Position numbers and translations under genes: made by a program
Shown: piece after piece, positions 1-64,000 of the stretch
How positions within the stretch are numbered: position 1 is the stretch's first letter
Layout: each line of letters opens with the position of its first letter
The notes under the pieces: generated by a model
Told to the model about the DNA's origin: nothing
What the model saw: the letters and a program-made list of their open reading frames with translations, nothing else
The model's database searches: none
DNA from: Macrostomum hystrix
Taxonomy: Eukaryota; Animalia; Platyhelminthes
Assembly: GCA_950097015.1 (NCBI GenBank)
Contig: CATNEN010000027.1
Span: 248,001-312,000 of the forward strand
Reading direction: 5' to 3'
Length of the DNA stretch: 64,000 nt

Positions 1-248
1 GGCTGGGATCAGGTGGGGGTCAGGCTGGGATCAGGCTGGGATCATGGGGGGTCAGGCTAGGATTAGGTGGGGGTCAGGCTGGGATCAGGTGGGGGTCAGG
101 CTGGGATCAGTTGGGGGTCAACGACTGAGGTGGAGGTCAGGGGGTCAGATTATTGGTCTGAGGTGGGGGTCAGTGAAGGGGGTCATGTTTGGGTCAGGTT
201 GGGGTCAGGTTGGGGTCAGGCGGGGTCAGGCGGGGTCAGGTGGGGTCA
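1..248. repeat. Degenerate ~10-bp G-rich minisatellite (GGGGTCAGGY)
   Basis: Direct reading; array runs off the window start. Confidence 0.85.
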
Positions 249-551
249 GCTTCTGCGAAGGGGTCAGTCGCCAATCTTCCACACATGTTGATAAACTGTG
301 GCCTGCAGGCCAATATTTCCGTTGCACATGAAATTTCCTCTCCGATATACATATATATATTTCTATTGATAAATTGGAGTGCTGGGCCAAAGTCACTGAA
401 ATTAAGTGCATTGCTTCTTGTCTGACTATTCCTATTTATTTAACCCATTGCCGCATCAAATCTGGATATTGATTGGGGGAACTAGGATCAACAATGAAGG
501 CTTTATACGTAGCCAGGCTTAATGCCCCAATCATGCCAATTTATTTGACAG

Positions 552-3500
552 CCTTTGCCCGACCGGATAAACAGATGCGCTCGGATTGTAGACCTTGACA
601 TGATTAACTCACAACTTCAGTGTGAGATGTCCATATTCAGTGTGAGATGTCCATATTCAGTGTGAGATGTCCATATTCAGTGTGAGATGTCCACATTCAG
701 TGTGAGATGTCCACATTCAGTGTGAGATGTCCATATTCAGTGTGAGATGTCCATATTCAGTGTGAGATGTCCACATTCAGTGTGAGATGTCCACATTCAG
801 TGTGAGATATCCATATTCAGTGTGAGATGTCCACATTCAGTGTGAGATGTCCACATTCAGTGTGAGATGTCCATATTCAGTGTGAGATGTCCATATTCAG
901 TGTGAGATGTCCATATTCAGTGTGAGATCAATGATTTGTAAAGTCGAAGTACATGACAGCGGTCAGACAGTTTAACTGAAGCGCATTCAATAGTCCAGTA
1001 TCCTGGATATTTAGTGTGCTGTGGATGCAATGGGGCTTCCTATTCTCCACACAGAAGCCCCCCCATCTGTTCTCTAACAGCGGACCGCATCATCTGCATC
1101 GCAGTGGACCAAGGAGTGGACGCCCTGTTCAGACTGCGCGTGGTGGCCTCACCTTGGCAATCTGGCAAGCAAGTACTGCTGGTGAGTCTGGGGTGGGCAG
1201 GTGGATACCAGTACAGTTTTTGAGGCGGCGGAGGTTGGGCCGTTTGATATTTAACTGCTGGGAGCTGGCCATATATGGGATATGTTTTGCATTGCTACAT
1301 TATTTATCATATTATCTCCCTATCACAATGCCGCTCAGTTGACAGGCATTGTGATAGGGATTGTTTGTTTCATTTCTAGCCAGCCTCTGCCGCGTGTTGG
1401 CGGCTGCGAGAAATGAAAAATATGAATTTGTTTTTTACACTCTTGGAGTAAGTGTAAGTCCAGAATGAGTAAATTCACAATGACTCCAACAACAGTAAAA
1501 ACAAAAAGCAAGACTAAACTCCCCCACAATGACTCCAATCACCCCACAATGACTCCAATCACCCCACAATGACTCCAATCACCCCACAATGACTCCAATC
1601 ACCCCACAATGACTCCAATCACCCCACAATGACTCCAATCACCCCACAATGACTCCAATCACCCCACAATGACTCCAATCACCCCACAATGACTCCAATC
1701 ACCCCACAATGACTCCAATCAACACACAAAGACTCTAATCACCCCACAATGACTCTAATCACCCCACAATGACTCCAATCACCCCACAATGACTCCAATC
1801 ACCCCACAATGACTCCAATCACCCCACAATGACTCCAATCACCCCACAATGACTCCAATCACCCCACAATGACTCTAATCACCCCGCGATGACTCCAATC
1901 ACCCCACAATGACTCCAATCACCCCGCGATGACTCCAATCACCCCACAATGACTCCAATCACCCCAAAATGACTCCAAAAACCACACACCCACAACAATT
2001 ACAACAAACCCGCAATGACCATCGCAGCTCGATGAGTTCAGCGAGCCTGATCTTCAAGAGGCGGCGGCTTCGAATGAAGCGGACCGGGCCAGCCTTCACC
2101 GGCTCGTGGCCACTCTGGTTGACGATCTGGGCCACCTGGGCGATAGCGTCGGTCGGAACTACGCCGACAGCGTCCTGACGGTGCTGAACGCCCTGACTGA
2201 CATCAGCCTCTTAGCCAGCAATGAGTTCAAGAACGAGCCGCAACTTAGAGCCGTAAAACTCACAGTGGCTGAGCTGCGACAGCAGCTGGAGGGCTCGCTG
2301 GTTTGTATGGGATAATTTTAGATTGGATGGGATCATTTTAGATTGGATGGGATCATTTTAGATTGGATGGGATCATTTTAGATTGGATGGGATCATTTTA
2401 GATTGGATGGGATCATTTTAGATTGGATGGGATCATTTTAGATTGGATGGGATCATTTAAGATTGGATGGGATCATTTTAGATTGGATGGGATCATTTCA
2501 GATTGGATGGGATCATTTTCAGATTGAATAGGATCATTTCAGATTGGATGGGATCATTTTAGATTGGATGGGATCATTTTAGATTGGATTGGATCATTTT
2601 AGATTGGATGGGATCATTTTAGATTGGATGGGATCATTTTAGATTGGATGGGATCATTTTAGATTGGATGGGATCATTTTAGATTGGATGGGATCCTTTT
2701 AGATTGGATGGGATCATTTTAGATTGGATGGGATCCTTTTAGATTGGATGGGATCATTTCAGATTGGATGGGATCATTTTCAGATTGAATAGGATCATTT
2801 CAGATTGGATGGGATCATTTCAGATTGGATGGGATCATTTCAGATTGGATGGGATCATTTTAAATTGAGTATAGGAGTTTGGGATCAATGTGGGGAGTGT
2901 GTGGGTGGAATGGCATCAATTTAGAATGGGTGGTATCATTTTGGGGTGGGTGGTGGTTTTACCTTTCAAATCTGTGATAGTTGCATAGTTGGGATCTAAA
3001 ACTAGGGATCTAAAGCCAGCCAAGACAACAGCTGAAAAATAAAACTGCATAAGCTGTGTTAACTGCGTCATCATCCCGCAATGTTAGCTCTATTTGCCGG
3101 GGGTGTCTGAGACATACACGCCAGTTGTGAGCATCCGCAGCTCCGAGAGTGTCAAATTGCCACCTGGTATTTGAATAGCGTGTCAACATTGACTGGAAAT
3201 CCTGCTAGCTTGGATGCTTGACAAACGTATTTGTCTGTTTGTCAATAGCGGAACTCGCTGTGTATGATCTGCTGCTTGGAATACTAACTGAGACAGTTGA
3301 GACAGACACTAAATATCTAGACAGCAGAGACAGACACTAAATATCTAGACAGCAGAGACAGACACTAAATATCTAGACAGCTAGACTCCACGCGACAGGC
3401 CTCACAAACCGACATCGCCAATCCGCAGATCCAATTCGACCATCTGGTGGCATACTTTCTACACGACAATCAGGAGGCGAATGTGGACGACGAGCTTGTC

Positions 3501-6500
3501 GCTGTGGGCAATCTGAACTACTTCAAGCAGCTGAGCAATCTGATGAAGCGACTGCGAGACGAGTGAGCCGTGTCTGAGCACTCATTTGTTTTGCCAAATT
3601 TCTGAGAACATGACTCAGGATTGTGCCGGTGATTGGGGGGGGAGAAATATGAGGGTGGTGGGGAGGGGAAAGAAAATGGGGATGAAAATGAAGAAAGAGG
3701 AGAAATAGGATGGAAAGGTGAGAAAGTTGAGGAGAAAATCGAGGGTGGAGGGAACAAAATTAAGGGAGAGTTGAAGAAAAAGGAACGAGAATGGTGTGAA
3801 AATAAGGAGGAGGGGGAGAGGGAAGATAGATGAAATGAGGGAGAATGGGGAGGAAAATGAGGGAGAAGTGAGGAAAATGAGGGAGAATTAGGAGAAACCG
3901 GGGGAGAAGGGGGAGGAAGATGAGGCAGGAGGTGCATTGAAATGAGAGGAGAAAAAATGAGAAGAGAAGGAATGGAAGCTTCATAGCGCACATAGGTAGT
4001 GAAGTGATGAAGTCGGGTACAATTGGGAGGCTGTGAGGTCAGCTGCAATGGCTTCCCCAATGAAAGCAATTCACGGGAATTTTATTCCAATCAACACGGC
4101 ATTGTTCTTATTATTCAGCAATTATCCGTTGGCCGCAATTAGATGCCCCTTTGGCTTTGAGTTTTTGCCGCGTCGTTGGGCCGATATTCAAAGAGCGGGG
4201 GAACGGCTGTGAGGACATATTGTGCGACAATTGTAGATTCCTTTTAGCAAGAAAAAGTCAGCATTGTTTTGTTCCTTATTTGCTGCTGCCGGTTTCACTA
4301 TTATGTCCAAATTTGTGTCTAAAATCAGCAAACATTTTAACAAAACTGAAATTTGGTGATAAAGCAATAATGCGGTCAATGCAGTAAATTTTTATTCCGA
4401 AATCCCGTTAAAAAAACAATAACAAAGTGCTGGATTATAAGAATATCAAATCCTAATAAAATTGCATACAACTCGCAATCTTCAGCTCTTCCTAACAATC
4501 GAAATCCCATCTTTGAGAATCCCAAGATACTTGTAAATCTTAGCAAAATCCCTAAATTAAGGAAGTCTCGAGACTTTTATTCCCATTTAAAATAATTCCA
4601 TATTGCAATAATAAATTTGTTAATTATTATATACACTAAAAACGCATCAATACATATATTAGCAATAAGTATTACAGTATTATAACTAATATAGTAGATA
4701 TTAGGGGAGCTCAGGCTACCAGTTAGGGTGTCGGACTAACGACGTGAAGGTCGGGGGTTCGATTCCCGACTCCACTCGAACAATTTGTGTCCTTTAGCAT
4801 GACAATTAACTCTGCATTGCTTCAGTTCACCCAGCTGTTAAATGGGTGCTAGCAACTGCTGGGGTAATTGAGGGTGGGTGTGGCGTCCCCCCAGTCCATG
4901 GACTGAACAGCCTTCAGATGCGTCGCGCAATGGCTGCGGCTGTGCTGTTATTAAATCTACAAGAGAAACAGTAATAATAACTTTTAAACAATGAAGTTGC
5001 AACTCCCAATCTAAATCTAAACCCCTAGCCTAAAATATCCCAATCTAAATCTAAACCCCTAGCCTAAAATATCCCAATCTAAATCTAAACCCCTAGCCTA
5101 AAATATCCCAATCTAAATCTAAACCCCTAGCCTAAAATATCCCAATCTAAATCTAAACCCCTAGCCTAAAATATCCCAATCTAAATCTAAACCCCTAGCC
5201 TAAAATATCCCAATCTAAATCTAAACCCCTAGCCTAAAATATCCCAATCTAAATCTAAACCCCTAGCCTAAAATATCCCAATCTAAATCTAAACCCCTAG
5301 CCCAAAATATCCCAATCTAAATCTAAACCCCTAGCCTAAAATATCCCAATCTAAATCTAAACCCCTAGCCCAAAATATCCCAATCTAAATCTAAACCCCT
5401 AGCCTAAAATATCCCAATCTAAATCTAAACCCTTAGCCTAAAATATCCCAATCTAAATCTAAACCCCTAGCCCAAAATATCCCAATCTAAATCTAAACCC
5501 CTAGCCTAAAATATCCCAATCTAAATCTAAACCCCTAGCCCAAAATATCCCAATCTAAATCTAAACCCCTAGCCTAAAATATCCCAATCTAAATCTAAAC
5601 CCCTAGCCCAAAATATCCCAATTCCAAGTAAAAATTCCTAGAATTAAGTACAAAATTAAGCCAGTACTTTTGAATCCCAGTCTCGACTTTTCCCTTCTGT
5701 TCCTCCCTCTCTCTCTTATAGCCAGCAAAACTTTAATACCAGTTTCCATGAGAATTTCAGGGAGAAAAGTGACTTACAAAAGAAAGGAAATGGGAATTCG
5801 CGCGCTCTTAATTAAACATGTTTGCCCCGCAAGGTCAAAGTAGCGGATCTGGCTGCTAGAATTCCAAATGCATTTTAATGCCAGAAAATTCCCAGCCATG
5901 CGTCAATCAAATCTGGCAGCTCGGAAAAGCTTATTTCTAGCTCGTAATCCACACAGCGCCAGCTAGAGTCTGGCAGACACCAGACAAAGGTGTAGATTTT
6001 GTTGGACTAAAGGAAAATATGAAAATACGGTGCAATGGTGCTAATGGTGCTGCGTAGCTAAGAAAATTTGATGCACTTTTTGTATATCTTATGTTCTTAT
6101 GGGAGCGTTAGTTTCTTATATGTGAGACAATTGGAATGTTGGGCAAGATAATTGGTAAGATCAGCTGGGAAAATTAGGATGTATTTTGGGATAATAAAGA
6201 TGTCAGGTGGAATAATTAGGATGTCAGGTGAAATGATTAGGATGTCAGGTGGATTGATTAGGATGTCAGGTGAAACTATTAAGATGTCAGGTGGAATGAT
6301 TAGGATGTCAGGTGGAATGATTAGGATGTCAGGTGGAATGATTAGGATGTCAGGTGGAATGATTAGGATGTCAGGTGGAATGATTAGGATGTCAGGTGGA
6401 ATGATTAGGATGTCAGGTGAAACTATTAAGATGTCAGGTGAAACTATTAAGATGTCAGGTGGATTGATTAGGATGTCAGTTGGAATGATTAGGATGTCAG

Positions 6501-9500
6501 GTGGAATGATTAGGATGTCAGGTGGAATGATTAGGATGTCAGGTGGAATGATTAGGAAGTCAGGTAAAATGATGAGGATGGCAATGGTTTTATGTGTATG
6601 GGTCTTAGATCTTTATTCACAGATTTGAAACATAAAAAATCCCCAGCGATTTAAAGAAGTTTCTGGAGTTCTGCCTGATCCACAAGTTCGCCATGTTCTA
6701 TTCGTCACCATCGCGGCGGCACCTGCTGGCGTACAGGGCTCGCCGGATTGGCCAGGAGCTCGCCGAGGACAGCTGGCTGCCCTGCCTGCGTCTGCTGGAA
6801 GGCCCCGGGCTGAATGCCGCGTACTACAAGGAGCAGGGGAATAAGCTGAGACTCGGTCCGGTGAGTGTCTCATGATTCTCATCCCTAGCGATAATCTATA
6901 GCGATTGTTACATCACGCTTCTCATGATTCTCACGCTTCTCATGATGCTCATCCCTAGCGATAATCTATAGCGATTGTTACATCACGCTTCTCATGATTC
7001 TCACGCTTCTCATGATGCTCATCCTTAGCGATAATCTATAGCGATTGTTACATCACGATTCTCATGATTCTCACGCTTCTCATGATGCTCATCCCTAGCG
7101 ATAATCTATAGCGATTGTTACATCACGATTCTCATGATTCTCACGCTTCTCATGATGCTCATCCCTAGCGATAATCTATAGCGATTGTTACATCACGATT
7201 CTCATGATTCTCACGCTTCTCATGATGCTCATCCTTAGCGATAATCTATAGCGATTGTTACATCACGATTCTCATGATTCTCACGCTTCTCATGATGCTC
7301 ATCCTTAGCGATAATCTATAGCGATTGTTACATCACGATTCTCATGATTCTCACGCTTCTCATGATGCTCATCCTTAGCGATAATCTATAGCGATTGTTA
7401 CATCACGATTCTCATGATTCTCACGCTTCTCATGATTCTCACGCTTCTCATGATTCTCACGATTCTCGCGATTCTCACGCTTGTCATGATTCTCACGCTT
7501 CTCATGATTCTCACGCTTCTCATGATTCTCACGCTTCTCATGATTCTCACGATTCTCATGATTCTCACGATTCTCATGATTCTCACGATTCTCATGATTC
7601 TCACGATTCTCGCGATTCTCACGCTTGTCATGATTCTCACGCTTCTCATGATTCTCACGATTCTCATGATGCTCATCCTTAGCGATAATCTATAGCGATT
7701 GTTACATTACGATTCTCATGATTCTCATGCTTCTCATGATTCTCATGCTGATCATGATTCTCGCCATTCCTTCTCATTTACAAAATCTTTCCATTGCAGG
7801 TCTCAGACGTGATTGTTCCCTATCTAAAGAGAGCATTTATTAATATTGCGATGAACAGAACCGATGTCAATCGTCTTGTGATGCAGAAGGTTATTGACAA
7901 GGTGAGTAGATTGAGCAGACGATAAGATTGGTTCTAATTTCGAATTTTATTGATCTGTGCTAATTACAGAATCCTCTTATCATAGAATCATCTCATTTCT
8001 AATCCCCATCATTATCCCTTCATGATAGAATCCCCTCATCTCAAAATCCCTTCATCACAGAATCCCTTCATCACAGAATCTCTTCATCACAGAATCTCTT
8101 CATCACAGAATCCCTTCATCACAGAATCCCTACATCACAGAATCCCTTCCTGATAGAATCCCTTCATCGAAGAACCCCATCATCACAGAATCCCTTCATC
8201 ACAGAATCCCTTCATCACAGAATCCCTTCATCACAGAATCCCTACATCACAGAATCCCTTCCTGATAGAATCCCTTCATCACAGAACCCCATCATCACAG
8301 AATCCCTTCATCACAGAATCCCTTCATCACAGAATCTCTTCATCACAGAATCCCTTCATCACAGAATCCCTTCATCACAGAATCTCTTCATCACAGAATC
8401 TCTTCATCACAGAATCTCTTCATCACAGAATCTCTTCATCACAGAATCTCTTCATCACAGAATCCCTTCATCACAGAATCCCTTCATCACAGAATCCCTT
8501 CATCACAGAATCCCTTCATCACAGAACCCCATCATCACAGAATCCCTTCCTGATAGAATCCCTTCATCACAGAATCCCTTCATCACAGAACCCCTTCATC
8601 AAAGAATCCCCTTAAACACGGAATTGCCTTAATTAATCTCTAATCTGTATAACTGGAATCCAAATCACAGGTAAACTCCATGAACTTTCTAATTGGATTC
8701 AGTCGCGCCCACATGACAGAGGATTTTCTAAATCAGTACTATTCCGAGGTGAGTCTGCGGTGTACATCTGCAGCTTATTAAACATTATTTAACTGGGTCC
8801 TTCGAACACAGACATTGGCAGGGCATTGCTAAGCATAGCGGACTCTCGCTCTGTTTCAGTGGACCGTCAGACCAACCGACTCAGCTCTGAGCATGGTGGT
8901 GGGCCTGATTGGCCTGAAACAACGCCGGTTAAGGCAAAATCTGCGAACTAAACCAAGGATTCTGCTTGAGTAAGCTGCACCGTATCGAGCTTTAGAGATA
9001 TGCTTTCAGACTGATAAATATTTCCTTTCCTGTACGCACCTTGCAGGGAAACCGCCGATGTTACCTCTGTGTATCCCAGCTACAAATACGCTGAGAACAC
9101 CGTCGGTGAGAGATGACTGACTGTTTATCGATTTTACTTCCCATCCTAAGTGATTCCCATCCCATCTGATCCCCATCCCATCTGATCCCCATCCCATCTG
9201 ATCCCCATCCCAACTGATCCCCATCCCAATTGATCCTCATCCCAACTTATCCCCATCCCAACTTATCCCCATCCCAACTGATCCCCATCTCAACTGATCC
9301 CCATCCCATCTGATCCCCATCCCATCTGATCCCAATCCCATCTGATCCCGATCCCAACTGATCCCATCCCATCTGATCCCCATCCCAACTGATCCCCATC
9401 CCAACTGATCCCCATCCCATCTGATCCCCATCCCAACTTATCCCCATCCCATCTGATCCCCATCCCAACTGATCCCCATCCCATCTGATCCCCATCCCAT

Positions 9501-12500
9501 CTGATCCCCATCCCAACTGATCCCCATCCCAACTTATCCCCATCCCAACTGATCCCCATCCCAACTGATCCCCATCCCATCTGATCCCCATCCTAACTGA
9601 TCCCCATCCCAACTGATCTCCATCCCAACTTATCCCCATCCCATCTGATTCCCATCCCATCTGATCCCCATCCCAACTGATCCCCATCCCAACTGATCCC
9701 CATCCCAACTGATCCCCATCCCAATTGATCCCCATCCCAACTTATCCCCATCCCAATTGATCCCCATCCCAACTGATCCCCATCCCATCTGATCCCCATC
9801 CCATCTGATCCCCATCCCAACTGATCCCCATCCCAACTGATCCCCATCCCATCTGATCCCCATCCCAACTTATCCCCATCCCATCTGATCCCCATCCCAA
9901 CTGATCCCCATCCCATCTGATCCCCATCCCATCTGATCCCCATCCCAACTGATCCCCATCCCAACTTATCCCCATCCCAACTGATCCCCATCCCAACTGA
10001 TCCCCATCCCATCTGATCCCCATCCTAACTGATCCCCATCCCAACTGATCTCCATCCCAACTTATCCCCATCCCATCTGATTCCCATCCCATCTGATCCC
10101 CATCCCAACTGATCCCCATCCCAACTGATCCCCATCCCATCTGATCCCCATCCTAACTGATCCCCATCCCAACTGATCTCCATCCCAACTTATCCCCATC
10201 CCATCTGATCCCCATCCCATCTGATCCCCATCCCAACTGATCCCCATCCCAACTGATCCCCATCCCAACTGATCCCCATCCCAATTGATCCCCATCCCAA
10301 CTTATCCCCATCCCAATTGATCCCCATCCCAACTGATCCCCATCCCATCTGACCCCCATCCCAACTTATCCCCATCCCATCTGATCCCCATCCCAACTGA
10401 TCCCCATCCCATCTGATCCCCATCCCAACTGATCCCCATCCCAACTGATCCCCATCCCAACTGATCCCCATCCCAAATGATCCCCATCCCAACTGATCCT
10501 CATCCCTATTGATTCCCATCCCAACTGATCCCCATCCCAGCTGATCCCCATCCTAAATGATCCCCATCCCAACTGATCCCATCCCATCTGATCCCCATCC
10601 CAACTGATCCCATCCTATCTGATCCCCATCCCAACTGATCCCAATCCCAACTAATCCCCATCCCAACAGATCCCATTCCCAACTGATCCCCATCCCAACT
10701 GATCCCTATCCCAACTGATCCTCATCCCTATTGATTCCCATCCCATCTGATCCCCATCCCAACTGATCCCCATCCCAACTGATCCTCATCCCTATTGATC
10801 CCCATCCCAGGTGAAATGATTGATATCCCTAATTAACTTCAGTCCTCCCAGCTGCTTTCCTACAATGGCCATATCACCTGGCTAACAACATGATGCCATT
10901 GTGAGTTGAAAATAGTTAATAAACATTTTATTTGGGTTTATTTTGACATTGATACTGGTATAAACTAAACAAGATTTAATTCCACTTTAGCTACCTAAAA
11001 TTCGCCTTCATTGGAACGGCCCTGGCAACACAGATGGTGAAGAGCATGGACTCAGTGGGTAAGCCAGTTGAGAGGTTAACTTTTCTGCAACTAATTGCCG
11101 CAGTGGCACGATTCCAACAATATATAGTAAATAGTCAAAGTTAACCCAATCATTAAATTCAAATGCATAAAGCACAATTCACAGGAAAATGATTTTTTAT
11201 CCCAAGCTATCCCAAGTCATTCAACAATCTGATTCTCCCAAATCCCATTTCACTGAAATCTTGATTCTCCCAAATCCCATTTCACTGAAATCTTGATTCT
11301 CCCAAATCCCATTTCACTGAAATCCCAACTGTCGCAACTCTCCGATTATCCCAAATCCCGTTTCACGAAAATCCCAACTGTCGCAACTCTCCGATTCTCC
11401 CAAATCCCGTTTCTCTGAAATCCCAACTGTCGCAACTCTCCGATTATCCCAAATCCCGTTTCACGAAAATCCCAACTCTCGCAACTCTCCGATTCTCCCA
11501 AATCCCATTTCTCTGAAATCCCAACTCTCGCAACTCTCCGATTCTCCCAAATCCCATTTCTCTGAAATCCCAACTGTCGCAACTCTCCGATTCTCCCAAA
11601 TCCCATTTCACTAAAATCTCAACTCTCCGATTCTCCCAAATCCCATTTCTAGTAAAATCCCCAATGTCTCTGAAACCCCCACTCAATGAAATCCCAACTT
11701 GATCGTATCCCCAACTCTACAAAATCCCTGTCTCTAAAAAATCCTAAAATATTCAAATCCTGACTCTCGAAAATCCCTATTCGCTAAGTCCCGATTCCAA
11801 GAAATCTTAAAAGTATAAATTTGAATTCTACAAAATCTCGATTCGTCAAAGTTCCAAACTACGAGCTCAGTAACAATTATTTTGTTCAATTCTCGCACCG
11901 TTTATTTCTGCGAGTAAAGCATTTAACTGTGTGTCAGTAACTTATCAATATATAGTCGGGAAGTTTCCAGTCAAAGCATTCCTAATAATCCATAAATTAA
12001 TTTTATCATGCTCTTCTTTTACCGCAAGCCGCTAGGGCAAAGCTTTGTTTATTCATCAAGCCACTAGGCGCGCCACTATTGAGGATTTCTCTCGCTTTAG
12101 GCCGGGATTGGGATCCCTGATCCCCATGGGATAGGGGAGGGGCGGCTGCTGTTATGACTGACAGCTTGGCTCATCTCCACTCCTTATCCCAAGCCCTCCA
12201 GCAATAATTCAGACTTCCCCATTCAGATCCCAGATCCCCATACCGGGATATCCCAACTGCTTTTGTATCGTCCAGCTAAGTCGATTTCTATTTCAATTTC
12301 ATCACAGAGAGTTCCCGAGTGAGGTCCCTGTCAATTGCCTGTCAATTTCCTTTTTAGACTTCTCACCTGCTCATTTTATGCCATCTTTATAATGACACAT
12401 CTAGCTGCGCGTGCGAGCATCGCTTATTAGAATTGTAAATTAATATTTTAAATTCATGCCAGGGTAGTAATTCCTAATTGATAGTCCCTTAATCATCTCT

Positions 12501-15500
12501 CCCCTGTCTCTTATCTCTCCTGTCTCATATCTCCCCTGTCTCATCACTCCCCTGTCTCATCACTCCCTGTCTCATATCTCCTGTCTCATATCTCTCCTGT
12601 CTCATATCTCCCCTGTCTCATATCTCCCCTGTCTCATATCTCCCCTGTCTCATCTCTCCCCTGTCTCATATCTCCTGTCTCATATCTCTCCTGTCTCATA
12701 TCTCCCCTGTCTCATATCTCCCCTGTCTCATATCTCCCCTGTCTCATATCTCCTGTCTCATCTCTTCCCTGTCTCATCTCTTCCCTGTCTCATCTCTCCT
12801 GTCTCATCTCTCCTGTCTCATATCTCCTGTCTCATCTCTTCCCTGTCTCATCTCTTCCCTGTCTCATCTCTTCCCTGTCTCATCCTCCCTGTCTTATCTC
12901 CCCTGTCTCATCTCTCCTGTCTCATATCTCCTGTCTCATCTCTTCCCTGTCTCATCTCTTCCCTGTCTCATCTCTTCCCTGTCTCATCCTCCCTGTCTTA
13001 TCTCCCCTGTCTCATCTCTCCACTGTCTCATCTCTTCCCCGTCTCATCTCTCCTGTCTCATCTCTCCTGTCTCATCTCTCCTGTCTCATCTCTCCTGTCT
13101 CATCTCTCCTGTCTCATCTCCCCTGTCTCATATCTCCCCTGTCTCATCTCTCCCCTGTCTCATCTCTCCACTGTCTCATCTCTCCCTTGTCTCATATCTC
13201 CTGTCTCATATCTCCTGTCTCATATCTCCTGTCTCATATCTCCCCGTCTCATATCTCCTGTCTCATATCTCCCCGTCTCATATCTCCTGTCTCATATCTC
13301 CTGTCTCATATATCCTGTCTCATCTCTCCTGTCTCATATCTCCTGTCTCATATCTCTCCTGTCTCATATCTCCCCTGTCTCATATCTCCCCTGTCTCATA
13401 TCTCCCCTGTCTCATATCTCCTGTCTCATCTCTTCCCTGTCTCATCTCTCTCCTGTCTCATCTCTCCTGTCTCATCTCTCCTGTCTCATATCTCCTGTCT
13501 CATCTCTTCCCTGTCTCATCTCTTCCCTGTCTCATCTCTTCCCTGTCTCATCCTCCCTATCTTATCTCCCCTGTCTCATCTCTCCTGTCTCATATCTCCT
13601 GTCTCATCTCTTCCCTGTCTCATCTCTTCCCTGTCTCATCTCTTCCCTGTCTCATCCTCCCTGTCTTATCTCCCCTGTCTCATCTCTCCACTGTCTCATC
13701 TCTCCCTTGTCTCATATCTCCTGTCTCATATCTCCTGTCTCATATCTCCTGTCTCATATCTCCTGTCTCATATCTCCCCGTCTCATATCTCCTGTCTCAT
13801 ATCTCCCCGTCTCATATCTCCTGTCTCATATCTCCTGTCTCATATATCCTGTCTCATCTCTCCTGTCTCATCTCTCCTGTCTCATCTCTCCTGTCTCATC
13901 TCTTCCCTGTCTTATCTTCCCTGTTTTATCTTCCCTGTCTCATCTCTTCCCTGTCTTATCTTCCCTGTCTTATCTTCCCTGTTTTATCTTCCCTGTTTTA
14001 TCTTCCCTGTCTTATCTTCCCTGTCTTATCTTCCCTGTCTTATCTTCACTGTCTCATCTCTCCTGTCTCATCTCTCCTGTCTCATCTCTCCTGTCTCATC
14101 TCTCCTGTCTCATCTCCCCTGTCTCATATCTCCCCTGTCTCATCTCTCCCCTGTCTCATCTCTCCACTGTCTCATCTCTCCCTTGTCTCATATCTCCTGT
14201 CTCATATCTCCTGTCTCATATCTCCTGTCTCATATCTCCCCGTCTCATATCTCCTGTCTCATATCTCCCCGTCTCATATCTCCTGTCTCATATCTCCCCG
14301 TCTCATATCTCCTGTCTCATATCTCCTGTCTCATCTCTCCTGTCTCATCTCTCCTGTCTCATCTCTTCCCTGTCTTATCTTCCCTGTTTTATCTTCCCTG
14401 TCTCATCTCTTCCCTGTCTTATCTTCCCTGTCTTATCTTCCCTGTCTTATCTTCCCTGTTTTATCTTCCCTGTCTTATCTTCCCTGTCTTATCTTCCCTG
14501 TCTTATCTTCACTGTCTCATCTCTCCTGTCTCATCTCTCCTGTCTCATCTCTCCTGTCTCATCTCTCCTGTCTCATCTCCCCTGTCTCATATCTCCCCTG
14601 TCTCATCTCTCCCCTGTCTCATCTCTCCCCTGTCTCATCTCTCCCCTGTCTCATATCTCCCCTGTCTCATATCTCCCCTGTCTCATCTCTCCCCTGTCTC
14701 ATATCTCCCTTGTCAATTCGGCCTGCTGTCGTCTATAGGATTATTTGCATGGCTCCGCACAGTCTCATGGTCACATGGGAATGTAAGTTTGTTTCCACGT
14801 CTGATTAGAAGCACAAAATTTCATCCCCACTCACACCGATGCTCCCTATGCCAGGTGCGAATTGGGATTCGAGCGGCCTGAAATCCGACCAGAAGATCTC
14901 CATCCTGACTCTGGAAAATGAAATCTGCCTTCGACGTTCGCTCACGCAGGTGAGGCCGGCAGCCCGGCTTCCTGTGCCGGGGGGCGGGAGAATTCTCCCC
15001 GAGAGCTGCTGATATTAAAAAAACTTTTGCACGCCATGGGAGGCTAAGCAGTCAACGGACTGGATATTGGAAAGCCTATTATTGAAAATGCGCCTCTCAT
15101 GACAAAAACTTATCAAAGGCTAGCTTACAGGGTCTCAGCCCTACTCTAGCCGGCGAGAAAATTAACTATAATACTCATCTACAGCATCCACAATGTCACT
15201 CTATCCCAATGTCACTCTATCCCAATGTCACTCTATCCACAATGTCACTCTATCCCAATGTCCCTCTATTCCTATGTCACTCTATTCCAATGTCCCTCTA
15301 TTCCTATGTCACTCTATTCCTATGTCACTCTATCCCAATCTCACTCTATCCCCAAGTTCAATATATCCCAATGTCACTCTATCCACAATGTCACTCTATT
15401 CCAATGTCCCTCTTTTCCTATGTCACTCTATTCCATTGTCACTCTATTCCTATGTCACTCTATTCCATTGTCACTCTATTCCTATGTCACTCTATCCACA

Positions 15501-17034
15501 ATCTCACTCTATCCCCAAGTTCAATATATCCCAATGTCAGTCTATCCCAATGTCACTCTATCCCAATGCCACTCAATTCCAATGTCACTCTATCCCAATG
15601 TCACTCTATCCACAATTTCACTCTATCCACAACGTCATTCTATCGACAATGTTGCTCTATTCCAATGTCACCATTGCCTTCCCCGGTTCGCAGGCCGTTC
15701 CGTTGAACGCAGCAGCGACTTCAATCCTGGGACTGCAGGTGGCCGTGGAGGCTTACCGGCTGCACTCGCTTGAGTCGGGCCGGCAGCTCAGACTACCCAC
15801 CGTTGGCTACTCGCCCGCACAGTCGCTGTTTGTGGCTTTCGCCCAGGTGCGCAAATATTCATTTTGTTACTCTTCATTGACTGCGGGTTTTACTGAAATG
15901 TGCATCGGTTGCATGTCTTCTGCGCGTTGCTTTACGGCATTCTTGTGAGACATGTCCTTCAGAACTTGAAGGATTCTTGTCAGGAATTATGGAATTATTA
16001 TTGAGAATTAAAGTGTTCTTGTCAAAAATTTTAGTATTCCTGTCAGAAATTTTAGGTTTCTTGTCAGAAATTTTAGTATTCTTGTCAGCAATTTTAGGAT
16101 TCTTGTCAGCAATTTTAGTATTCATGTCAGCAATTTTAGGATTCTTGTCAGCAATTTTAGGATTCTTGTCAGCAATTTTAGTATTCATGTCAGCAATTTT
16201 AGGATTCTTGTCAGAAATTTTAGTATTATTGTCAGCAATTTTAGAATTTTTTTCAGGAAATTTAGTACTTTTGTCATTAAATTTTAGGATTCTTGTCAGG
16301 AAATAACAAGTTTCATCGAATTTTTTTCTCGCAGGCTCACTGTGGTGACGAGAGACCTGCATTGCTGGCCCAGCTGGCTGGCAACTACCTGCCACTGCGG
16401 ACCAGGCAAGCTGATGCATTGCTTAATTAGTCCTTTATTTACTCACATTGTGACTCATGTGTTCTTTGCATTCAATCCCAACCCTATCCCATCCCATCCC
16501 ATCCCATCCCATTTCATCCCATCCCATCCCATCCCATCCCATCCCATCCCATCCCATCCCATCCCATCCCATCCCATCCCATCCCATCCCATCCCATCCC
16601 ATCCCATCCCATCCCATCCCATCCCATCCCATCCCATCCCATCCCATCCCATCCCATCCCATCCCATTTCATCCCACCCAATCCCATCCCACCTAATCCC
16701 ATCCCATTTCATCCCATTTCATCCCATTCCATCCCATTCCATTCCATCCTATCCCATTCGATCCCATTCCATCCTATCCCATCCCATCCCATTCCATCCC
16801 ATCCCATCCCATCCCATCCCATCCCATCCCATCACATCCCAGCCATCATGCCTCATTGTGAGAATAAAACAGTTTTCATATTGATTGCCCAAATCAGGAT
16901 GCAAACAATTTACTGAGATGTTTAATGCGAATTTCAGAGTACACTTGGCACTGCAGCACAATGACCTGTTCCATGAATTGTTCCAATGCCCAGTCGTGTC
17001 TAACAGGAGAAGCTGCCTGTCTAACTTACTCTGA
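552..17034 (+). CDS. Neprilysin-like (peptidase family M13) protein, predicted catalytically inactive; multi-exon, N-terminus not resolved
   Basis: Phase-consistent exons with AG acceptors and GT donors (one GC): 552-621 (tentative), 1081-1181, 2028-2300, 3399-3562, 6647-6860, 7800-7901, 8671-8748, 8860-8969, 9047-9105, 10843-10900, 10991-11058, 14855-14949, possible 15131-~15194, 15694-15846, 16335-16405, 16938-17034 (TGA). The joined translation follows M13 landmarks in order: GVDALFRLRV..VLLLDE, KLTVAEL, NYFKQL, W..C, IGF, YPSYKYAENTVVLPAAFLQWP, FIG, GLQVAVEAY, LPTVGYSPAQSLFVAFAQAHCG, RVHLALQHNDLFHELFQCP. Confidence 0.88.
618..929. repeat. 20-bp minisatellite CAGTGTGAGATGTCCAYATT, ~15 copies
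   Basis: Direct reading. Confidence 0.95.
1520..1975. repeat. 20-bp minisatellite ACCCCACAATGACTCCAATC, ~22 copies
   Basis: Direct reading; in M13 intron 1182-2027. Confidence 0.95.
2306..2870. repeat. 20-bp minisatellite GATGGGATCATTTTAGATTG, ~27 copies
   Basis: Direct reading; starts a few bases after the donor at 2301. Confidence 0.95.
4704..4980 (+). mobile_element. tRNA-derived SINE with CORE-like central domain (intronic)
   Basis: tRNA-like head with B box GGTTCGATTCCC (4756-4767), then TGTGTCCTTTAGCATGACAATTAACTCTGCATTGCTTCAGTTCACCCAGCTGTTAAATGGG, which resembles the MIR/CORE consensus as recalled; ends in an AATAATAA tail. Confidence 0.7.
5005..5620. repeat. 34-bp minisatellite TCCCAATCTAAATCTAAACCCCTAGCCTAAAATA, ~18 copies
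   Basis: Direct reading. Confidence 0.95.
6170..6580. repeat. 21-bp minisatellite AGGATGTCAGGTGGAATGATT, ~19 copies
   Basis: Direct reading; source of ORF 6152..6628. Confidence 0.95.
6870..7760. repeat. 70-bp tandem repeat with internal expanding 9-bp subunits (CTCATGATT/CTCACGCTT)
   Basis: Direct reading. Confidence 0.92.
8040..8610. repeat. 16-bp minisatellite CATCACAGAATCCCTT
   Basis: Direct reading. Confidence 0.95.
9140..10810. repeat. 16-bp minisatellite GATCCCCATCCCAWCT, ~100 copies
   Basis: Direct reading; source of the MGISWDGDQ ORFs. Confidence 0.95.
11230..11680. repeat. ~49-bp tandem repeat (CTCCGATTCTCCCAAATCCCATTTCTCTGAAATCCCAACTCTCGCAACT) with shorter variants
   Basis: Direct reading. 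Confidence 0.9.
12500..14710. repeat. 13-16-bp pyrimidine-rich satellite (CCTGTCTCATMTCT), ~2.2 kb
   Basis: Direct reading; source of ORFs 13187..14881 and 13707..14738. Confidence 0.95.
15192..15670. repeat. 16-bp minisatellite AATGTCACTCTATCCC
   Basis: Direct reading. Confidence 0.92.
15975..16300. repeat. 21-bp minisatellite GTCAGCAATTTTAGGATTCTT
   Basis: Direct reading. Confidence 0.92.
16485..16830. repeat. (CCATC)n pentanucleotide microsatellite
   Basis: Direct reading. Confidence 0.95.
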
Positions 17035-17339
17035 CCAACAACTGACCATTTTTCATTTTTGCATATTATTTCATGTCAATAATTAGCCTAAACTGCATAT
17101 CATGACTTATTGTGTGCTGATTTTACTTCATTAATATTTCATTTGCTGTTTGTTTGTCATTAACTTGTGATGCCCAAGACTTGTGTATATTATAAATTTC
17201 TGACTACTCAACTGTTGTCAATTGGTAGCGTACTGAAAAAGATACATTGTGGCGGCACCGACTGTCAGTTGCATGAATATCACTTTCTAATTCTTTTTGT
17301 CGAATTAAATTTCATGCTCAAGAATATTTTGAATGACAC

Positions 17340-17835
17340 AGGAGGTGGTGGAGGAGGTGGTGGAGGAGATGGTGGAGGAGGTGTTGGAGTAGATGGTGGA
17401 GGAGATGGTGGAGGAGATGGTGGAGGAGATGGTGGAGGAGGTGTTGGAGTAGATGGTGGAGGAGGTGGTGGAGGAGGTGTTGGAGTAGATGGTGGAGGAG
17501 ATGGTGGAGGAGATGGTGGAGGAGATGGTGGAGGAGGTGTTGGAGTAGATGGTGGAGGAGGTGGTGGAGGAGATGGTGGAGGAGATGGTGGAGGAGGTGT
17601 TGGAGTAGATGGTGGAGCAGATGGTGGAGCAGATGGTGGAGCAGAAGGTAGAGCGGATGGTGGATCGGATGGTGGAGGAGATGGTGGAGGAGGTGGTGGG
17701 GCGGATGGTGGAGGAGATGGTGGAGGAGGTGGTGGGGCGGATGGTGGAGGAGATGGTGGAGGAGGTGGTGGGGCGGATGGTGGAGGAGATGGTGGAGGAG
17801 ATGGTGGAGGAGATGGTGGAGGAGATGGTGGAGAA
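17340..17835. repeat. G-rich 12-bp based repeat (GGTGGAGGAGAT)
   Basis: Direct reading; between the convergent M13 and sHSP genes. Confidence 0.9.
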
Positions 17836-18129
17836 GAACGTGTTGTCAAAGCTTGTTTGTTTGTTTTTTTGGACCCTACGCACAAGCTTACTTTAGGTAG
17901 AGCATACAGCATTTTTTCGAAATCAGGTGCACTTAGATAGAATTGTGTTCAGAGTTTACTTTACTAGTTTCAATGTGTTTTCTAGGATTTCTTAGGGCTT
18001 GTAAAGCTTCAAGTACACTTAATTTTGCTAGCACATCACATTTGAAGCTTAAGACTTTAACATAAAGACTTTATGTCTTTGTCGCGGTTATTAAAACTAT
18101 TACAAAAATTAATTCGGAAAGTCGGCTCA

Positions 18130-18460
18130 AGGACTGGGGAGGCAGTGTGCTCAAGGACTGGGGAGGCAGTGTACTCAAGGACTGGGGAGGCAGTGTGCTC
18201 AAGGACTGGGGAGGCAGTGTACTCAAGGACTATGGAGGCAGTGTGCTCAAGGACTATGGAGGCAGTGTACTCAAGGACTGGGGAGGCAGTGTGCTCAAGG
18301 ACTATGGAGGCAGTGTACTCAAGGACTGGGGAGGCAGTGTGCTCAAGGACTATGGAGGCAGTGTACTCAAGGACTGGGGAGGCAGTGTGCTCAAGGACTA
18401 TGGAGGCAGTGTACTCAAGGACTGGGGAGGCAGTTTACTCAAGGACTGGGGAGGCATTGG
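18130..18460. repeat. 24-bp minisatellite CTCAAGGACTGGGGAGGCAGTGTR
   Basis: Direct reading; just downstream of the sHSP stop. Confidence 0.95.
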
Positions 18461-18527
18461 GCTCCAGGTAGCAGGCAGTCCCATCTGAATGCAAGCAGTC
18501 AGCAGCAGTCGCATTCAAAGTCCACTT

Positions 18528-19400
18528 TCATGAGACTCGGCAACAGCGGCACTGACTATCGCCTTCGTCGCGCCCCTGGCTGCGCGGCTCCTCGCCGTAC
18601 GGGCCTTCACTCAGCGGCGCCTCGAGCCGCAGGACGCCCGGTCGGCGGAGCCGGCACTCGAGCCGCTCCAGCGACACGCCCGACGGAGCGCGCAGGCGGC
18701 GTTCAAACTCGACGCGCCGCCGGCCTGACTCGGCCTGGCATGCCAGCACCGTCAGGCAGCTGCCGCCGTCGATCGTCACAACGATGTCGGCCGGTTGAAA
18801 CTCAGGCGACAGCGGCAGCTCCAGCACCCATTGCGATCCGACCAGTCGACCGTCGACTGCATCGCTGTGGGGCTCGACTAGCGTGAGCTTCGGTCGGCGA
18901 TAGCCAGCCCGCAGCTCCAGCACGTCACCCTCGAGCCAGCAGACCAGGCTGTCCTCGTCGACATCGTCCGGCAGCTGGAGGCTTCGCCGAATGAGCGCAG
19001 TCAGCTCCGGATCGACTGGCGACACCGCCTTGGCGCTGACGGAAAATCGGCCGTCGACTCGCCTGACTGCGATGTCCTGCGGCGAGAAGCCGGGCAGGAA
19101 GATCTCGCGCGACCAGCGGACTCTGCAGCCGCCGCGGGCTGCGTCGCTCCGCGGTCCGGCGCCCTCACGATGTACGCAGTCCGGCCGCAGCTTGGCGAAG
19201 GCGCGTGTCGGCTGGCAGGTCATTGTTCTTTGCCTTGTCACTTTCTCCTGAATGTCCACTTGTCCTCTTGGGTATCCGCTGGATGTCTGTGGACAATACT
19301 GACTATTCCTTGGCGTTTCTCTGATCTTTCTTGATCCTTCAGATCCTACAGTTTGTCTATAGCTGCTCAAATGACTTGTCCCACTGCTCTCTGCTCTCAT
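18528..19400 (-). CDS. Small heat-shock protein with two tandem alpha-crystallin domains (p40/Tsp36-like)
   Basis: Single GC-rich ORF with two HSP20-type domains (LPGFSPQDIAVR..RRSLQLPDDVDEDSLVCWL.GDVLELRA and LPLSPEFQPADIVVTI..FERRLRAPSGVSLERLECRL..GVLRLEAP). Start is either ATG 19400 (290 aa) or ATG 19223 (231 aa), where the GC-rich part begins. Confidence 0.85.
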   Translation of the reverse strand: MRAESSGTSHLSSYRQTVGSEGSRKIRETPRNSQYCPQTSSGYPRGQVDIQEKVTRQRTMTCQPTRAFAKLRPDCVHREGAGPRSDAARGGCRVRWSREIFLPGFSPQDIAVRRVDGRFSVSAKAVSPVDPELTALIRRSLQLPDDVDEDSLVCWLEGDVLELRAGYRRPKLTLVEPHSDAVDGRLVGSQWVLELPLSPEFQPADIVVTIDGGSCLTVLACQAESGRRRVEFERRLRAPSGVSLERLECRLRRPGVLRLEAPLSEGPYGEEPRSQGRDEGDSQCRCCRVS

Positions 19401-19844
19401 ACTGCATCCACAACATTTTTGTCCCTGTGTCCCTAGCCTTTAATTAACTGCTTGCAAGGCCAGCCGGGAAGGCTGCAGAATATCCCCATAGGTGTGGGAC
19501 AGTTCCCAATTGGCTACTCTAAGCTAGCGAGATGGAGGGCGAGCATTGGCGATTGGGGCGATAGGAAAAGCATCCCATGAACGATGCGCGGAGTTGGAAA
19601 TGGGAGATTGTGCAGCGGCATCGATTGCTTCTCAGCCTCCGAGCACATCTCAATGTGAGTCACGTCAGGTGAGGCTGCGGCTTCATTTTGCACGCGCATT
19701 TTGGATTTTGGTAGCTTCCTAGTGGGTTAGTGGGTCATGGACTAGGAAGATGGGGAAAGTGGGTCACGGACTAGGAAGATTGGGAGAGCAGAGACAAAAG
19801 CGAACAAAGCAGAGAGTTGGTCATAGCGAACAGAGGAGACAGTG

Positions 19845-20455
19845 GGTCATAGGGAACAGATGAGTGGGTCATAGGGAACAGATTAGTGGGTCATAGGGAA
19901 CAGATGAGTGGGTCATAGGGAACAGATGAGTGGGTCATAGGGAACAGATTAGTGGGTCATAGGGAACAGATGAGTGGGTCATAGGGAACAGATGAGTGGG
20001 TCATAGGGAACAGATGAGTGGGTCAAAGGGAACAGATGAGTGGGTCATAGGGAACAGATTAGTGGGTCATAGGGAACAGATGAGTGGGTCAAAGGGAACA
20101 GATGAGTGGGTCATAGGGAACAGATGAGTGGGTCAAAGGGAACAGATGAGTGGGTCATAGGGAACAGATGAGTGGGTCATAGGGAACAGATGAGTGGGTC
20201 ATAGGGAACAGATGAGTGGGTCAAAGGGAACAGATGAGTGGGTCATAGGGAACGAATGAGTGTGTCATAGGGAACAGATTAGTGGGTCATAGGGAACAGA
20301 TGAGTGGGTCAAAGGGAACATATGAGTGGGTCATAGGGAACAGATGAGTGGGTCAAAGGGAACAGATGAGTGGGTCATAGGGAACAGATTAGTGGGTCAT
20401 AGGGAACAGATGAGTGGGTCATGTGGAACAGATGAGTGGGTCATAGGGAACAGAG
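19845..20455. repeat. 22-bp minisatellite GAGTGGGTCATAGGGAACAGAT
   Basis: Direct reading; upstream of the sHSP gene. Confidence 0.95.
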
Positions 20456-20929
20456 GAGAAAGTGAGTAATAGAATGCAGATTAGACGAGCAAAGGAAATC
20501 TGACAAGGAACTCTGAGAATTCCTCAGCAATGGCTACTTTCAGTAGCAAAATTAGCGTTGTCCCCACAAATGCAACACAGGTACTATAAAAGGATTGTAA
20601 GACTTAGGCTTGCACATGCATGGCTAAAAAACCATCGCTAACCAAAAAATATTTTGATAACTGGTACTGAGTAACTATTGACGTGCACATATCAGACACA
20701 AAAACTACTAACACACTGAAAATAACTTAAATAAAATAGCTAATTAAAATTAAAAGCAAAGGGCTGATATAAAAATCCTAGAAAAACTATTCAATGACGA
20801 GCGATATGTAGAGAAAGGACGCATAGATAGCTGCTGAATTTTGAAAATGCTATTTTTGTAGAAATAACATTAGGTGGCATTCCAGGACTTCTACAGTCTA
20901 GAACCAATGGGGCATTAAGGGAATTCTCT

Positions 20930-21545
20930 ATCCCTTCACATCCCTTCCCATCCCTTCCCATCCCTGCCCATTCCTTCCCATCCCTTCCCATCCCTTCTCA
21001 TTCCTTCCCATCCCTTCCCATCCCATCCCATCCCATCCCATCCCTTCCCATTCCTTCCCATCACATCCCATCCCATCCAATTCCTTCCCATCACTTCCCA
21101 TCCCCTTCACATCCCTTCCCATTCCTTCCCATCCCTTCCCATCCCCTTCACATCCCTTCCCATCGCTTCCCATCGCTTCCCATCCCTTCCCATCCCTTCC
21201 CATCCCTTCCCATCCCCTTCACATCCCTTCCCATCGCTTCCCATCCCTTCCCATCCCTTCCCATCCCTTCCCATCCCTTCCCATCCCTTCCCATCCCTTC
21301 CCATCCCTTCACATCCCTTCCCATCGCTTCCCATCCCTTCCCATCCCTTCCCATCCCTTCCCATCCCTTCCCATCCCTTCCCATCCCCTTCACATCCCTT
21401 CCCATTCCTTCCCAACACATCCCATCCCATCCCATTCCTTCCCATCACTTCCCATTCCTTCCTATTCCTTCCCATTCCTTCCCATCCCTTCCCATCCCCT
21501 TCACATCCCTCCCCATCGCTTCCCATCCCTCCCCATCCCTCCCCA
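20930..21545. repeat. (CCATCCCTTC)n 10-bp array; also at 34665-34960, 43875-44232, 49730-49932 and inverted at 58218-58600
   Basis: Direct reading; always immediately 5' of module A. Confidence 0.95.
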
Positions 21546-22077
21546 TCCAGTTGAGCTAAATGTCAAGGCAAAGTGTTTCAGTTTGCAGTGGGAACGTTAT
21601 TAAAAAATATAATATTCTTGACTTCCCCAAATTCCCTCGCATTGCCCAGCTCAGAATTACTCTGTGGCCTCCTAAAGCCTACCACAATAAAGTTACTTTG
21701 GGAAGAGGCCGCAGACTTCCGCAGACACGCAGGGTGTCGTGTCTTGCCAGCGCTGAGTAACTGCCCACCCCACCTCCGGCCGACCACCCAGGAGAATCTT
21801 CAGCGCGAACTCCTCCTCGCTTGTCGGCAATAAATCAAAGAGTGTCGGAGTCTTGACAGTCACTGAGGCAGAAGCCACTGATTGTTTCTTCTGTCACATG
21901 CAAAAGTTCAGGACTGCAAGACTTGCCGCAATGCACCGCACACACAGGACAAAGACTCACAACAGGGAAGACAAGTGACTGTCCCCGTGATATCAATCCT
22001 ATGGACTTCGGCAGAAAAATGAAAAACTAAAGTAGGATTTTTTAATTCGGTTTAGGAAAGTTTGTTTCGGTTAGTGA

Positions 22078-25000
22078 GCTGTAGGATAAAAATAGCTGAT
22101 TTCTGTGGGATAATATCCAGTGGCTGTAGGATAAAAATAGCTGATTTCTGTGGGATAATATCCAGTGGCTGTAGGATAAAAATAGCTGATTTCTGTGGGA
22201 TAATTTCCAGTGGCTGTAGGATAAAAATAGCTGATTTCTGTGGGATAATATCCAGTGAGATGTAGGATGAGAATAGCTGATTTCTGTGGGATAATATCCA
22301 GTGGCTGTAGTATCAAAATAGCTGATTTCTGTGGGATAATATCCAGTGAGATGAGGGATGAGAATAGTCTGATTTCTGTGGGATAATATCCAGTGAGATG
22401 TAGGATGAGAATAGCTGATTTCTGTGGGATAATATCCAGTGAGATGTAGGATGAGAATAGCTGATTTCTGTGGGATAATATCCAGTGAGATGTAGGATGA
22501 GAATAGCTGATTTCTGTGGGATAATATCCTGTGAGATGTAGGATGAGAATAGCTGATTTCTGTGGGATAATATCCAGTGGCTGTAGGATAAAAATAGCTG
22601 ATTTCTGTGGGATAATATCCAGTGAGATGAGGGATGAGAATAGCTGATTTCTGTGGGATAATATCCAGTGAGATGTAGGATGAGAATAGCTGATTTCTGT
22701 GGGATAATATCCAGTGAGATGTAGGATGAGAATAGCTGATTTCTGTGGGATAATATCCAGTGAGATGTAGGATGAGAATAGCTGATTTCTGTGGGATAAT
22801 ATCCAGTGAGATGTAGGATGAGAATAGCTGATTTCTGTGGGATAATATCCAGTGAGATGAGGGATGAGAATAGCTGATTTCTGTGGGATAATATCCAGTG
22901 AGATATAGGATGAGAATAGCTGATTTCTGTGGGATAATATCCAGTGAGATGTAGGATGAGAATAGCTGATTTCTGTGGGATAATATCCAGTGAGATGTAG
23001 GATGAGAATAGCTGATTTCTGTGGGATAATATCCAGTGAGATGAGGGATGAGAATAGCTGATTTCTGTGGGATAATATCCAGTGAGATATAGGATGAGAA
23101 TAGCTGATTTCTGTGGGATAATATCCTGTGAGATGTTGGATGAGAATAGCTGATTTCTGTGGGATAATATCCAGTGAGATATAGGATGAGAATAGCTGAT
23201 TTCTGTGGGATAATATCCTGTGAGATGTAGGATGAGAATAGCTGATTTCTGTGGGATAATATCCAGTGAGATGTAGGATGAGAATAGCTGATTTCTGTGG
23301 GATAATATCCAGTGAGGTGTAGGATGAGAATAGCTGATTTCTGTGGGATAATATCCAGTGAGATGTAGGATGAGAATAGCTGATTTCTGTGGGATAATAT
23401 CCAGTAAGATGTAGGATGAGAATAGCTGATTTCTGTGGGATAATATCCAGTGAGATGTAGGATGAGAATAGCTGATTTCTGTGGGATAATATCCAGTGAG
23501 ATGTAGGATGAGAATAGCTTATTTCTGTGGGATAATATCCAGTGAGATGTAGGATGAGAATAGCTTATTTCTGTGGGATAATATCCAGTAAGATGTAGGA
23601 TGAAAATAGCTGATTTCTGTGGGATAATATCCAGTGAGGTGTAGGATGAGAATAGCTGATTTCTGTGGGATAATATCCAGTGAGATGTAGGATGAGAATA
23701 GCTGATTTCTGTGGGATAATATCCAGTAAGATGTAGGATGAGAATAGCTGATTTCTGTGGGATAATATCCAGTGAGATGTAGGATGAGAATAGCTTATTT
23801 CTGTGGGATAATATCTAGTGAGATGTAGGATGAGAATAGCTGATTTCTGTGGGATAATATCCAGTGAGATGTAGGATGAGAATAGCTGATTTCTGTGGGA
23901 TAATATCCAGTTAGATGTAGGATGAGAATGGCTTATTTCTGTGGGATAATATCCAGTGAGATGTAGGATGAGAATAGCTGATTTCTGTGGGATAATATCC
24001 AGTGAGATGTAGGATGAGAATAGCTGATTTATGTGGGATAATATCCAGTGAGATGTAGGATGAGAATAGCTGATTTCTGTGGGATAATATCCAGTGAGAT
24101 GAGGGATTGGAATAGCTGATTTCTGTGGGATAATATCCAGTGAGATGAGGGATTGGAATAGCTGATTTCTGTGGGATAATATCCAGTGATATGTAGGATG
24201 AGAATAGCTGATTTCTGTGGGATAATATCCAGTGAGATGTAGGATGAGAATAGCTGATTTCTGTGGGATAATATCCAGTGAGATGTAGGATGAGAATAGC
24301 TGATTTCTGTGGGATAATATCCTGTGAGATGTGGGATGAGAATAGCTGATTTCTGTGGGATAATATCCAGTGAGATGTAGGATGAGAATAGCTGATTTCT
24401 GTGGGATAATATCCAGTGAGATGTAGGATGGGAATAGCTGATTTCTGTGGGATAATATCCAGTGAGATGTAGGATGAGAATAGCTTATTTCTGTGGGATA
24501 ATATCCTGTGAGATGTTGGATGAGAATAGCTGATTTCTGTGGGATAATATCCAGTGGGATGTAGGATGAGAATAGCTGATTTCTGTGGGATAATATCCAC
24601 TGAGATGTAGGATGAGAATAGCTGATTTCTGTGGGATAATATCCTGTGAGATGTTGGATGAGAATAGCTGATTTCTGTGGGATAATATCCAGTGAGATGT
24701 AGGATGAGAATAGCTTATTTCTGTGGGATAATATCCTGTGAGATGTTGGATGAGAATAGCTGATTTCTGTGGGATAATATCCTGTGAGATGTTGGATGAG
24801 AATAGCTGATTTCTGTGGGATAATATCCAGTGAGATGTAGGATGAGAATAGCTGATTTCTGTGGGATAATATCCAGTGAGATGTGGGATGAGAATAGTTG
24901 ATTTCTGTGGGATAATATCCAGTGAGATGTTGGATGAGAATAGCTGATTTCTGTGGGATAATATCCTGTGAGATGTAGGATGAGAATAGCTGATTTCTGT

Positions 25001-25450
25001 GGGATAATATCCAGTGAGATGTAGGATGAGAATAGCTGATTTCTGTGGGATAATATCCAGTGAGATGTAGGATGAGAATAGTTGATTTCTGTGGGATAAT
25101 ATCCTGTGAGATGTTGGATGAGAATAGCTGATTTCTGTGGGATAATATCCTGTGAGATGTAGGATGAGAATAGCTGATTTCTGTGGGATAATATCCAGTG
25201 AGATGTAGGATGAGAATAGCTGATTTCTGTGGGACAATATCCAGTGAGATGTAGGATGAGAATAGCTGATTTCTGTGGGATAATATCCATTGAGATGTGG
25301 GATGAGAATAGCTGATTTCTGTGGGATAATATCCATTGAGATGTGGGATGAGAATAGCTGATTTCTGTGGGATAATATCCAGTGAGATGTAGGATGAGAA
25401 TAGCTGATTTCTGTGGGATAATATCCAGTGAGATGTGGGATGAGAATAGC
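22078..25450. repeat. 46-bp satellite (GAGAATAGCTGATTTCTGTGGGATAATATCCAGTGAGATGTAGGAT), ~73 copies
   Basis: Direct reading; contiguous units with no spacers. Confidence 0.97.
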
Positions 25451-27931
25451 CTATATCAAATCGTTCATGAGTCGGGAGTAGGAATCAATTGGTAATCTGG
25501 GATCTAAAGCTCGAAGCAACCTTGCGGAGGTGGGGTGGGCGGCTAGGATTTGCCATGCAACTGTGGACAAGACCCGCCCACGCTGAGCGGCGCCTCAAAG
25601 TCTGCGGCCTCTCCCAATGCGTCACTGATAAGATAATTAGCTGTCTGAGGCGTCTCGAAGTACTTTTGGGCTGGCAACTGGACAATGAGTGAGTCTGGCA
25701 AACCGGTTTTCTTGTGAGCGTTGCGATTGCACAGGAATCTCAAATCCATCTAAAATCCCAGAGCCATCTAGAATCCCAAATCCATCTAGAATCCCAAATC
25801 CATCTAGAATCCCAAAGCCATCTAGAATCCTAAATCCATCTAGAATCCCAAATCTATCTAGAATCCCAAATCTATCTAGAATCCCAAATCCATCAAGAAT
25901 CCCAAATCTATTTAAAATCCTAAAAGCCTTGAGAATCCCCAATGCCCTAAAAATTCCAGCAAATGCCAGTGAATCCTGCCAAGTCGCCAATCCATGCAGT
26001 TGGTAAACAGTTTTGCTAGCCTGTGCAGCTCAGAATATGCTCATGGATGGTGAGCGGTGCACAACTAGATGGAAACGGTTAGCCCCGTGCCGGTTAGCAA
26101 CTAAATTTACAACTGCGGAGCGATCCACTAATTCTCACATCACTAATTCAACTGGGCAAAGTTTTGCAACGGCACCAGGCGGGGCCCCACCAAACCGCAT
26201 AGCAACTGCTTTAGGAACTGAGGGGAACACGTATAGTAGTAGAAGCGAGACAGAGAGACTGCTCACCCAGCTTTGCAACGGTACGAAAGCGGGACCCCAC
26301 CAAATCGCCTAGCAACTGTGGGGGTAGAGATAACACAGATCGAGTGACTGCATTTCCAGCTGCAGCCACCTGTGTGGCAACCACTGGCCCAGAGACTCGG
26401 AGGGTTTGAGATGATCTCGCAGCGCTCTCTCCAGCTGCAGCCACCTGTGTGAGCAGCGAATGCTCAAATCCCCGAGCCGCTCAGCAACGGTTCGGCTGTT
26501 AGAACTTACGTCACACTCTACTCACTGTGCTCACAGCTCAAGGGCCAGAGACCGCGGATTCCTCTGCTCACACAGCTGGAGCCAGCTGCAGCTTCTGGTG
26601 CTCTCTCCGACCCCAGTGCATCTCGGTTGCCATGGGGATCGGCTGACCCCACACACAGCTCGGCCTTGAGAACAGAGACTCAGCTCTGAGCACTGCCTAC
26701 CTTCGCCACGCAGGTCAGTGAGTTGGCATTGTGTGAAACTCAGCAAACTGAAGCCAATGCAAGGAAAGTTGGACATTGCTTTGCACAGTCAGTCAGAGGG
26801 CCGTTGGTGTGATCCGTGCAGCTTTTCTGCTTTTTACACCTGCCTTGCGCAACAGAGCTCAAACAGATTGATGGGATTCCAAAGTCCTCAATGTGCGAAC
26901 CGCATGCCTATTCTTTTATCATCTCATTGGGATACTGTGAGAAATTTCCCGCTCAATGGATTAACGATATGACCAAATTATCTAATTGGCGCATTGTATA
27001 GCAGATAGGCCTAAGCGATATTGCTTGTCATTTAGTTCCTTACTCATAACATTTCTTTTGTCGGAAATCCCGTCTCCTCCCTAACAATTTCAACCCTAAT
27101 TCCCATTCATTAATTTGCCTTTCAATTCTGTTTTGAGCACGAGTTATTTTCATGCTTTGTTGCTCACATAGATTAGTCAATAATTAGCCATAATGCAGCA
27201 CATCACATCACAGATCATTGGTTTGACTTCATAAACAATTTACTAAGACTGATTTTTACACACTTAACAAGTGAGCATTGCATTACTAACTGACTACTCG
27301 AAGTAGAAAGTAAATGCTTCAGTTCAGAATCTGATGCCAATTAATGTAGCTATTATTCACACATAAGTTGTAGTCTCACAACTGTCACTATTTCTCATGG
27401 GCTTGTACGTCATTTAATTTCTTTTTTAATTTGCTCACGCAGAAAGCTTTGAAGAAAAAGGTGTCTCGAAGCAAAAGCATAACAGCTATTTTGTTGTGAT
27501 TGTGTGGTTGTGTGGCTTTGAAACTTCTTAACAACGCGTAGAAAAAAAGCGATTACAAAATCCTTATTAGCAATTTATAGAAGAACAAACAGGTCCATTG
27601 CTTTAAAGCTTGGAGATCGGTTAGATGGCATTTAATATTTATTTATAAATGTGGAATAAATACGAACTATTTCGCAAGTTAAAACCTAAACAAATAAAAT
27701 TGGCATAACTTTTCAATGGTTAAAAGTTGTCTGAAAAAAAAATAAGAATTAATTTGAAAACTTGTTAAAGTGCGAATAAAACGACACAGAAAATAGTTAT
27801 GTACATGTCGAAAGGTAATCAAATGGCTGGTTAAAAGTGCAGGCTAGACTGAAAAATAGAAAAATAAAATGCGTTACGTGCAAAACAAGGCGCAAAAGAG
27901 CAGCAAAATTATGAAAATGCACTTAATGATC

Positions 27932-29712
27932 TCTAGGGTCTAGAACCAGTAGCATAGGGGACTTCTAGAGTCTAGAACCAGTGGCATTAGGGACTTCTAG
28001 AGTCTAGAACCAGTGGCATTAAGGACTTCTAGAGTCTAGAACCAGTAGCATAGGGGACTTCTAGAGTCTAGAACGAGTAGCATAGGGGACTTCTAGAGTC
28101 TAGAACCAGTAGCATAGGGGACTTCTAGAGTCTAGAACCAGTAGCATAGGGGACTTCTAGAGTCTAGAACCAGTAGCATAGGGGACTTCTAGAGTCAAGA
28201 ACCAGTAGCATAGGGGACTTCTAGAGTCTAGAACCAGTGGCATTAGGGACTTCTAGAGTCTAGAACCAGTAGCATAGGGGACTTCTAGAGTCTAGAACCA
28301 GTAGCATAGGGGACTTCTAGAGTCTAGAACCAGTAGCATAGGGGACTTCTAGAGTCTAGAACCAGTGGCATTAAGGACTTCTAGAGTCTAGAACCAGTAG
28401 CATAGGGGACTTCTAGAGTCTAGAACCAGTAGCATAGGGGACTTCTAGAGTCTAGAACGAGTAGCATAGGGGACTTCTAGAGTCTAGAACCAGTAGCATA
28501 GGGGACTTCTAGAGTCTAGAACCAGTAGCATAGGGGACTTCTAGAGTCTAGAACCAGTAGCATAGGGGACTTCTAGAGTCAAGAACCAGTAGCATAGGGG
28601 ACTTCTAGAGTCTAGAACCAGTAGCATAGGGGACTTCTAGAGTCTAGAACCAGTAGCATAGGGGACTTCTAGAGTCTAGAACCAGTGGCATTAGGGACTT
28701 CTAGAGTCTAGAACCAGTAGCATAGGGGACTTCTAGAGTCTAGAACCAGTGGCATTAAGGACTTCTAGAGTCTAGAACCAGTGGCATTAGGGACTTCTAG
28801 AGTCTAGAACCAGTGGCATTAGGGACTTATAGAGTCTAGAACCAGTAGCATAGGGGACTTCTAGAGTCTAGAACCAGTAGCATAGGGGACTTCTAGAGTC
28901 TAGAACCAGTGGCATTAAGGACTTCTAGAGTCTAGAACCAGTGGCATTAGGGACTTCTAGAGTCTAGAACCAGTGGCATTAGGGACTTATAGAGTCTAGA
29001 ACCAGTAGCATAGGGGACTTCTAGAGTCTAGAACCAGTAGCATAGGGGACTTCTAGAGTCTAGAACCAGTAGCATAGGGGACTTCTAGAGTCTAGAACCA
29101 GTGGCATTAGGGACTTCTAGAGTCTAGAACCAGTGGCATTAGGGACTTCTAGAGTCTAGAACCAGTGGCATTAGGGACTTCTAGAGTCTAGAACCAGTGG
29201 CATTAGGGACTTCTAGAGTCTAGAACCAGTGGCATTAGGGACTTCTAGAGTATAGAACCAATGGCATTAGGGACTTCTAGAGTCTAGAACCAATGGCATT
29301 AGGGACTTCTAGAGTCTAGAACCAGTAGCATAGGGGACTTCTAGAGTCTAGAACCAGAGGCATTAGGGACTTCTAGAGTCTAGAACCAGTGGCATTAGGG
29401 ACTTCTAGAGTATAGAACCAATGGCATTAGGGACTTCTAGAGTCTAGAACCAGTAGCATAGGGGACTTCTAGAGTCTAGAACCAGAGGCATTAGGGACTT
29501 CTAGAGTCTAGAACCAGTGGCATTAGGGACTTCTAGAGTCTAGAACCAGTGGCATTAGGGACTTCTAGAGTCTAGAACCAGTGGCATTAGGGACTTCTAG
29601 AGTCTAGAACCAGTGGCATTAGGGACTTCTAGAGTATAGAACCAGTGGCATTAGGGACTTCTAGAGTCTAGAACCAGTGGCATTAGGGACTTCTAGAGTC
29701 TAGAACCAGTGT
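27932..29712. repeat. 32-bp satellite TCTAGAGTCTAGAACCAGTRGCATWRGGGACT (two XbaI sites per unit) 3' of the ZFP36-like stop; also at 38445-38878 and inverted at 62947-63605
   Basis: Direct reading; ~55, ~13 and ~20 units. Confidence 0.96.
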
Positions 29713-29800
29713 GGCATTGAGGGAATTCTAGAAAAAAACATGATTAAAACACTCCCCGTTGGGGATTAACAGTCGCGGTACTCCAGTCTCCCAGCCGAGT

Positions 29801-32800
29801 CTAGTGGATGAAGTGGCAGCGGCTGCCGTAGCGGCAGACACCTTCGCCGTGGAAGGCGCGGCACTGCTCCGTTTTGAACAGGCGGTGCCGATCCGGCCTG
29901 TTGCGCAACTCCTGCCGACCGTGGGCGAACTGGCAGTGCTCGGCGTACTCGCAGCAGCCGCTGTCCTGTCGGTGTGGGGTTGTAGGACTGTACAGTATCC
30001 TCTGTAGCTTATCCTCGCTGGTCAGCTTAGGCAGGGATAAACACACTGTGGGTCAGGGATAAACAGACTGGGTCAGGGATAAACAGACTGGGTAAGGGAT
30101 AAACACACTGGGTCAGGGATAAACACACACTGGGACAGGGATAAACAGACTGGGTCAGTGATAAACCTACACACTGGGTCAGGGAAAAACAGACTGGGTC
30201 AGGGATAATCACACTGGGTCAGGGATAAACACACACTGGGTCAGGGATAAACACACACTGGGGTCAGGGATAAACACACACTGGGTCAGGGATAAACAGA
30301 CAGGGACAGGGATAAACACACTGGGGTCAGGGATAAACACACACTGGGTCAGGGATAAACACACACTGGGTCAGGATAAACACACTGGGTCAGGGATAAA
30401 CACACACTGGGTCAGGGATAAACACACACTGGGACAGGGACAAACACACACTGGGTCAGGGATAAACACACACTGGGTCAGGGATAAACACACACTGGGT
30501 CAGGGATAAACACACACTGGGTCAGGCATAAACACACACTGGGACAGGGATAAACATTGTGCTTTATGCTTTTGTGCTCACCTGAAAGCTTCTGCACAGT
30601 TCAGTCTTGAATTTCAGGCCACCAGACGCCATTCGGACACGCTGGGCGGCCTTCAGGAGCCCTGACCTCGACGGCGAAGGCAAAGAAGTCGACAAAGCTG
30701 ACGACGAGCGCAACTGAAGGAAGAGTAGTAGAGCCGTGATTACTCAAACTGAGCAGGGCAAACTAAAACCCAAGGGCAGACTAGAACCCAAGGGCAGACT
30801 AATACTCAAGGGGCAGACTAAAACCCAGGGGGCAGAATAATACCCAAGGGGCAGACTAAAACCCAGGGGGCAGAATAATACCCAAGGGGCAGACTAAAAC
30901 CCAGGGGGCAGAATAATACCCAGGGGCAGACTAAGTCCCAAGGGCAGACTAAAACCCAAGGGGCAGACTAAAACCCAAGGGGCAGACTAAAACCAAGGGG
31001 CAGACTAAAACCAAGGGGCAGACTAAAACCAAGGGGCAGACTAAAACCCAAGGGGCAGACTAAAACCCAAGGGCAGACTAAAACCCAAGGGCAGACTAGA
31101 ACCCAAGGGCAGACTAATACTCAAGGGGCAGACTAAAACCCAAGGGGCAGACTAAAACCAAGGGGCAGACTAAAACCCAGGGGGCAGAATAATACCCAGG
31201 GGCAGACTAAGTCCCAAGGGCAGACTAAAACCCAAGGGGCAGACTAAAACCCAAGGGGCAGACTAAAACCAAGGGGCAGACTAAAACCAAGGGGCAGACT
31301 AAAACCCAAGGGGCAGACTAAAACCCAAGGGCAGACTAAAACCCAAGGGCAGACTAGAACCCAAGGGCAGAATAATACCCAAGGGGCAGACTAAAACCCA
31401 GGGGGCAGACTAAAACCCAAGGGCAGACTAAAACCCAAGGGCAGACTAAAACCCAAGGGCAGACTAAAACCCAAGGGCAGACTAAAACCCAAGGGCAGAC
31501 TAAAACCCAAGGGACAGACTAAAACCCAAGGGACAGACTAAAACCCAAGGGCAGACTAGAACCCAAGGGCAGAATAATACCCAAGGGGCAGACTAAAACC
31601 CAGGGGGCAGACTAAAACCCAAGGGCAGACTAAAACCCAAGGGCAGACTAAAACCCAAGGGCAGACTAAAACCCAAGGGCAGACTAAAACCCAAGGGCAG
31701 ACTAAAACCCAAGGGACAGACTAAAACCCAAGGGACAGACTAAAACCCAAGAGCAGACTAAAACCCAAGGGGCAGACTAAAACCCAAGGGGCAGACTAAA
31801 ACCCAAGGGGCAGACTAAAACCCAAGGGCAGACTAAAACCCAAGGGGCAGACTAAAACCCAAGGGACTGACTAAAACCCAAGGGCAGACTAAAACCCAAG
31901 GGCAGACTAAAACCCAAGGGCAGACTAAAACCCAAGGGCAGACTAAAACCCAAGGGCAGACTAAAACCCAAGGGCAGACTAAAACCCAAGGGCAGACTAA
32001 AACCCAAGGGCAGACTAAAACCCAAGGGCAGACTAAAACCCAAGGGCAGACTAAAACCCAAGGGCAGACTAAAACCCAAGGGCAGACTAAAACCCAAGGG
32101 CAGACTAAAACCCAAGGGGCAGACTAGAAGTCCAAAGGAAGGGCCCAACAGCAACTGTAGAAACCGAGGGAAAAGCACTTGAGTCTCAGATGGGGAGCAC
32201 AACTCACCTTCGCTGAGTCCAGGCCGACAGCCGCGGCCGAAGCGGCGATACTTTGCTCAGCTTGATGACCTGCCTTGAATGAGCTGTCACTGCTGGCCAA
32301 TGAGAACTGCTCAAAGCTCTGCAGGCGGTTGGAAAATTTGCTGATAAACTGAGCAATAAACTGGAGGTGCTGATAAACTGTGAGCAATAAACTGGAGTTG
32401 CTGATAAACTGTGAGCAATAAACTGGAGTTGCTGATAAACTGTGAGCAATAAACTGGAGTTGCTGATAAACTGTGAGCAATAAACTGGAGTTGCTGATAA
32501 ACTGTGAGCAATAAACTGGAGTTGCTGATAAACTGTGAGGAATAACCTGAAGTTACTGATAAACTGTGAGCAATAAACTGGAGTTGCTGATAAACTGTGA
32601 GCAATAAACTGGAGTTGCTGATAAACTGTGAGCAATAAACTGGAGTTGCTGATAAACTGTGAGCAATAAACTGGAGTTGCTGATAAACTGTGAGCAATAG
32701 GCCTAAACTGGAGTTGCTGATAAACTGTGGGAAATAAACTGGAGTTGCTGATAAACTGGAGTTGCTGATACACTATGAGGAATAAACTGGAGTTGCTGAT

Positions 32801-33327
32801 AAACTGGAGTTGCTGATAAACTGGAGTTGCTGATAAACTGGAGTTGCTGATAAACTGTGAGGAATAAACTGGAGTTGCTGATAAACTATGAGGAATAAAC
32901 TGGAGTTGCTGATAAACTATGAGGAATAAACTGGAGTTGCTGATACAGGGAAAACTCACCTGAAGCTCAATGTCGATAGACCTCAGGCACTGCAGAGCGG
33001 TCACGAAGGCCAGTTCAGGCTCAGCTGGAAGTGCTTTGACCGTTGCTGTGTGGAGCTCAGTGCTCAACAATTGCCAGTCGAGGCCGCTGCTGGACAGTGG
33101 CGATAGCGAACTCGCTGAGACATCACCGGGCGACTGCAGAATGGCGAGTAGCAGGTGAAGTGTAAGTATAAGCGAGGAGAGACTGATTGAAACAGAAGAA
33201 AAACATTTGTGATCAGAAATCAGGAAATAGTGGAGGCCAAAAATGGCAAAAATGAGCAACCGTTATCACTTACCGATGGAGTGAAGCCAGAATCGGATGC
33301 TGAGCTACCAAATGCAAATTGGAGCAT
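29801..33327 (-). CDS. zfp36-like: TIS11/ZFP36-family tandem CCCH zinc-finger protein, copy 1 (211 aa)
   Basis: Exons 33327-33274, 33133-32960, 32318-32208, 30713-30582, 29965-29801; all phase 0 with GT-AG boundaries. Encodes KFKTELC-x8-C-x5-C-x3-H and LFKTEQC-x8-C-x5-C-x3-H, then TAG. Confidence 0.92.
30030..30555. repeat. 20-22-bp array GGGTCAGGGATAAACACACACT in ZFP36-like intron 4; also at 39200-39552 and inverted at 62030-62620
   Basis: Direct reading. Confidence 0.95.
30760..32125. repeat. 18-19-bp array CAGACTAAAACCCAAGGG in ZFP36-like intron 3; also at 39750-40383 and inverted at 61275-61840
   Basis: Direct reading. Confidence 0.95.
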
Positions 33328-35534
33328 TTCTGCAGGGATCGATAAATAGCAGTTAGCAGTAGGCTAGGATAAGCGAGTGTTGAATCAAATTGAGCCTGGA
33401 ACCTTGAACTGTTTCAAGAGTCAAGACATCTCGGGCGCCTATTTAATGACTTGGATTTGGGCTGGGGTGGCCTTCCTCCGTTAGCCAGTGCAGGGGAAGC
33501 GACTCGTCTGATTCGAAGATCGCGCACCCAGAGGGGTGTCAGGGAGGGGGTGGGTGGCTTCCATTTCACACCCTCCTACGCGGCCGCGGAACCGCTGGCT
33601 GAACGCAGGGGCGAAATTTAAACAGAATTTAATTTAATAGCACAAACTGAGCCAGCCGTATAATGCCTATAATATGAATCCTTATCTCTGAATTTCGCTT
33701 ATTCCTTAAGATGCAAAGAACTGCCACTGAGCCACAAGTTAAGGCGTTGAGACTGCAAGGCACAATATCATCAACTGTGTAAGACTGTGAAACCGAGAAG
33801 CTCAAGTTAAACAACTCTATGCTTTGAACAAAGACTGCATCCCTCAAGCTTAGGATTAGGAAAATAAAGCAGTGCCGATGCCTATCTGTATATGCATGGG
33901 CCAGAATGAAACAGGCCCTCTATAGTTGCTGAATTGCTTCAATTAGACATCGAAACATAGTCTAAAGTGAGTAGCGATACGAAAACTGCTCATTCAACTG
34001 TACAATTAGCCACCGGTTAGAAACAGAATCTGGATGACGGAAGAAGAGAATAGCAGAATTTCGAAGTGGAGGAGGGGTGGGCGTTCTGAGGCGTCTCAGA
34101 AATGTTTTGTACAGTTTCACTGCGGTTGTTAACAATGCAAATGCAAATGACATTCTGATCTGACATTCTGACATATTATATCTAATGTGGATCGATAAAA
34201 GCCGGCTAAAGCTGGTGCATATGAGTTCGTTTAACTGCTAAACACAGATAGTTGCATGTATTTTTTGCTATTGGCAAGTGCAAATTATGTGCTTTAATAA
34301 TTTTACGAACAATTTAATCATAATAGTGTCTTCAGTAAAGAACTGATCGCATAGCAACTGCTTTAGGAACTGAGGGGAACACGTCTAGAAGTAGAAGCGA
34401 GACAGAGAGACAGCTCACCCAGCAGCAGCTTCCTGTGTGAGCAGCGAATGCTCGAATCCCAGAGTTTTGCAACGAAATGGCATTCCCATACCCTACCATA
34501 CATTCACATCTTTCCATCCATTCACTTCCCATCCCGTTACCATCCAGATCCGTCATCCAGATTGTCAAAATTTAGCTTTATTTCTAAACCCTCCCTATCC
34601 GTTCCCCAATCCTTCGCATCCTATTCCCTAACATCCGTTACAATCCATTCACTTCCCTTCCGATCCTTTTCCATCCCTTCCCATCGCTTCCCATCCCTTC
34701 CCATCCCTTCCCATCCCTTCCCACCCCTTCCCATCGCTTCCCATCCCTTCCCATCGCTTCCCATCCCTTCCCATCGCTTCCCATCCCTTCCCATCCCTTC
34801 CCACCCCCTTCACATCCCTTCCCATTCCTTCCCAACACATCCCATCCCATCCCATTCCTTCCCATCCCTTCCTATTCCTTCCCATTCCTTCCCATCCCTT
34901 CCCATCCCCTTCACATCCCTTCCCATCCCTTCCCATTCCTTCCCATCCCTTCCTATCCCCATCCAGTTGAGCTGAATGTCAAGGCAAAGTGTTTCAGTTT
35001 GCAGTGGCCCGTGGGATCGTTATTAAAAAATAAAATATTCTTGACTTCCCCAAATTCCCTCGCATTGCCCAGCTCAGAATTACTCTGTGGCCTCCTAAAG
35101 CCTCCCACAATAAAGTTACTTTGGGAAGAGGCCGCAGACTTCCGCAGACACGCAGGGTGTCGTGTCTTGCCAGCGCTGAGTAACTGCCCACCCCACCTCC
35201 GGCCGACCACCCAGGAGAATCTTCAGCGCGAACTCCTCCTCGCTTGTCGGCAATAAATCAAAGAGTGTCGGAGTCTTGACAGTCACTGAGGCAGAAGCCA
35301 CTGATTGTTTCTTCTGTCACATGCAAAAGTTCAGGACTGCAAGACTTGCCGCAATGCACCGCACACACAGGACAAAGACACACAACAGGGAAGACAAGTT
35401 ACTGTCCCCGTGATATCAATCCTATGGACTTCGTTGGCAGAAAAGTGAAAAACTAAAGTAGGATTTTTTAATTCGGTTTAGGACAGTTTGTTTGAGGATG
35501 TTTGAGGATAATATCTAGTGAAATGTGAAGTGAC

Positions 35535-36100
35535 GTGATGAGAATAGCTGATTTCTGTGGGATAATATCCAGTGAGATGTAGGATGAGAATAGCTGATTT
35601 CTGTGGGATAATATCCAGTGAGATGAGGGATTAGAATAGCTGATTTCTGTGGGATAATATCCTGTGAGATGTGGGATGAGAATAGCTGATTTCTGTGGGA
35701 TAATATCCTGTGAGATGTAGGATGAGAATAGCTAATTTCTGTGGGATAATATCCAGTGAGATGTAGGATGAGAATAGCTGATTTCTGTGGGATAAAATCC
35801 AGTGAGATGAGGGATGAGAATAGCTGATTTCTGTGGGATAATATCCAGTGAGATGAGGGATTAGAATAGCTGATTTCTGTGGGATAATATCCAGTGAGAT
35901 GAGGGATGAGAATAGCTGATTTCTGTGGGATAATATCCAGTGAAATGTAGGATGAGAATAGCTGATTTCTGTGGGATAATATCCAGTGAGATGTAGGATG
36001 AGAATAGCTGATTTCTGTGGGATAATATCCAGTGAGATGTAGGATGAGAATAGCTGATTTCTGTGGGATAATATCCAGTGAGATGTGGGATGAGAATAGC
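35535..36100. repeat. 46-bp satellite, unit-2 copy (~12 units)
   Basis: Same monomer as 22078-25450. Confidence 0.95.
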
Positions 36101-38969
36101 TTATATCAAATCGTTCATGAGTCGGGAGTAGGAATCAATTGGTAATCTGGGATCTAAAGCTCGAAGCAACCTTGCGGAGGTGGGGTGGGCGGCCAGGATT
36201 TGCCATGCAACTGTGGACAAGACCCGCCCACGCTGAGTGGCGCCTCAAAGTCTGCGGCCTCTCCCAATGCGTCACTGATAAGATAATTAGATGTCTGAGG
36301 CGTCTCGAAGTACTTTTGGGCTGGCAACTGGACAATGGGCGAGTCTGGCAAACCGGTTATCTTGTGAGCGTTGCGATTGCACGGGAATCCCAAATCCATC
36401 TAAAATCCCAAATCCATCTAGAATCCCAAATCCATCTAGAATCCCAAATCTATCTAGAATCCCAAATCTATCTAGAATCCCAAATCTATCTAGAATCCCA
36501 AATCTATTTAAAATCCTAAAAGCCTTGAGAATCCCCAATGCCCTAAAAATGCCAGCAAATGCCAGTGAATCCTGCCAAGTCGCCAATCCATGCAGTTGGT
36601 AAACAGTTTTGCTAGCCTGTGCAGCTCAGAATATGCTCATGGATGTTGAGCGGTGCACAACTAGATGGAAACGGTTAGCCCCATGCCGGTTAGCAACTAA
36701 ATTTACAACTGCGGAGCGATCCACCAATTCTCACATCACTAATTCAACTGGGCAAAGTTTTGCAACGGCACCAGGCGTGACCTCACCAAACCGCATAGCA
36801 ACTGCTTTAGGAACTGAGGGGAACACGTATAGTAGTAGAAGCGAGACAGAGAGACTGCTCACCCAGCTGCAGCCACCTGTGTGAGCAGCGAATGCTTTAT
36901 CCCCGAGTTTTGCAACGGTACCAAAGAAGGACCCCACCAAATCGCCTAGCAACTGTGGGGGTAGAGATAGCACAGATCGACAGACTGCATTTCCAGCTGC
37001 AGCCACCTGTGTGAGTAGCGAATGCTCAAATCCCCGAGTTTTGCAACGGTACCAAAGCGGGACCCCACCAAATCGCCTAGCAACTGTGGGGGTAGAGATA
37101 GCACAGATCGACAGACTGCATTTCCAGCTGCAGCCACCTGTGTGGCAACCACTGGCCCAGAGACTCGGAGGGTTTGAGATGATCTCGCAGCGCTCTCTCC
37201 AGCTGCAGCCACCTGTGTGAGCAGCGAATGCTCAAATCCCCGAGCCGCTCAGCAACGGTTCGGCTGTTAGAACTTACGTCACACTCTACTCACTGTGCTC
37301 ACAGCTCAAGGGCCAGCGACCGCGGATTCCTCTGCTCACACAGCTGGAGCCAGCTGCAGCTTCTGGTGCTCTCTCCGACCCCAGTTTATCGCTGACCCAG
37401 TGCGTTTATCCCTGACCCAGTCTGTTTTTCCCTGACCCAGTGTGTAGGTTTATCCCTGACCCAGTCTGTTTATCCCTGTCCCAGTGTGTGTTTATCCCTG
37501 ACCCAGTGTCATGGGAAGGCTGACCCCACACACAGCTCGGCCTTGAGAACAGAGACTCAGCTCTGAGCACTGCCTACCTTCGCCACGCAGGTCAGTGAGT
37601 TGGCATTGTGTGAAACTCAGCAAACTGAAGCAATGCAAGGAAAGTTGGACATTGCTTTGCACAGTCAGTCAGAGGGCCGTTGGTGTGATCCGTGCAGCTT
37701 TTCTGCTTTTTACACCTGCCTTGCGCAACAGAGCTCAAACAGATTGATGGGATTCCAAAGTCCTCAATGTGCGAAACACATGCTTATTCTTTTATCCTCT
37801 CATTGGGATACTGTGAGAAATTTCCCGCTCAATGGATTAACGATATGACCAAATTATCTAATTGGCGCATTGTACGAGCATTGCAGATAGGCCTAAGCGA
37901 TATTGCTTGTCATTTAGTTCCTTACTCATAACATTTCTTTTGTCGGAAATCCCGTCTCCTCCCTAACAATTTCAACCCTAATTCCCATTCATTAATTTGC
38001 CTTTCAATTCTGTTTTGAGCACGAGTTATTTTCATGCTTTGTTGCTCACATAGATTAGTCAATAATTAGCCATAATGCAGCACATCACATCACAGATCAT
38101 TGGTTTGACTTCATAAACAATTTACTAAGACTGATTTTACACACTTAACAAGTGAGCATTGCATTACTAACTGACTACTCGAAGTAGAAAGTAAATGCTT
38201 CAGTTCAGAATCTGATGCCAATTAATGTAACTATTATTCACACATAAGTTTTTTTTAAATGTGCAATTTTTTATTTTTAATGTGCAAACAAAACGACACA
38301 GAAAATAGTTATGTACATGTCGAAAGGTAATCTAATGGCTGGTTAAAAGTGCAGGCTAGACTGAAAAAAAGAAAAATAAAATGCGTTATGTGCAAAACAA
38401 GGCGCAAAAGAGCAGCAAAATTATGAAAATGCACTTAATTATCTCTAGGGTCTAGAACCAGTAGCATAGGGGACTTCTAGAGTCTAGAACCAGTGGCATT
38501 AGGGACTTCTAGAGTCTAGAACCAGTGGCATTAGGGACTTCTAGAGTCTAGAACCAGTGGCATTAGGGACTTCATAGAGTCTAGAACCAGTGGCATTAGG
38601 GACTTCTAGAGTCTAGAACCAGTGGCATTAGGGACTTCATAGAGTCTAGAACCAGTGGCATTAGGGACTTCTAGAGTCTAGAACCAGTGGCATTAGGGAC
38701 TTCTAGAGTCTAGAACCAGTGGCATTAGGGACTTCTAAAGTCTAGAACCAGTAGCATAGGGGACTTCTAGAGTCTAGAACCAGTGGCATTAGGGACTTCT
38801 AGAGTCTGGAACCAGTGGCATTAGGGACGTCAAGAGTATAGAACCAGTGGCATTAGGGACTTCTAGAGTCTAGAACCAGTGTGGCATTGAGGGAATTCTA
38901 GAAAAAACATGATTAAAACACTCCCCGTTGGGGATTTACAGTCGCGGTACTCCAGTCTCCCAGCCGAGT

Positions 38970-41900
38970 CTAGTGGATGAAGTGGCAGCGGCTGCCGTAG
39001 CGGCAGACACCTTCGCCGTGGAAGGCGCGGCACTGCTCCGTTTTGAACAGGCGGTGCCGATCCGGCCTGTTGCGCAACTCCTGCCGACCGTGGGCGAACT
39101 GGCAGTGCTCGGCGTACTCGCAGCAGCCGCTGTCCTGTCGGTGTGGGGTTGTAGGGACTGTACAGTATCCTCTGTAGCTTATCCCCGCTGGTCAGCTTAG
39201 GCAGGGATAAACAGACTGGGTCAGGGATAAACCTACACACTGGGTCAGGGATAAACACACACTGGGTCAGGGATAAACAGACTGGGTCAGGGATAAACAC
39301 ACACTGGGACAGGGATAAACAGACTGGGTCAGGGATAAACGCACTGGGTCAGCGATAAACGCACTGGGTCAGGGATAAACACACACTGGGGACAGGGAAA
39401 AAGCACACACTGGGACAGGGAAAAACACACACTGGGTCAGGGATAAACACACTGGGTCAGGGATAAACACACACTGGGTCAGGGATAAACACACTGGGTC
39501 AGGGATAAACACACTGGGTCAGGGATAAACACACACTGGGACAGGGATAAACATTGTGCTTTATGCTTTTGTGCTCACCTGAAAGCTTCTGCACAGTTCA
39601 GTCTTGAATTTCAGGCCACCAGACGCAATTCGGACACGCTGTGCGGCCTTCAGGAGCCCTGACCTCGACGGCGAAGGCAAAGAAGTCGACAAAGCTGACG
39701 ACGAGCGCAGCTGAAGGAAGAGGAGTAGAGCCGTGATTACTCAAACTGAGTAGGGCAGACTAAAACCAAAGGGCAGACTAGAACCCAAGGGCAGACTAGA
39801 ACCCAAGGGCAGACTAGAACCCAAGGGCAGACTAAAACCCAAGGACAGACTAAAACCCAAGGGCAGACTAGAACCCAAGGGCAGACTAAAACCCAAGGGC
39901 AGACTAAAACCCAAGGGCAGACTAGAACCCAAGGGCAGACTAAAACCCAAGGGCAGACTAGAACCCAAGGGCAGACTAAAACCCAAGGGGCAGACTAAAA
40001 CCCAAGGGGCAGACTAAAACCCAAGGGCAGACTAAAACCCAAGGGCAGACTAAAACCCAAGGGGCAGACTAAAACCCAAGGGCAGACTAAAACCCAAGGG
40101 CAGACTAAAACCCAAGGGCAGACTAAAACCCAAGGGGCAGACTAAAACCCAAGGAGCAGACTAAAACCCAAGGGCAGACTAAAACCCAAGGGCAGACTAA
40201 AACCCAAGGGGCAGACTAAAACCCAAGGGGCAGACTAAAACCCAAGGGCAGACTAGAACCCAAGGGCAGACTAAAACCCAAGGGCAGACTAAAACCCAAG
40301 GGGCAGACTAAAACCCAAGGGCAGACTAAAACCCAAGGGCAGACTAAAACCCAAGGGCAGACTAAAACCCAAGGGGCAGACTAGAAGTCCAAAGGAAGGG
40401 CCCAATAGCAACTGTAGAAACCGAGGGAAAAGCACTTGAGTCTCAGATGGGGAGCACAACTCACCTTCGCTGAGTCCAGGCCGACAGCCGCGGCCGAAGC
40501 GGCGATACTTTGCTCAGCTTGATGACCTGCCTTGAATGAGCTGTCACTGCTGGCCAATGAGAACTGCTCAAAGCTCTGCAGGCGGTTGGAAAATTTGCTG
40601 ATAAACTGAGCAATAAACTGGAGTTGCTGATAAACTGTGAGCAATAAACTGGAGTTGCTGATAAACTGTGAGCAATAAACTGGAGTTGCTGATAAACTGT
40701 GAGCAATAAACTGGAGTTGCGGATAAACTGTGAGCAATAAACTGGAGTTGCGGATAAACTGTGAGCAATAAACTGGAGTTGCTGATAAACTGTGAGCAAT
40801 AAACTGGAGTTGCGGATAAACTGTGAGCAATAAACTGGAGTTGCTGATAAACTGAGCAATAAACTGGAGTTGCTGATAAACTGAGCAATAAACTGGAGTT
40901 GCTGATAAACTGAGCAATAAACTGGAGGTGCTGATAAACTGTGAGCAATAAACTGGAGTTGCTGATAAACTGGAGTTGCGGATAAACTGGAGTTGCGGAT
41001 AAACTGGAGTTGCTTATAAACTGTGTGGAATAAACTGGAGTTGCTGATAAACTGTGAGGAATAAACTGGAGTTGCGGATAAACTGGAGTTGCGGATAAAC
41101 TGGAGTTGCGGATAAACTGGAGTTGCTTATAAACTGTGTGGAATAAACTGGAGTTGCTGATAAACTGTGAGGAATAAACTGGAGTTGCGGATAAACTGGA
41201 GTTGCGGATAAACTGGAGTTGCGGATAAACTGGAGTTGCGGATAAACTGGAGTTGCTGATAAACTGTGAGCAATAAACTGGAGTTGCGGATAAACTGGAG
41301 TTGCGGATAAACTGGAGTTGCGGATAAACTGGAGTTGCGGATAAACTGGAGTTGCTGATAAACTGTGAGGAATAAACTGGAGTTGCTGATAAACTGTGAG
41401 GAATAAACTGGAGTTGCTGATAAACTGGAGTTGCTGATAAACTGTGAGGAATAAACTGGAGTTGCTGATAAACTGTGAGGAATAAACTGGAGTTGCTGAT
41501 AAACTGTGAGCAATAAACTGGAGTTGCTGATAAACTGTGTGGAATAAACTGGAGTTGCTGATAAACTGTGAGGAAAAAACTGGAGTTGCTGATAAACTGT
41601 GTGGAATAAACTGGAGTTGCTGATAAACTGTGAGCAATAAACTGGAGTTGCTGATAAACTGTGAGCAATAAACTGGAGTTGCTGATAAACTATGAGGAAT
41701 AAACTGGAGTTGCTGATACACTATGAGGAATAAACTGGAGTTGCTGATAAACTGGAGTTGCTGATACACGATGAGGAATAAACTGGAGTTGCTGATAAAC
41801 TGTGGGAAATAAACTGGAGTTGCTGATAAACTGTGTGGAATAAACTGGAGTTGCTGATAAACTGGAGTTGCTGATACACTATGAGGAATAAACTGGAGTT

Positions 41901-42545
41901 GCTGATAAACTGGAGTTGCTGATAAACTGGAGTTGCTGATAAACTGGAGTTGCTGATAAACTGGAGTTGCTGATAAACTGTGAGCAAAAACTGGAGTTTC
42001 TGATAAACTGTGAGGAATAAACTGGAGTTGCTGATAAACGGGAGTTGCTGATAAACTGGAGTTGCTGATAAACTGTGAGGAATAAACTGGAGTTGCTGAT
42101 AAACTATGAGGAATAAACTGGAGTTGCTGATAAACTATGAGGAATAAACTGGAGTTGCTGATACAGGGAAAACTCACCTGAAGCTCAATGTCGATAGACC
42201 TCAGGCACTGCAGAGCGGTCACGAAGGCCAGTTCAGGCTCAGCTGGAAGTGCTTTGACCGTTGCTGTGTGGAGCTCAGTGCTCAACAATTGCCAGTCGAG
42301 GCCGCTGCTGGACAGTGGCGATAGCGAACTCGCTGAGACATCACCGGGCGACTGCAGAATGGCGAGAAGCAGGTGAAGTGTAAGTATAAGCGAGGAGAGA
42401 CTGATTGAAACAGAAGAAAAACATTTGTGATCAGAAATCAGGAAATAGTGGAGGCCAAAAATGGCAAAAATGAGCAACCGTTATCACTTACCGATGGAGT
42501 GAAGCCAGAATCGGATGCTGAGCTACCAAATGCAAATTGGAGCAT
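38970..42545 (-). CDS. zfp36-like: TIS11/ZFP36-family tandem CCCH zinc-finger protein, copy 2 (211 aa)
   Basis: Exons 42545-42492, 42351-42178, 40575-40465, 39710-39579, 39134-38970; same structure as copy 1, ORF intact, M>I change in exon 4. Confidence 0.92.
40598..42165. repeat. 17/31-bp array GCTGATAAAC(TGTGAGCAATAAAC)TGGAGTT in ZFP36-like intron 2; also at 32340-32945 and inverted at 60312-61060
   Basis: Direct reading. Confidence 0.95.
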
Positions 42546-44764
42546 TTCTGCAGGGATCGATAAATAGCAGTTAGCAGTAGGCTAGGATAAGCGAGTGTTG
42601 AATCAAATTGAGCCTGGAACCTTGAACTGTTTCAAGAGTCAAGACATCTCGGGCGCCTATTTAATGACTTGGATTTGGGCTGGGGTGGCCTTCCTCCGTT
42701 AGCCAGTGCAGGGGAAGCGACTCGTCTGATTCGAAGATCGCGCACCCAGAGGGGTGTCAGGGAGGGGGTGGGTGGCTTCCATTTCACACCCTCCTACGCG
42801 GCCGCGGAACCGCTGGCTGAACGCAGGGGCGAAATTTAAACAGAATTTAATTTAATAGCACAAACTGAGCCAGCCGTATAATGCCAATAATATGAATCCT
42901 TATCTCTGAATTTCGCTTATTCTTTAAGATGCAAAGAACTGCCACTGAGCCACAAGTTAAGGCGTTGAGACTGCAAGGCACAATATCATCAACTGTGTAA
43001 GACTGTGAAACCGAGAAGCTCAAGTTAAACAACTCTATGCTTTGAACAAAGACTGCATCCCTCAAGCTTAGGATTAGGAAAATGAAGCAGTGCCAATGCC
43101 TATCTGTATATGCATGGGCCAGAATGAAACAGGCCCTCTATAGTTGCTGAATTGCTTCAACTAGACATCGAAACACAGTCTAAAGTGAGTAGCGATACGA
43201 AAACTGCTCATTCAACTGTACAATTTGCCACCGGTTAGAAACAGAATCTGGATGACGGAAGAAGAGAATAGCAGAATTTCGAAGTGGAGGAGGGGTGGGC
43301 GTTCTGAGGCGTCTCAGAAATGTTTTGTACAGTTTCACTGCGGTTGTTAACAATGCAAATGCAAATGACATTCTGATCTGACATTCTGACATATTATATC
43401 TAATGTGGATCGATAAAAGCCGGCTAAAGCTGGTGCATATGAGTTCGTTTAACTGCTAAACACAGATAGTTGCATGTATTTTTTGCTATTGGCAAGTGCA
43501 AATTATGTGCTTTAATAATTTTACGAACAATTTAATCATAATAGTGTCTTCAGTAAAGAACTGATCGCATAGCAACTGCTTTAGGAACTGAGGGGAACAC
43601 GTCTAGAAGTAGAAGCCAGACAGAGAGACAGCTCACCCAGCAGCAGCTTCCTGTGTGAGCAGCGAATGCTCGAATCCCAGAGTTTTGCAACGAAATGGCA
43701 TTCCCATAGCCCACCATACATTCACATCTTTCCATCCATTCACTTCCCATCCCGTTACCATCCAGCATTGTCAAAATTTAGCTTTATTTCTAAACCCTCC
43801 CTATCCGTTCCCCAATCCTTCGCATCTTATTCCCTAACATCCGTTACAATCCATTCACTTCCCTTCCGATCCTTTTCCATCCCTTCCCATCCCTTCCCAT
43901 CCCTTCCCATCCCTTCTCATCGCTTCCCATCCCTTCCCATCGCTTCCCATCCCTTCCCATCCCTTCCCATCCCCTTCACATCCCTTCCCATCGCTTCCCA
44001 TCCCTTCCCATCCCTTCCCATCCCTTCCCATCCCTTCCCATCCCTTCCCATCCCTTCCCATCCCCTTCACATCCCTTCCCATCCCTTCCCATCCCTTCCC
44101 ATCCCTTCCCATCCCCTTCTCATCCCTTCCCATCGCTTCCCATCCCTCCCCATCGCTTTCCATCCCTTCCCATCCCTTCCCATCCCTTCCCATCCCTTCC
44201 CATCCCTTCCCATCCCTTCCCATCCCTCCCCATCCAGTTGAGCTGAATGTCAAGGCAAAGAGTTTCAGTTTGCAATGGGATCGTTATTAAAAAATAAAAT
44301 ATTCTTGACTTCCCCAAATTCCCTCGCATTGCCCAGCTCAGAATTACTCTGTGGCCTCCTAAAGCCTCCCACAATAAAGTTACTTTGGGAAGAGGCCGCA
44401 GACTTCCGCAGACACGCAGGGTGTCGTGTCTTGCCAGCGCTGAGTAACTGCCCACCCCACCTCCGGCCGACCACCCAGGAGAATCTTCAGCGCGAACTCC
44501 TCCTCGCTTGTCGGCAATAAATCAAAGAGTGTCGGAGTCTTGACAGTCACTGAGGCAGAAGCCACTGATTGTTTCTTCTGTCACATGCAAAAGTTCAGGA
44601 CTGCAAGACTTGCCGCAATGCACCGCACACACAGGACAAAGACTCACAACAGGGAAGACAAGTGACTGTCCCCGTGATATCAATCCTATGGACTTCGGCA
44701 GAAAAGTGAAAAACTAAAGTAGGATTTTTTAATTCGGTTTAGGACAGTTTGTTTGAGGATGTTT

Positions 44765-47130
44765 GAGGATAATATCTAGTGAAATGTAGGATGAGAATAG
44801 CTGATTTCTGTGGGATAATATCTAGTGAGATGTAGGATGAGAATAGCTTATTTCTGTGGGATAATATCCAGTGAGATGTAGGATGAGAATAGCTGATTTC
44901 TGTGGGATAATATCCAGTGAGATGTAGGATGAGAATAGCTGATTTCTTTGGGATAATATCCTGTGAAATGTAGGATGAGAATAGCTTATTTCTTTGGGAT
45001 AATATCTAGTGAAATGTAGGATGAGAATAGCTTATTTCTGTGGGATAATATCCAGTGAGATGTAGGATGAGAATAGCTTATTTCTGTGGGATAATATCCA
45101 GTGAGATGTAGGATGAGAATAGCTGATTTCTGTGGGATAATATCCAGTGAGATGTAGGATGAGAATAGCTGATTTCTGTGGGATAATATCCAGTGAGATG
45201 TAGGATGAGAATAGCTGATTTCTGTGGGATAATATCCAGTGAGATGTGGGATGAGAATAGCTGATTTCTGTGGGATAATATCCAGTGAGATGTAGGATGA
45301 GAATAGCTGATTTCTGTGGGATAATATCCTGTGAGATGTAGGATGTGAATAGCTGATTTCTGTGGGATAATATCCAGTGAGATGAGGGATGAGAATAGCT
45401 GATTTCTGTGGGATAATATCCAGTGAGATGTAGGATGAGAATAGCTGATTTCTGTGGGATAATATCCAGTGAGATGTAGGATGAGAATAGCTGATTTCTG
45501 TGGGATAATATCCAGTGAGATGTGGGATAAGAATAGCTGATTTCTGTGGGATAATATCCAGTGAGATGTGGGATGAGAATAGCTTATTTCTGTGGGATAA
45601 TATCCAGTGAGATGTGGGATGAGAATAGCTGATTTCTGTGGGATAATATCCAGTGAGATGTGGGATGAGAATAGCTGATTTCTGTGGGATAATATCCAGT
45701 GAGATGTAGGATGAGAATAGCTGATTTCTGTGGGATAATATCCAGTGAGATGTGGGATGAGAATAGCTGATTTCTGTGGGATAATATCCAGTGAGATGTG
45801 GGATGAGAATAGCTTATTTCTGTGGGATAATATCCAGTGAGATGTGGGATGAGAATAGCTGATTTCTGTGGGATAATATCCAGTGAGATGTGGGATGAGA
45901 ATAGCTGATTTCTGTGGGATAATGTCCAGTGAGATGTAGGATGAGAATAGCTGATTTCTGTGGGATAATATCCAGTGAGATGTGGGATGAGAATAGCTGA
46001 TTTCTGTGGGATAATATCCAGTGAGATGTAGGATGAGAATAGCTGATTTCTGTGGGATAATATCCTGTGAGATGTAGGATGTGAATAGCTGATTTCTGTG
46101 GGATAATATCCAGTGAGATGAGGGATGAGAATAGCTGATTTCTGTGGGATAATATCCAGTGAGATGTAGGATGAGAATAGCTTATTTCTGTGGGATAATA
46201 TCCAGTGAGATGTAGGATGAGAATAGCTGATTTCTGTGGGATAATATCCAGTGAGATGTGGGATGAGAATAGCTGATTTCTGTGGGATAATATCCAGTGA
46301 GATGTGGGATGAGAATAGCTTATTTCTGTGGGATAATATCCAGTGAGATGTGGGATGAGAATAGCTGATTTCTGTGGGATAATATCCAGTGAGATGTGGG
46401 ATGAGAATAGCTGATTTCTGTGGGATAATATCCAGTGAGATGTGGGATGAGAATAGCTTATTTCTGTGGGATAATATCCAGTGAGATGTGGGATGAGAAT
46501 AGCTGATTTCTGTGGGATAATATCCAGTGAGATGTGGGATGAGAATAGCTGATTTCTGTGGGATAATATCCAGTGAGATGTAGGATGAGAATAGCTGATT
46601 TCTGTGGGATAATATCCAGTGAGATGTGGGATGAGAATAGCTGATTTCTGTGGGATAATATCCAGTGAGATGTAGGATGAGAATAGCTGATTTCTGTGGG
46701 ATAATATCCTGTGAGATGTAGGATGTGAATAGCTGATTTCTGTGGGATAATATCCAGTGAGATGAGGGATGAGAATAGCTGATTTCTGTGGGATAATATC
46801 CAGTGAGATGTAGGATGAGAATAGCTGATTTCTGTGGGATAATATCCAGTGAGATGTAGGATGAGAATAGCTGATTTCTGTGGGATAATATCCAGTGAGA
46901 TGTGGGATGAGAATAGCTGATTTCTGTGGGATAATATCCAGTGAGATGTGGGATGAGAATAGCTTATTTCTGTGGGATAATATCCAGTGAGATGTGGGAT
47001 GAGAATAGCTGATTTCTGTGGGATAATATCCAGTGAGATGTGGGATGAGAATGGCTTATTTCTGTGGGATAATATCCTGTGAGATGTAGGATGAGAATAG
47101 CTTATTTCTGTGGGATAATATCCTGTGAGA
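44765..47130. repeat. 46-bp satellite, unit-3 copy (~51 units)
   Basis: Same monomer. Confidence 0.95.
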
Positions 47131-47699
47131 TGGCAGCTCAATAATTAGATAGTCCCAAAGAATCCTAACATGGGATTAATCGCATCTGGAAAATATTCCT
47201 TCCTTAATATTAATATTCCTTCCTGCATTCTTAATATGCTGAATGCCGATCCATTCTTAATTATCCCATTCATAATTTGGCTTCACAGAACAAGAGACTA
47301 TACTCAGTGTGTGTATGCAAACACCAAATTTGAGTCTCCAATAAAGACGCCTCTAACAAGTGTAAGTCAACAAAGACTGTTCTCAAGCAGTGCTTTTTTA
47401 GTCATCTGTCAACAATGCCATCAAATCGTTCATGAGTCGGGAGTAGGAATCAATTGGTAATCTGGGATCTAAAGCTCGAAGCAACCTTGCGGAGGTGGGG
47501 TGGGCGGCCAGGATTCGCCATGCAACTGTGGACAAGACCCGCCCACGCTGAGTGGCGCCTCAAAGTCTGCGGCCTCTCCCAATGCGTCACTGATAAGATA
47601 ATTAGATGTCTGAGGCGTCTCGAAGTACTTTTGGGCTGGCAACTGGACAATGGGCGAGTCTGGCAAACCGGTTTTCTTGTGAGCGTTGCGATTGCACAG

Positions 47700-48450
47700 G
47701 AATCCCAAATCCATCTAAAATCCCAAAGCCATTTATAATCCCAAATCTATCTAGAATCCCAAATCTATCTAGAATCCCAAATCTATCTAGAATCCCAAAT
47801 CTATCTAGAATCCCAAATCTATCTAGAATCCCAAATCTATGTAGAATCCCAAATCTATCTAGAATCCCAAATCTATCTTGAATCCCAAATCTATCTAGAA
47901 TCCCAAATCTATCTAGAATCCCAAATCTATCTAGAATCCCAAATCTATCTAGAATCCCAAATCTATCTAGAATCCCAAATCTATCTAGAATCCCAAATCT
48001 ATCTAGAATCCCAAATCTATCTAGAATCCCAAATCTATCTAGAATCCCAAATCTAACTACTTATTAGAATCCCAAATCCATCTAGAATCCCAAATCCAAC
48101 TACTTAATAGAATCCCAAATCTATCTAGAATCCCAAATCCAACTACTTAGTAGAATCCCAAATCTATCTAGAATCCCAAATCCAACTGAATCGTAAATCC
48201 ATTTAGAATCCCAAATTCCAAATCCCTAATCCAAATACGAAGTAGAATCCCAAATCCATTTAGAATCCCAAGTCCATTTCGAATCCAAAATCCATTTAGA
48301 ATTCCAAATTTAATTATAATCCCAAATCAATTTGGATTCCTTAACCCATTTAAAATTCCAAATCATTTTAGAATGCGAAATCCTAAATCAATCTAGAATC
48401 CCAAATTGAACTAGAAGCCCTAAGCCATCAAGAATCCCAAATCTATTAAA
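47700..48450. repeat. 18-bp array TAGAATCCCAAATCTATC; also at 25738-25915, 36385-36505 and inverted at 54700-55345
   Basis: Direct reading. Confidence 0.93.
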
Positions 48451-50409
48451 AATCCTAAAAGCCTAAAAATGCCAGCAAATGCCCCCACCAAACAGCATAG
48501 CAACTGCTTTAGGAACTGAGGGGAACACGTATAGTAGCAGAAGCGAGACAGAGAGACAGCTCACCCAGCTGCAGCCACCTGTGTGAGTAGCGAATGCTCA
48601 AATCCCCGAGTTTTGCAACGGTACCAAAGCGGGACCCCACCAAATCGCCTAGCAACTGTGGGGGTAGAGATAGCACAGATCGAGAGACTGCACTTTCCAG
48701 CTGCAGCCACCTGTGTGGCAACCACTGGCCCAGAGACTCGGAGGGTTTGAGATGATCTCGCAGCGCTCTCTCCAGCTGCAGCCACCTGTGTGAGCAGCGA
48801 ATGCTCAAATCCCCGAGTTTTGCAACGGTACCAAAGCGGGACCCCACCAAATCGCCTAGCAACTGTGGGGGTAGAGATAGCACAGATCGACAGACTGCAC
48901 TTTCCAGCTGCAGCCACCTGTGTGGCAACCACTGGCCCAGAGACTCGGAGGGTTTGAGATGATCTCGCAGCGCTCTCTCCAGCTGCAGCCACCTGTGTGA
49001 GCAGCGAATGCTCAAATCCCCGAACCGCTCAGCAACGGTTCGGCTGTTAGAACTTACGTCACACTCTACTCACTTGTGCTCACAGCTCAAGGGCCAGAGA
49101 CCGCGGATTCCTCTGCTCACACAGCTGGAGCCAGCTGCAGCTTCTGGTGCTCTCTCCGACCCCAGTGCATCTCGGTTGCCATGGGGATCGGCTGACCCCA
49201 CACACAGCTCGGCCTTGAGAACAGAGACTCAGCTCTGAGCACTGCCTACCTTCGCCACGCAGGTCAGTGAGTTGGCATTGTGTGAAACTCAGCAAACTGA
49301 AGCCAATGCAAGGAAAGTTGGACATTGCTTTGCACAGTCAGTCAGAGGGCCGTTGGTGTGATCCGTGCAGCTTTTCTGCTTTTTACACCTGCCTTGCGCA
49401 ACAGAGCTCAAACAGATTGATGGGATTCCAAAGTCCTCAATGTGCGAACCACATGCATATACAGTCATCCTCAGTGCCGTGGCCATGCTGGGACAAATAT
49501 CCCGTTCTGATAAACAAAAATCCATGACTTCTTTTTTCCCATCTATCCATAAAATCGACTATAGAGGGAGTGCTACCAATACTTTTAGGATTCTCAATTT
49601 CATTTTCTCCCAATTGTCATTTCCATTCCGTACCATACATTCACATCTTTTTCACCCTTTTTCACTCTTCTCATCCTGCATTGTCAAAATTTAGCATTAT
49701 TTCTAATTTCTCTCTGTACTTGCACATTCCTTCCCATCCCTTCCTAAACTTACCATCCCTTCTCATCCATTTCTTTCCTTCCCTTCCCTTCCCATCCCTT
49801 CCCATCCCTTCCCATCCCTTCCCATCCCTTCTCATCGCCTGCCATCCCTTCCTATTCCTTCTCATCCCTTCCCATCCCTCCCATCCCTTCCCATCCATTC
49901 CCATCCCTTCCCGTCCCTTTCTTCCCTTCCCATCCAGTTGTGTTGAATGTCAAGGCAAAGTGTTTCAGTTTGCAAAAGGATCCATATTCCATAATAAAAT
50001 ATTCTTGATATTCTTGAAAATATTCAAATTCCCACTCATTATCCAGCTCAGAATTACTCAGCTCCAAAAGCCCTTGTGGTCTCCTAAAGCCTCCCACAAT
50101 GGAGTTGTTTTGGGAAGTGGCCACAGACTTTGAGGCGTGGGTGTCGTGTCTTGCCAGCGCTGAGTAACTGCCCACCCCACCTCCGGCCGACCACCCAGGA
50201 GAATCTTCAGCGCGAACTCCTCCTCGCTTGTCGGCAATAAATCAAAGAGTGTCGGAGTCTTGACAGTCACTGAGGCAGAAGCCACTGATTGTTTCTTCTG
50301 TCACATGCAAAAGTTCAGGACTGCAAGACTTGCCGCAATGCACCGCAAAACACAGGTCCTAACCTAAAATTTCGGATTTTGGAAAACTTAAACGTAAGAT
50401 TCTCTCTAA

Positions 50410-50970
50410 ACTCTACTCACTATCTTACTCTACTCTCTACTCTCCTATCTCACTCTACCCTCTGCTCTCTACTCTCCTATCTCACTCTACCCTCTACTCT
50501 CTACTCTCCAATCTCACTCTACCCTCTACTCTCTACTCTCTACTCTCCAATCTCACTCTACCCTCTACTCTCTACTCTCCTATCTCACTCTACCCTCTAC
50601 TCTATACTCTCCTATATCACTCTACCCTCTACTCTCTACTCTCCTATCTCACTCTGCTCTCTGCTCTCCTATCTCATTCTACTCTCTACTCTCCTATCTC
50701 GCTCTAACCTCTACTCTCCTATCTCACTCTACTCTCTACTCTCCTATCTCACTCTAACCTCTACTCTCCTATCTCACTCTACTCTCTACTCTCCTATCTC
50801 ACTCTACTCTCTACTCTCCTATCTCACTCTAACCTCTACTCTCCTATCTCACTCTACTCTCTACTCTCCTATCTCACTCTACTCTCTGCTCTCCTATCTC
50901 ACTCTAACCTCTACTCTCCTATCTCACTCTAACCTCTACTCTCCTATCTCACTCTAACCTCTACTCTCTT
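50410..50970. repeat. Pyrimidine-rich ~20-27-bp array (CTCTACTCTCCTATCTCACT) upstream of the nanos coding exons
   Basis: Direct reading. Flanked by a donor-like aac|gtaaga (50394) and a strong acceptor ctttctctctcag| (51037), so probably intronic. Confidence 0.88.
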
Positions 50971-51328
50971 CACCCCAATCCGGACTCTGATTTTCCCAGC
51001 TCCCATCGTGTTGCCCACTCCTACCTTTCTCTCTCAGATCAACCACTCCCCACCCAGGTCGCAGGTCACTCCGCTGACCCCTGGCAGCCACAGCCAATGG
51101 CAGCTGGTCTGTCCGAGTCCCATTGGCTGTCAGAGTGGGACTTATCGACCCCCGGAGTACAGGTTAATATGATGGGCGAGAACTGAGTGGGGGCAGTGAG
51201 AAGGCAGCTTATCGAAAACAGTCTCAACTGAGTCGCTCAGACCACTGCTCATGCAGGTGAAACAGACAGTAGACATTTGCAGCCGCAGATCTGACAGCAT
51301 CAGGTGAGTCGTGTGCCCTCAGTTGTGT

Positions 51329-52475
51329 ATGCTTGATTTTGATAGTCTAATGAATGTTACCACTGATTCCATCTCGCTGCAATCAAATCCCCTCATTGAC
51401 ATCCCAAGTCCGCAGAGAGCTCAGCTAATGTTTCCAATAGTTGGGCACCTGCAACAGCTGCAGCGGCAGCACCTGCAAATGCAGCAGCAACTGCAGCAAC
51501 AGCCGCCCTCGCATCTGATACTGCCGCTCATGCAGCAGCTAGAGACACTACAGCCGAATCAGCAACAGCAGCGTCCCCAGCAGCAGCAGCAGCAGCAGCG
51601 TCTCCAGCAACAGCAGCAGCAACAGCAGCGTTTCCAGCAGCATCAGCGTCTCCAGCAACATCAGCGTCTCCAGCTGCAGCCTCTGCAAGATCAGCAACAG
51701 CAGCTGCAGCAAGGTGTTTTGAATCAGCCGTTTACAATCTGCGCCAAGTTAAACTCAGTCGAGCCGCAGCGCAAGTGAGTCTAGGCCTAATTGAGTGGGT
51801 CTAATAGAGTGAGTCTAATGGAGTGAGTCTCATGGAGTGAGTCTCATGGAGTGAGTCTCATCGAGTGAGTCTCATGGAGTGAGTCTCATGGAGTGAGTCT
51901 CATGGAGTGAGTCTCATGGAGTGAGTCTCATGGAGTGAGTCTCATGGAGTGAGTCTCATCGAGTGAGTCTCATCGAGTGAGTCTCATCGAGTGAGTCTCA
52001 TCGAGTGAGTCTCATATGGAGTGAAAATGTTGGCTTCATCATTTAGGCTAGGCCCTAGTTAAAGGCGCCAATCGAGTGGCGAGATTTTTACTCAGCCTGC
52101 ATCAACTATGTCTATGTGATACCCAAAGAGATGCCCTGCCACCTTCCCATTGACAGAGCCGCCTCGCCTGCCGGTGCCGCAGCCGTTGCCAGCCCGCAGT
52201 TGCCACACGCGGCGCTGCAGCAGTCGATACTAGCGAAGTACGCCAGCCGACCCCGCAGGCCCGTCTTCTGTGTCTTCTGCCGCAGGAACGGCGAGCCGGA
52301 GGCCTTCAGCAGCGGCCACACACTGAAGGACGGCAACGGCAGCGTCGTCTGCCCTGTGCTGCGCTGCTTCACCTGCCCGATCTGCGGCGCCTCGGGCGAC
52401 AACGCCCACACCGTCAAGTACTGCCCGCAGGGCACCGGGTACAGGTGCCGACTACCTGCTGACTCCCAGCACTGA
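51329..52475 (+). CDS. nanos: Nanos (two CCHC zinc fingers) with glutamine-rich N-terminal region
   Basis: Exon 52157-52475 encodes CVFCRRNGEPEAFSSGHTLKDGNGSVVCPVLRCFTCPICGASGDNAHTVKYCP, the canonical Nanos domain. The upstream polyQ exon ends at 51774 (AA|gtgagt, phase 2), matching acceptor cattgacag|A at 52156. Start codon uncertain (ATG 51329 or 51428; upstream exons near 51038-51303 possible). The zinc-finger exon is near certain. Confidence 0.9.
51807..52016. repeat. 14-bp array GAGTGAGTCTCATG, 15 copies, in the nanos intron
   Basis: Direct reading. Confidence 0.95.
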
Positions 52476-52864
52476 CTGGCCGGCCGCGAGCTGTCACAGC
52501 ACCATCAGCATCGACCCAGTCAGCACCATCAGAACATGGCCCAGTCGGCACCTTTCTCGCCTTAACACCAAAACACAGTGTAACACTAAAAGTGTTTTTT
52601 GGTTTTTGCATTGTTAAATGTTATATATTTTCAAAGTGCGAAAATGTTCCCATTTCCATCATTTCAAATGGATTGTCCCATTTCATAAATAGTTACGATT
52701 TCCACGTATCAGGAAAGCGAAATCCGCTCTACAAAGCTAATTTTTATTTCTAAAGAAATCGAATGATTTCTTTATTACAATATGCACTTTTGTAAAAAAA
52801 ATTTTTAATTTTAGCATAATTCCGCAAACTGTGTCAATTTCCACAATTCCTATCAATAGACGCG

Positions 52865-52870
52865 AATAAA
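52865..52870 (+). other. Candidate nanos polyadenylation signal AATAAA
   Basis: About 390 bp after the stop, at the end of an AT-rich 3' region. Confidence 0.4.
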
Positions 52871-52999
52871 TTCTTGCAGCTTGAGTCCTTGACAGACAAA
52901 TGTGCCGGAGACCATTGCCGTGCTGTTGCGTGCACAATGATACAATGATTTTGCTTTCACTCTCATCGTCTGTTCAGCAAACAGGCCCTACACATGTGA

Positions 53000-53330
53000 A
53001 GATGAGACAGCGGAAGACATAAGATAAAGAAGAGATGAGACAGGGGCGAAATGAGGTAGTGGAGAGATGAGGCATTGGAGAGATGAGGCAGGGAATAGAT
53101 GTGACAGAAAAAAAGAGTAAGGGGAGAGATGAGACAGGGGAGATGAGGCAGTGGAGAGGTGAGACAGGGGAGAGATGAGACAGGGAATAGATGTGACAGA
53201 AGAAATGAGTAAGGGGAGAGATGAGACAGGGGAGATGAGGAAGGGGAGAGATGAGACAGGGAAGAGATGAGACAGGGGAGAGATGAGACAGGGGAGAGAT
53301 GAGACAGGGGAGAGATGAGACAGAGGAGAG
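53000..53330. repeat. GAGATGAGACAGGG satellite, reverse complement of the 12500-14710 family
   Basis: Direct reading. Confidence 0.85.
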
Positions 53331-55911
53331 TTGGTTTTATAAGGGGCCAGACTAATGAGCTACGACAGCCACATCTAGCCTGTTGACCTGGGGATGGGGA
53401 CCCCGAGAATTCCGCAATAGAACATTGGATACAACAATTTAATAAAGGATTCCGCAATAGGATTCGAATTTACACAATGGCAAAATGCATGGCGTATTTT
53501 CGATGTCAAATGAAATTGAATTCTGAAATTGCTGCAATTGTCGGTTCTCAGTTGTCAGTTGATTCCTGAATAATATTTTAAGTTCTGAGTGTGACGTAAG
53601 TTTATCAGAACGGGATATTTGTCCCAGCATGGCCACGGCACTGAGGATGACTGTAGGCACGTGTACGGTTCGCACATTGAGGACTTTGGAATCCCATCAA
53701 TCTGTTTGAGCTCTGTTGCGCAATGCAGGTGTAAAAAGCAGAAAAGCTGCACGGATCACACCAACGGCCCTCTGACTGACTGTGCAAAGCAATGTCCATC
53801 TTTCCTTGCATTGGCTTCAGTTTGCTGAGTTTCACACAATGCCAACTCACTGACCTGCGTGGCGAAGGTAGGCAGTGCTCAGAGCTGAGTCTCTGTTCTC
53901 AAGGCCGAGCTGTGTGTGGGGTCCGCCTCCCCATGGCAACCGAGATGCACTGGGGTCGGAGAGAGCACCAGAAGCTGCAGCTGGCTCCAGCTGTGTGAGC
54001 AGAGGAATCCGCGGTCTCTGGCCCTTGAGCTGTGAGCACAGTGAGTAGAGTGTGACGTAAGTTCTAACAGCCGAACCGTTGCCGAGCGGCTCGGGGATTT
54101 GAGCATTCGCTGCTCACACAGGTGGCTGCAGCTGGAGAGAGCGCTGCGAGATCATCTCAAACCCTCCGAGTCTCTGGGCCAGTGGTTGCCACACAGGTGG
54201 CTGCAGCTGGAAATGCAGTCTCTCGATCTGTGCTATCTCTACCCCCACAGTTGCTAGGCGATTTGGTGGGGTCCCGCTTTGGTACCGTTGCAAAACTCGG
54301 GGATTTGAGCATTCGCTGCTCACACAGGTGGCTGCAGCTGGGTGAGCAGTCTCTCTGTCTCGCTTCTACTACTATACGTGTTCCCCTCAGTTCCTAAAGC
54401 AGTTGCTATGCGGTTTGGTGGGGTCCCGCCTGGTGCCGTTGCAAAACTTTGCCCAGTTGAATTAGTGATGTGAGAATTGGTGGATCGCTCCGCAGTTGTA
54501 AATTTAGTTGCTAACCGGCATTGGGCTAACCGTTTCCATCTAGTTGTGCACCGCTCAACATCCATGAGCATATTCTGAGCCGCACAGGCTAGCAAAACTG
54601 TTTACCAACTGCATGGATTGGCGACTTGGCAGGATTCACTGGCATTTGCTGGCATTTTTAGGGCATTGGGGATTCTCAAGGCTTTTAGGATTTTAAATAG
54701 ATTTGGGATTCTTGATGGATTTGGGATTCTAGATAGATTTGGGATTCTAGATAGATTTGGGATTCTAGATTGATTTGGGATTTCGCATTCTAAAATGATT
54801 TAGCATTTTAAATAGGTTAAGAATTCTAAATTGATTTAGGATTATAATTAAATTTGGAATTCTAAATGGATTTTGGATTCGAAATGGATTTAGGATTCTA
54901 AAAGGATTTGGGATTCTAAACTGATTTAGGCTTCTAGTTGATTTAGGTTTCTAAATGGATTTGGGATTCTACTTCGTAGTTGGATTAGGGATTTGGAATT
55001 TGGGATTCAAAATGGATTTGGGATTCTAGTTGGATTAGGGAATGTAGATAGATTTGGGATTCTAGATATATTTGGGATTCTAGATAGATTTGGGATTCTA
55101 GATAGATTTGGGATTCTAGATAGATTTGGGATTCTAGATAGATTTGGGATTCTAGATAGATTTGGGATTCTAGATAGATTTGGGATTCTAGATAGATTTG
55201 GGATTCTAGATAGATTTGGGATTCTAGATAGATTTGGGATTCTAGATAGATTTGGGATTCTAGATAGATTTGGGATTCTACATAGATTTGGGATTCTAGA
55301 TGGATTTGGGATTCTAGATGGATTTGGGATTCTAGATGGATTTGGGATTCCTGTGCAATCGCAACGCTCACAAGAAAACCGGTTTGCCAGACTCGCCCAT
55401 TGTCCAGTTGCCAGCCCAAAAGTACTTCGAGACGCCTCAGACATCTAATTATCTTATCAGTGACGCATTGGGAGAGGCCGCAGACTTTGAGGCGCCACTC
55501 AGCGTGGGCGGGTCTTGTCCACAGTTGCATGGCAAATCCTGGCCGCCCACCCCACCTCCGCAAGGTTGCTTCGAGCTTTAGATCCCAGATTACCAATTGA
55601 TTCCTACTCCCGACTCATGAACGATTTGATGGCATTGTTGACAAATGACTAAAAAAGCACTGCTTGAGAACAGTCTTTGTTGACTTACACTTGTTAGAGG
55701 CGTCTTTATTGGAGACTCAAATTTGGTGTTTGCATACACACACTGAGTTCTCTTGTTCTGTGAAGCCAAATTATGAATGGGATAATTAAGAATGGATCGG
55801 CATTCGGCATATTAAGAATGCAGGAAGGAATATTAATATTAAGGAATGAATATTTTCCAGATGGGATTAATCCCATGTCAGGATTCTTTGGGATTATCCT
55901 ATTATTGAGCT

Positions 55912-57670
55912 GCCATCTCACAGGATATTATCCCACAGAAATCAGCTATTCTCATCCTACATCTCACTGGATATTATCCCACAGAAATCAGCTATTCTAA
56001 TCCCACATCTCACTGGATATTATCCCACAGAAATCAGCTATTCTCATCCTACATCTCACAGGATATTATCCCACAGAAATCAGCTATTCTAATCCCACAT
56101 CTCACTAGATATTATCCCACAGAAATCAGCTATTCTCATCCCACATCTCACTGGATATTATCCCACAAAAATCAGCTATTCTCATCCTACATTTCACTGG
56201 ATATTATCCCACAGAAATCAGCTATTCTCATCCTACATCTCACTGGATATTATCCCACAGAAATCAGCTATTCTCATCCTACATCTCACTGGATATTATC
56301 CCACAGAAATAAGCTATTCTCATCCTACATCTCACTAGATATTATCCCACAGAAATCAGCTATTCTCAATCCACATCTCACTGGATATTATCCCACAGAA
56401 ATAAGCTATTCTCATCCTACATCTCACTGGATATTATCCCACAGAAATCAGCTATTCTCATCCCACATCTCACTGGATATTATCCCACAGAAATCAGCTA
56501 TTCTCATCCTACATCTCACTGGATATTATCCCACAGAAATCAGCTATTCTCATCCTACATCTCACTGGATATTATCCCACAGAAATAAGCTATTCTCATC
56601 CCACATCTCACTGGATATTATCCCACAGAAATCAGCTATTCTCATCCTACATCTCACTGGATATTATCCCACAGAAATCAGCTATTCTCATCCTACATCT
56701 CACTGGATATTATCCCACAGAAATAAGCTATTCTCATCCTACATCTCACTGGATATTATCCCACAGAAATCAGCTATTCTCATCCCACATCTCACTGGAT
56801 ATTATCCCACAGAAATCAGCTATTCTCATCCTACATCTCACTGGATATTATCCCACAGAAATAAGCTATTCTCATCCTACATCTCACTGGATATTATCCC
56901 ACAGAAATCAGCTATTCTCATCCCACATCTCACTGGATATTATCCCACAGAAATCAGCTATTCTCATCCTACATCTCACTGGATATTATCCCACAGAAAT
57001 CAGCTATTCTCATCCTACATCTCACTGGATATTATCCCACAGAAATAAGCTATTCTCATCCCACATCTCACTGGATATTATCCCACAGAAATCAGCTATT
57101 CTCATCCTACATCTCACTGGATATTATCCCACAGAAATCAGCTATTCTCATCCCTCATCTCACTGGATATTATCCCACAGAAATCAGCTATTCTCATCCT
57201 ACATCTCACTGGATATTATCCCACAGAAATCAGCTATTCTCATCCTACATCTCACTGGATATTATCCCACAGAAATAAGCTATTCTCATCCTACATCTCA
57301 CTGGATATTATCCCACAGAAATAAGCTATTTTTATCCTACATCTCACTGGATATTATCCCACAGAAATAAGCTATTCTCATCCTACATTTCACTAGACAT
57401 TATCCCACAGAAATAAGCTATTCTCATCCTACATCTCACTGGATATTATCCCACAGAAATCAGCTATTCTCATCCTACATCTCACTGGATATTATCCCAC
57501 AGAAATAAGCTATTCTCATCCTACATTTCACTAGACATTATCCCACAGAAATAAGCTATTCTCATCCTACATCTCACTGGATATTATCCCACAGAAATCA
57601 GCTATTCTCATCCTACATCTCACTAGACATTATCCCACAGAAATCAGCTATTCTCATCCTACATTTCACT
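55912..57670. repeat. 46-bp satellite, inverted copy (~38 units)
   Basis: Reverse complement of the same monomer. Confidence 0.95.
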
Positions 57671-59639
57671 AGATATTATCCTCAAACATCCTCAAACAAA
57701 CTGTCCTAAACCGAATTAAAAAATCCTACTTTAGTTTTTCACTTTTCTGCCAACGAAGTCCATAGGATTGATATCACGGGGACAGTCACTTGTCTTCCCT
57801 GTTGTGAGTCTTTGTCCTGTGTGTGCGGTGCATTGCGGCAAGTCTTGCAGTCCTGAACTTTTGCATGTGACAGAAGAAACAATCAGTGGCTTCTGCCTCA
57901 GTGACTGTCAAGACTCCGACACTCTTTGATTTATTGCCGACAAGCGAGGAGGAGTTCGCGCTGAAGATTCTCCTGGGTGGTCGGCCGGAGGTGGGGTGGG
58001 CAGTTACTCAGCGCTGGCAAGACACGACACCCTGCGTGTCTGCGGAAGTCTGCGGCCTCTTCCCAAAGTAACTTTATTGTGGGAGGCTTTAGGAGGCCAC
58101 AGAGTAATTCTGAGCTGGGCAATGCGAGGGAATTTGGGGAAGTCAAGAATATTTTATTTTTTAATAACGATCCCATTGCAAACTGAAACACTTTGCCTTG
58201 ACATTCAGCTCAACTGGATGGGGAGGGATGGGAAGGGATGGGAAGGGATGGGAAGGGATGGGAAGGGATGGGAAGGGATGGGAAGGGATGGAAAGCGATG
58301 GGGAGGGATGGGAAGCGATGGGAAGGGATGAGAAGGGGATGGGAAGGGATGGGAAGGGATGGGAAGGGATGGGAAGGGATGTGAAGGGGATGGGAAGGGA
58401 TGGGAAGGGATGGGAAGGGATGGGAAGGGATGGGAAGGGATGGGAAGGGATGGGAAGCGATGGGAAGGGATGTGAAGGGGATGGGAAGGGATGGGAAGGG
58501 ATGGGAAGCGATGGGAAGGGATGGGAAGCGATGAGAAGGGATGGGAAGGGATGGGAAGGGATGGGAAGGGATGGGAAGCGATGGGAAGGGATGGAAAAGG
58601 ATCGGAAGGGAAGTGAATGGATTGTAACGGATGTTAGGGAATAAGATGCGAAGGATTGGGGAACGGATAGGGAGGGTTTAGAAATAAAGCTAAATTTTGA
58701 CAATGCTGGATGGTAACGGGATGGGAAGTGAATGGATGGAAAGATGTGAATGTATGGTGGGCTATGGGAATGCCATTTCGTTGCAAAACTCTGGGATTCG
58801 AGCATTCGCTGCTCACACAGGAAGCTGCTGCTGGGTGAGCTGTCTCTCTGTCTGGCTTCTACTTCTAGACGTGTTCCCCTCAGTTCCTAAAGCAGTTGCT
58901 ATGCGATCAGTTCTTTACTGAAGACACTATTATGATTAAATTGTTCGTAAAATTATTAAAGCACATAATTTGCACTTGCCAATAGCAAAAAATACATGCA
59001 ACTATCTGTGTTAAACAGTTAAACAGTTAAACGAACTCATATGCACCAGCTTTAGCCGGCTTTTATCGATCCACATTAGATATAATATGTCAGAATGTCA
59101 GATCAGAATGTCATTTGCATTTGCATTGTTAACAACCGCAGTGAAACTGTACAAAACATTTCTGAGACGCCTCAGAACGCCCACCCCTCCTCCACTTCGA
59201 AATTCTGCTATTCTCTTCTTCCGTCATCCAGATTCTGTTTCTAACCGGTGGCAAATTGTACAGTTGAATGAGCAGTTTTCGTATCGCTACTCACTTTAGA
59301 CTGTGTTTCGATGTCTAGTTGAAGCAATTCAGCAACTATAGAGGGCCTGTTTCATTCTGGCCCATGCATATACAGATAGGCATTGGCACTGCTTCATTTT
59401 CCTAATCCTAAGCTTGAGGGATGCAGTCTTTGTTCAAAGCATAGAGTTGTTTAACTTGAGCTTCTCGGTTTCACAGTCTTACACAGTTGATGATATTGTG
59501 CCTTGCAGTCTCAACGCCTTAACTTGTGGCTCAGTGGCAGTTCTTTGCATCTTAAAGAATAAGCGAAATTCAGAGATAAGGATTCATATTATAGGCATTA
59601 TACGGCTGGCTCAGTTTGTGCTATTAAATTAAATTCTGT

Positions 59640-59830
59640 TTAAATTTCGCCCCTGCGTTCAGCCAGCGGTTCCGCGGCCGCGTAGGAGGGTGTGAAATGG
59701 AAGCCACCCACCCCCTCCCTGACACCCCTCTGGGTGCGCGATCTTCGAATCAGACGAGTCGCTTCCCCTGCACTGGCTAACGGAGGAAGGCCACCCCAGC
59801 CCAAATCCAAGTCATTAAATAGGCGCCCGA
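59640..59830 (+). promoter_or_regulatory. Putative ZFP36-like promoter (GC-rich island with CACCC boxes and TATA-like ATTAAATA); same sequence at ~33430-33620 and ~42650-42840 on -
   Basis: CpG-rich patch 100-300 bp upstream of the ATG inside AT-rich flanks, near-identical in all three copies; function inferred. Confidence 0.45.
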
Positions 59831-59933
59831 GATGTCTTGACTCTTGAAACAGTTCAAGGTTCCAGGCTCAATTTGATTCAACACTCGCTTATCCTAGCCT
59901 ACTGCTAACTGCTATTTATCGATCCCTGCAGAA

Positions 59934-62854
59934 ATGCTCCAATTTGCATTTGGTAGCTCAGCATCCGATTCTGGCTTCACTCCATCGGTAAGTGATAACG
60001 GTTGCTCATTTTTGCCATTTTTGGCCTCCACTATTTCCTGATTTCTGATCACAAATGTTTTTCTTCTGTTTCAATCAGTCTCTCCTCGCTTATACTTACA
60101 CTTCACCTGCTTCTCGCCATTCTGCAGTCGCCCGGTGATGTCTCAGCGAGTTCGCTATCGCCACTGTCCAGCAGCGGCCTCGACTGGCAATTGTTGAGCA
60201 CTGAGCTCCACACAGCAACGGTCAAAGCACTTCCAGCTGAGCCTGAACTGGCCTTCGTGACCGCTCTGCAGTGCCTGAGGTCTATCGACATTGAGCTTCA
60301 GGTGAGTTTTCCCTGTATCAGCAACTCCAGTTTATTCCTCATAGTGTATCAGCAACTCCAGTTTATTCCTCATAGTTTATCAGCAACTCCAGTTTATTCC
60401 TCACAGTTTATCAGCAACTCCAGTTTTTGCTCACAGTTTATCAGCAACTCCAGTTTATCAGCAACTCCAGTTTATCAGCAACTCCAGTTTATCAGCAACT
60501 CCAGTTTATCAGCAACTCCAGTTTATCAGCAACTCCAGTTTATTCCTCATAGTGTATCAGCAACTCCAGTTTATCAGCAACTCCAGTTTATTCCACACAG
60601 TTTATCAGCAACTCCAGTTTATTTCCCACAGTTTATCAGCAACTCCAGTTTATTCCTCATCGTGTATCAGCAACTCCAGTTTATCAGCAACTCCAGTTTA
60701 TTCCTCATAGTGTATCAGCAACTCCAGTTTATTGCTCACAGTTTATCAGCAACTCCAGTTTATTGCTCACAGTTTATCAGCAACTCCAGTTTATTGCTCA
60801 CAGTTTATCAGCAACTCCAGTTTATTGCTCACAGTTTATCAGTAACTTCAGGTTATTCCTCACAGTTTATCAGCAACTCCAGTTTATTGCTCACAGTTTA
60901 TCAGCAACTCCAGTTTATTGCTCACAGTTTATCAGCAACTCCAGTTTATTGCTCACAGTTTATCAGCAACTCCAGTTTATTGCTCACAGTTTATCAGCAA
61001 CTCCAGTTTATTGCTCACAGTTTATCAGCAACTCCAGTTTATTGCTCAGTTTATCAGCAAATTTTCCATCCGCCTGCAGAGCTTTGAGCAGTTCTCATTG
61101 GCCAGCAGTGACAGCTCATTCAAGGCAGGTCATCAAGCTGAGCAAAGTATCGCCGCTTCGGCCACGGCTGTCGGCCTGGACTCAGCGAAGGTGAGTTGTG
61201 CTCCCAATCTGAGACTCAAGTGCTTTTCCCTCGGTTTCTACAGTTGCTATTGGGCCCTTCCTTTGGACTTCTAGTCTGTCCCTTGGGTTTTACTCTGCCC
61301 TTGGGTTCTAGTCTGCCCTTGGGTTTTAGTCTGCCCTTGGGTTTTAGTCTGCCCTTGGGTTTTAGTCTGCCCTTGGGTTTTAGTCTGCCCCTTGGGTTTT
61401 AGTCTGCCCTTGGGTTTTAGTCTGTCCCTTGGGTTTTAGTCTGCCCCTTGGTTTTAGTCAGTCCCTTGGGTTTTAGTCTGCCCTTGGGTTTTAGTCTGCC
61501 CTTGGGTTTTAGTCTGCCCCTGGGTTTTAGTCTGCCCTTGGGTTCTAGTCTGCCCTTGGGTTTTAGTCTGCCCTTGGGTTTTAGTCTGCCCTTGGGTTCT
61601 AGTCTGCCCTTGGGTTTTAGTCTGCCCCTGGGTTTTAGTCTGCCCTTGGGTTCTAGTCTGCCCTTGGGTTTTAGTCTGCCCTTGGGTTCTAGTCTGCCCT
61701 TGGGTTTTAGTCTGCCCTTGGTTTTAGTCTGCCCCTTGGGTTTTAGTCTGCCCCTTGGGTTTTAGTCTGCCCCTTGGTTTTAGTCTGCCCCTTGGGTTTT
61801 AGTCTGCCCTTGAGTATTACTCTGCCCTTGGGTTCTAGTCTGCTCAGTTTGAGTAATCATGGCTCTACTCCTCTTCCTTCAGTTGCGCTCGTCGTCAGCT
61901 TTGTCGACTTCTTTGCCTTCGCCGTCGAGGTCAGGGCTTCTGAAGGCCGCCCAGCGTGTCCGAATGGCGTCTGGTGGCCTGAAATTCAAGACTGAACTGT
62001 GCAGAAGCTTTCAGGTGAGCACAAAAGCACTGTTTATCCCTGACCCAGTGTGTGTTTATCCCTGACCCAGTGTGTGTTTGTCCCTGACCCAGTGTGTGTT
62101 TATCCCTGACCCAGTGTGTGTTTATCCCTGACCCAGTGTGTGTTTATCCCTGACCCAGTGTGTGTTTATCCCTGACCCAGTGTGTGTTTATCCCTGACCC
62201 AGTGTGTGTTTATCCCTGACCCAGTGTGTGTTTATCCCTGACCCAGTGTGTGTTTATCCCTGACCCAGTGTGTGTTTATCCCTGTCCCAGTGTGTGTTTA
62301 TCCCTGTCCCAGTGTGTGTTTATCCCTGACCCAGTGTGTGTTTATCCCTGACCCAGTGTGTGTTTATCTCTGACCCAGTGTGTGTTTGTCCCTGTCCCAG
62401 TGTGTGTTTATCCCTGACCCAGTCTGTTTATCCCTGACCCAGTCTGTTTATCCCTGACCCAGTGTGTGGTTTTATCCCTGACCCAGTCTGCTTATCACTG
62501 AACCAGTCTGTTTATCCCTGACCTAGTCTGTTTATCCCTGACCCAGTCTGTTTATCCCTGACCCAGTCTGTTTATCCCTGACCCAGTCTGTTTATCCCTG
62601 ACCTAGTGTGTGTTTATTCCTGCCTAAGCTGACCAGCGAGTATAAGCTACAAAGGATACTGTACAGTCCCTACAACCCCACACCGACAGGACAGCGGCTG
62701 CTGCGAGTACGCCGAGCACTGCCAGTTCGCCCACGGTCGGCAGGAGTTGCGCAACAGGCCGGATCGGCACCGCCTGTTCAAAACGGAGCAGTGCCGCGCC
62801 TTCCACGGCGAAGGTGTCTGCCGCTACGGCAGCCGCTGCCACTTCATTCACTAG
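59934..62854 (+). CDS. zfp36-like: TIS11/ZFP36-family tandem CCCH zinc-finger protein, copy 3 (inverted; 211 aa)
   Basis: Exons 59934-59987 ([18 protein letters not shown]), 60128-60301, 61080-61190, 61883-62014 (..[13 protein letters not shown]), 62690-62854 ([41 protein letters not shown]). Confidence 0.92.
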
Positions 62855-64000
62855 ACTCGGCTGGGAGACTGGAGTACCGCGACTGTAAATCCCCAACGGG
62901 GAGTGTTTTAATCATGTTTTTTTCTAGAATTCCCTCAATGCCACACTGGTTCTAGACTCTAGAAGTCCCTAATGCCACTGGTTCTATACTCTTGACGTCC
63001 CTAATGCCACTGGTTCTAGACTCTAGAAGTCCCTAATGCCACTGGTTCTAGACTCTAGAAGTCCTTAATGCCACTGGTTCTAGACTCTAGAAGTCCCCTA
63101 TGCTACTGGTTCTAGACTCTAGAAGTCCCCTATGCTACTGGTTCTAGACTCTATAAGTCCCTAATGCCACTGGTTCTAGACTCTAGAAGTCCCTAATGCC
63201 ACTGGTTCTAGACTCTAGAAGTCCCCTATGCTACTGGTTCTAGACTCTAGAAGTCCCCTATGCTACTGGTTCTAGACTCTAGAAGTCCCCTATGCTACTG
63301 GTTCTAGACTCTAGAAGTCCCTAATGCCACTGGTTCTAGACTCTAGAAGTCCCTAATGCCACTGGTTCTAGACTCTAGAAGTCCCCTATGCTACTGGTTC
63401 TAGACTCTAGAAGTCCCTAATGCCACTGGTTCTAGACTCTAGAAGTCCCCTATGCTACTGGTTCTAGACTCTAGAAGTCCCTAATGCCACTGGTTCTAGA
63501 CTCTAGAAGTCCCCTATGCTACTGGTTCTAGACTCTAGAAGTCCCCAATGCTACTGGTTCTAGACTCTAGAAGTCCCCTATGCTACTGGTTCTAGACTCT
63601 AGAGATAATTAAGTGCATTTTCATAATTTTGCTGCTCTTTTACGCCTTGTTTTGCACGTAACGCATTTTATTTTTCTATTTTTCAGTCTAGCCTGCACTT
63701 TTAACCAGCCATTTGATTACCTTTCGACGTGTACATAACTATTTTCTGTGTCGTTTTGTTTGCACATTAAAAATAAAAAAAGTAAAAATTAAAGAACTAA
63801 TTTTAATGTTCTCGAATTTTAGGACAAACTTTTACCGTTAAAAAGTTATGCCAATTTTATTTGTTTAGGTTTTAACTTGCGAAATAGTTCGTATTTATTC
63901 CACATTTATAAATAAATATTAAAGGCCATCTAACCGATCTCCAAGCTTTAAAGCAATGGACCTGTTTGTTCTTCTATAAATTGCTAATAAGGATTTTGTA

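Follow-up and report, generated by a model that had tools for sequence, protein, structure and literature searches.

Ampliconic palindromes of sex chromosomes have an arm-to-arm identity above 99.9%, which is kept by gene conversion. In flatworms, nanos is the classic determinant of early germ cells, and in planarians the TIS11-family gene zfs1 has, reportedly, been shown recently to determine the identity of female germ cells. Planarian early germ cells are marked by nanos, and zfs1 is specific to female germ cells and required there (PMC8994625). A conserved C-terminal CNOT1-binding motif is a feature of the TIS11/TTP (ZFP36) family (PMC8180021). Here we analyse a 64-kb stretch of Macrostomum hystrix DNA (the window), in which nanos lies between inverted copies of a unit that carries a TIS11-like tandem zinc-finger gene.

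Results

BLAST of the tandem-repeat-masked window against itself yielded a collinear chain of inverted matches running from 38288<->63759 inward to 49515<->53600. The two arms (38288-49515 and 53600 to 64000 and beyond, at least 10.2-11.2 kb) are opposed across a spacer of 4,084 bp (Table 1). A previous sequence-only reading had described a giant palindrome around a spacer of 4,086 bp (49515-53600). Opposed arms and a spacer are indeed present, but the spacer bounds shift to 49516-53599 and the geometry is more complex. Two further copies of the unit, the full copy B and the partial copy A', are in direct orientation, so that the structure consists of a tandem array to which one inverted unit is added. 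C is the innermost direct unit and D lies inverted downstream, so that the two form 11-kb inverted arms around nanos. The ends of the arms are sharp, and the innermost 56 bp are common to C and D and not found in A' and B.

Units are approximately 10.6-11.2 kb long, and more than half of each consists of minisatellites, in the form of several different arrays, one per intron or spacer; within the window, TRF masked 35,276 of 64,000 bases as tandem arrays. The unique segments of C and D are 96.8-99.4% identical in the masked self-BLAST and 97.5-99.8% in the comparison of the unique sequence, and with the arrays included, unmasked self-BLAST gave 96.5% identity for a block of 5.1 kb and 93.7% for one of 3.0 kb. 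As noted previously, the arms differ both in single nucleotides and in array lengths: the 46-mer array has 51 copies in C and 38 in D (73.5 in A'), the 32-mer array 14 and 21, respectively. Approximately 1 kb upstream of nanos, the spacer contains a stretch that matches the end of the unique segment u4, the 10-mer array and u5 of the unit, and which represents an older duplication layer. In every unit, the counterpart of this nanos-upstream sequence lies on the 5' side of the TIS11-like gene.

Table 1. Coordinates of repeat units and predicted exons (positions in the window).
Feature	Position	Strand	Basis or remark
Unit A', partial direct copy	20930..27367	+	Starts at 10-mer array; without TIS11-like exons; masked self-BLAST
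Unit B, full direct copy	27368..38248	+	Third TIS11-like gene copy, on minus strand
Unit C, left arm of inverted repeat	38288..49515	+	Self-BLAST
Single-copy spacer with nanos	49516..53599		Masked self-BLAST and X1 depth
Unit D, right arm, inverted copy	53600..64000	-	Continues past window end
Older paralog of unit segment 43693-44635	49612..50356	+	79-86% identical
Predicted nanos exon 1, Q-rich N-terminal part	51329..51713	+	ORF; donor CAAG/GTGTTT, phase 1
14-mer minisatellite in predicted nanos intron	51793..52015	+	Array detection and sequence
Predicted nanos exon 2, both CCHC fingers and stop	52096..52475	+	Pfam; acceptor tttttactcag/
TIS11-like E1, unit C	40465..40575	-	5' limit 40575 or 40597
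TIS11-like E2, unit C	39579..39710	-	Ends with first half of finger 1 (11 residues)
TIS11-like E3, unit C	38970..39134	-	Remainder of finger 1, linker, finger 2, stop
TIS11-like E1, unit B	32208..32318	-	Sequence comparison of units
TIS11-like E2, unit B	30582..30713	-	Sequence comparison of units
TIS11-like E3 and stop, unit B	29801..29965	-	Sequence comparison of units
TIS11-like E1, unit D	61080..61190	+	Sequence comparison of units
TIS11-like E2, unit D	61883..62014	+	Sequence comparison of units
TIS11-like E3 and stop, unit D	62690..62854	+	Sequence comparison of units

The earlier statement that nanos is the only recognisable gene of the spacer was confirmed. The ORF at 52116-52475 (plus strand) matched Pfam zf-nanos (PF05741; 3e-24, 85.5 bits) over 54 of 54 profile positions, with both CCHC zinc fingers in canonical spacing, and the C-terminal 97 residues are 70% identical to M. 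lignano A0A1I8F3U0. A word-index homology search with this ORF returned, owing to its length filter, no more than one fly and one fish hit. In the predicted gene, a donor at 51713/51714 fits the acceptor at 52095/52096, and exon 2 has an alternative acceptor at 52128/52129. Another exon 1 donor, GTGAGT at 51775, is strong but was rejected, since no in-frame acceptor fits its phase. Predicted exon 1 had no Pfam match and no significant similarity to M. lignano N-terminal sequence, and an N-terminal NOT1-interacting motif was not recognisable in it. By tblastn, neither a second nanos nor a nanos pseudogene was found in the arms or the rest of the window. Apart from the nanos ORF, no stop-free stretch of spacer and arms matched any Pfam family; ten further open stretches gave sub-threshold noise only, and the idea of another gene inside the 1.7-kb unique segment was rejected. 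Rfam detected no RNA family in 20000-64000.

The sequence-only reading had also placed an intact, outward-directed TIS11/ZFP36-like gene in each arm. Intactness and orientation hold (minus strand in C, plus strand in D), but the copies number three instead of two, because B, C and D each contain all three exons intact, two of these copies being in tandem. Predicted splice sites and reading frames are preserved in the three units, the zinc-finger domain is split across two exons, and each intron contains a private array. No in-frame ATG was found in E1 or in the open frame upstream of it.

The predicted protein consists of approximately 80 residues followed by two tandem C-x8-C-x5-C-x3-H fingers of 20 residues each. 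Its best PDB match was TIS11d (1rgo, E 3.9e-21), and TTP matched with E 1.6e-17 (1m9o). The finger lead-ins KFKTELC and LFKTEQC come close to the (R/K)YKTELC of the family, though they deviate from the strict signature, and the fingers are spaced by 19 residues rather than 18, visible as a one-residue gap in the HMMER alignments with TIS11d and TTP. In 3/3 copies, the stop codon follows directly after the last histidine, which is the last zinc ligand (FIH-stop). As the protein ends right after finger 2, it has no C-terminal NOT1-binding region, and the suggestion that it recruits CCR4-NOT is unsupported. The three exons had no match in NCBIfam, a prokaryote-centred library, the ESM Atlas returned generic CCCH clusters only, and a word-index homology search with a 73-aa stretch gave no candidate. 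Among RNA runs, none was listed as containing E3. Over 405 nt of coding sequence, the copies differ by four synonymous and two non-synonymous substitutions (ratio approximately 0.15, p = 0.03, a test based on these six substitutions), and B, C and D do not differ in the zinc-finger part. Copy-specific changes include A29T in D and I65M in C.

Linkage in a second species was read from gene models. Four M. lignano gene models hold nanos together with the TIS11-like E3 exon in sense or antisense, all of them fused, frame-wandering models from an old draft assembly. P0015 contains E3 in sense (75% identity over 40 aa, E 4e-14) and P0035 a sense fragment approximately 20-30 residues past the nanos C-terminus. 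In P0004 and P0020, E3 is antisense (E approximately 1e-10); P0020 contains in addition another nanos, which is antisense (E 2e-29 to 2e-33), so that the TIS11-like sequence is situated between inverted nanos copies. Since these models contain both genes, the linkage of nanos with a TIS11-like gene appears to be common to two Macrostomum species, and its presence in a second species of the genus is, on the gene models, new here. The geometry of P0020 differs from that in M. hystrix, which indicates that the palindrome itself is not conserved.

Comparison of the copies site by site gave a mosaic picture. C and D agree at 16 of 21 variable sites in u4-u6, the inner unique segments, compared with 4/21 in the outer gene-bearing segments u0-u3 (Fisher p = 5e-4); the excess is confined to the inner 2.5 kb. 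Mismatches between C and D amount to 3/1674 in the inner 1.7 kb and 1/531 in u5. Within the innermost 433 bp, C and D have 11 differences, making this the most diverged arm segment, versus two between A' and C, and in the outer gene-bearing part C is not the nearest relative of D. These mosaic relationships point to sequence exchange between the copies. As regards C and its inverted counterpart D in particular, some evidence of such exchange is given by the trace in u4-u6. Part of the mosaicism at SNP level could be a polishing artefact of multi-copy sequence in a PacBio/Illumina assembly.

Sequence depth was taken from one independent DNA run, X1, in the form of k=31 contigs reaching 30 nt into each arm. 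One contig crosses each inner junction (49486-49762, depth 73; 53304-53629, depth 65). Word depth was approximately 82 in the spacer (across 50964-52933), 79-92 in C-specific sequence (48600-48993) and approximately 73 in the D-specific inner arm. Arm sequence common to the units (contig 48995-49450) reached 344, or 4.2x. The C-type inner segment (4.2x) and the D-type (approximately 0.9x) add up to about five as against four assembled copies. Word depth translates only loosely into copy number; the assembly may have collapsed one unit, or the segment may have further copies elsewhere in the genome.

Discussion

Most of these data are accounted for by a segmental amplification that is real and young and that arose where nanos already had a small TIS11/ZFP36-family gene as its neighbour, and we consider this explanation probable. 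The linkage would be ancestral in the genus. Two full units and a partial one would have come to lie head-to-tail upstream of nanos and one inverted downstream of it. A single inverted duplication would have produced the C/D pair, since both share one truncation point and the 56 bp that are absent elsewhere. Later, the copies would have swapped sequence by conversion or unequal crossing-over, resulting in the mosaic, while the coding sequence stayed intact and nearly identical. The gene product would be a minimal RNA binder of the AU-rich-element type, with two canonical CCCH fingers and nothing after them, and extra copies would mainly raise its dosage. The palindromic layout most likely came about as a side effect of duplication in a region rich in arrays and prone to recombination, and not as a selected device. 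A possible reason for the linkage of the two genes is that they are regulated jointly in germ cells.

An assembly artefact, i.e. a fold-back chimeric long read, or haplotypes or collapsed paralogs joined in opposite orientation, has to be considered because the genus was assembled from PacBio reads with canu and separately assembled haplotypes needed purging (PMC10468722), and because more than half of the region consists of tandem arrays that are difficult to assemble. However, a unique, gene-bearing spacer of 4 kb is not expected in a fold-back read, and SNPs and array lengths differ between the arms. Both junctions were recovered in the X1 k-mer assembly at single-copy depth, close to that of the spacer, with C-specific and D-specific segments each at about 1x and common arm sequence at about 4x, whereas haplotypes would add up to 1x. 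These observations argue against an artefact, which we regard as very improbable, and for a real inverted structure. A different question is whether selection maintains this structure, in the style of sex chromosomes, with arm-to-arm conversion keeping a palindrome that preserves and co-expresses two germline mRNA repressors. Hardly any differences separate C from D in the inner 1.7 kb and u5, where the two are closer to each other than either is to B, the TIS11-like coding sequence is conserved among copies, and linkage is kept in M. lignano, inverted arrangements included; moreover, planarian female germ cells need zfs1, and early germ cells are marked by nanos (PMC8994625). Yet homogenisation does not extend over the whole arms: the gene-bearing outer part of D is not nearest to C, and the innermost segment, with its 11/433 differences, is the most diverged. 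With two further direct units present, much of the similarity can be put down to tandem exchange. In addition, the protein is without a C-terminal NOT1-binding region and the palindrome is not conserved in M. lignano. Macrostomum species are simultaneous hermaphrodites without sex chromosomes (PMC10468722), so hemizygosity would not be the driver at the M. hystrix locus, and with an identity below 99.9% the analogy to sex-chromosome palindromes drawn by the sequence-only reading is unsupported. A selected amplicon of this kind therefore seems unlikely to us.

The two genes might also form an operon-like pair that shares a transcription or regulatory module, in which spliced-leader trans-splicing matures the TIS11-like mRNA and supplies its AUG. 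This would fit the lack of an in-frame ATG in E1 and upstream. An acceptor ctgcag/AGC (40576/40575 in C) would bring a leader-borne AUG into frame, and known flatworm spliced leaders all end in AUG, which sometimes serves as start codon (PMC10468722, supplement). The gene of unit D lies downstream of nanos on the same strand, the M. lignano models P0035 and P0020 have a TIS11-like exon a few tens of residues past the nanos C-terminus, on the same strand, and the nanos-upstream sequence has its paralog 5' of the gene in each unit. On the other hand, 8.6 kb of array-rich DNA separate the nanos stop from E1 of unit D, far above typical operon spacing, the genes of B and C are directed away from nanos, fused models of a draft assembly are weak evidence of transcripts, and an ATG-bearing upstream exon might be located inside the 1.7-kb unique segment; we hold such a pair to be doubtful. 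Equally speculative is a broader scheme of an ancestrally linked, co-regulated module of nanos and a truncated TIS11-type gene in germ cells, possibly co-transcribed and resolved through spliced-leader trans-splicing, whose copy number and orientation would be remodelled by tandem and inverted duplication with conversion, as an autosomal, hermaphrodite counterpart of the germline amplicons of sex chromosomes. Segmental amplification next to an older gene pair remains our preferred explanation.

A TIS11-type gene that seems physically linked with nanos in two species of Macrostomum, and has multiplied around it in one of them, offers a concrete and cheap hypothesis in a genus that is transgenic and amenable to RNAi. 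It raises the questions of whether the genes are co-expressed, how important copy number is, and whether the truncated protein acts as a repressor or as a competitor of its full-length relatives. Should the genes prove not to be co-expressed, the locus would be no more than a segmental duplication, if a well-documented one, in a genome rich in arrays. The locus also suggests that sex chromosomes are not the only place where large inverted repeats arise that bear genes and are homogenised in patches.

With TIS11/TTP (ZFP36), planarian zfs1 and the germline tandem-zinc-finger proteins of C. elegans, the predicted TIS11-like protein shares the two C-x8-C-x5-C-x3-H fingers and KTEL-type lead-ins, and it differs from the TIS11/TTP family in its longer linker, the exact lead-in residues, the short stretch before the fingers and the absence of a NOT1-binding domain behind them. 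The fingers of the predicted nanos product agree with those of the Nanos family in type and spacing, whereas the Q-rich N-terminal exon and the intron filled by a 14-mer array set the gene apart. As in arrays of the TSPY or DUX4/D4Z4 type, head-to-tail units of about 10 kb carry one small gene each, array lengths vary between units and copies evolve in concert; A' (in part), B and C are direct, with the gene intact in B and C, and sequence common to the units has about 4x the depth of the spacer. In contrast to those arrays, there are approximately 2.6 direct units plus one inverted across a single-copy gene, and more than half of the unit is made up of several different minisatellites. Mammalian sex-chromosome palindromes (human Y P1-P8 and X-linked ones) resemble the locus in their long inverted arms, unique spacer and multi-copy arm gene, and for both there is some evidence of exchange between inverted copies. 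In M. hystrix, however, identity is lower and array lengths are widely unequal, the left arm belongs to a direct tandem array, and the conserved germline gene, nanos, is single-copy in the spacer and not in the arms.

Results

Masking with TRF assigned 35,276 of the window's 64,000 bases to tandem arrays, and minisatellites of dozens of different kinds occur across it. Because a direct search for inverted repeats was dominated by a 46-bp array, self-BLAST was run on both the unmasked and the TRF-masked window. After masking, inverted matches were collinear from 38288<->63759 inward to 49515<->53600, and the unique segments of the two arms, units C and D, were 96.8-99.4% identical. The unit is also present in direct orientation (B and the partial A'), so that the locus reads A'-B-C, nanos and then inverted D. 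At their inner ends all four units match up to about 49457. A further 56 bp, ending abruptly, is common to C and D alone; both therefore go back to one inverted duplication that took in the flank of the unit. The arrays are of strongly unequal length among the units, and the array-length difference between the arms had been correctly read from the sequence (see table).

Features of the locus (X1, DNA sequencing run independent of the assembly; word depth, k-mer depth)
Feature	Position	Strand or orientation	Details
Unit A'	20930-27367	direct	partial, starts at 10-mer array; self-BLAST; 46-mer 73.5 copies, 32-mer not present
Unit B	about 27368-38248	direct	self-BLAST; 46-mer 12.3 copies, 32-mer 56
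Unit C		direct	46-mer 51.4 copies, 32-mer 14
Unit D		inverted	46-mer 38.4 copies, 32-mer 21
Spacer	49516-53599		4,084 bp; self-BLAST
TIS11-like E1, unit C	40465-40575	-	
TIS11-like E2, unit C	39579-39710	-	
TIS11-like E3, unit C	38970-39134	-	DSGCC...RCHFIH, then stop codon
nanos ORF	52116-52475	+	full-profile Pfam zf-nanos match, 3e-24
Predicted nanos exon 1, Q-rich	51329-51713	+	phase-1 donor, read from sequence
Predicted nanos exon 2	52096-52475	+	acceptor tttttactcag, read from sequence
CCAGCTGCAGCCACCTGTGTGAGCAGCGAATGC element	36863-37144, 48565-49023, 43566-43692, 54286-54412		
C-specific sequence	48600-48993		X1 word depth 79-92
Shared arm contig	48995-49450		X1 word depth 344 (4.2x)
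Left junction contig	49486-49762		X1 word depth 73
Single-copy spacer (nanos)	50964-52933		X1 word depth 82-165, mostly 82-100
Right junction contig	53304-53629		X1 word depth 65
D-specific inner arm	53525-54115		X1 word depth about 73; one bin without contig

The boundary of the unit differs between copies, as about 370 bp found at the A'/B junction (27368-27777) is missing at the B/C junction (38249-38289) and partly recurs, at 90% identity, at the outer end of D (63760-64000), which resembles the A'/B junction. Short tandems of an element of ~130-207 bp starting CCAGCTGCAGCCACCTGTGTGAGCAGCGAATGC lie near the inner end of every unit, and a 127-bp piece of it, 93% identical, sits within the 1.7-kb unique segment. 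It matched no Rfam family and could represent a small mobile element, or else serve as a substrate for recombination. Directly left of the first unit is a GC-rich island (18531-19439, 57% GC) in which long open frames of the two strands overlap; the minus-strand frame of 303 aa weakly resembles Hsp20/alpha-crystallin (3e-6, 27.7 bits), and none of its stretches reached the cutoff by itself.

Of the 21 variable sites in the inner unique sequence, made up of the 1.7-kb u4 together with u5 and u6, 16 are alike in C and D and different in B; the same holds for only 4 of 21 in the outer segments u0-u3, which bear the gene (Fisher p = 5e-4). A' and C showed 2 differences in the 433 bp nearest the inner end, where D differed from either at 10-11 positions. 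These patterns mark the units as mosaics, indicating that they have swapped sequence, the inverted pair included, and that the arms have not been homogenised end to end. Some of this mosaic pattern could stem from faulty polishing of multi-copy sequence.

X1, in the form of k=31 contigs (197 Mb in total, near the published genome size, about 220-227 Mb), was placed on positions 48600-54500. Both inner junctions exist in it at full single-copy depth. The arm portion of each junction contig is exactly 30 nt (k-1) long, the length to be expected at a branch of the k-mer graph. The sequence-only reading had proposed a depth of 1x for the spacer and 3-4x for the arms; the values obtained, ~82 and 344 (4.2x), come near this and favour the structure, word depth being a rough measure of copy number only. 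Stitched haplotypes would have given the arms the depth of the spacer, and a fold-back read would contain no 4-kb genic spacer. The large inverted repeat claimed around nanos, with its arms and spacer, is thus real by depth, but it is not a plain palindrome, as the direct units A' and B also belong to the locus. C-type and D-type depths add up to ~5 copies, compared with 4 in the assembly. The left-junction contig departs from the window at 49561, 49629 and 49682, three positions in 122 bp; either the X1 individuals were not exactly those assembled, or this stretch was mis-polished.

A motif scan of the window found exactly three CCCH second fingers, on the minus strand in B and C and on the plus strand in D. 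The exons of the TIS11-like gene, E1-E3, were located by reading the unique islands between arrays. They have canonical splice sites and, when joined, encode a complete tandem zinc finger, whose top solved-structure matches were TIS11d (1rgo, 3.9e-21) and TTP (1m9o, 1.6e-17). All three copies are intact: each arm carries the gene, as had been proposed, and a third lies in B. Over 405 nt the copies show 4 synonymous and 2 non-synonymous changes (ratio about 0.15, p = 0.03), and their zinc fingers are identical. No in-frame ATG was found in E1 or in the open frame upstream of it within the 31-mer array. Translation may begin in an upstream exon that escaped detection, or at an AUG brought by a spliced leader. 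All known flatworm spliced leaders end in AUG, which sometimes serves as start codon (PMC10468722 supplement), and the E1 acceptor (ctgcag/AGC) would place a leader AUG in frame.

That nanos is the only recognisable gene of the spacer was borne out, since no other open stretch of spacer or arms matched a Pfam family; tblastn found no second nanos within the window. It is predicted to have two exons, the putative intron containing a private 14-mer array. Outside the zinc fingers its nearest relative is M. lignano A0A1I8F3U0 (69-70% identity). Many of the best protein-library matches to nanos (P0005-P0012) carry 2-4 nanos zinc-finger domains per predicted protein; in several organisms nanos seems frequently to be duplicated in tandem, or to be represented by models that fuse such duplicates. 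A GAGACAGG-type 14/16-mer array on the spacer's right-hand edge (53000-53330) is 75-82% similar to a large array at 12498-14708; its summed X1 word depth of about 2.2 million in one bin marks it as a genome-wide abundant satellite.

Four nanos-type protein models were found in M. lignano: P0004 (= A0A1I8F3U0), P0015, P0020 and P0035. Because these are fused, frame-wandering predictions, they reveal sequence adjoining nanos. P0015 runs from nanos through a sense TIS11-like E3 (75% identity across 40 aa, with E-values of 4e-14 in tblastn and 1e-17 in BLASTP) to nanos again, and in P0035 an E3 fragment, AHGPEELRGRPDRH, follows ~20-30 residues past the nanos C-terminus. Antisense E3 follows nanos in P0004 and P0020. 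P0020 (525 aa; residues 204-258 and 362-443) has an antisense E3 between a sense nanos finger and a second, antisense nanos (E 2e-33), pointing to a tail-to-tail inverted nanos duplication. These models argue that the two genes are tightly linked in M. lignano in both relative orientations. An older relationship is suggested by the spacer segment 49612-50356, ~1 kb upstream of nanos, a 79-86% paralog of unit segment 43693-44635, whose type sits 5' of each TIS11-like gene: either the two genes formerly had a common intergenic region, or the unit captured sequence from upstream of nanos.

Discussion

The locus belongs with segmental duplications or ampliconic inverted repeats. The sequence-only description of it is borne out with amendments, and the interpretation given there in part. 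Our data demonstrate a real tandem-plus-inverted amplification with intact, near-identical gene copies that have exchanged sequence, and a gene linkage found in two species. The proposed analogy with sex-chromosome palindromes fails, because arm identity is too low and the animals are hermaphrodites.

The TIS11-like protein departs from the TTP/TIS11 family signature in having a linker of 19 rather than 18 residues and Phe instead of Tyr in both lead-ins. As it also terminates at the last zinc ligand, it is without the C-terminal NOT1-binding domain by which the decay activity of the TTP family is defined (PMC8180021); the earlier argument from CCR4-NOT recruitment is lost with this tail. Added copies would mean a higher dose of a minimal RNA binder of the AU-rich-element type.

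The most useful outcome is the conserved linkage of nanos and TIS11-like genes, for which the cross-species evidence is new and which lends itself to direct tests, the genus being a tractable model. It is common to both Macrostomum species compared, whereas the particular palindrome is not: M. lignano has at least one inverted arrangement with nanos in the arms and the TIS11-like gene in the middle, the reverse of that described here. The linkage may reflect regulation shared with nanos in germ cells. A germline role of the pair is plausible by analogy with planarians, since zfs1, of the TIS11 family, is specific to and required in female germ cells, and nanos is a marker of early germ cells in males and females alike (PMC8994625).
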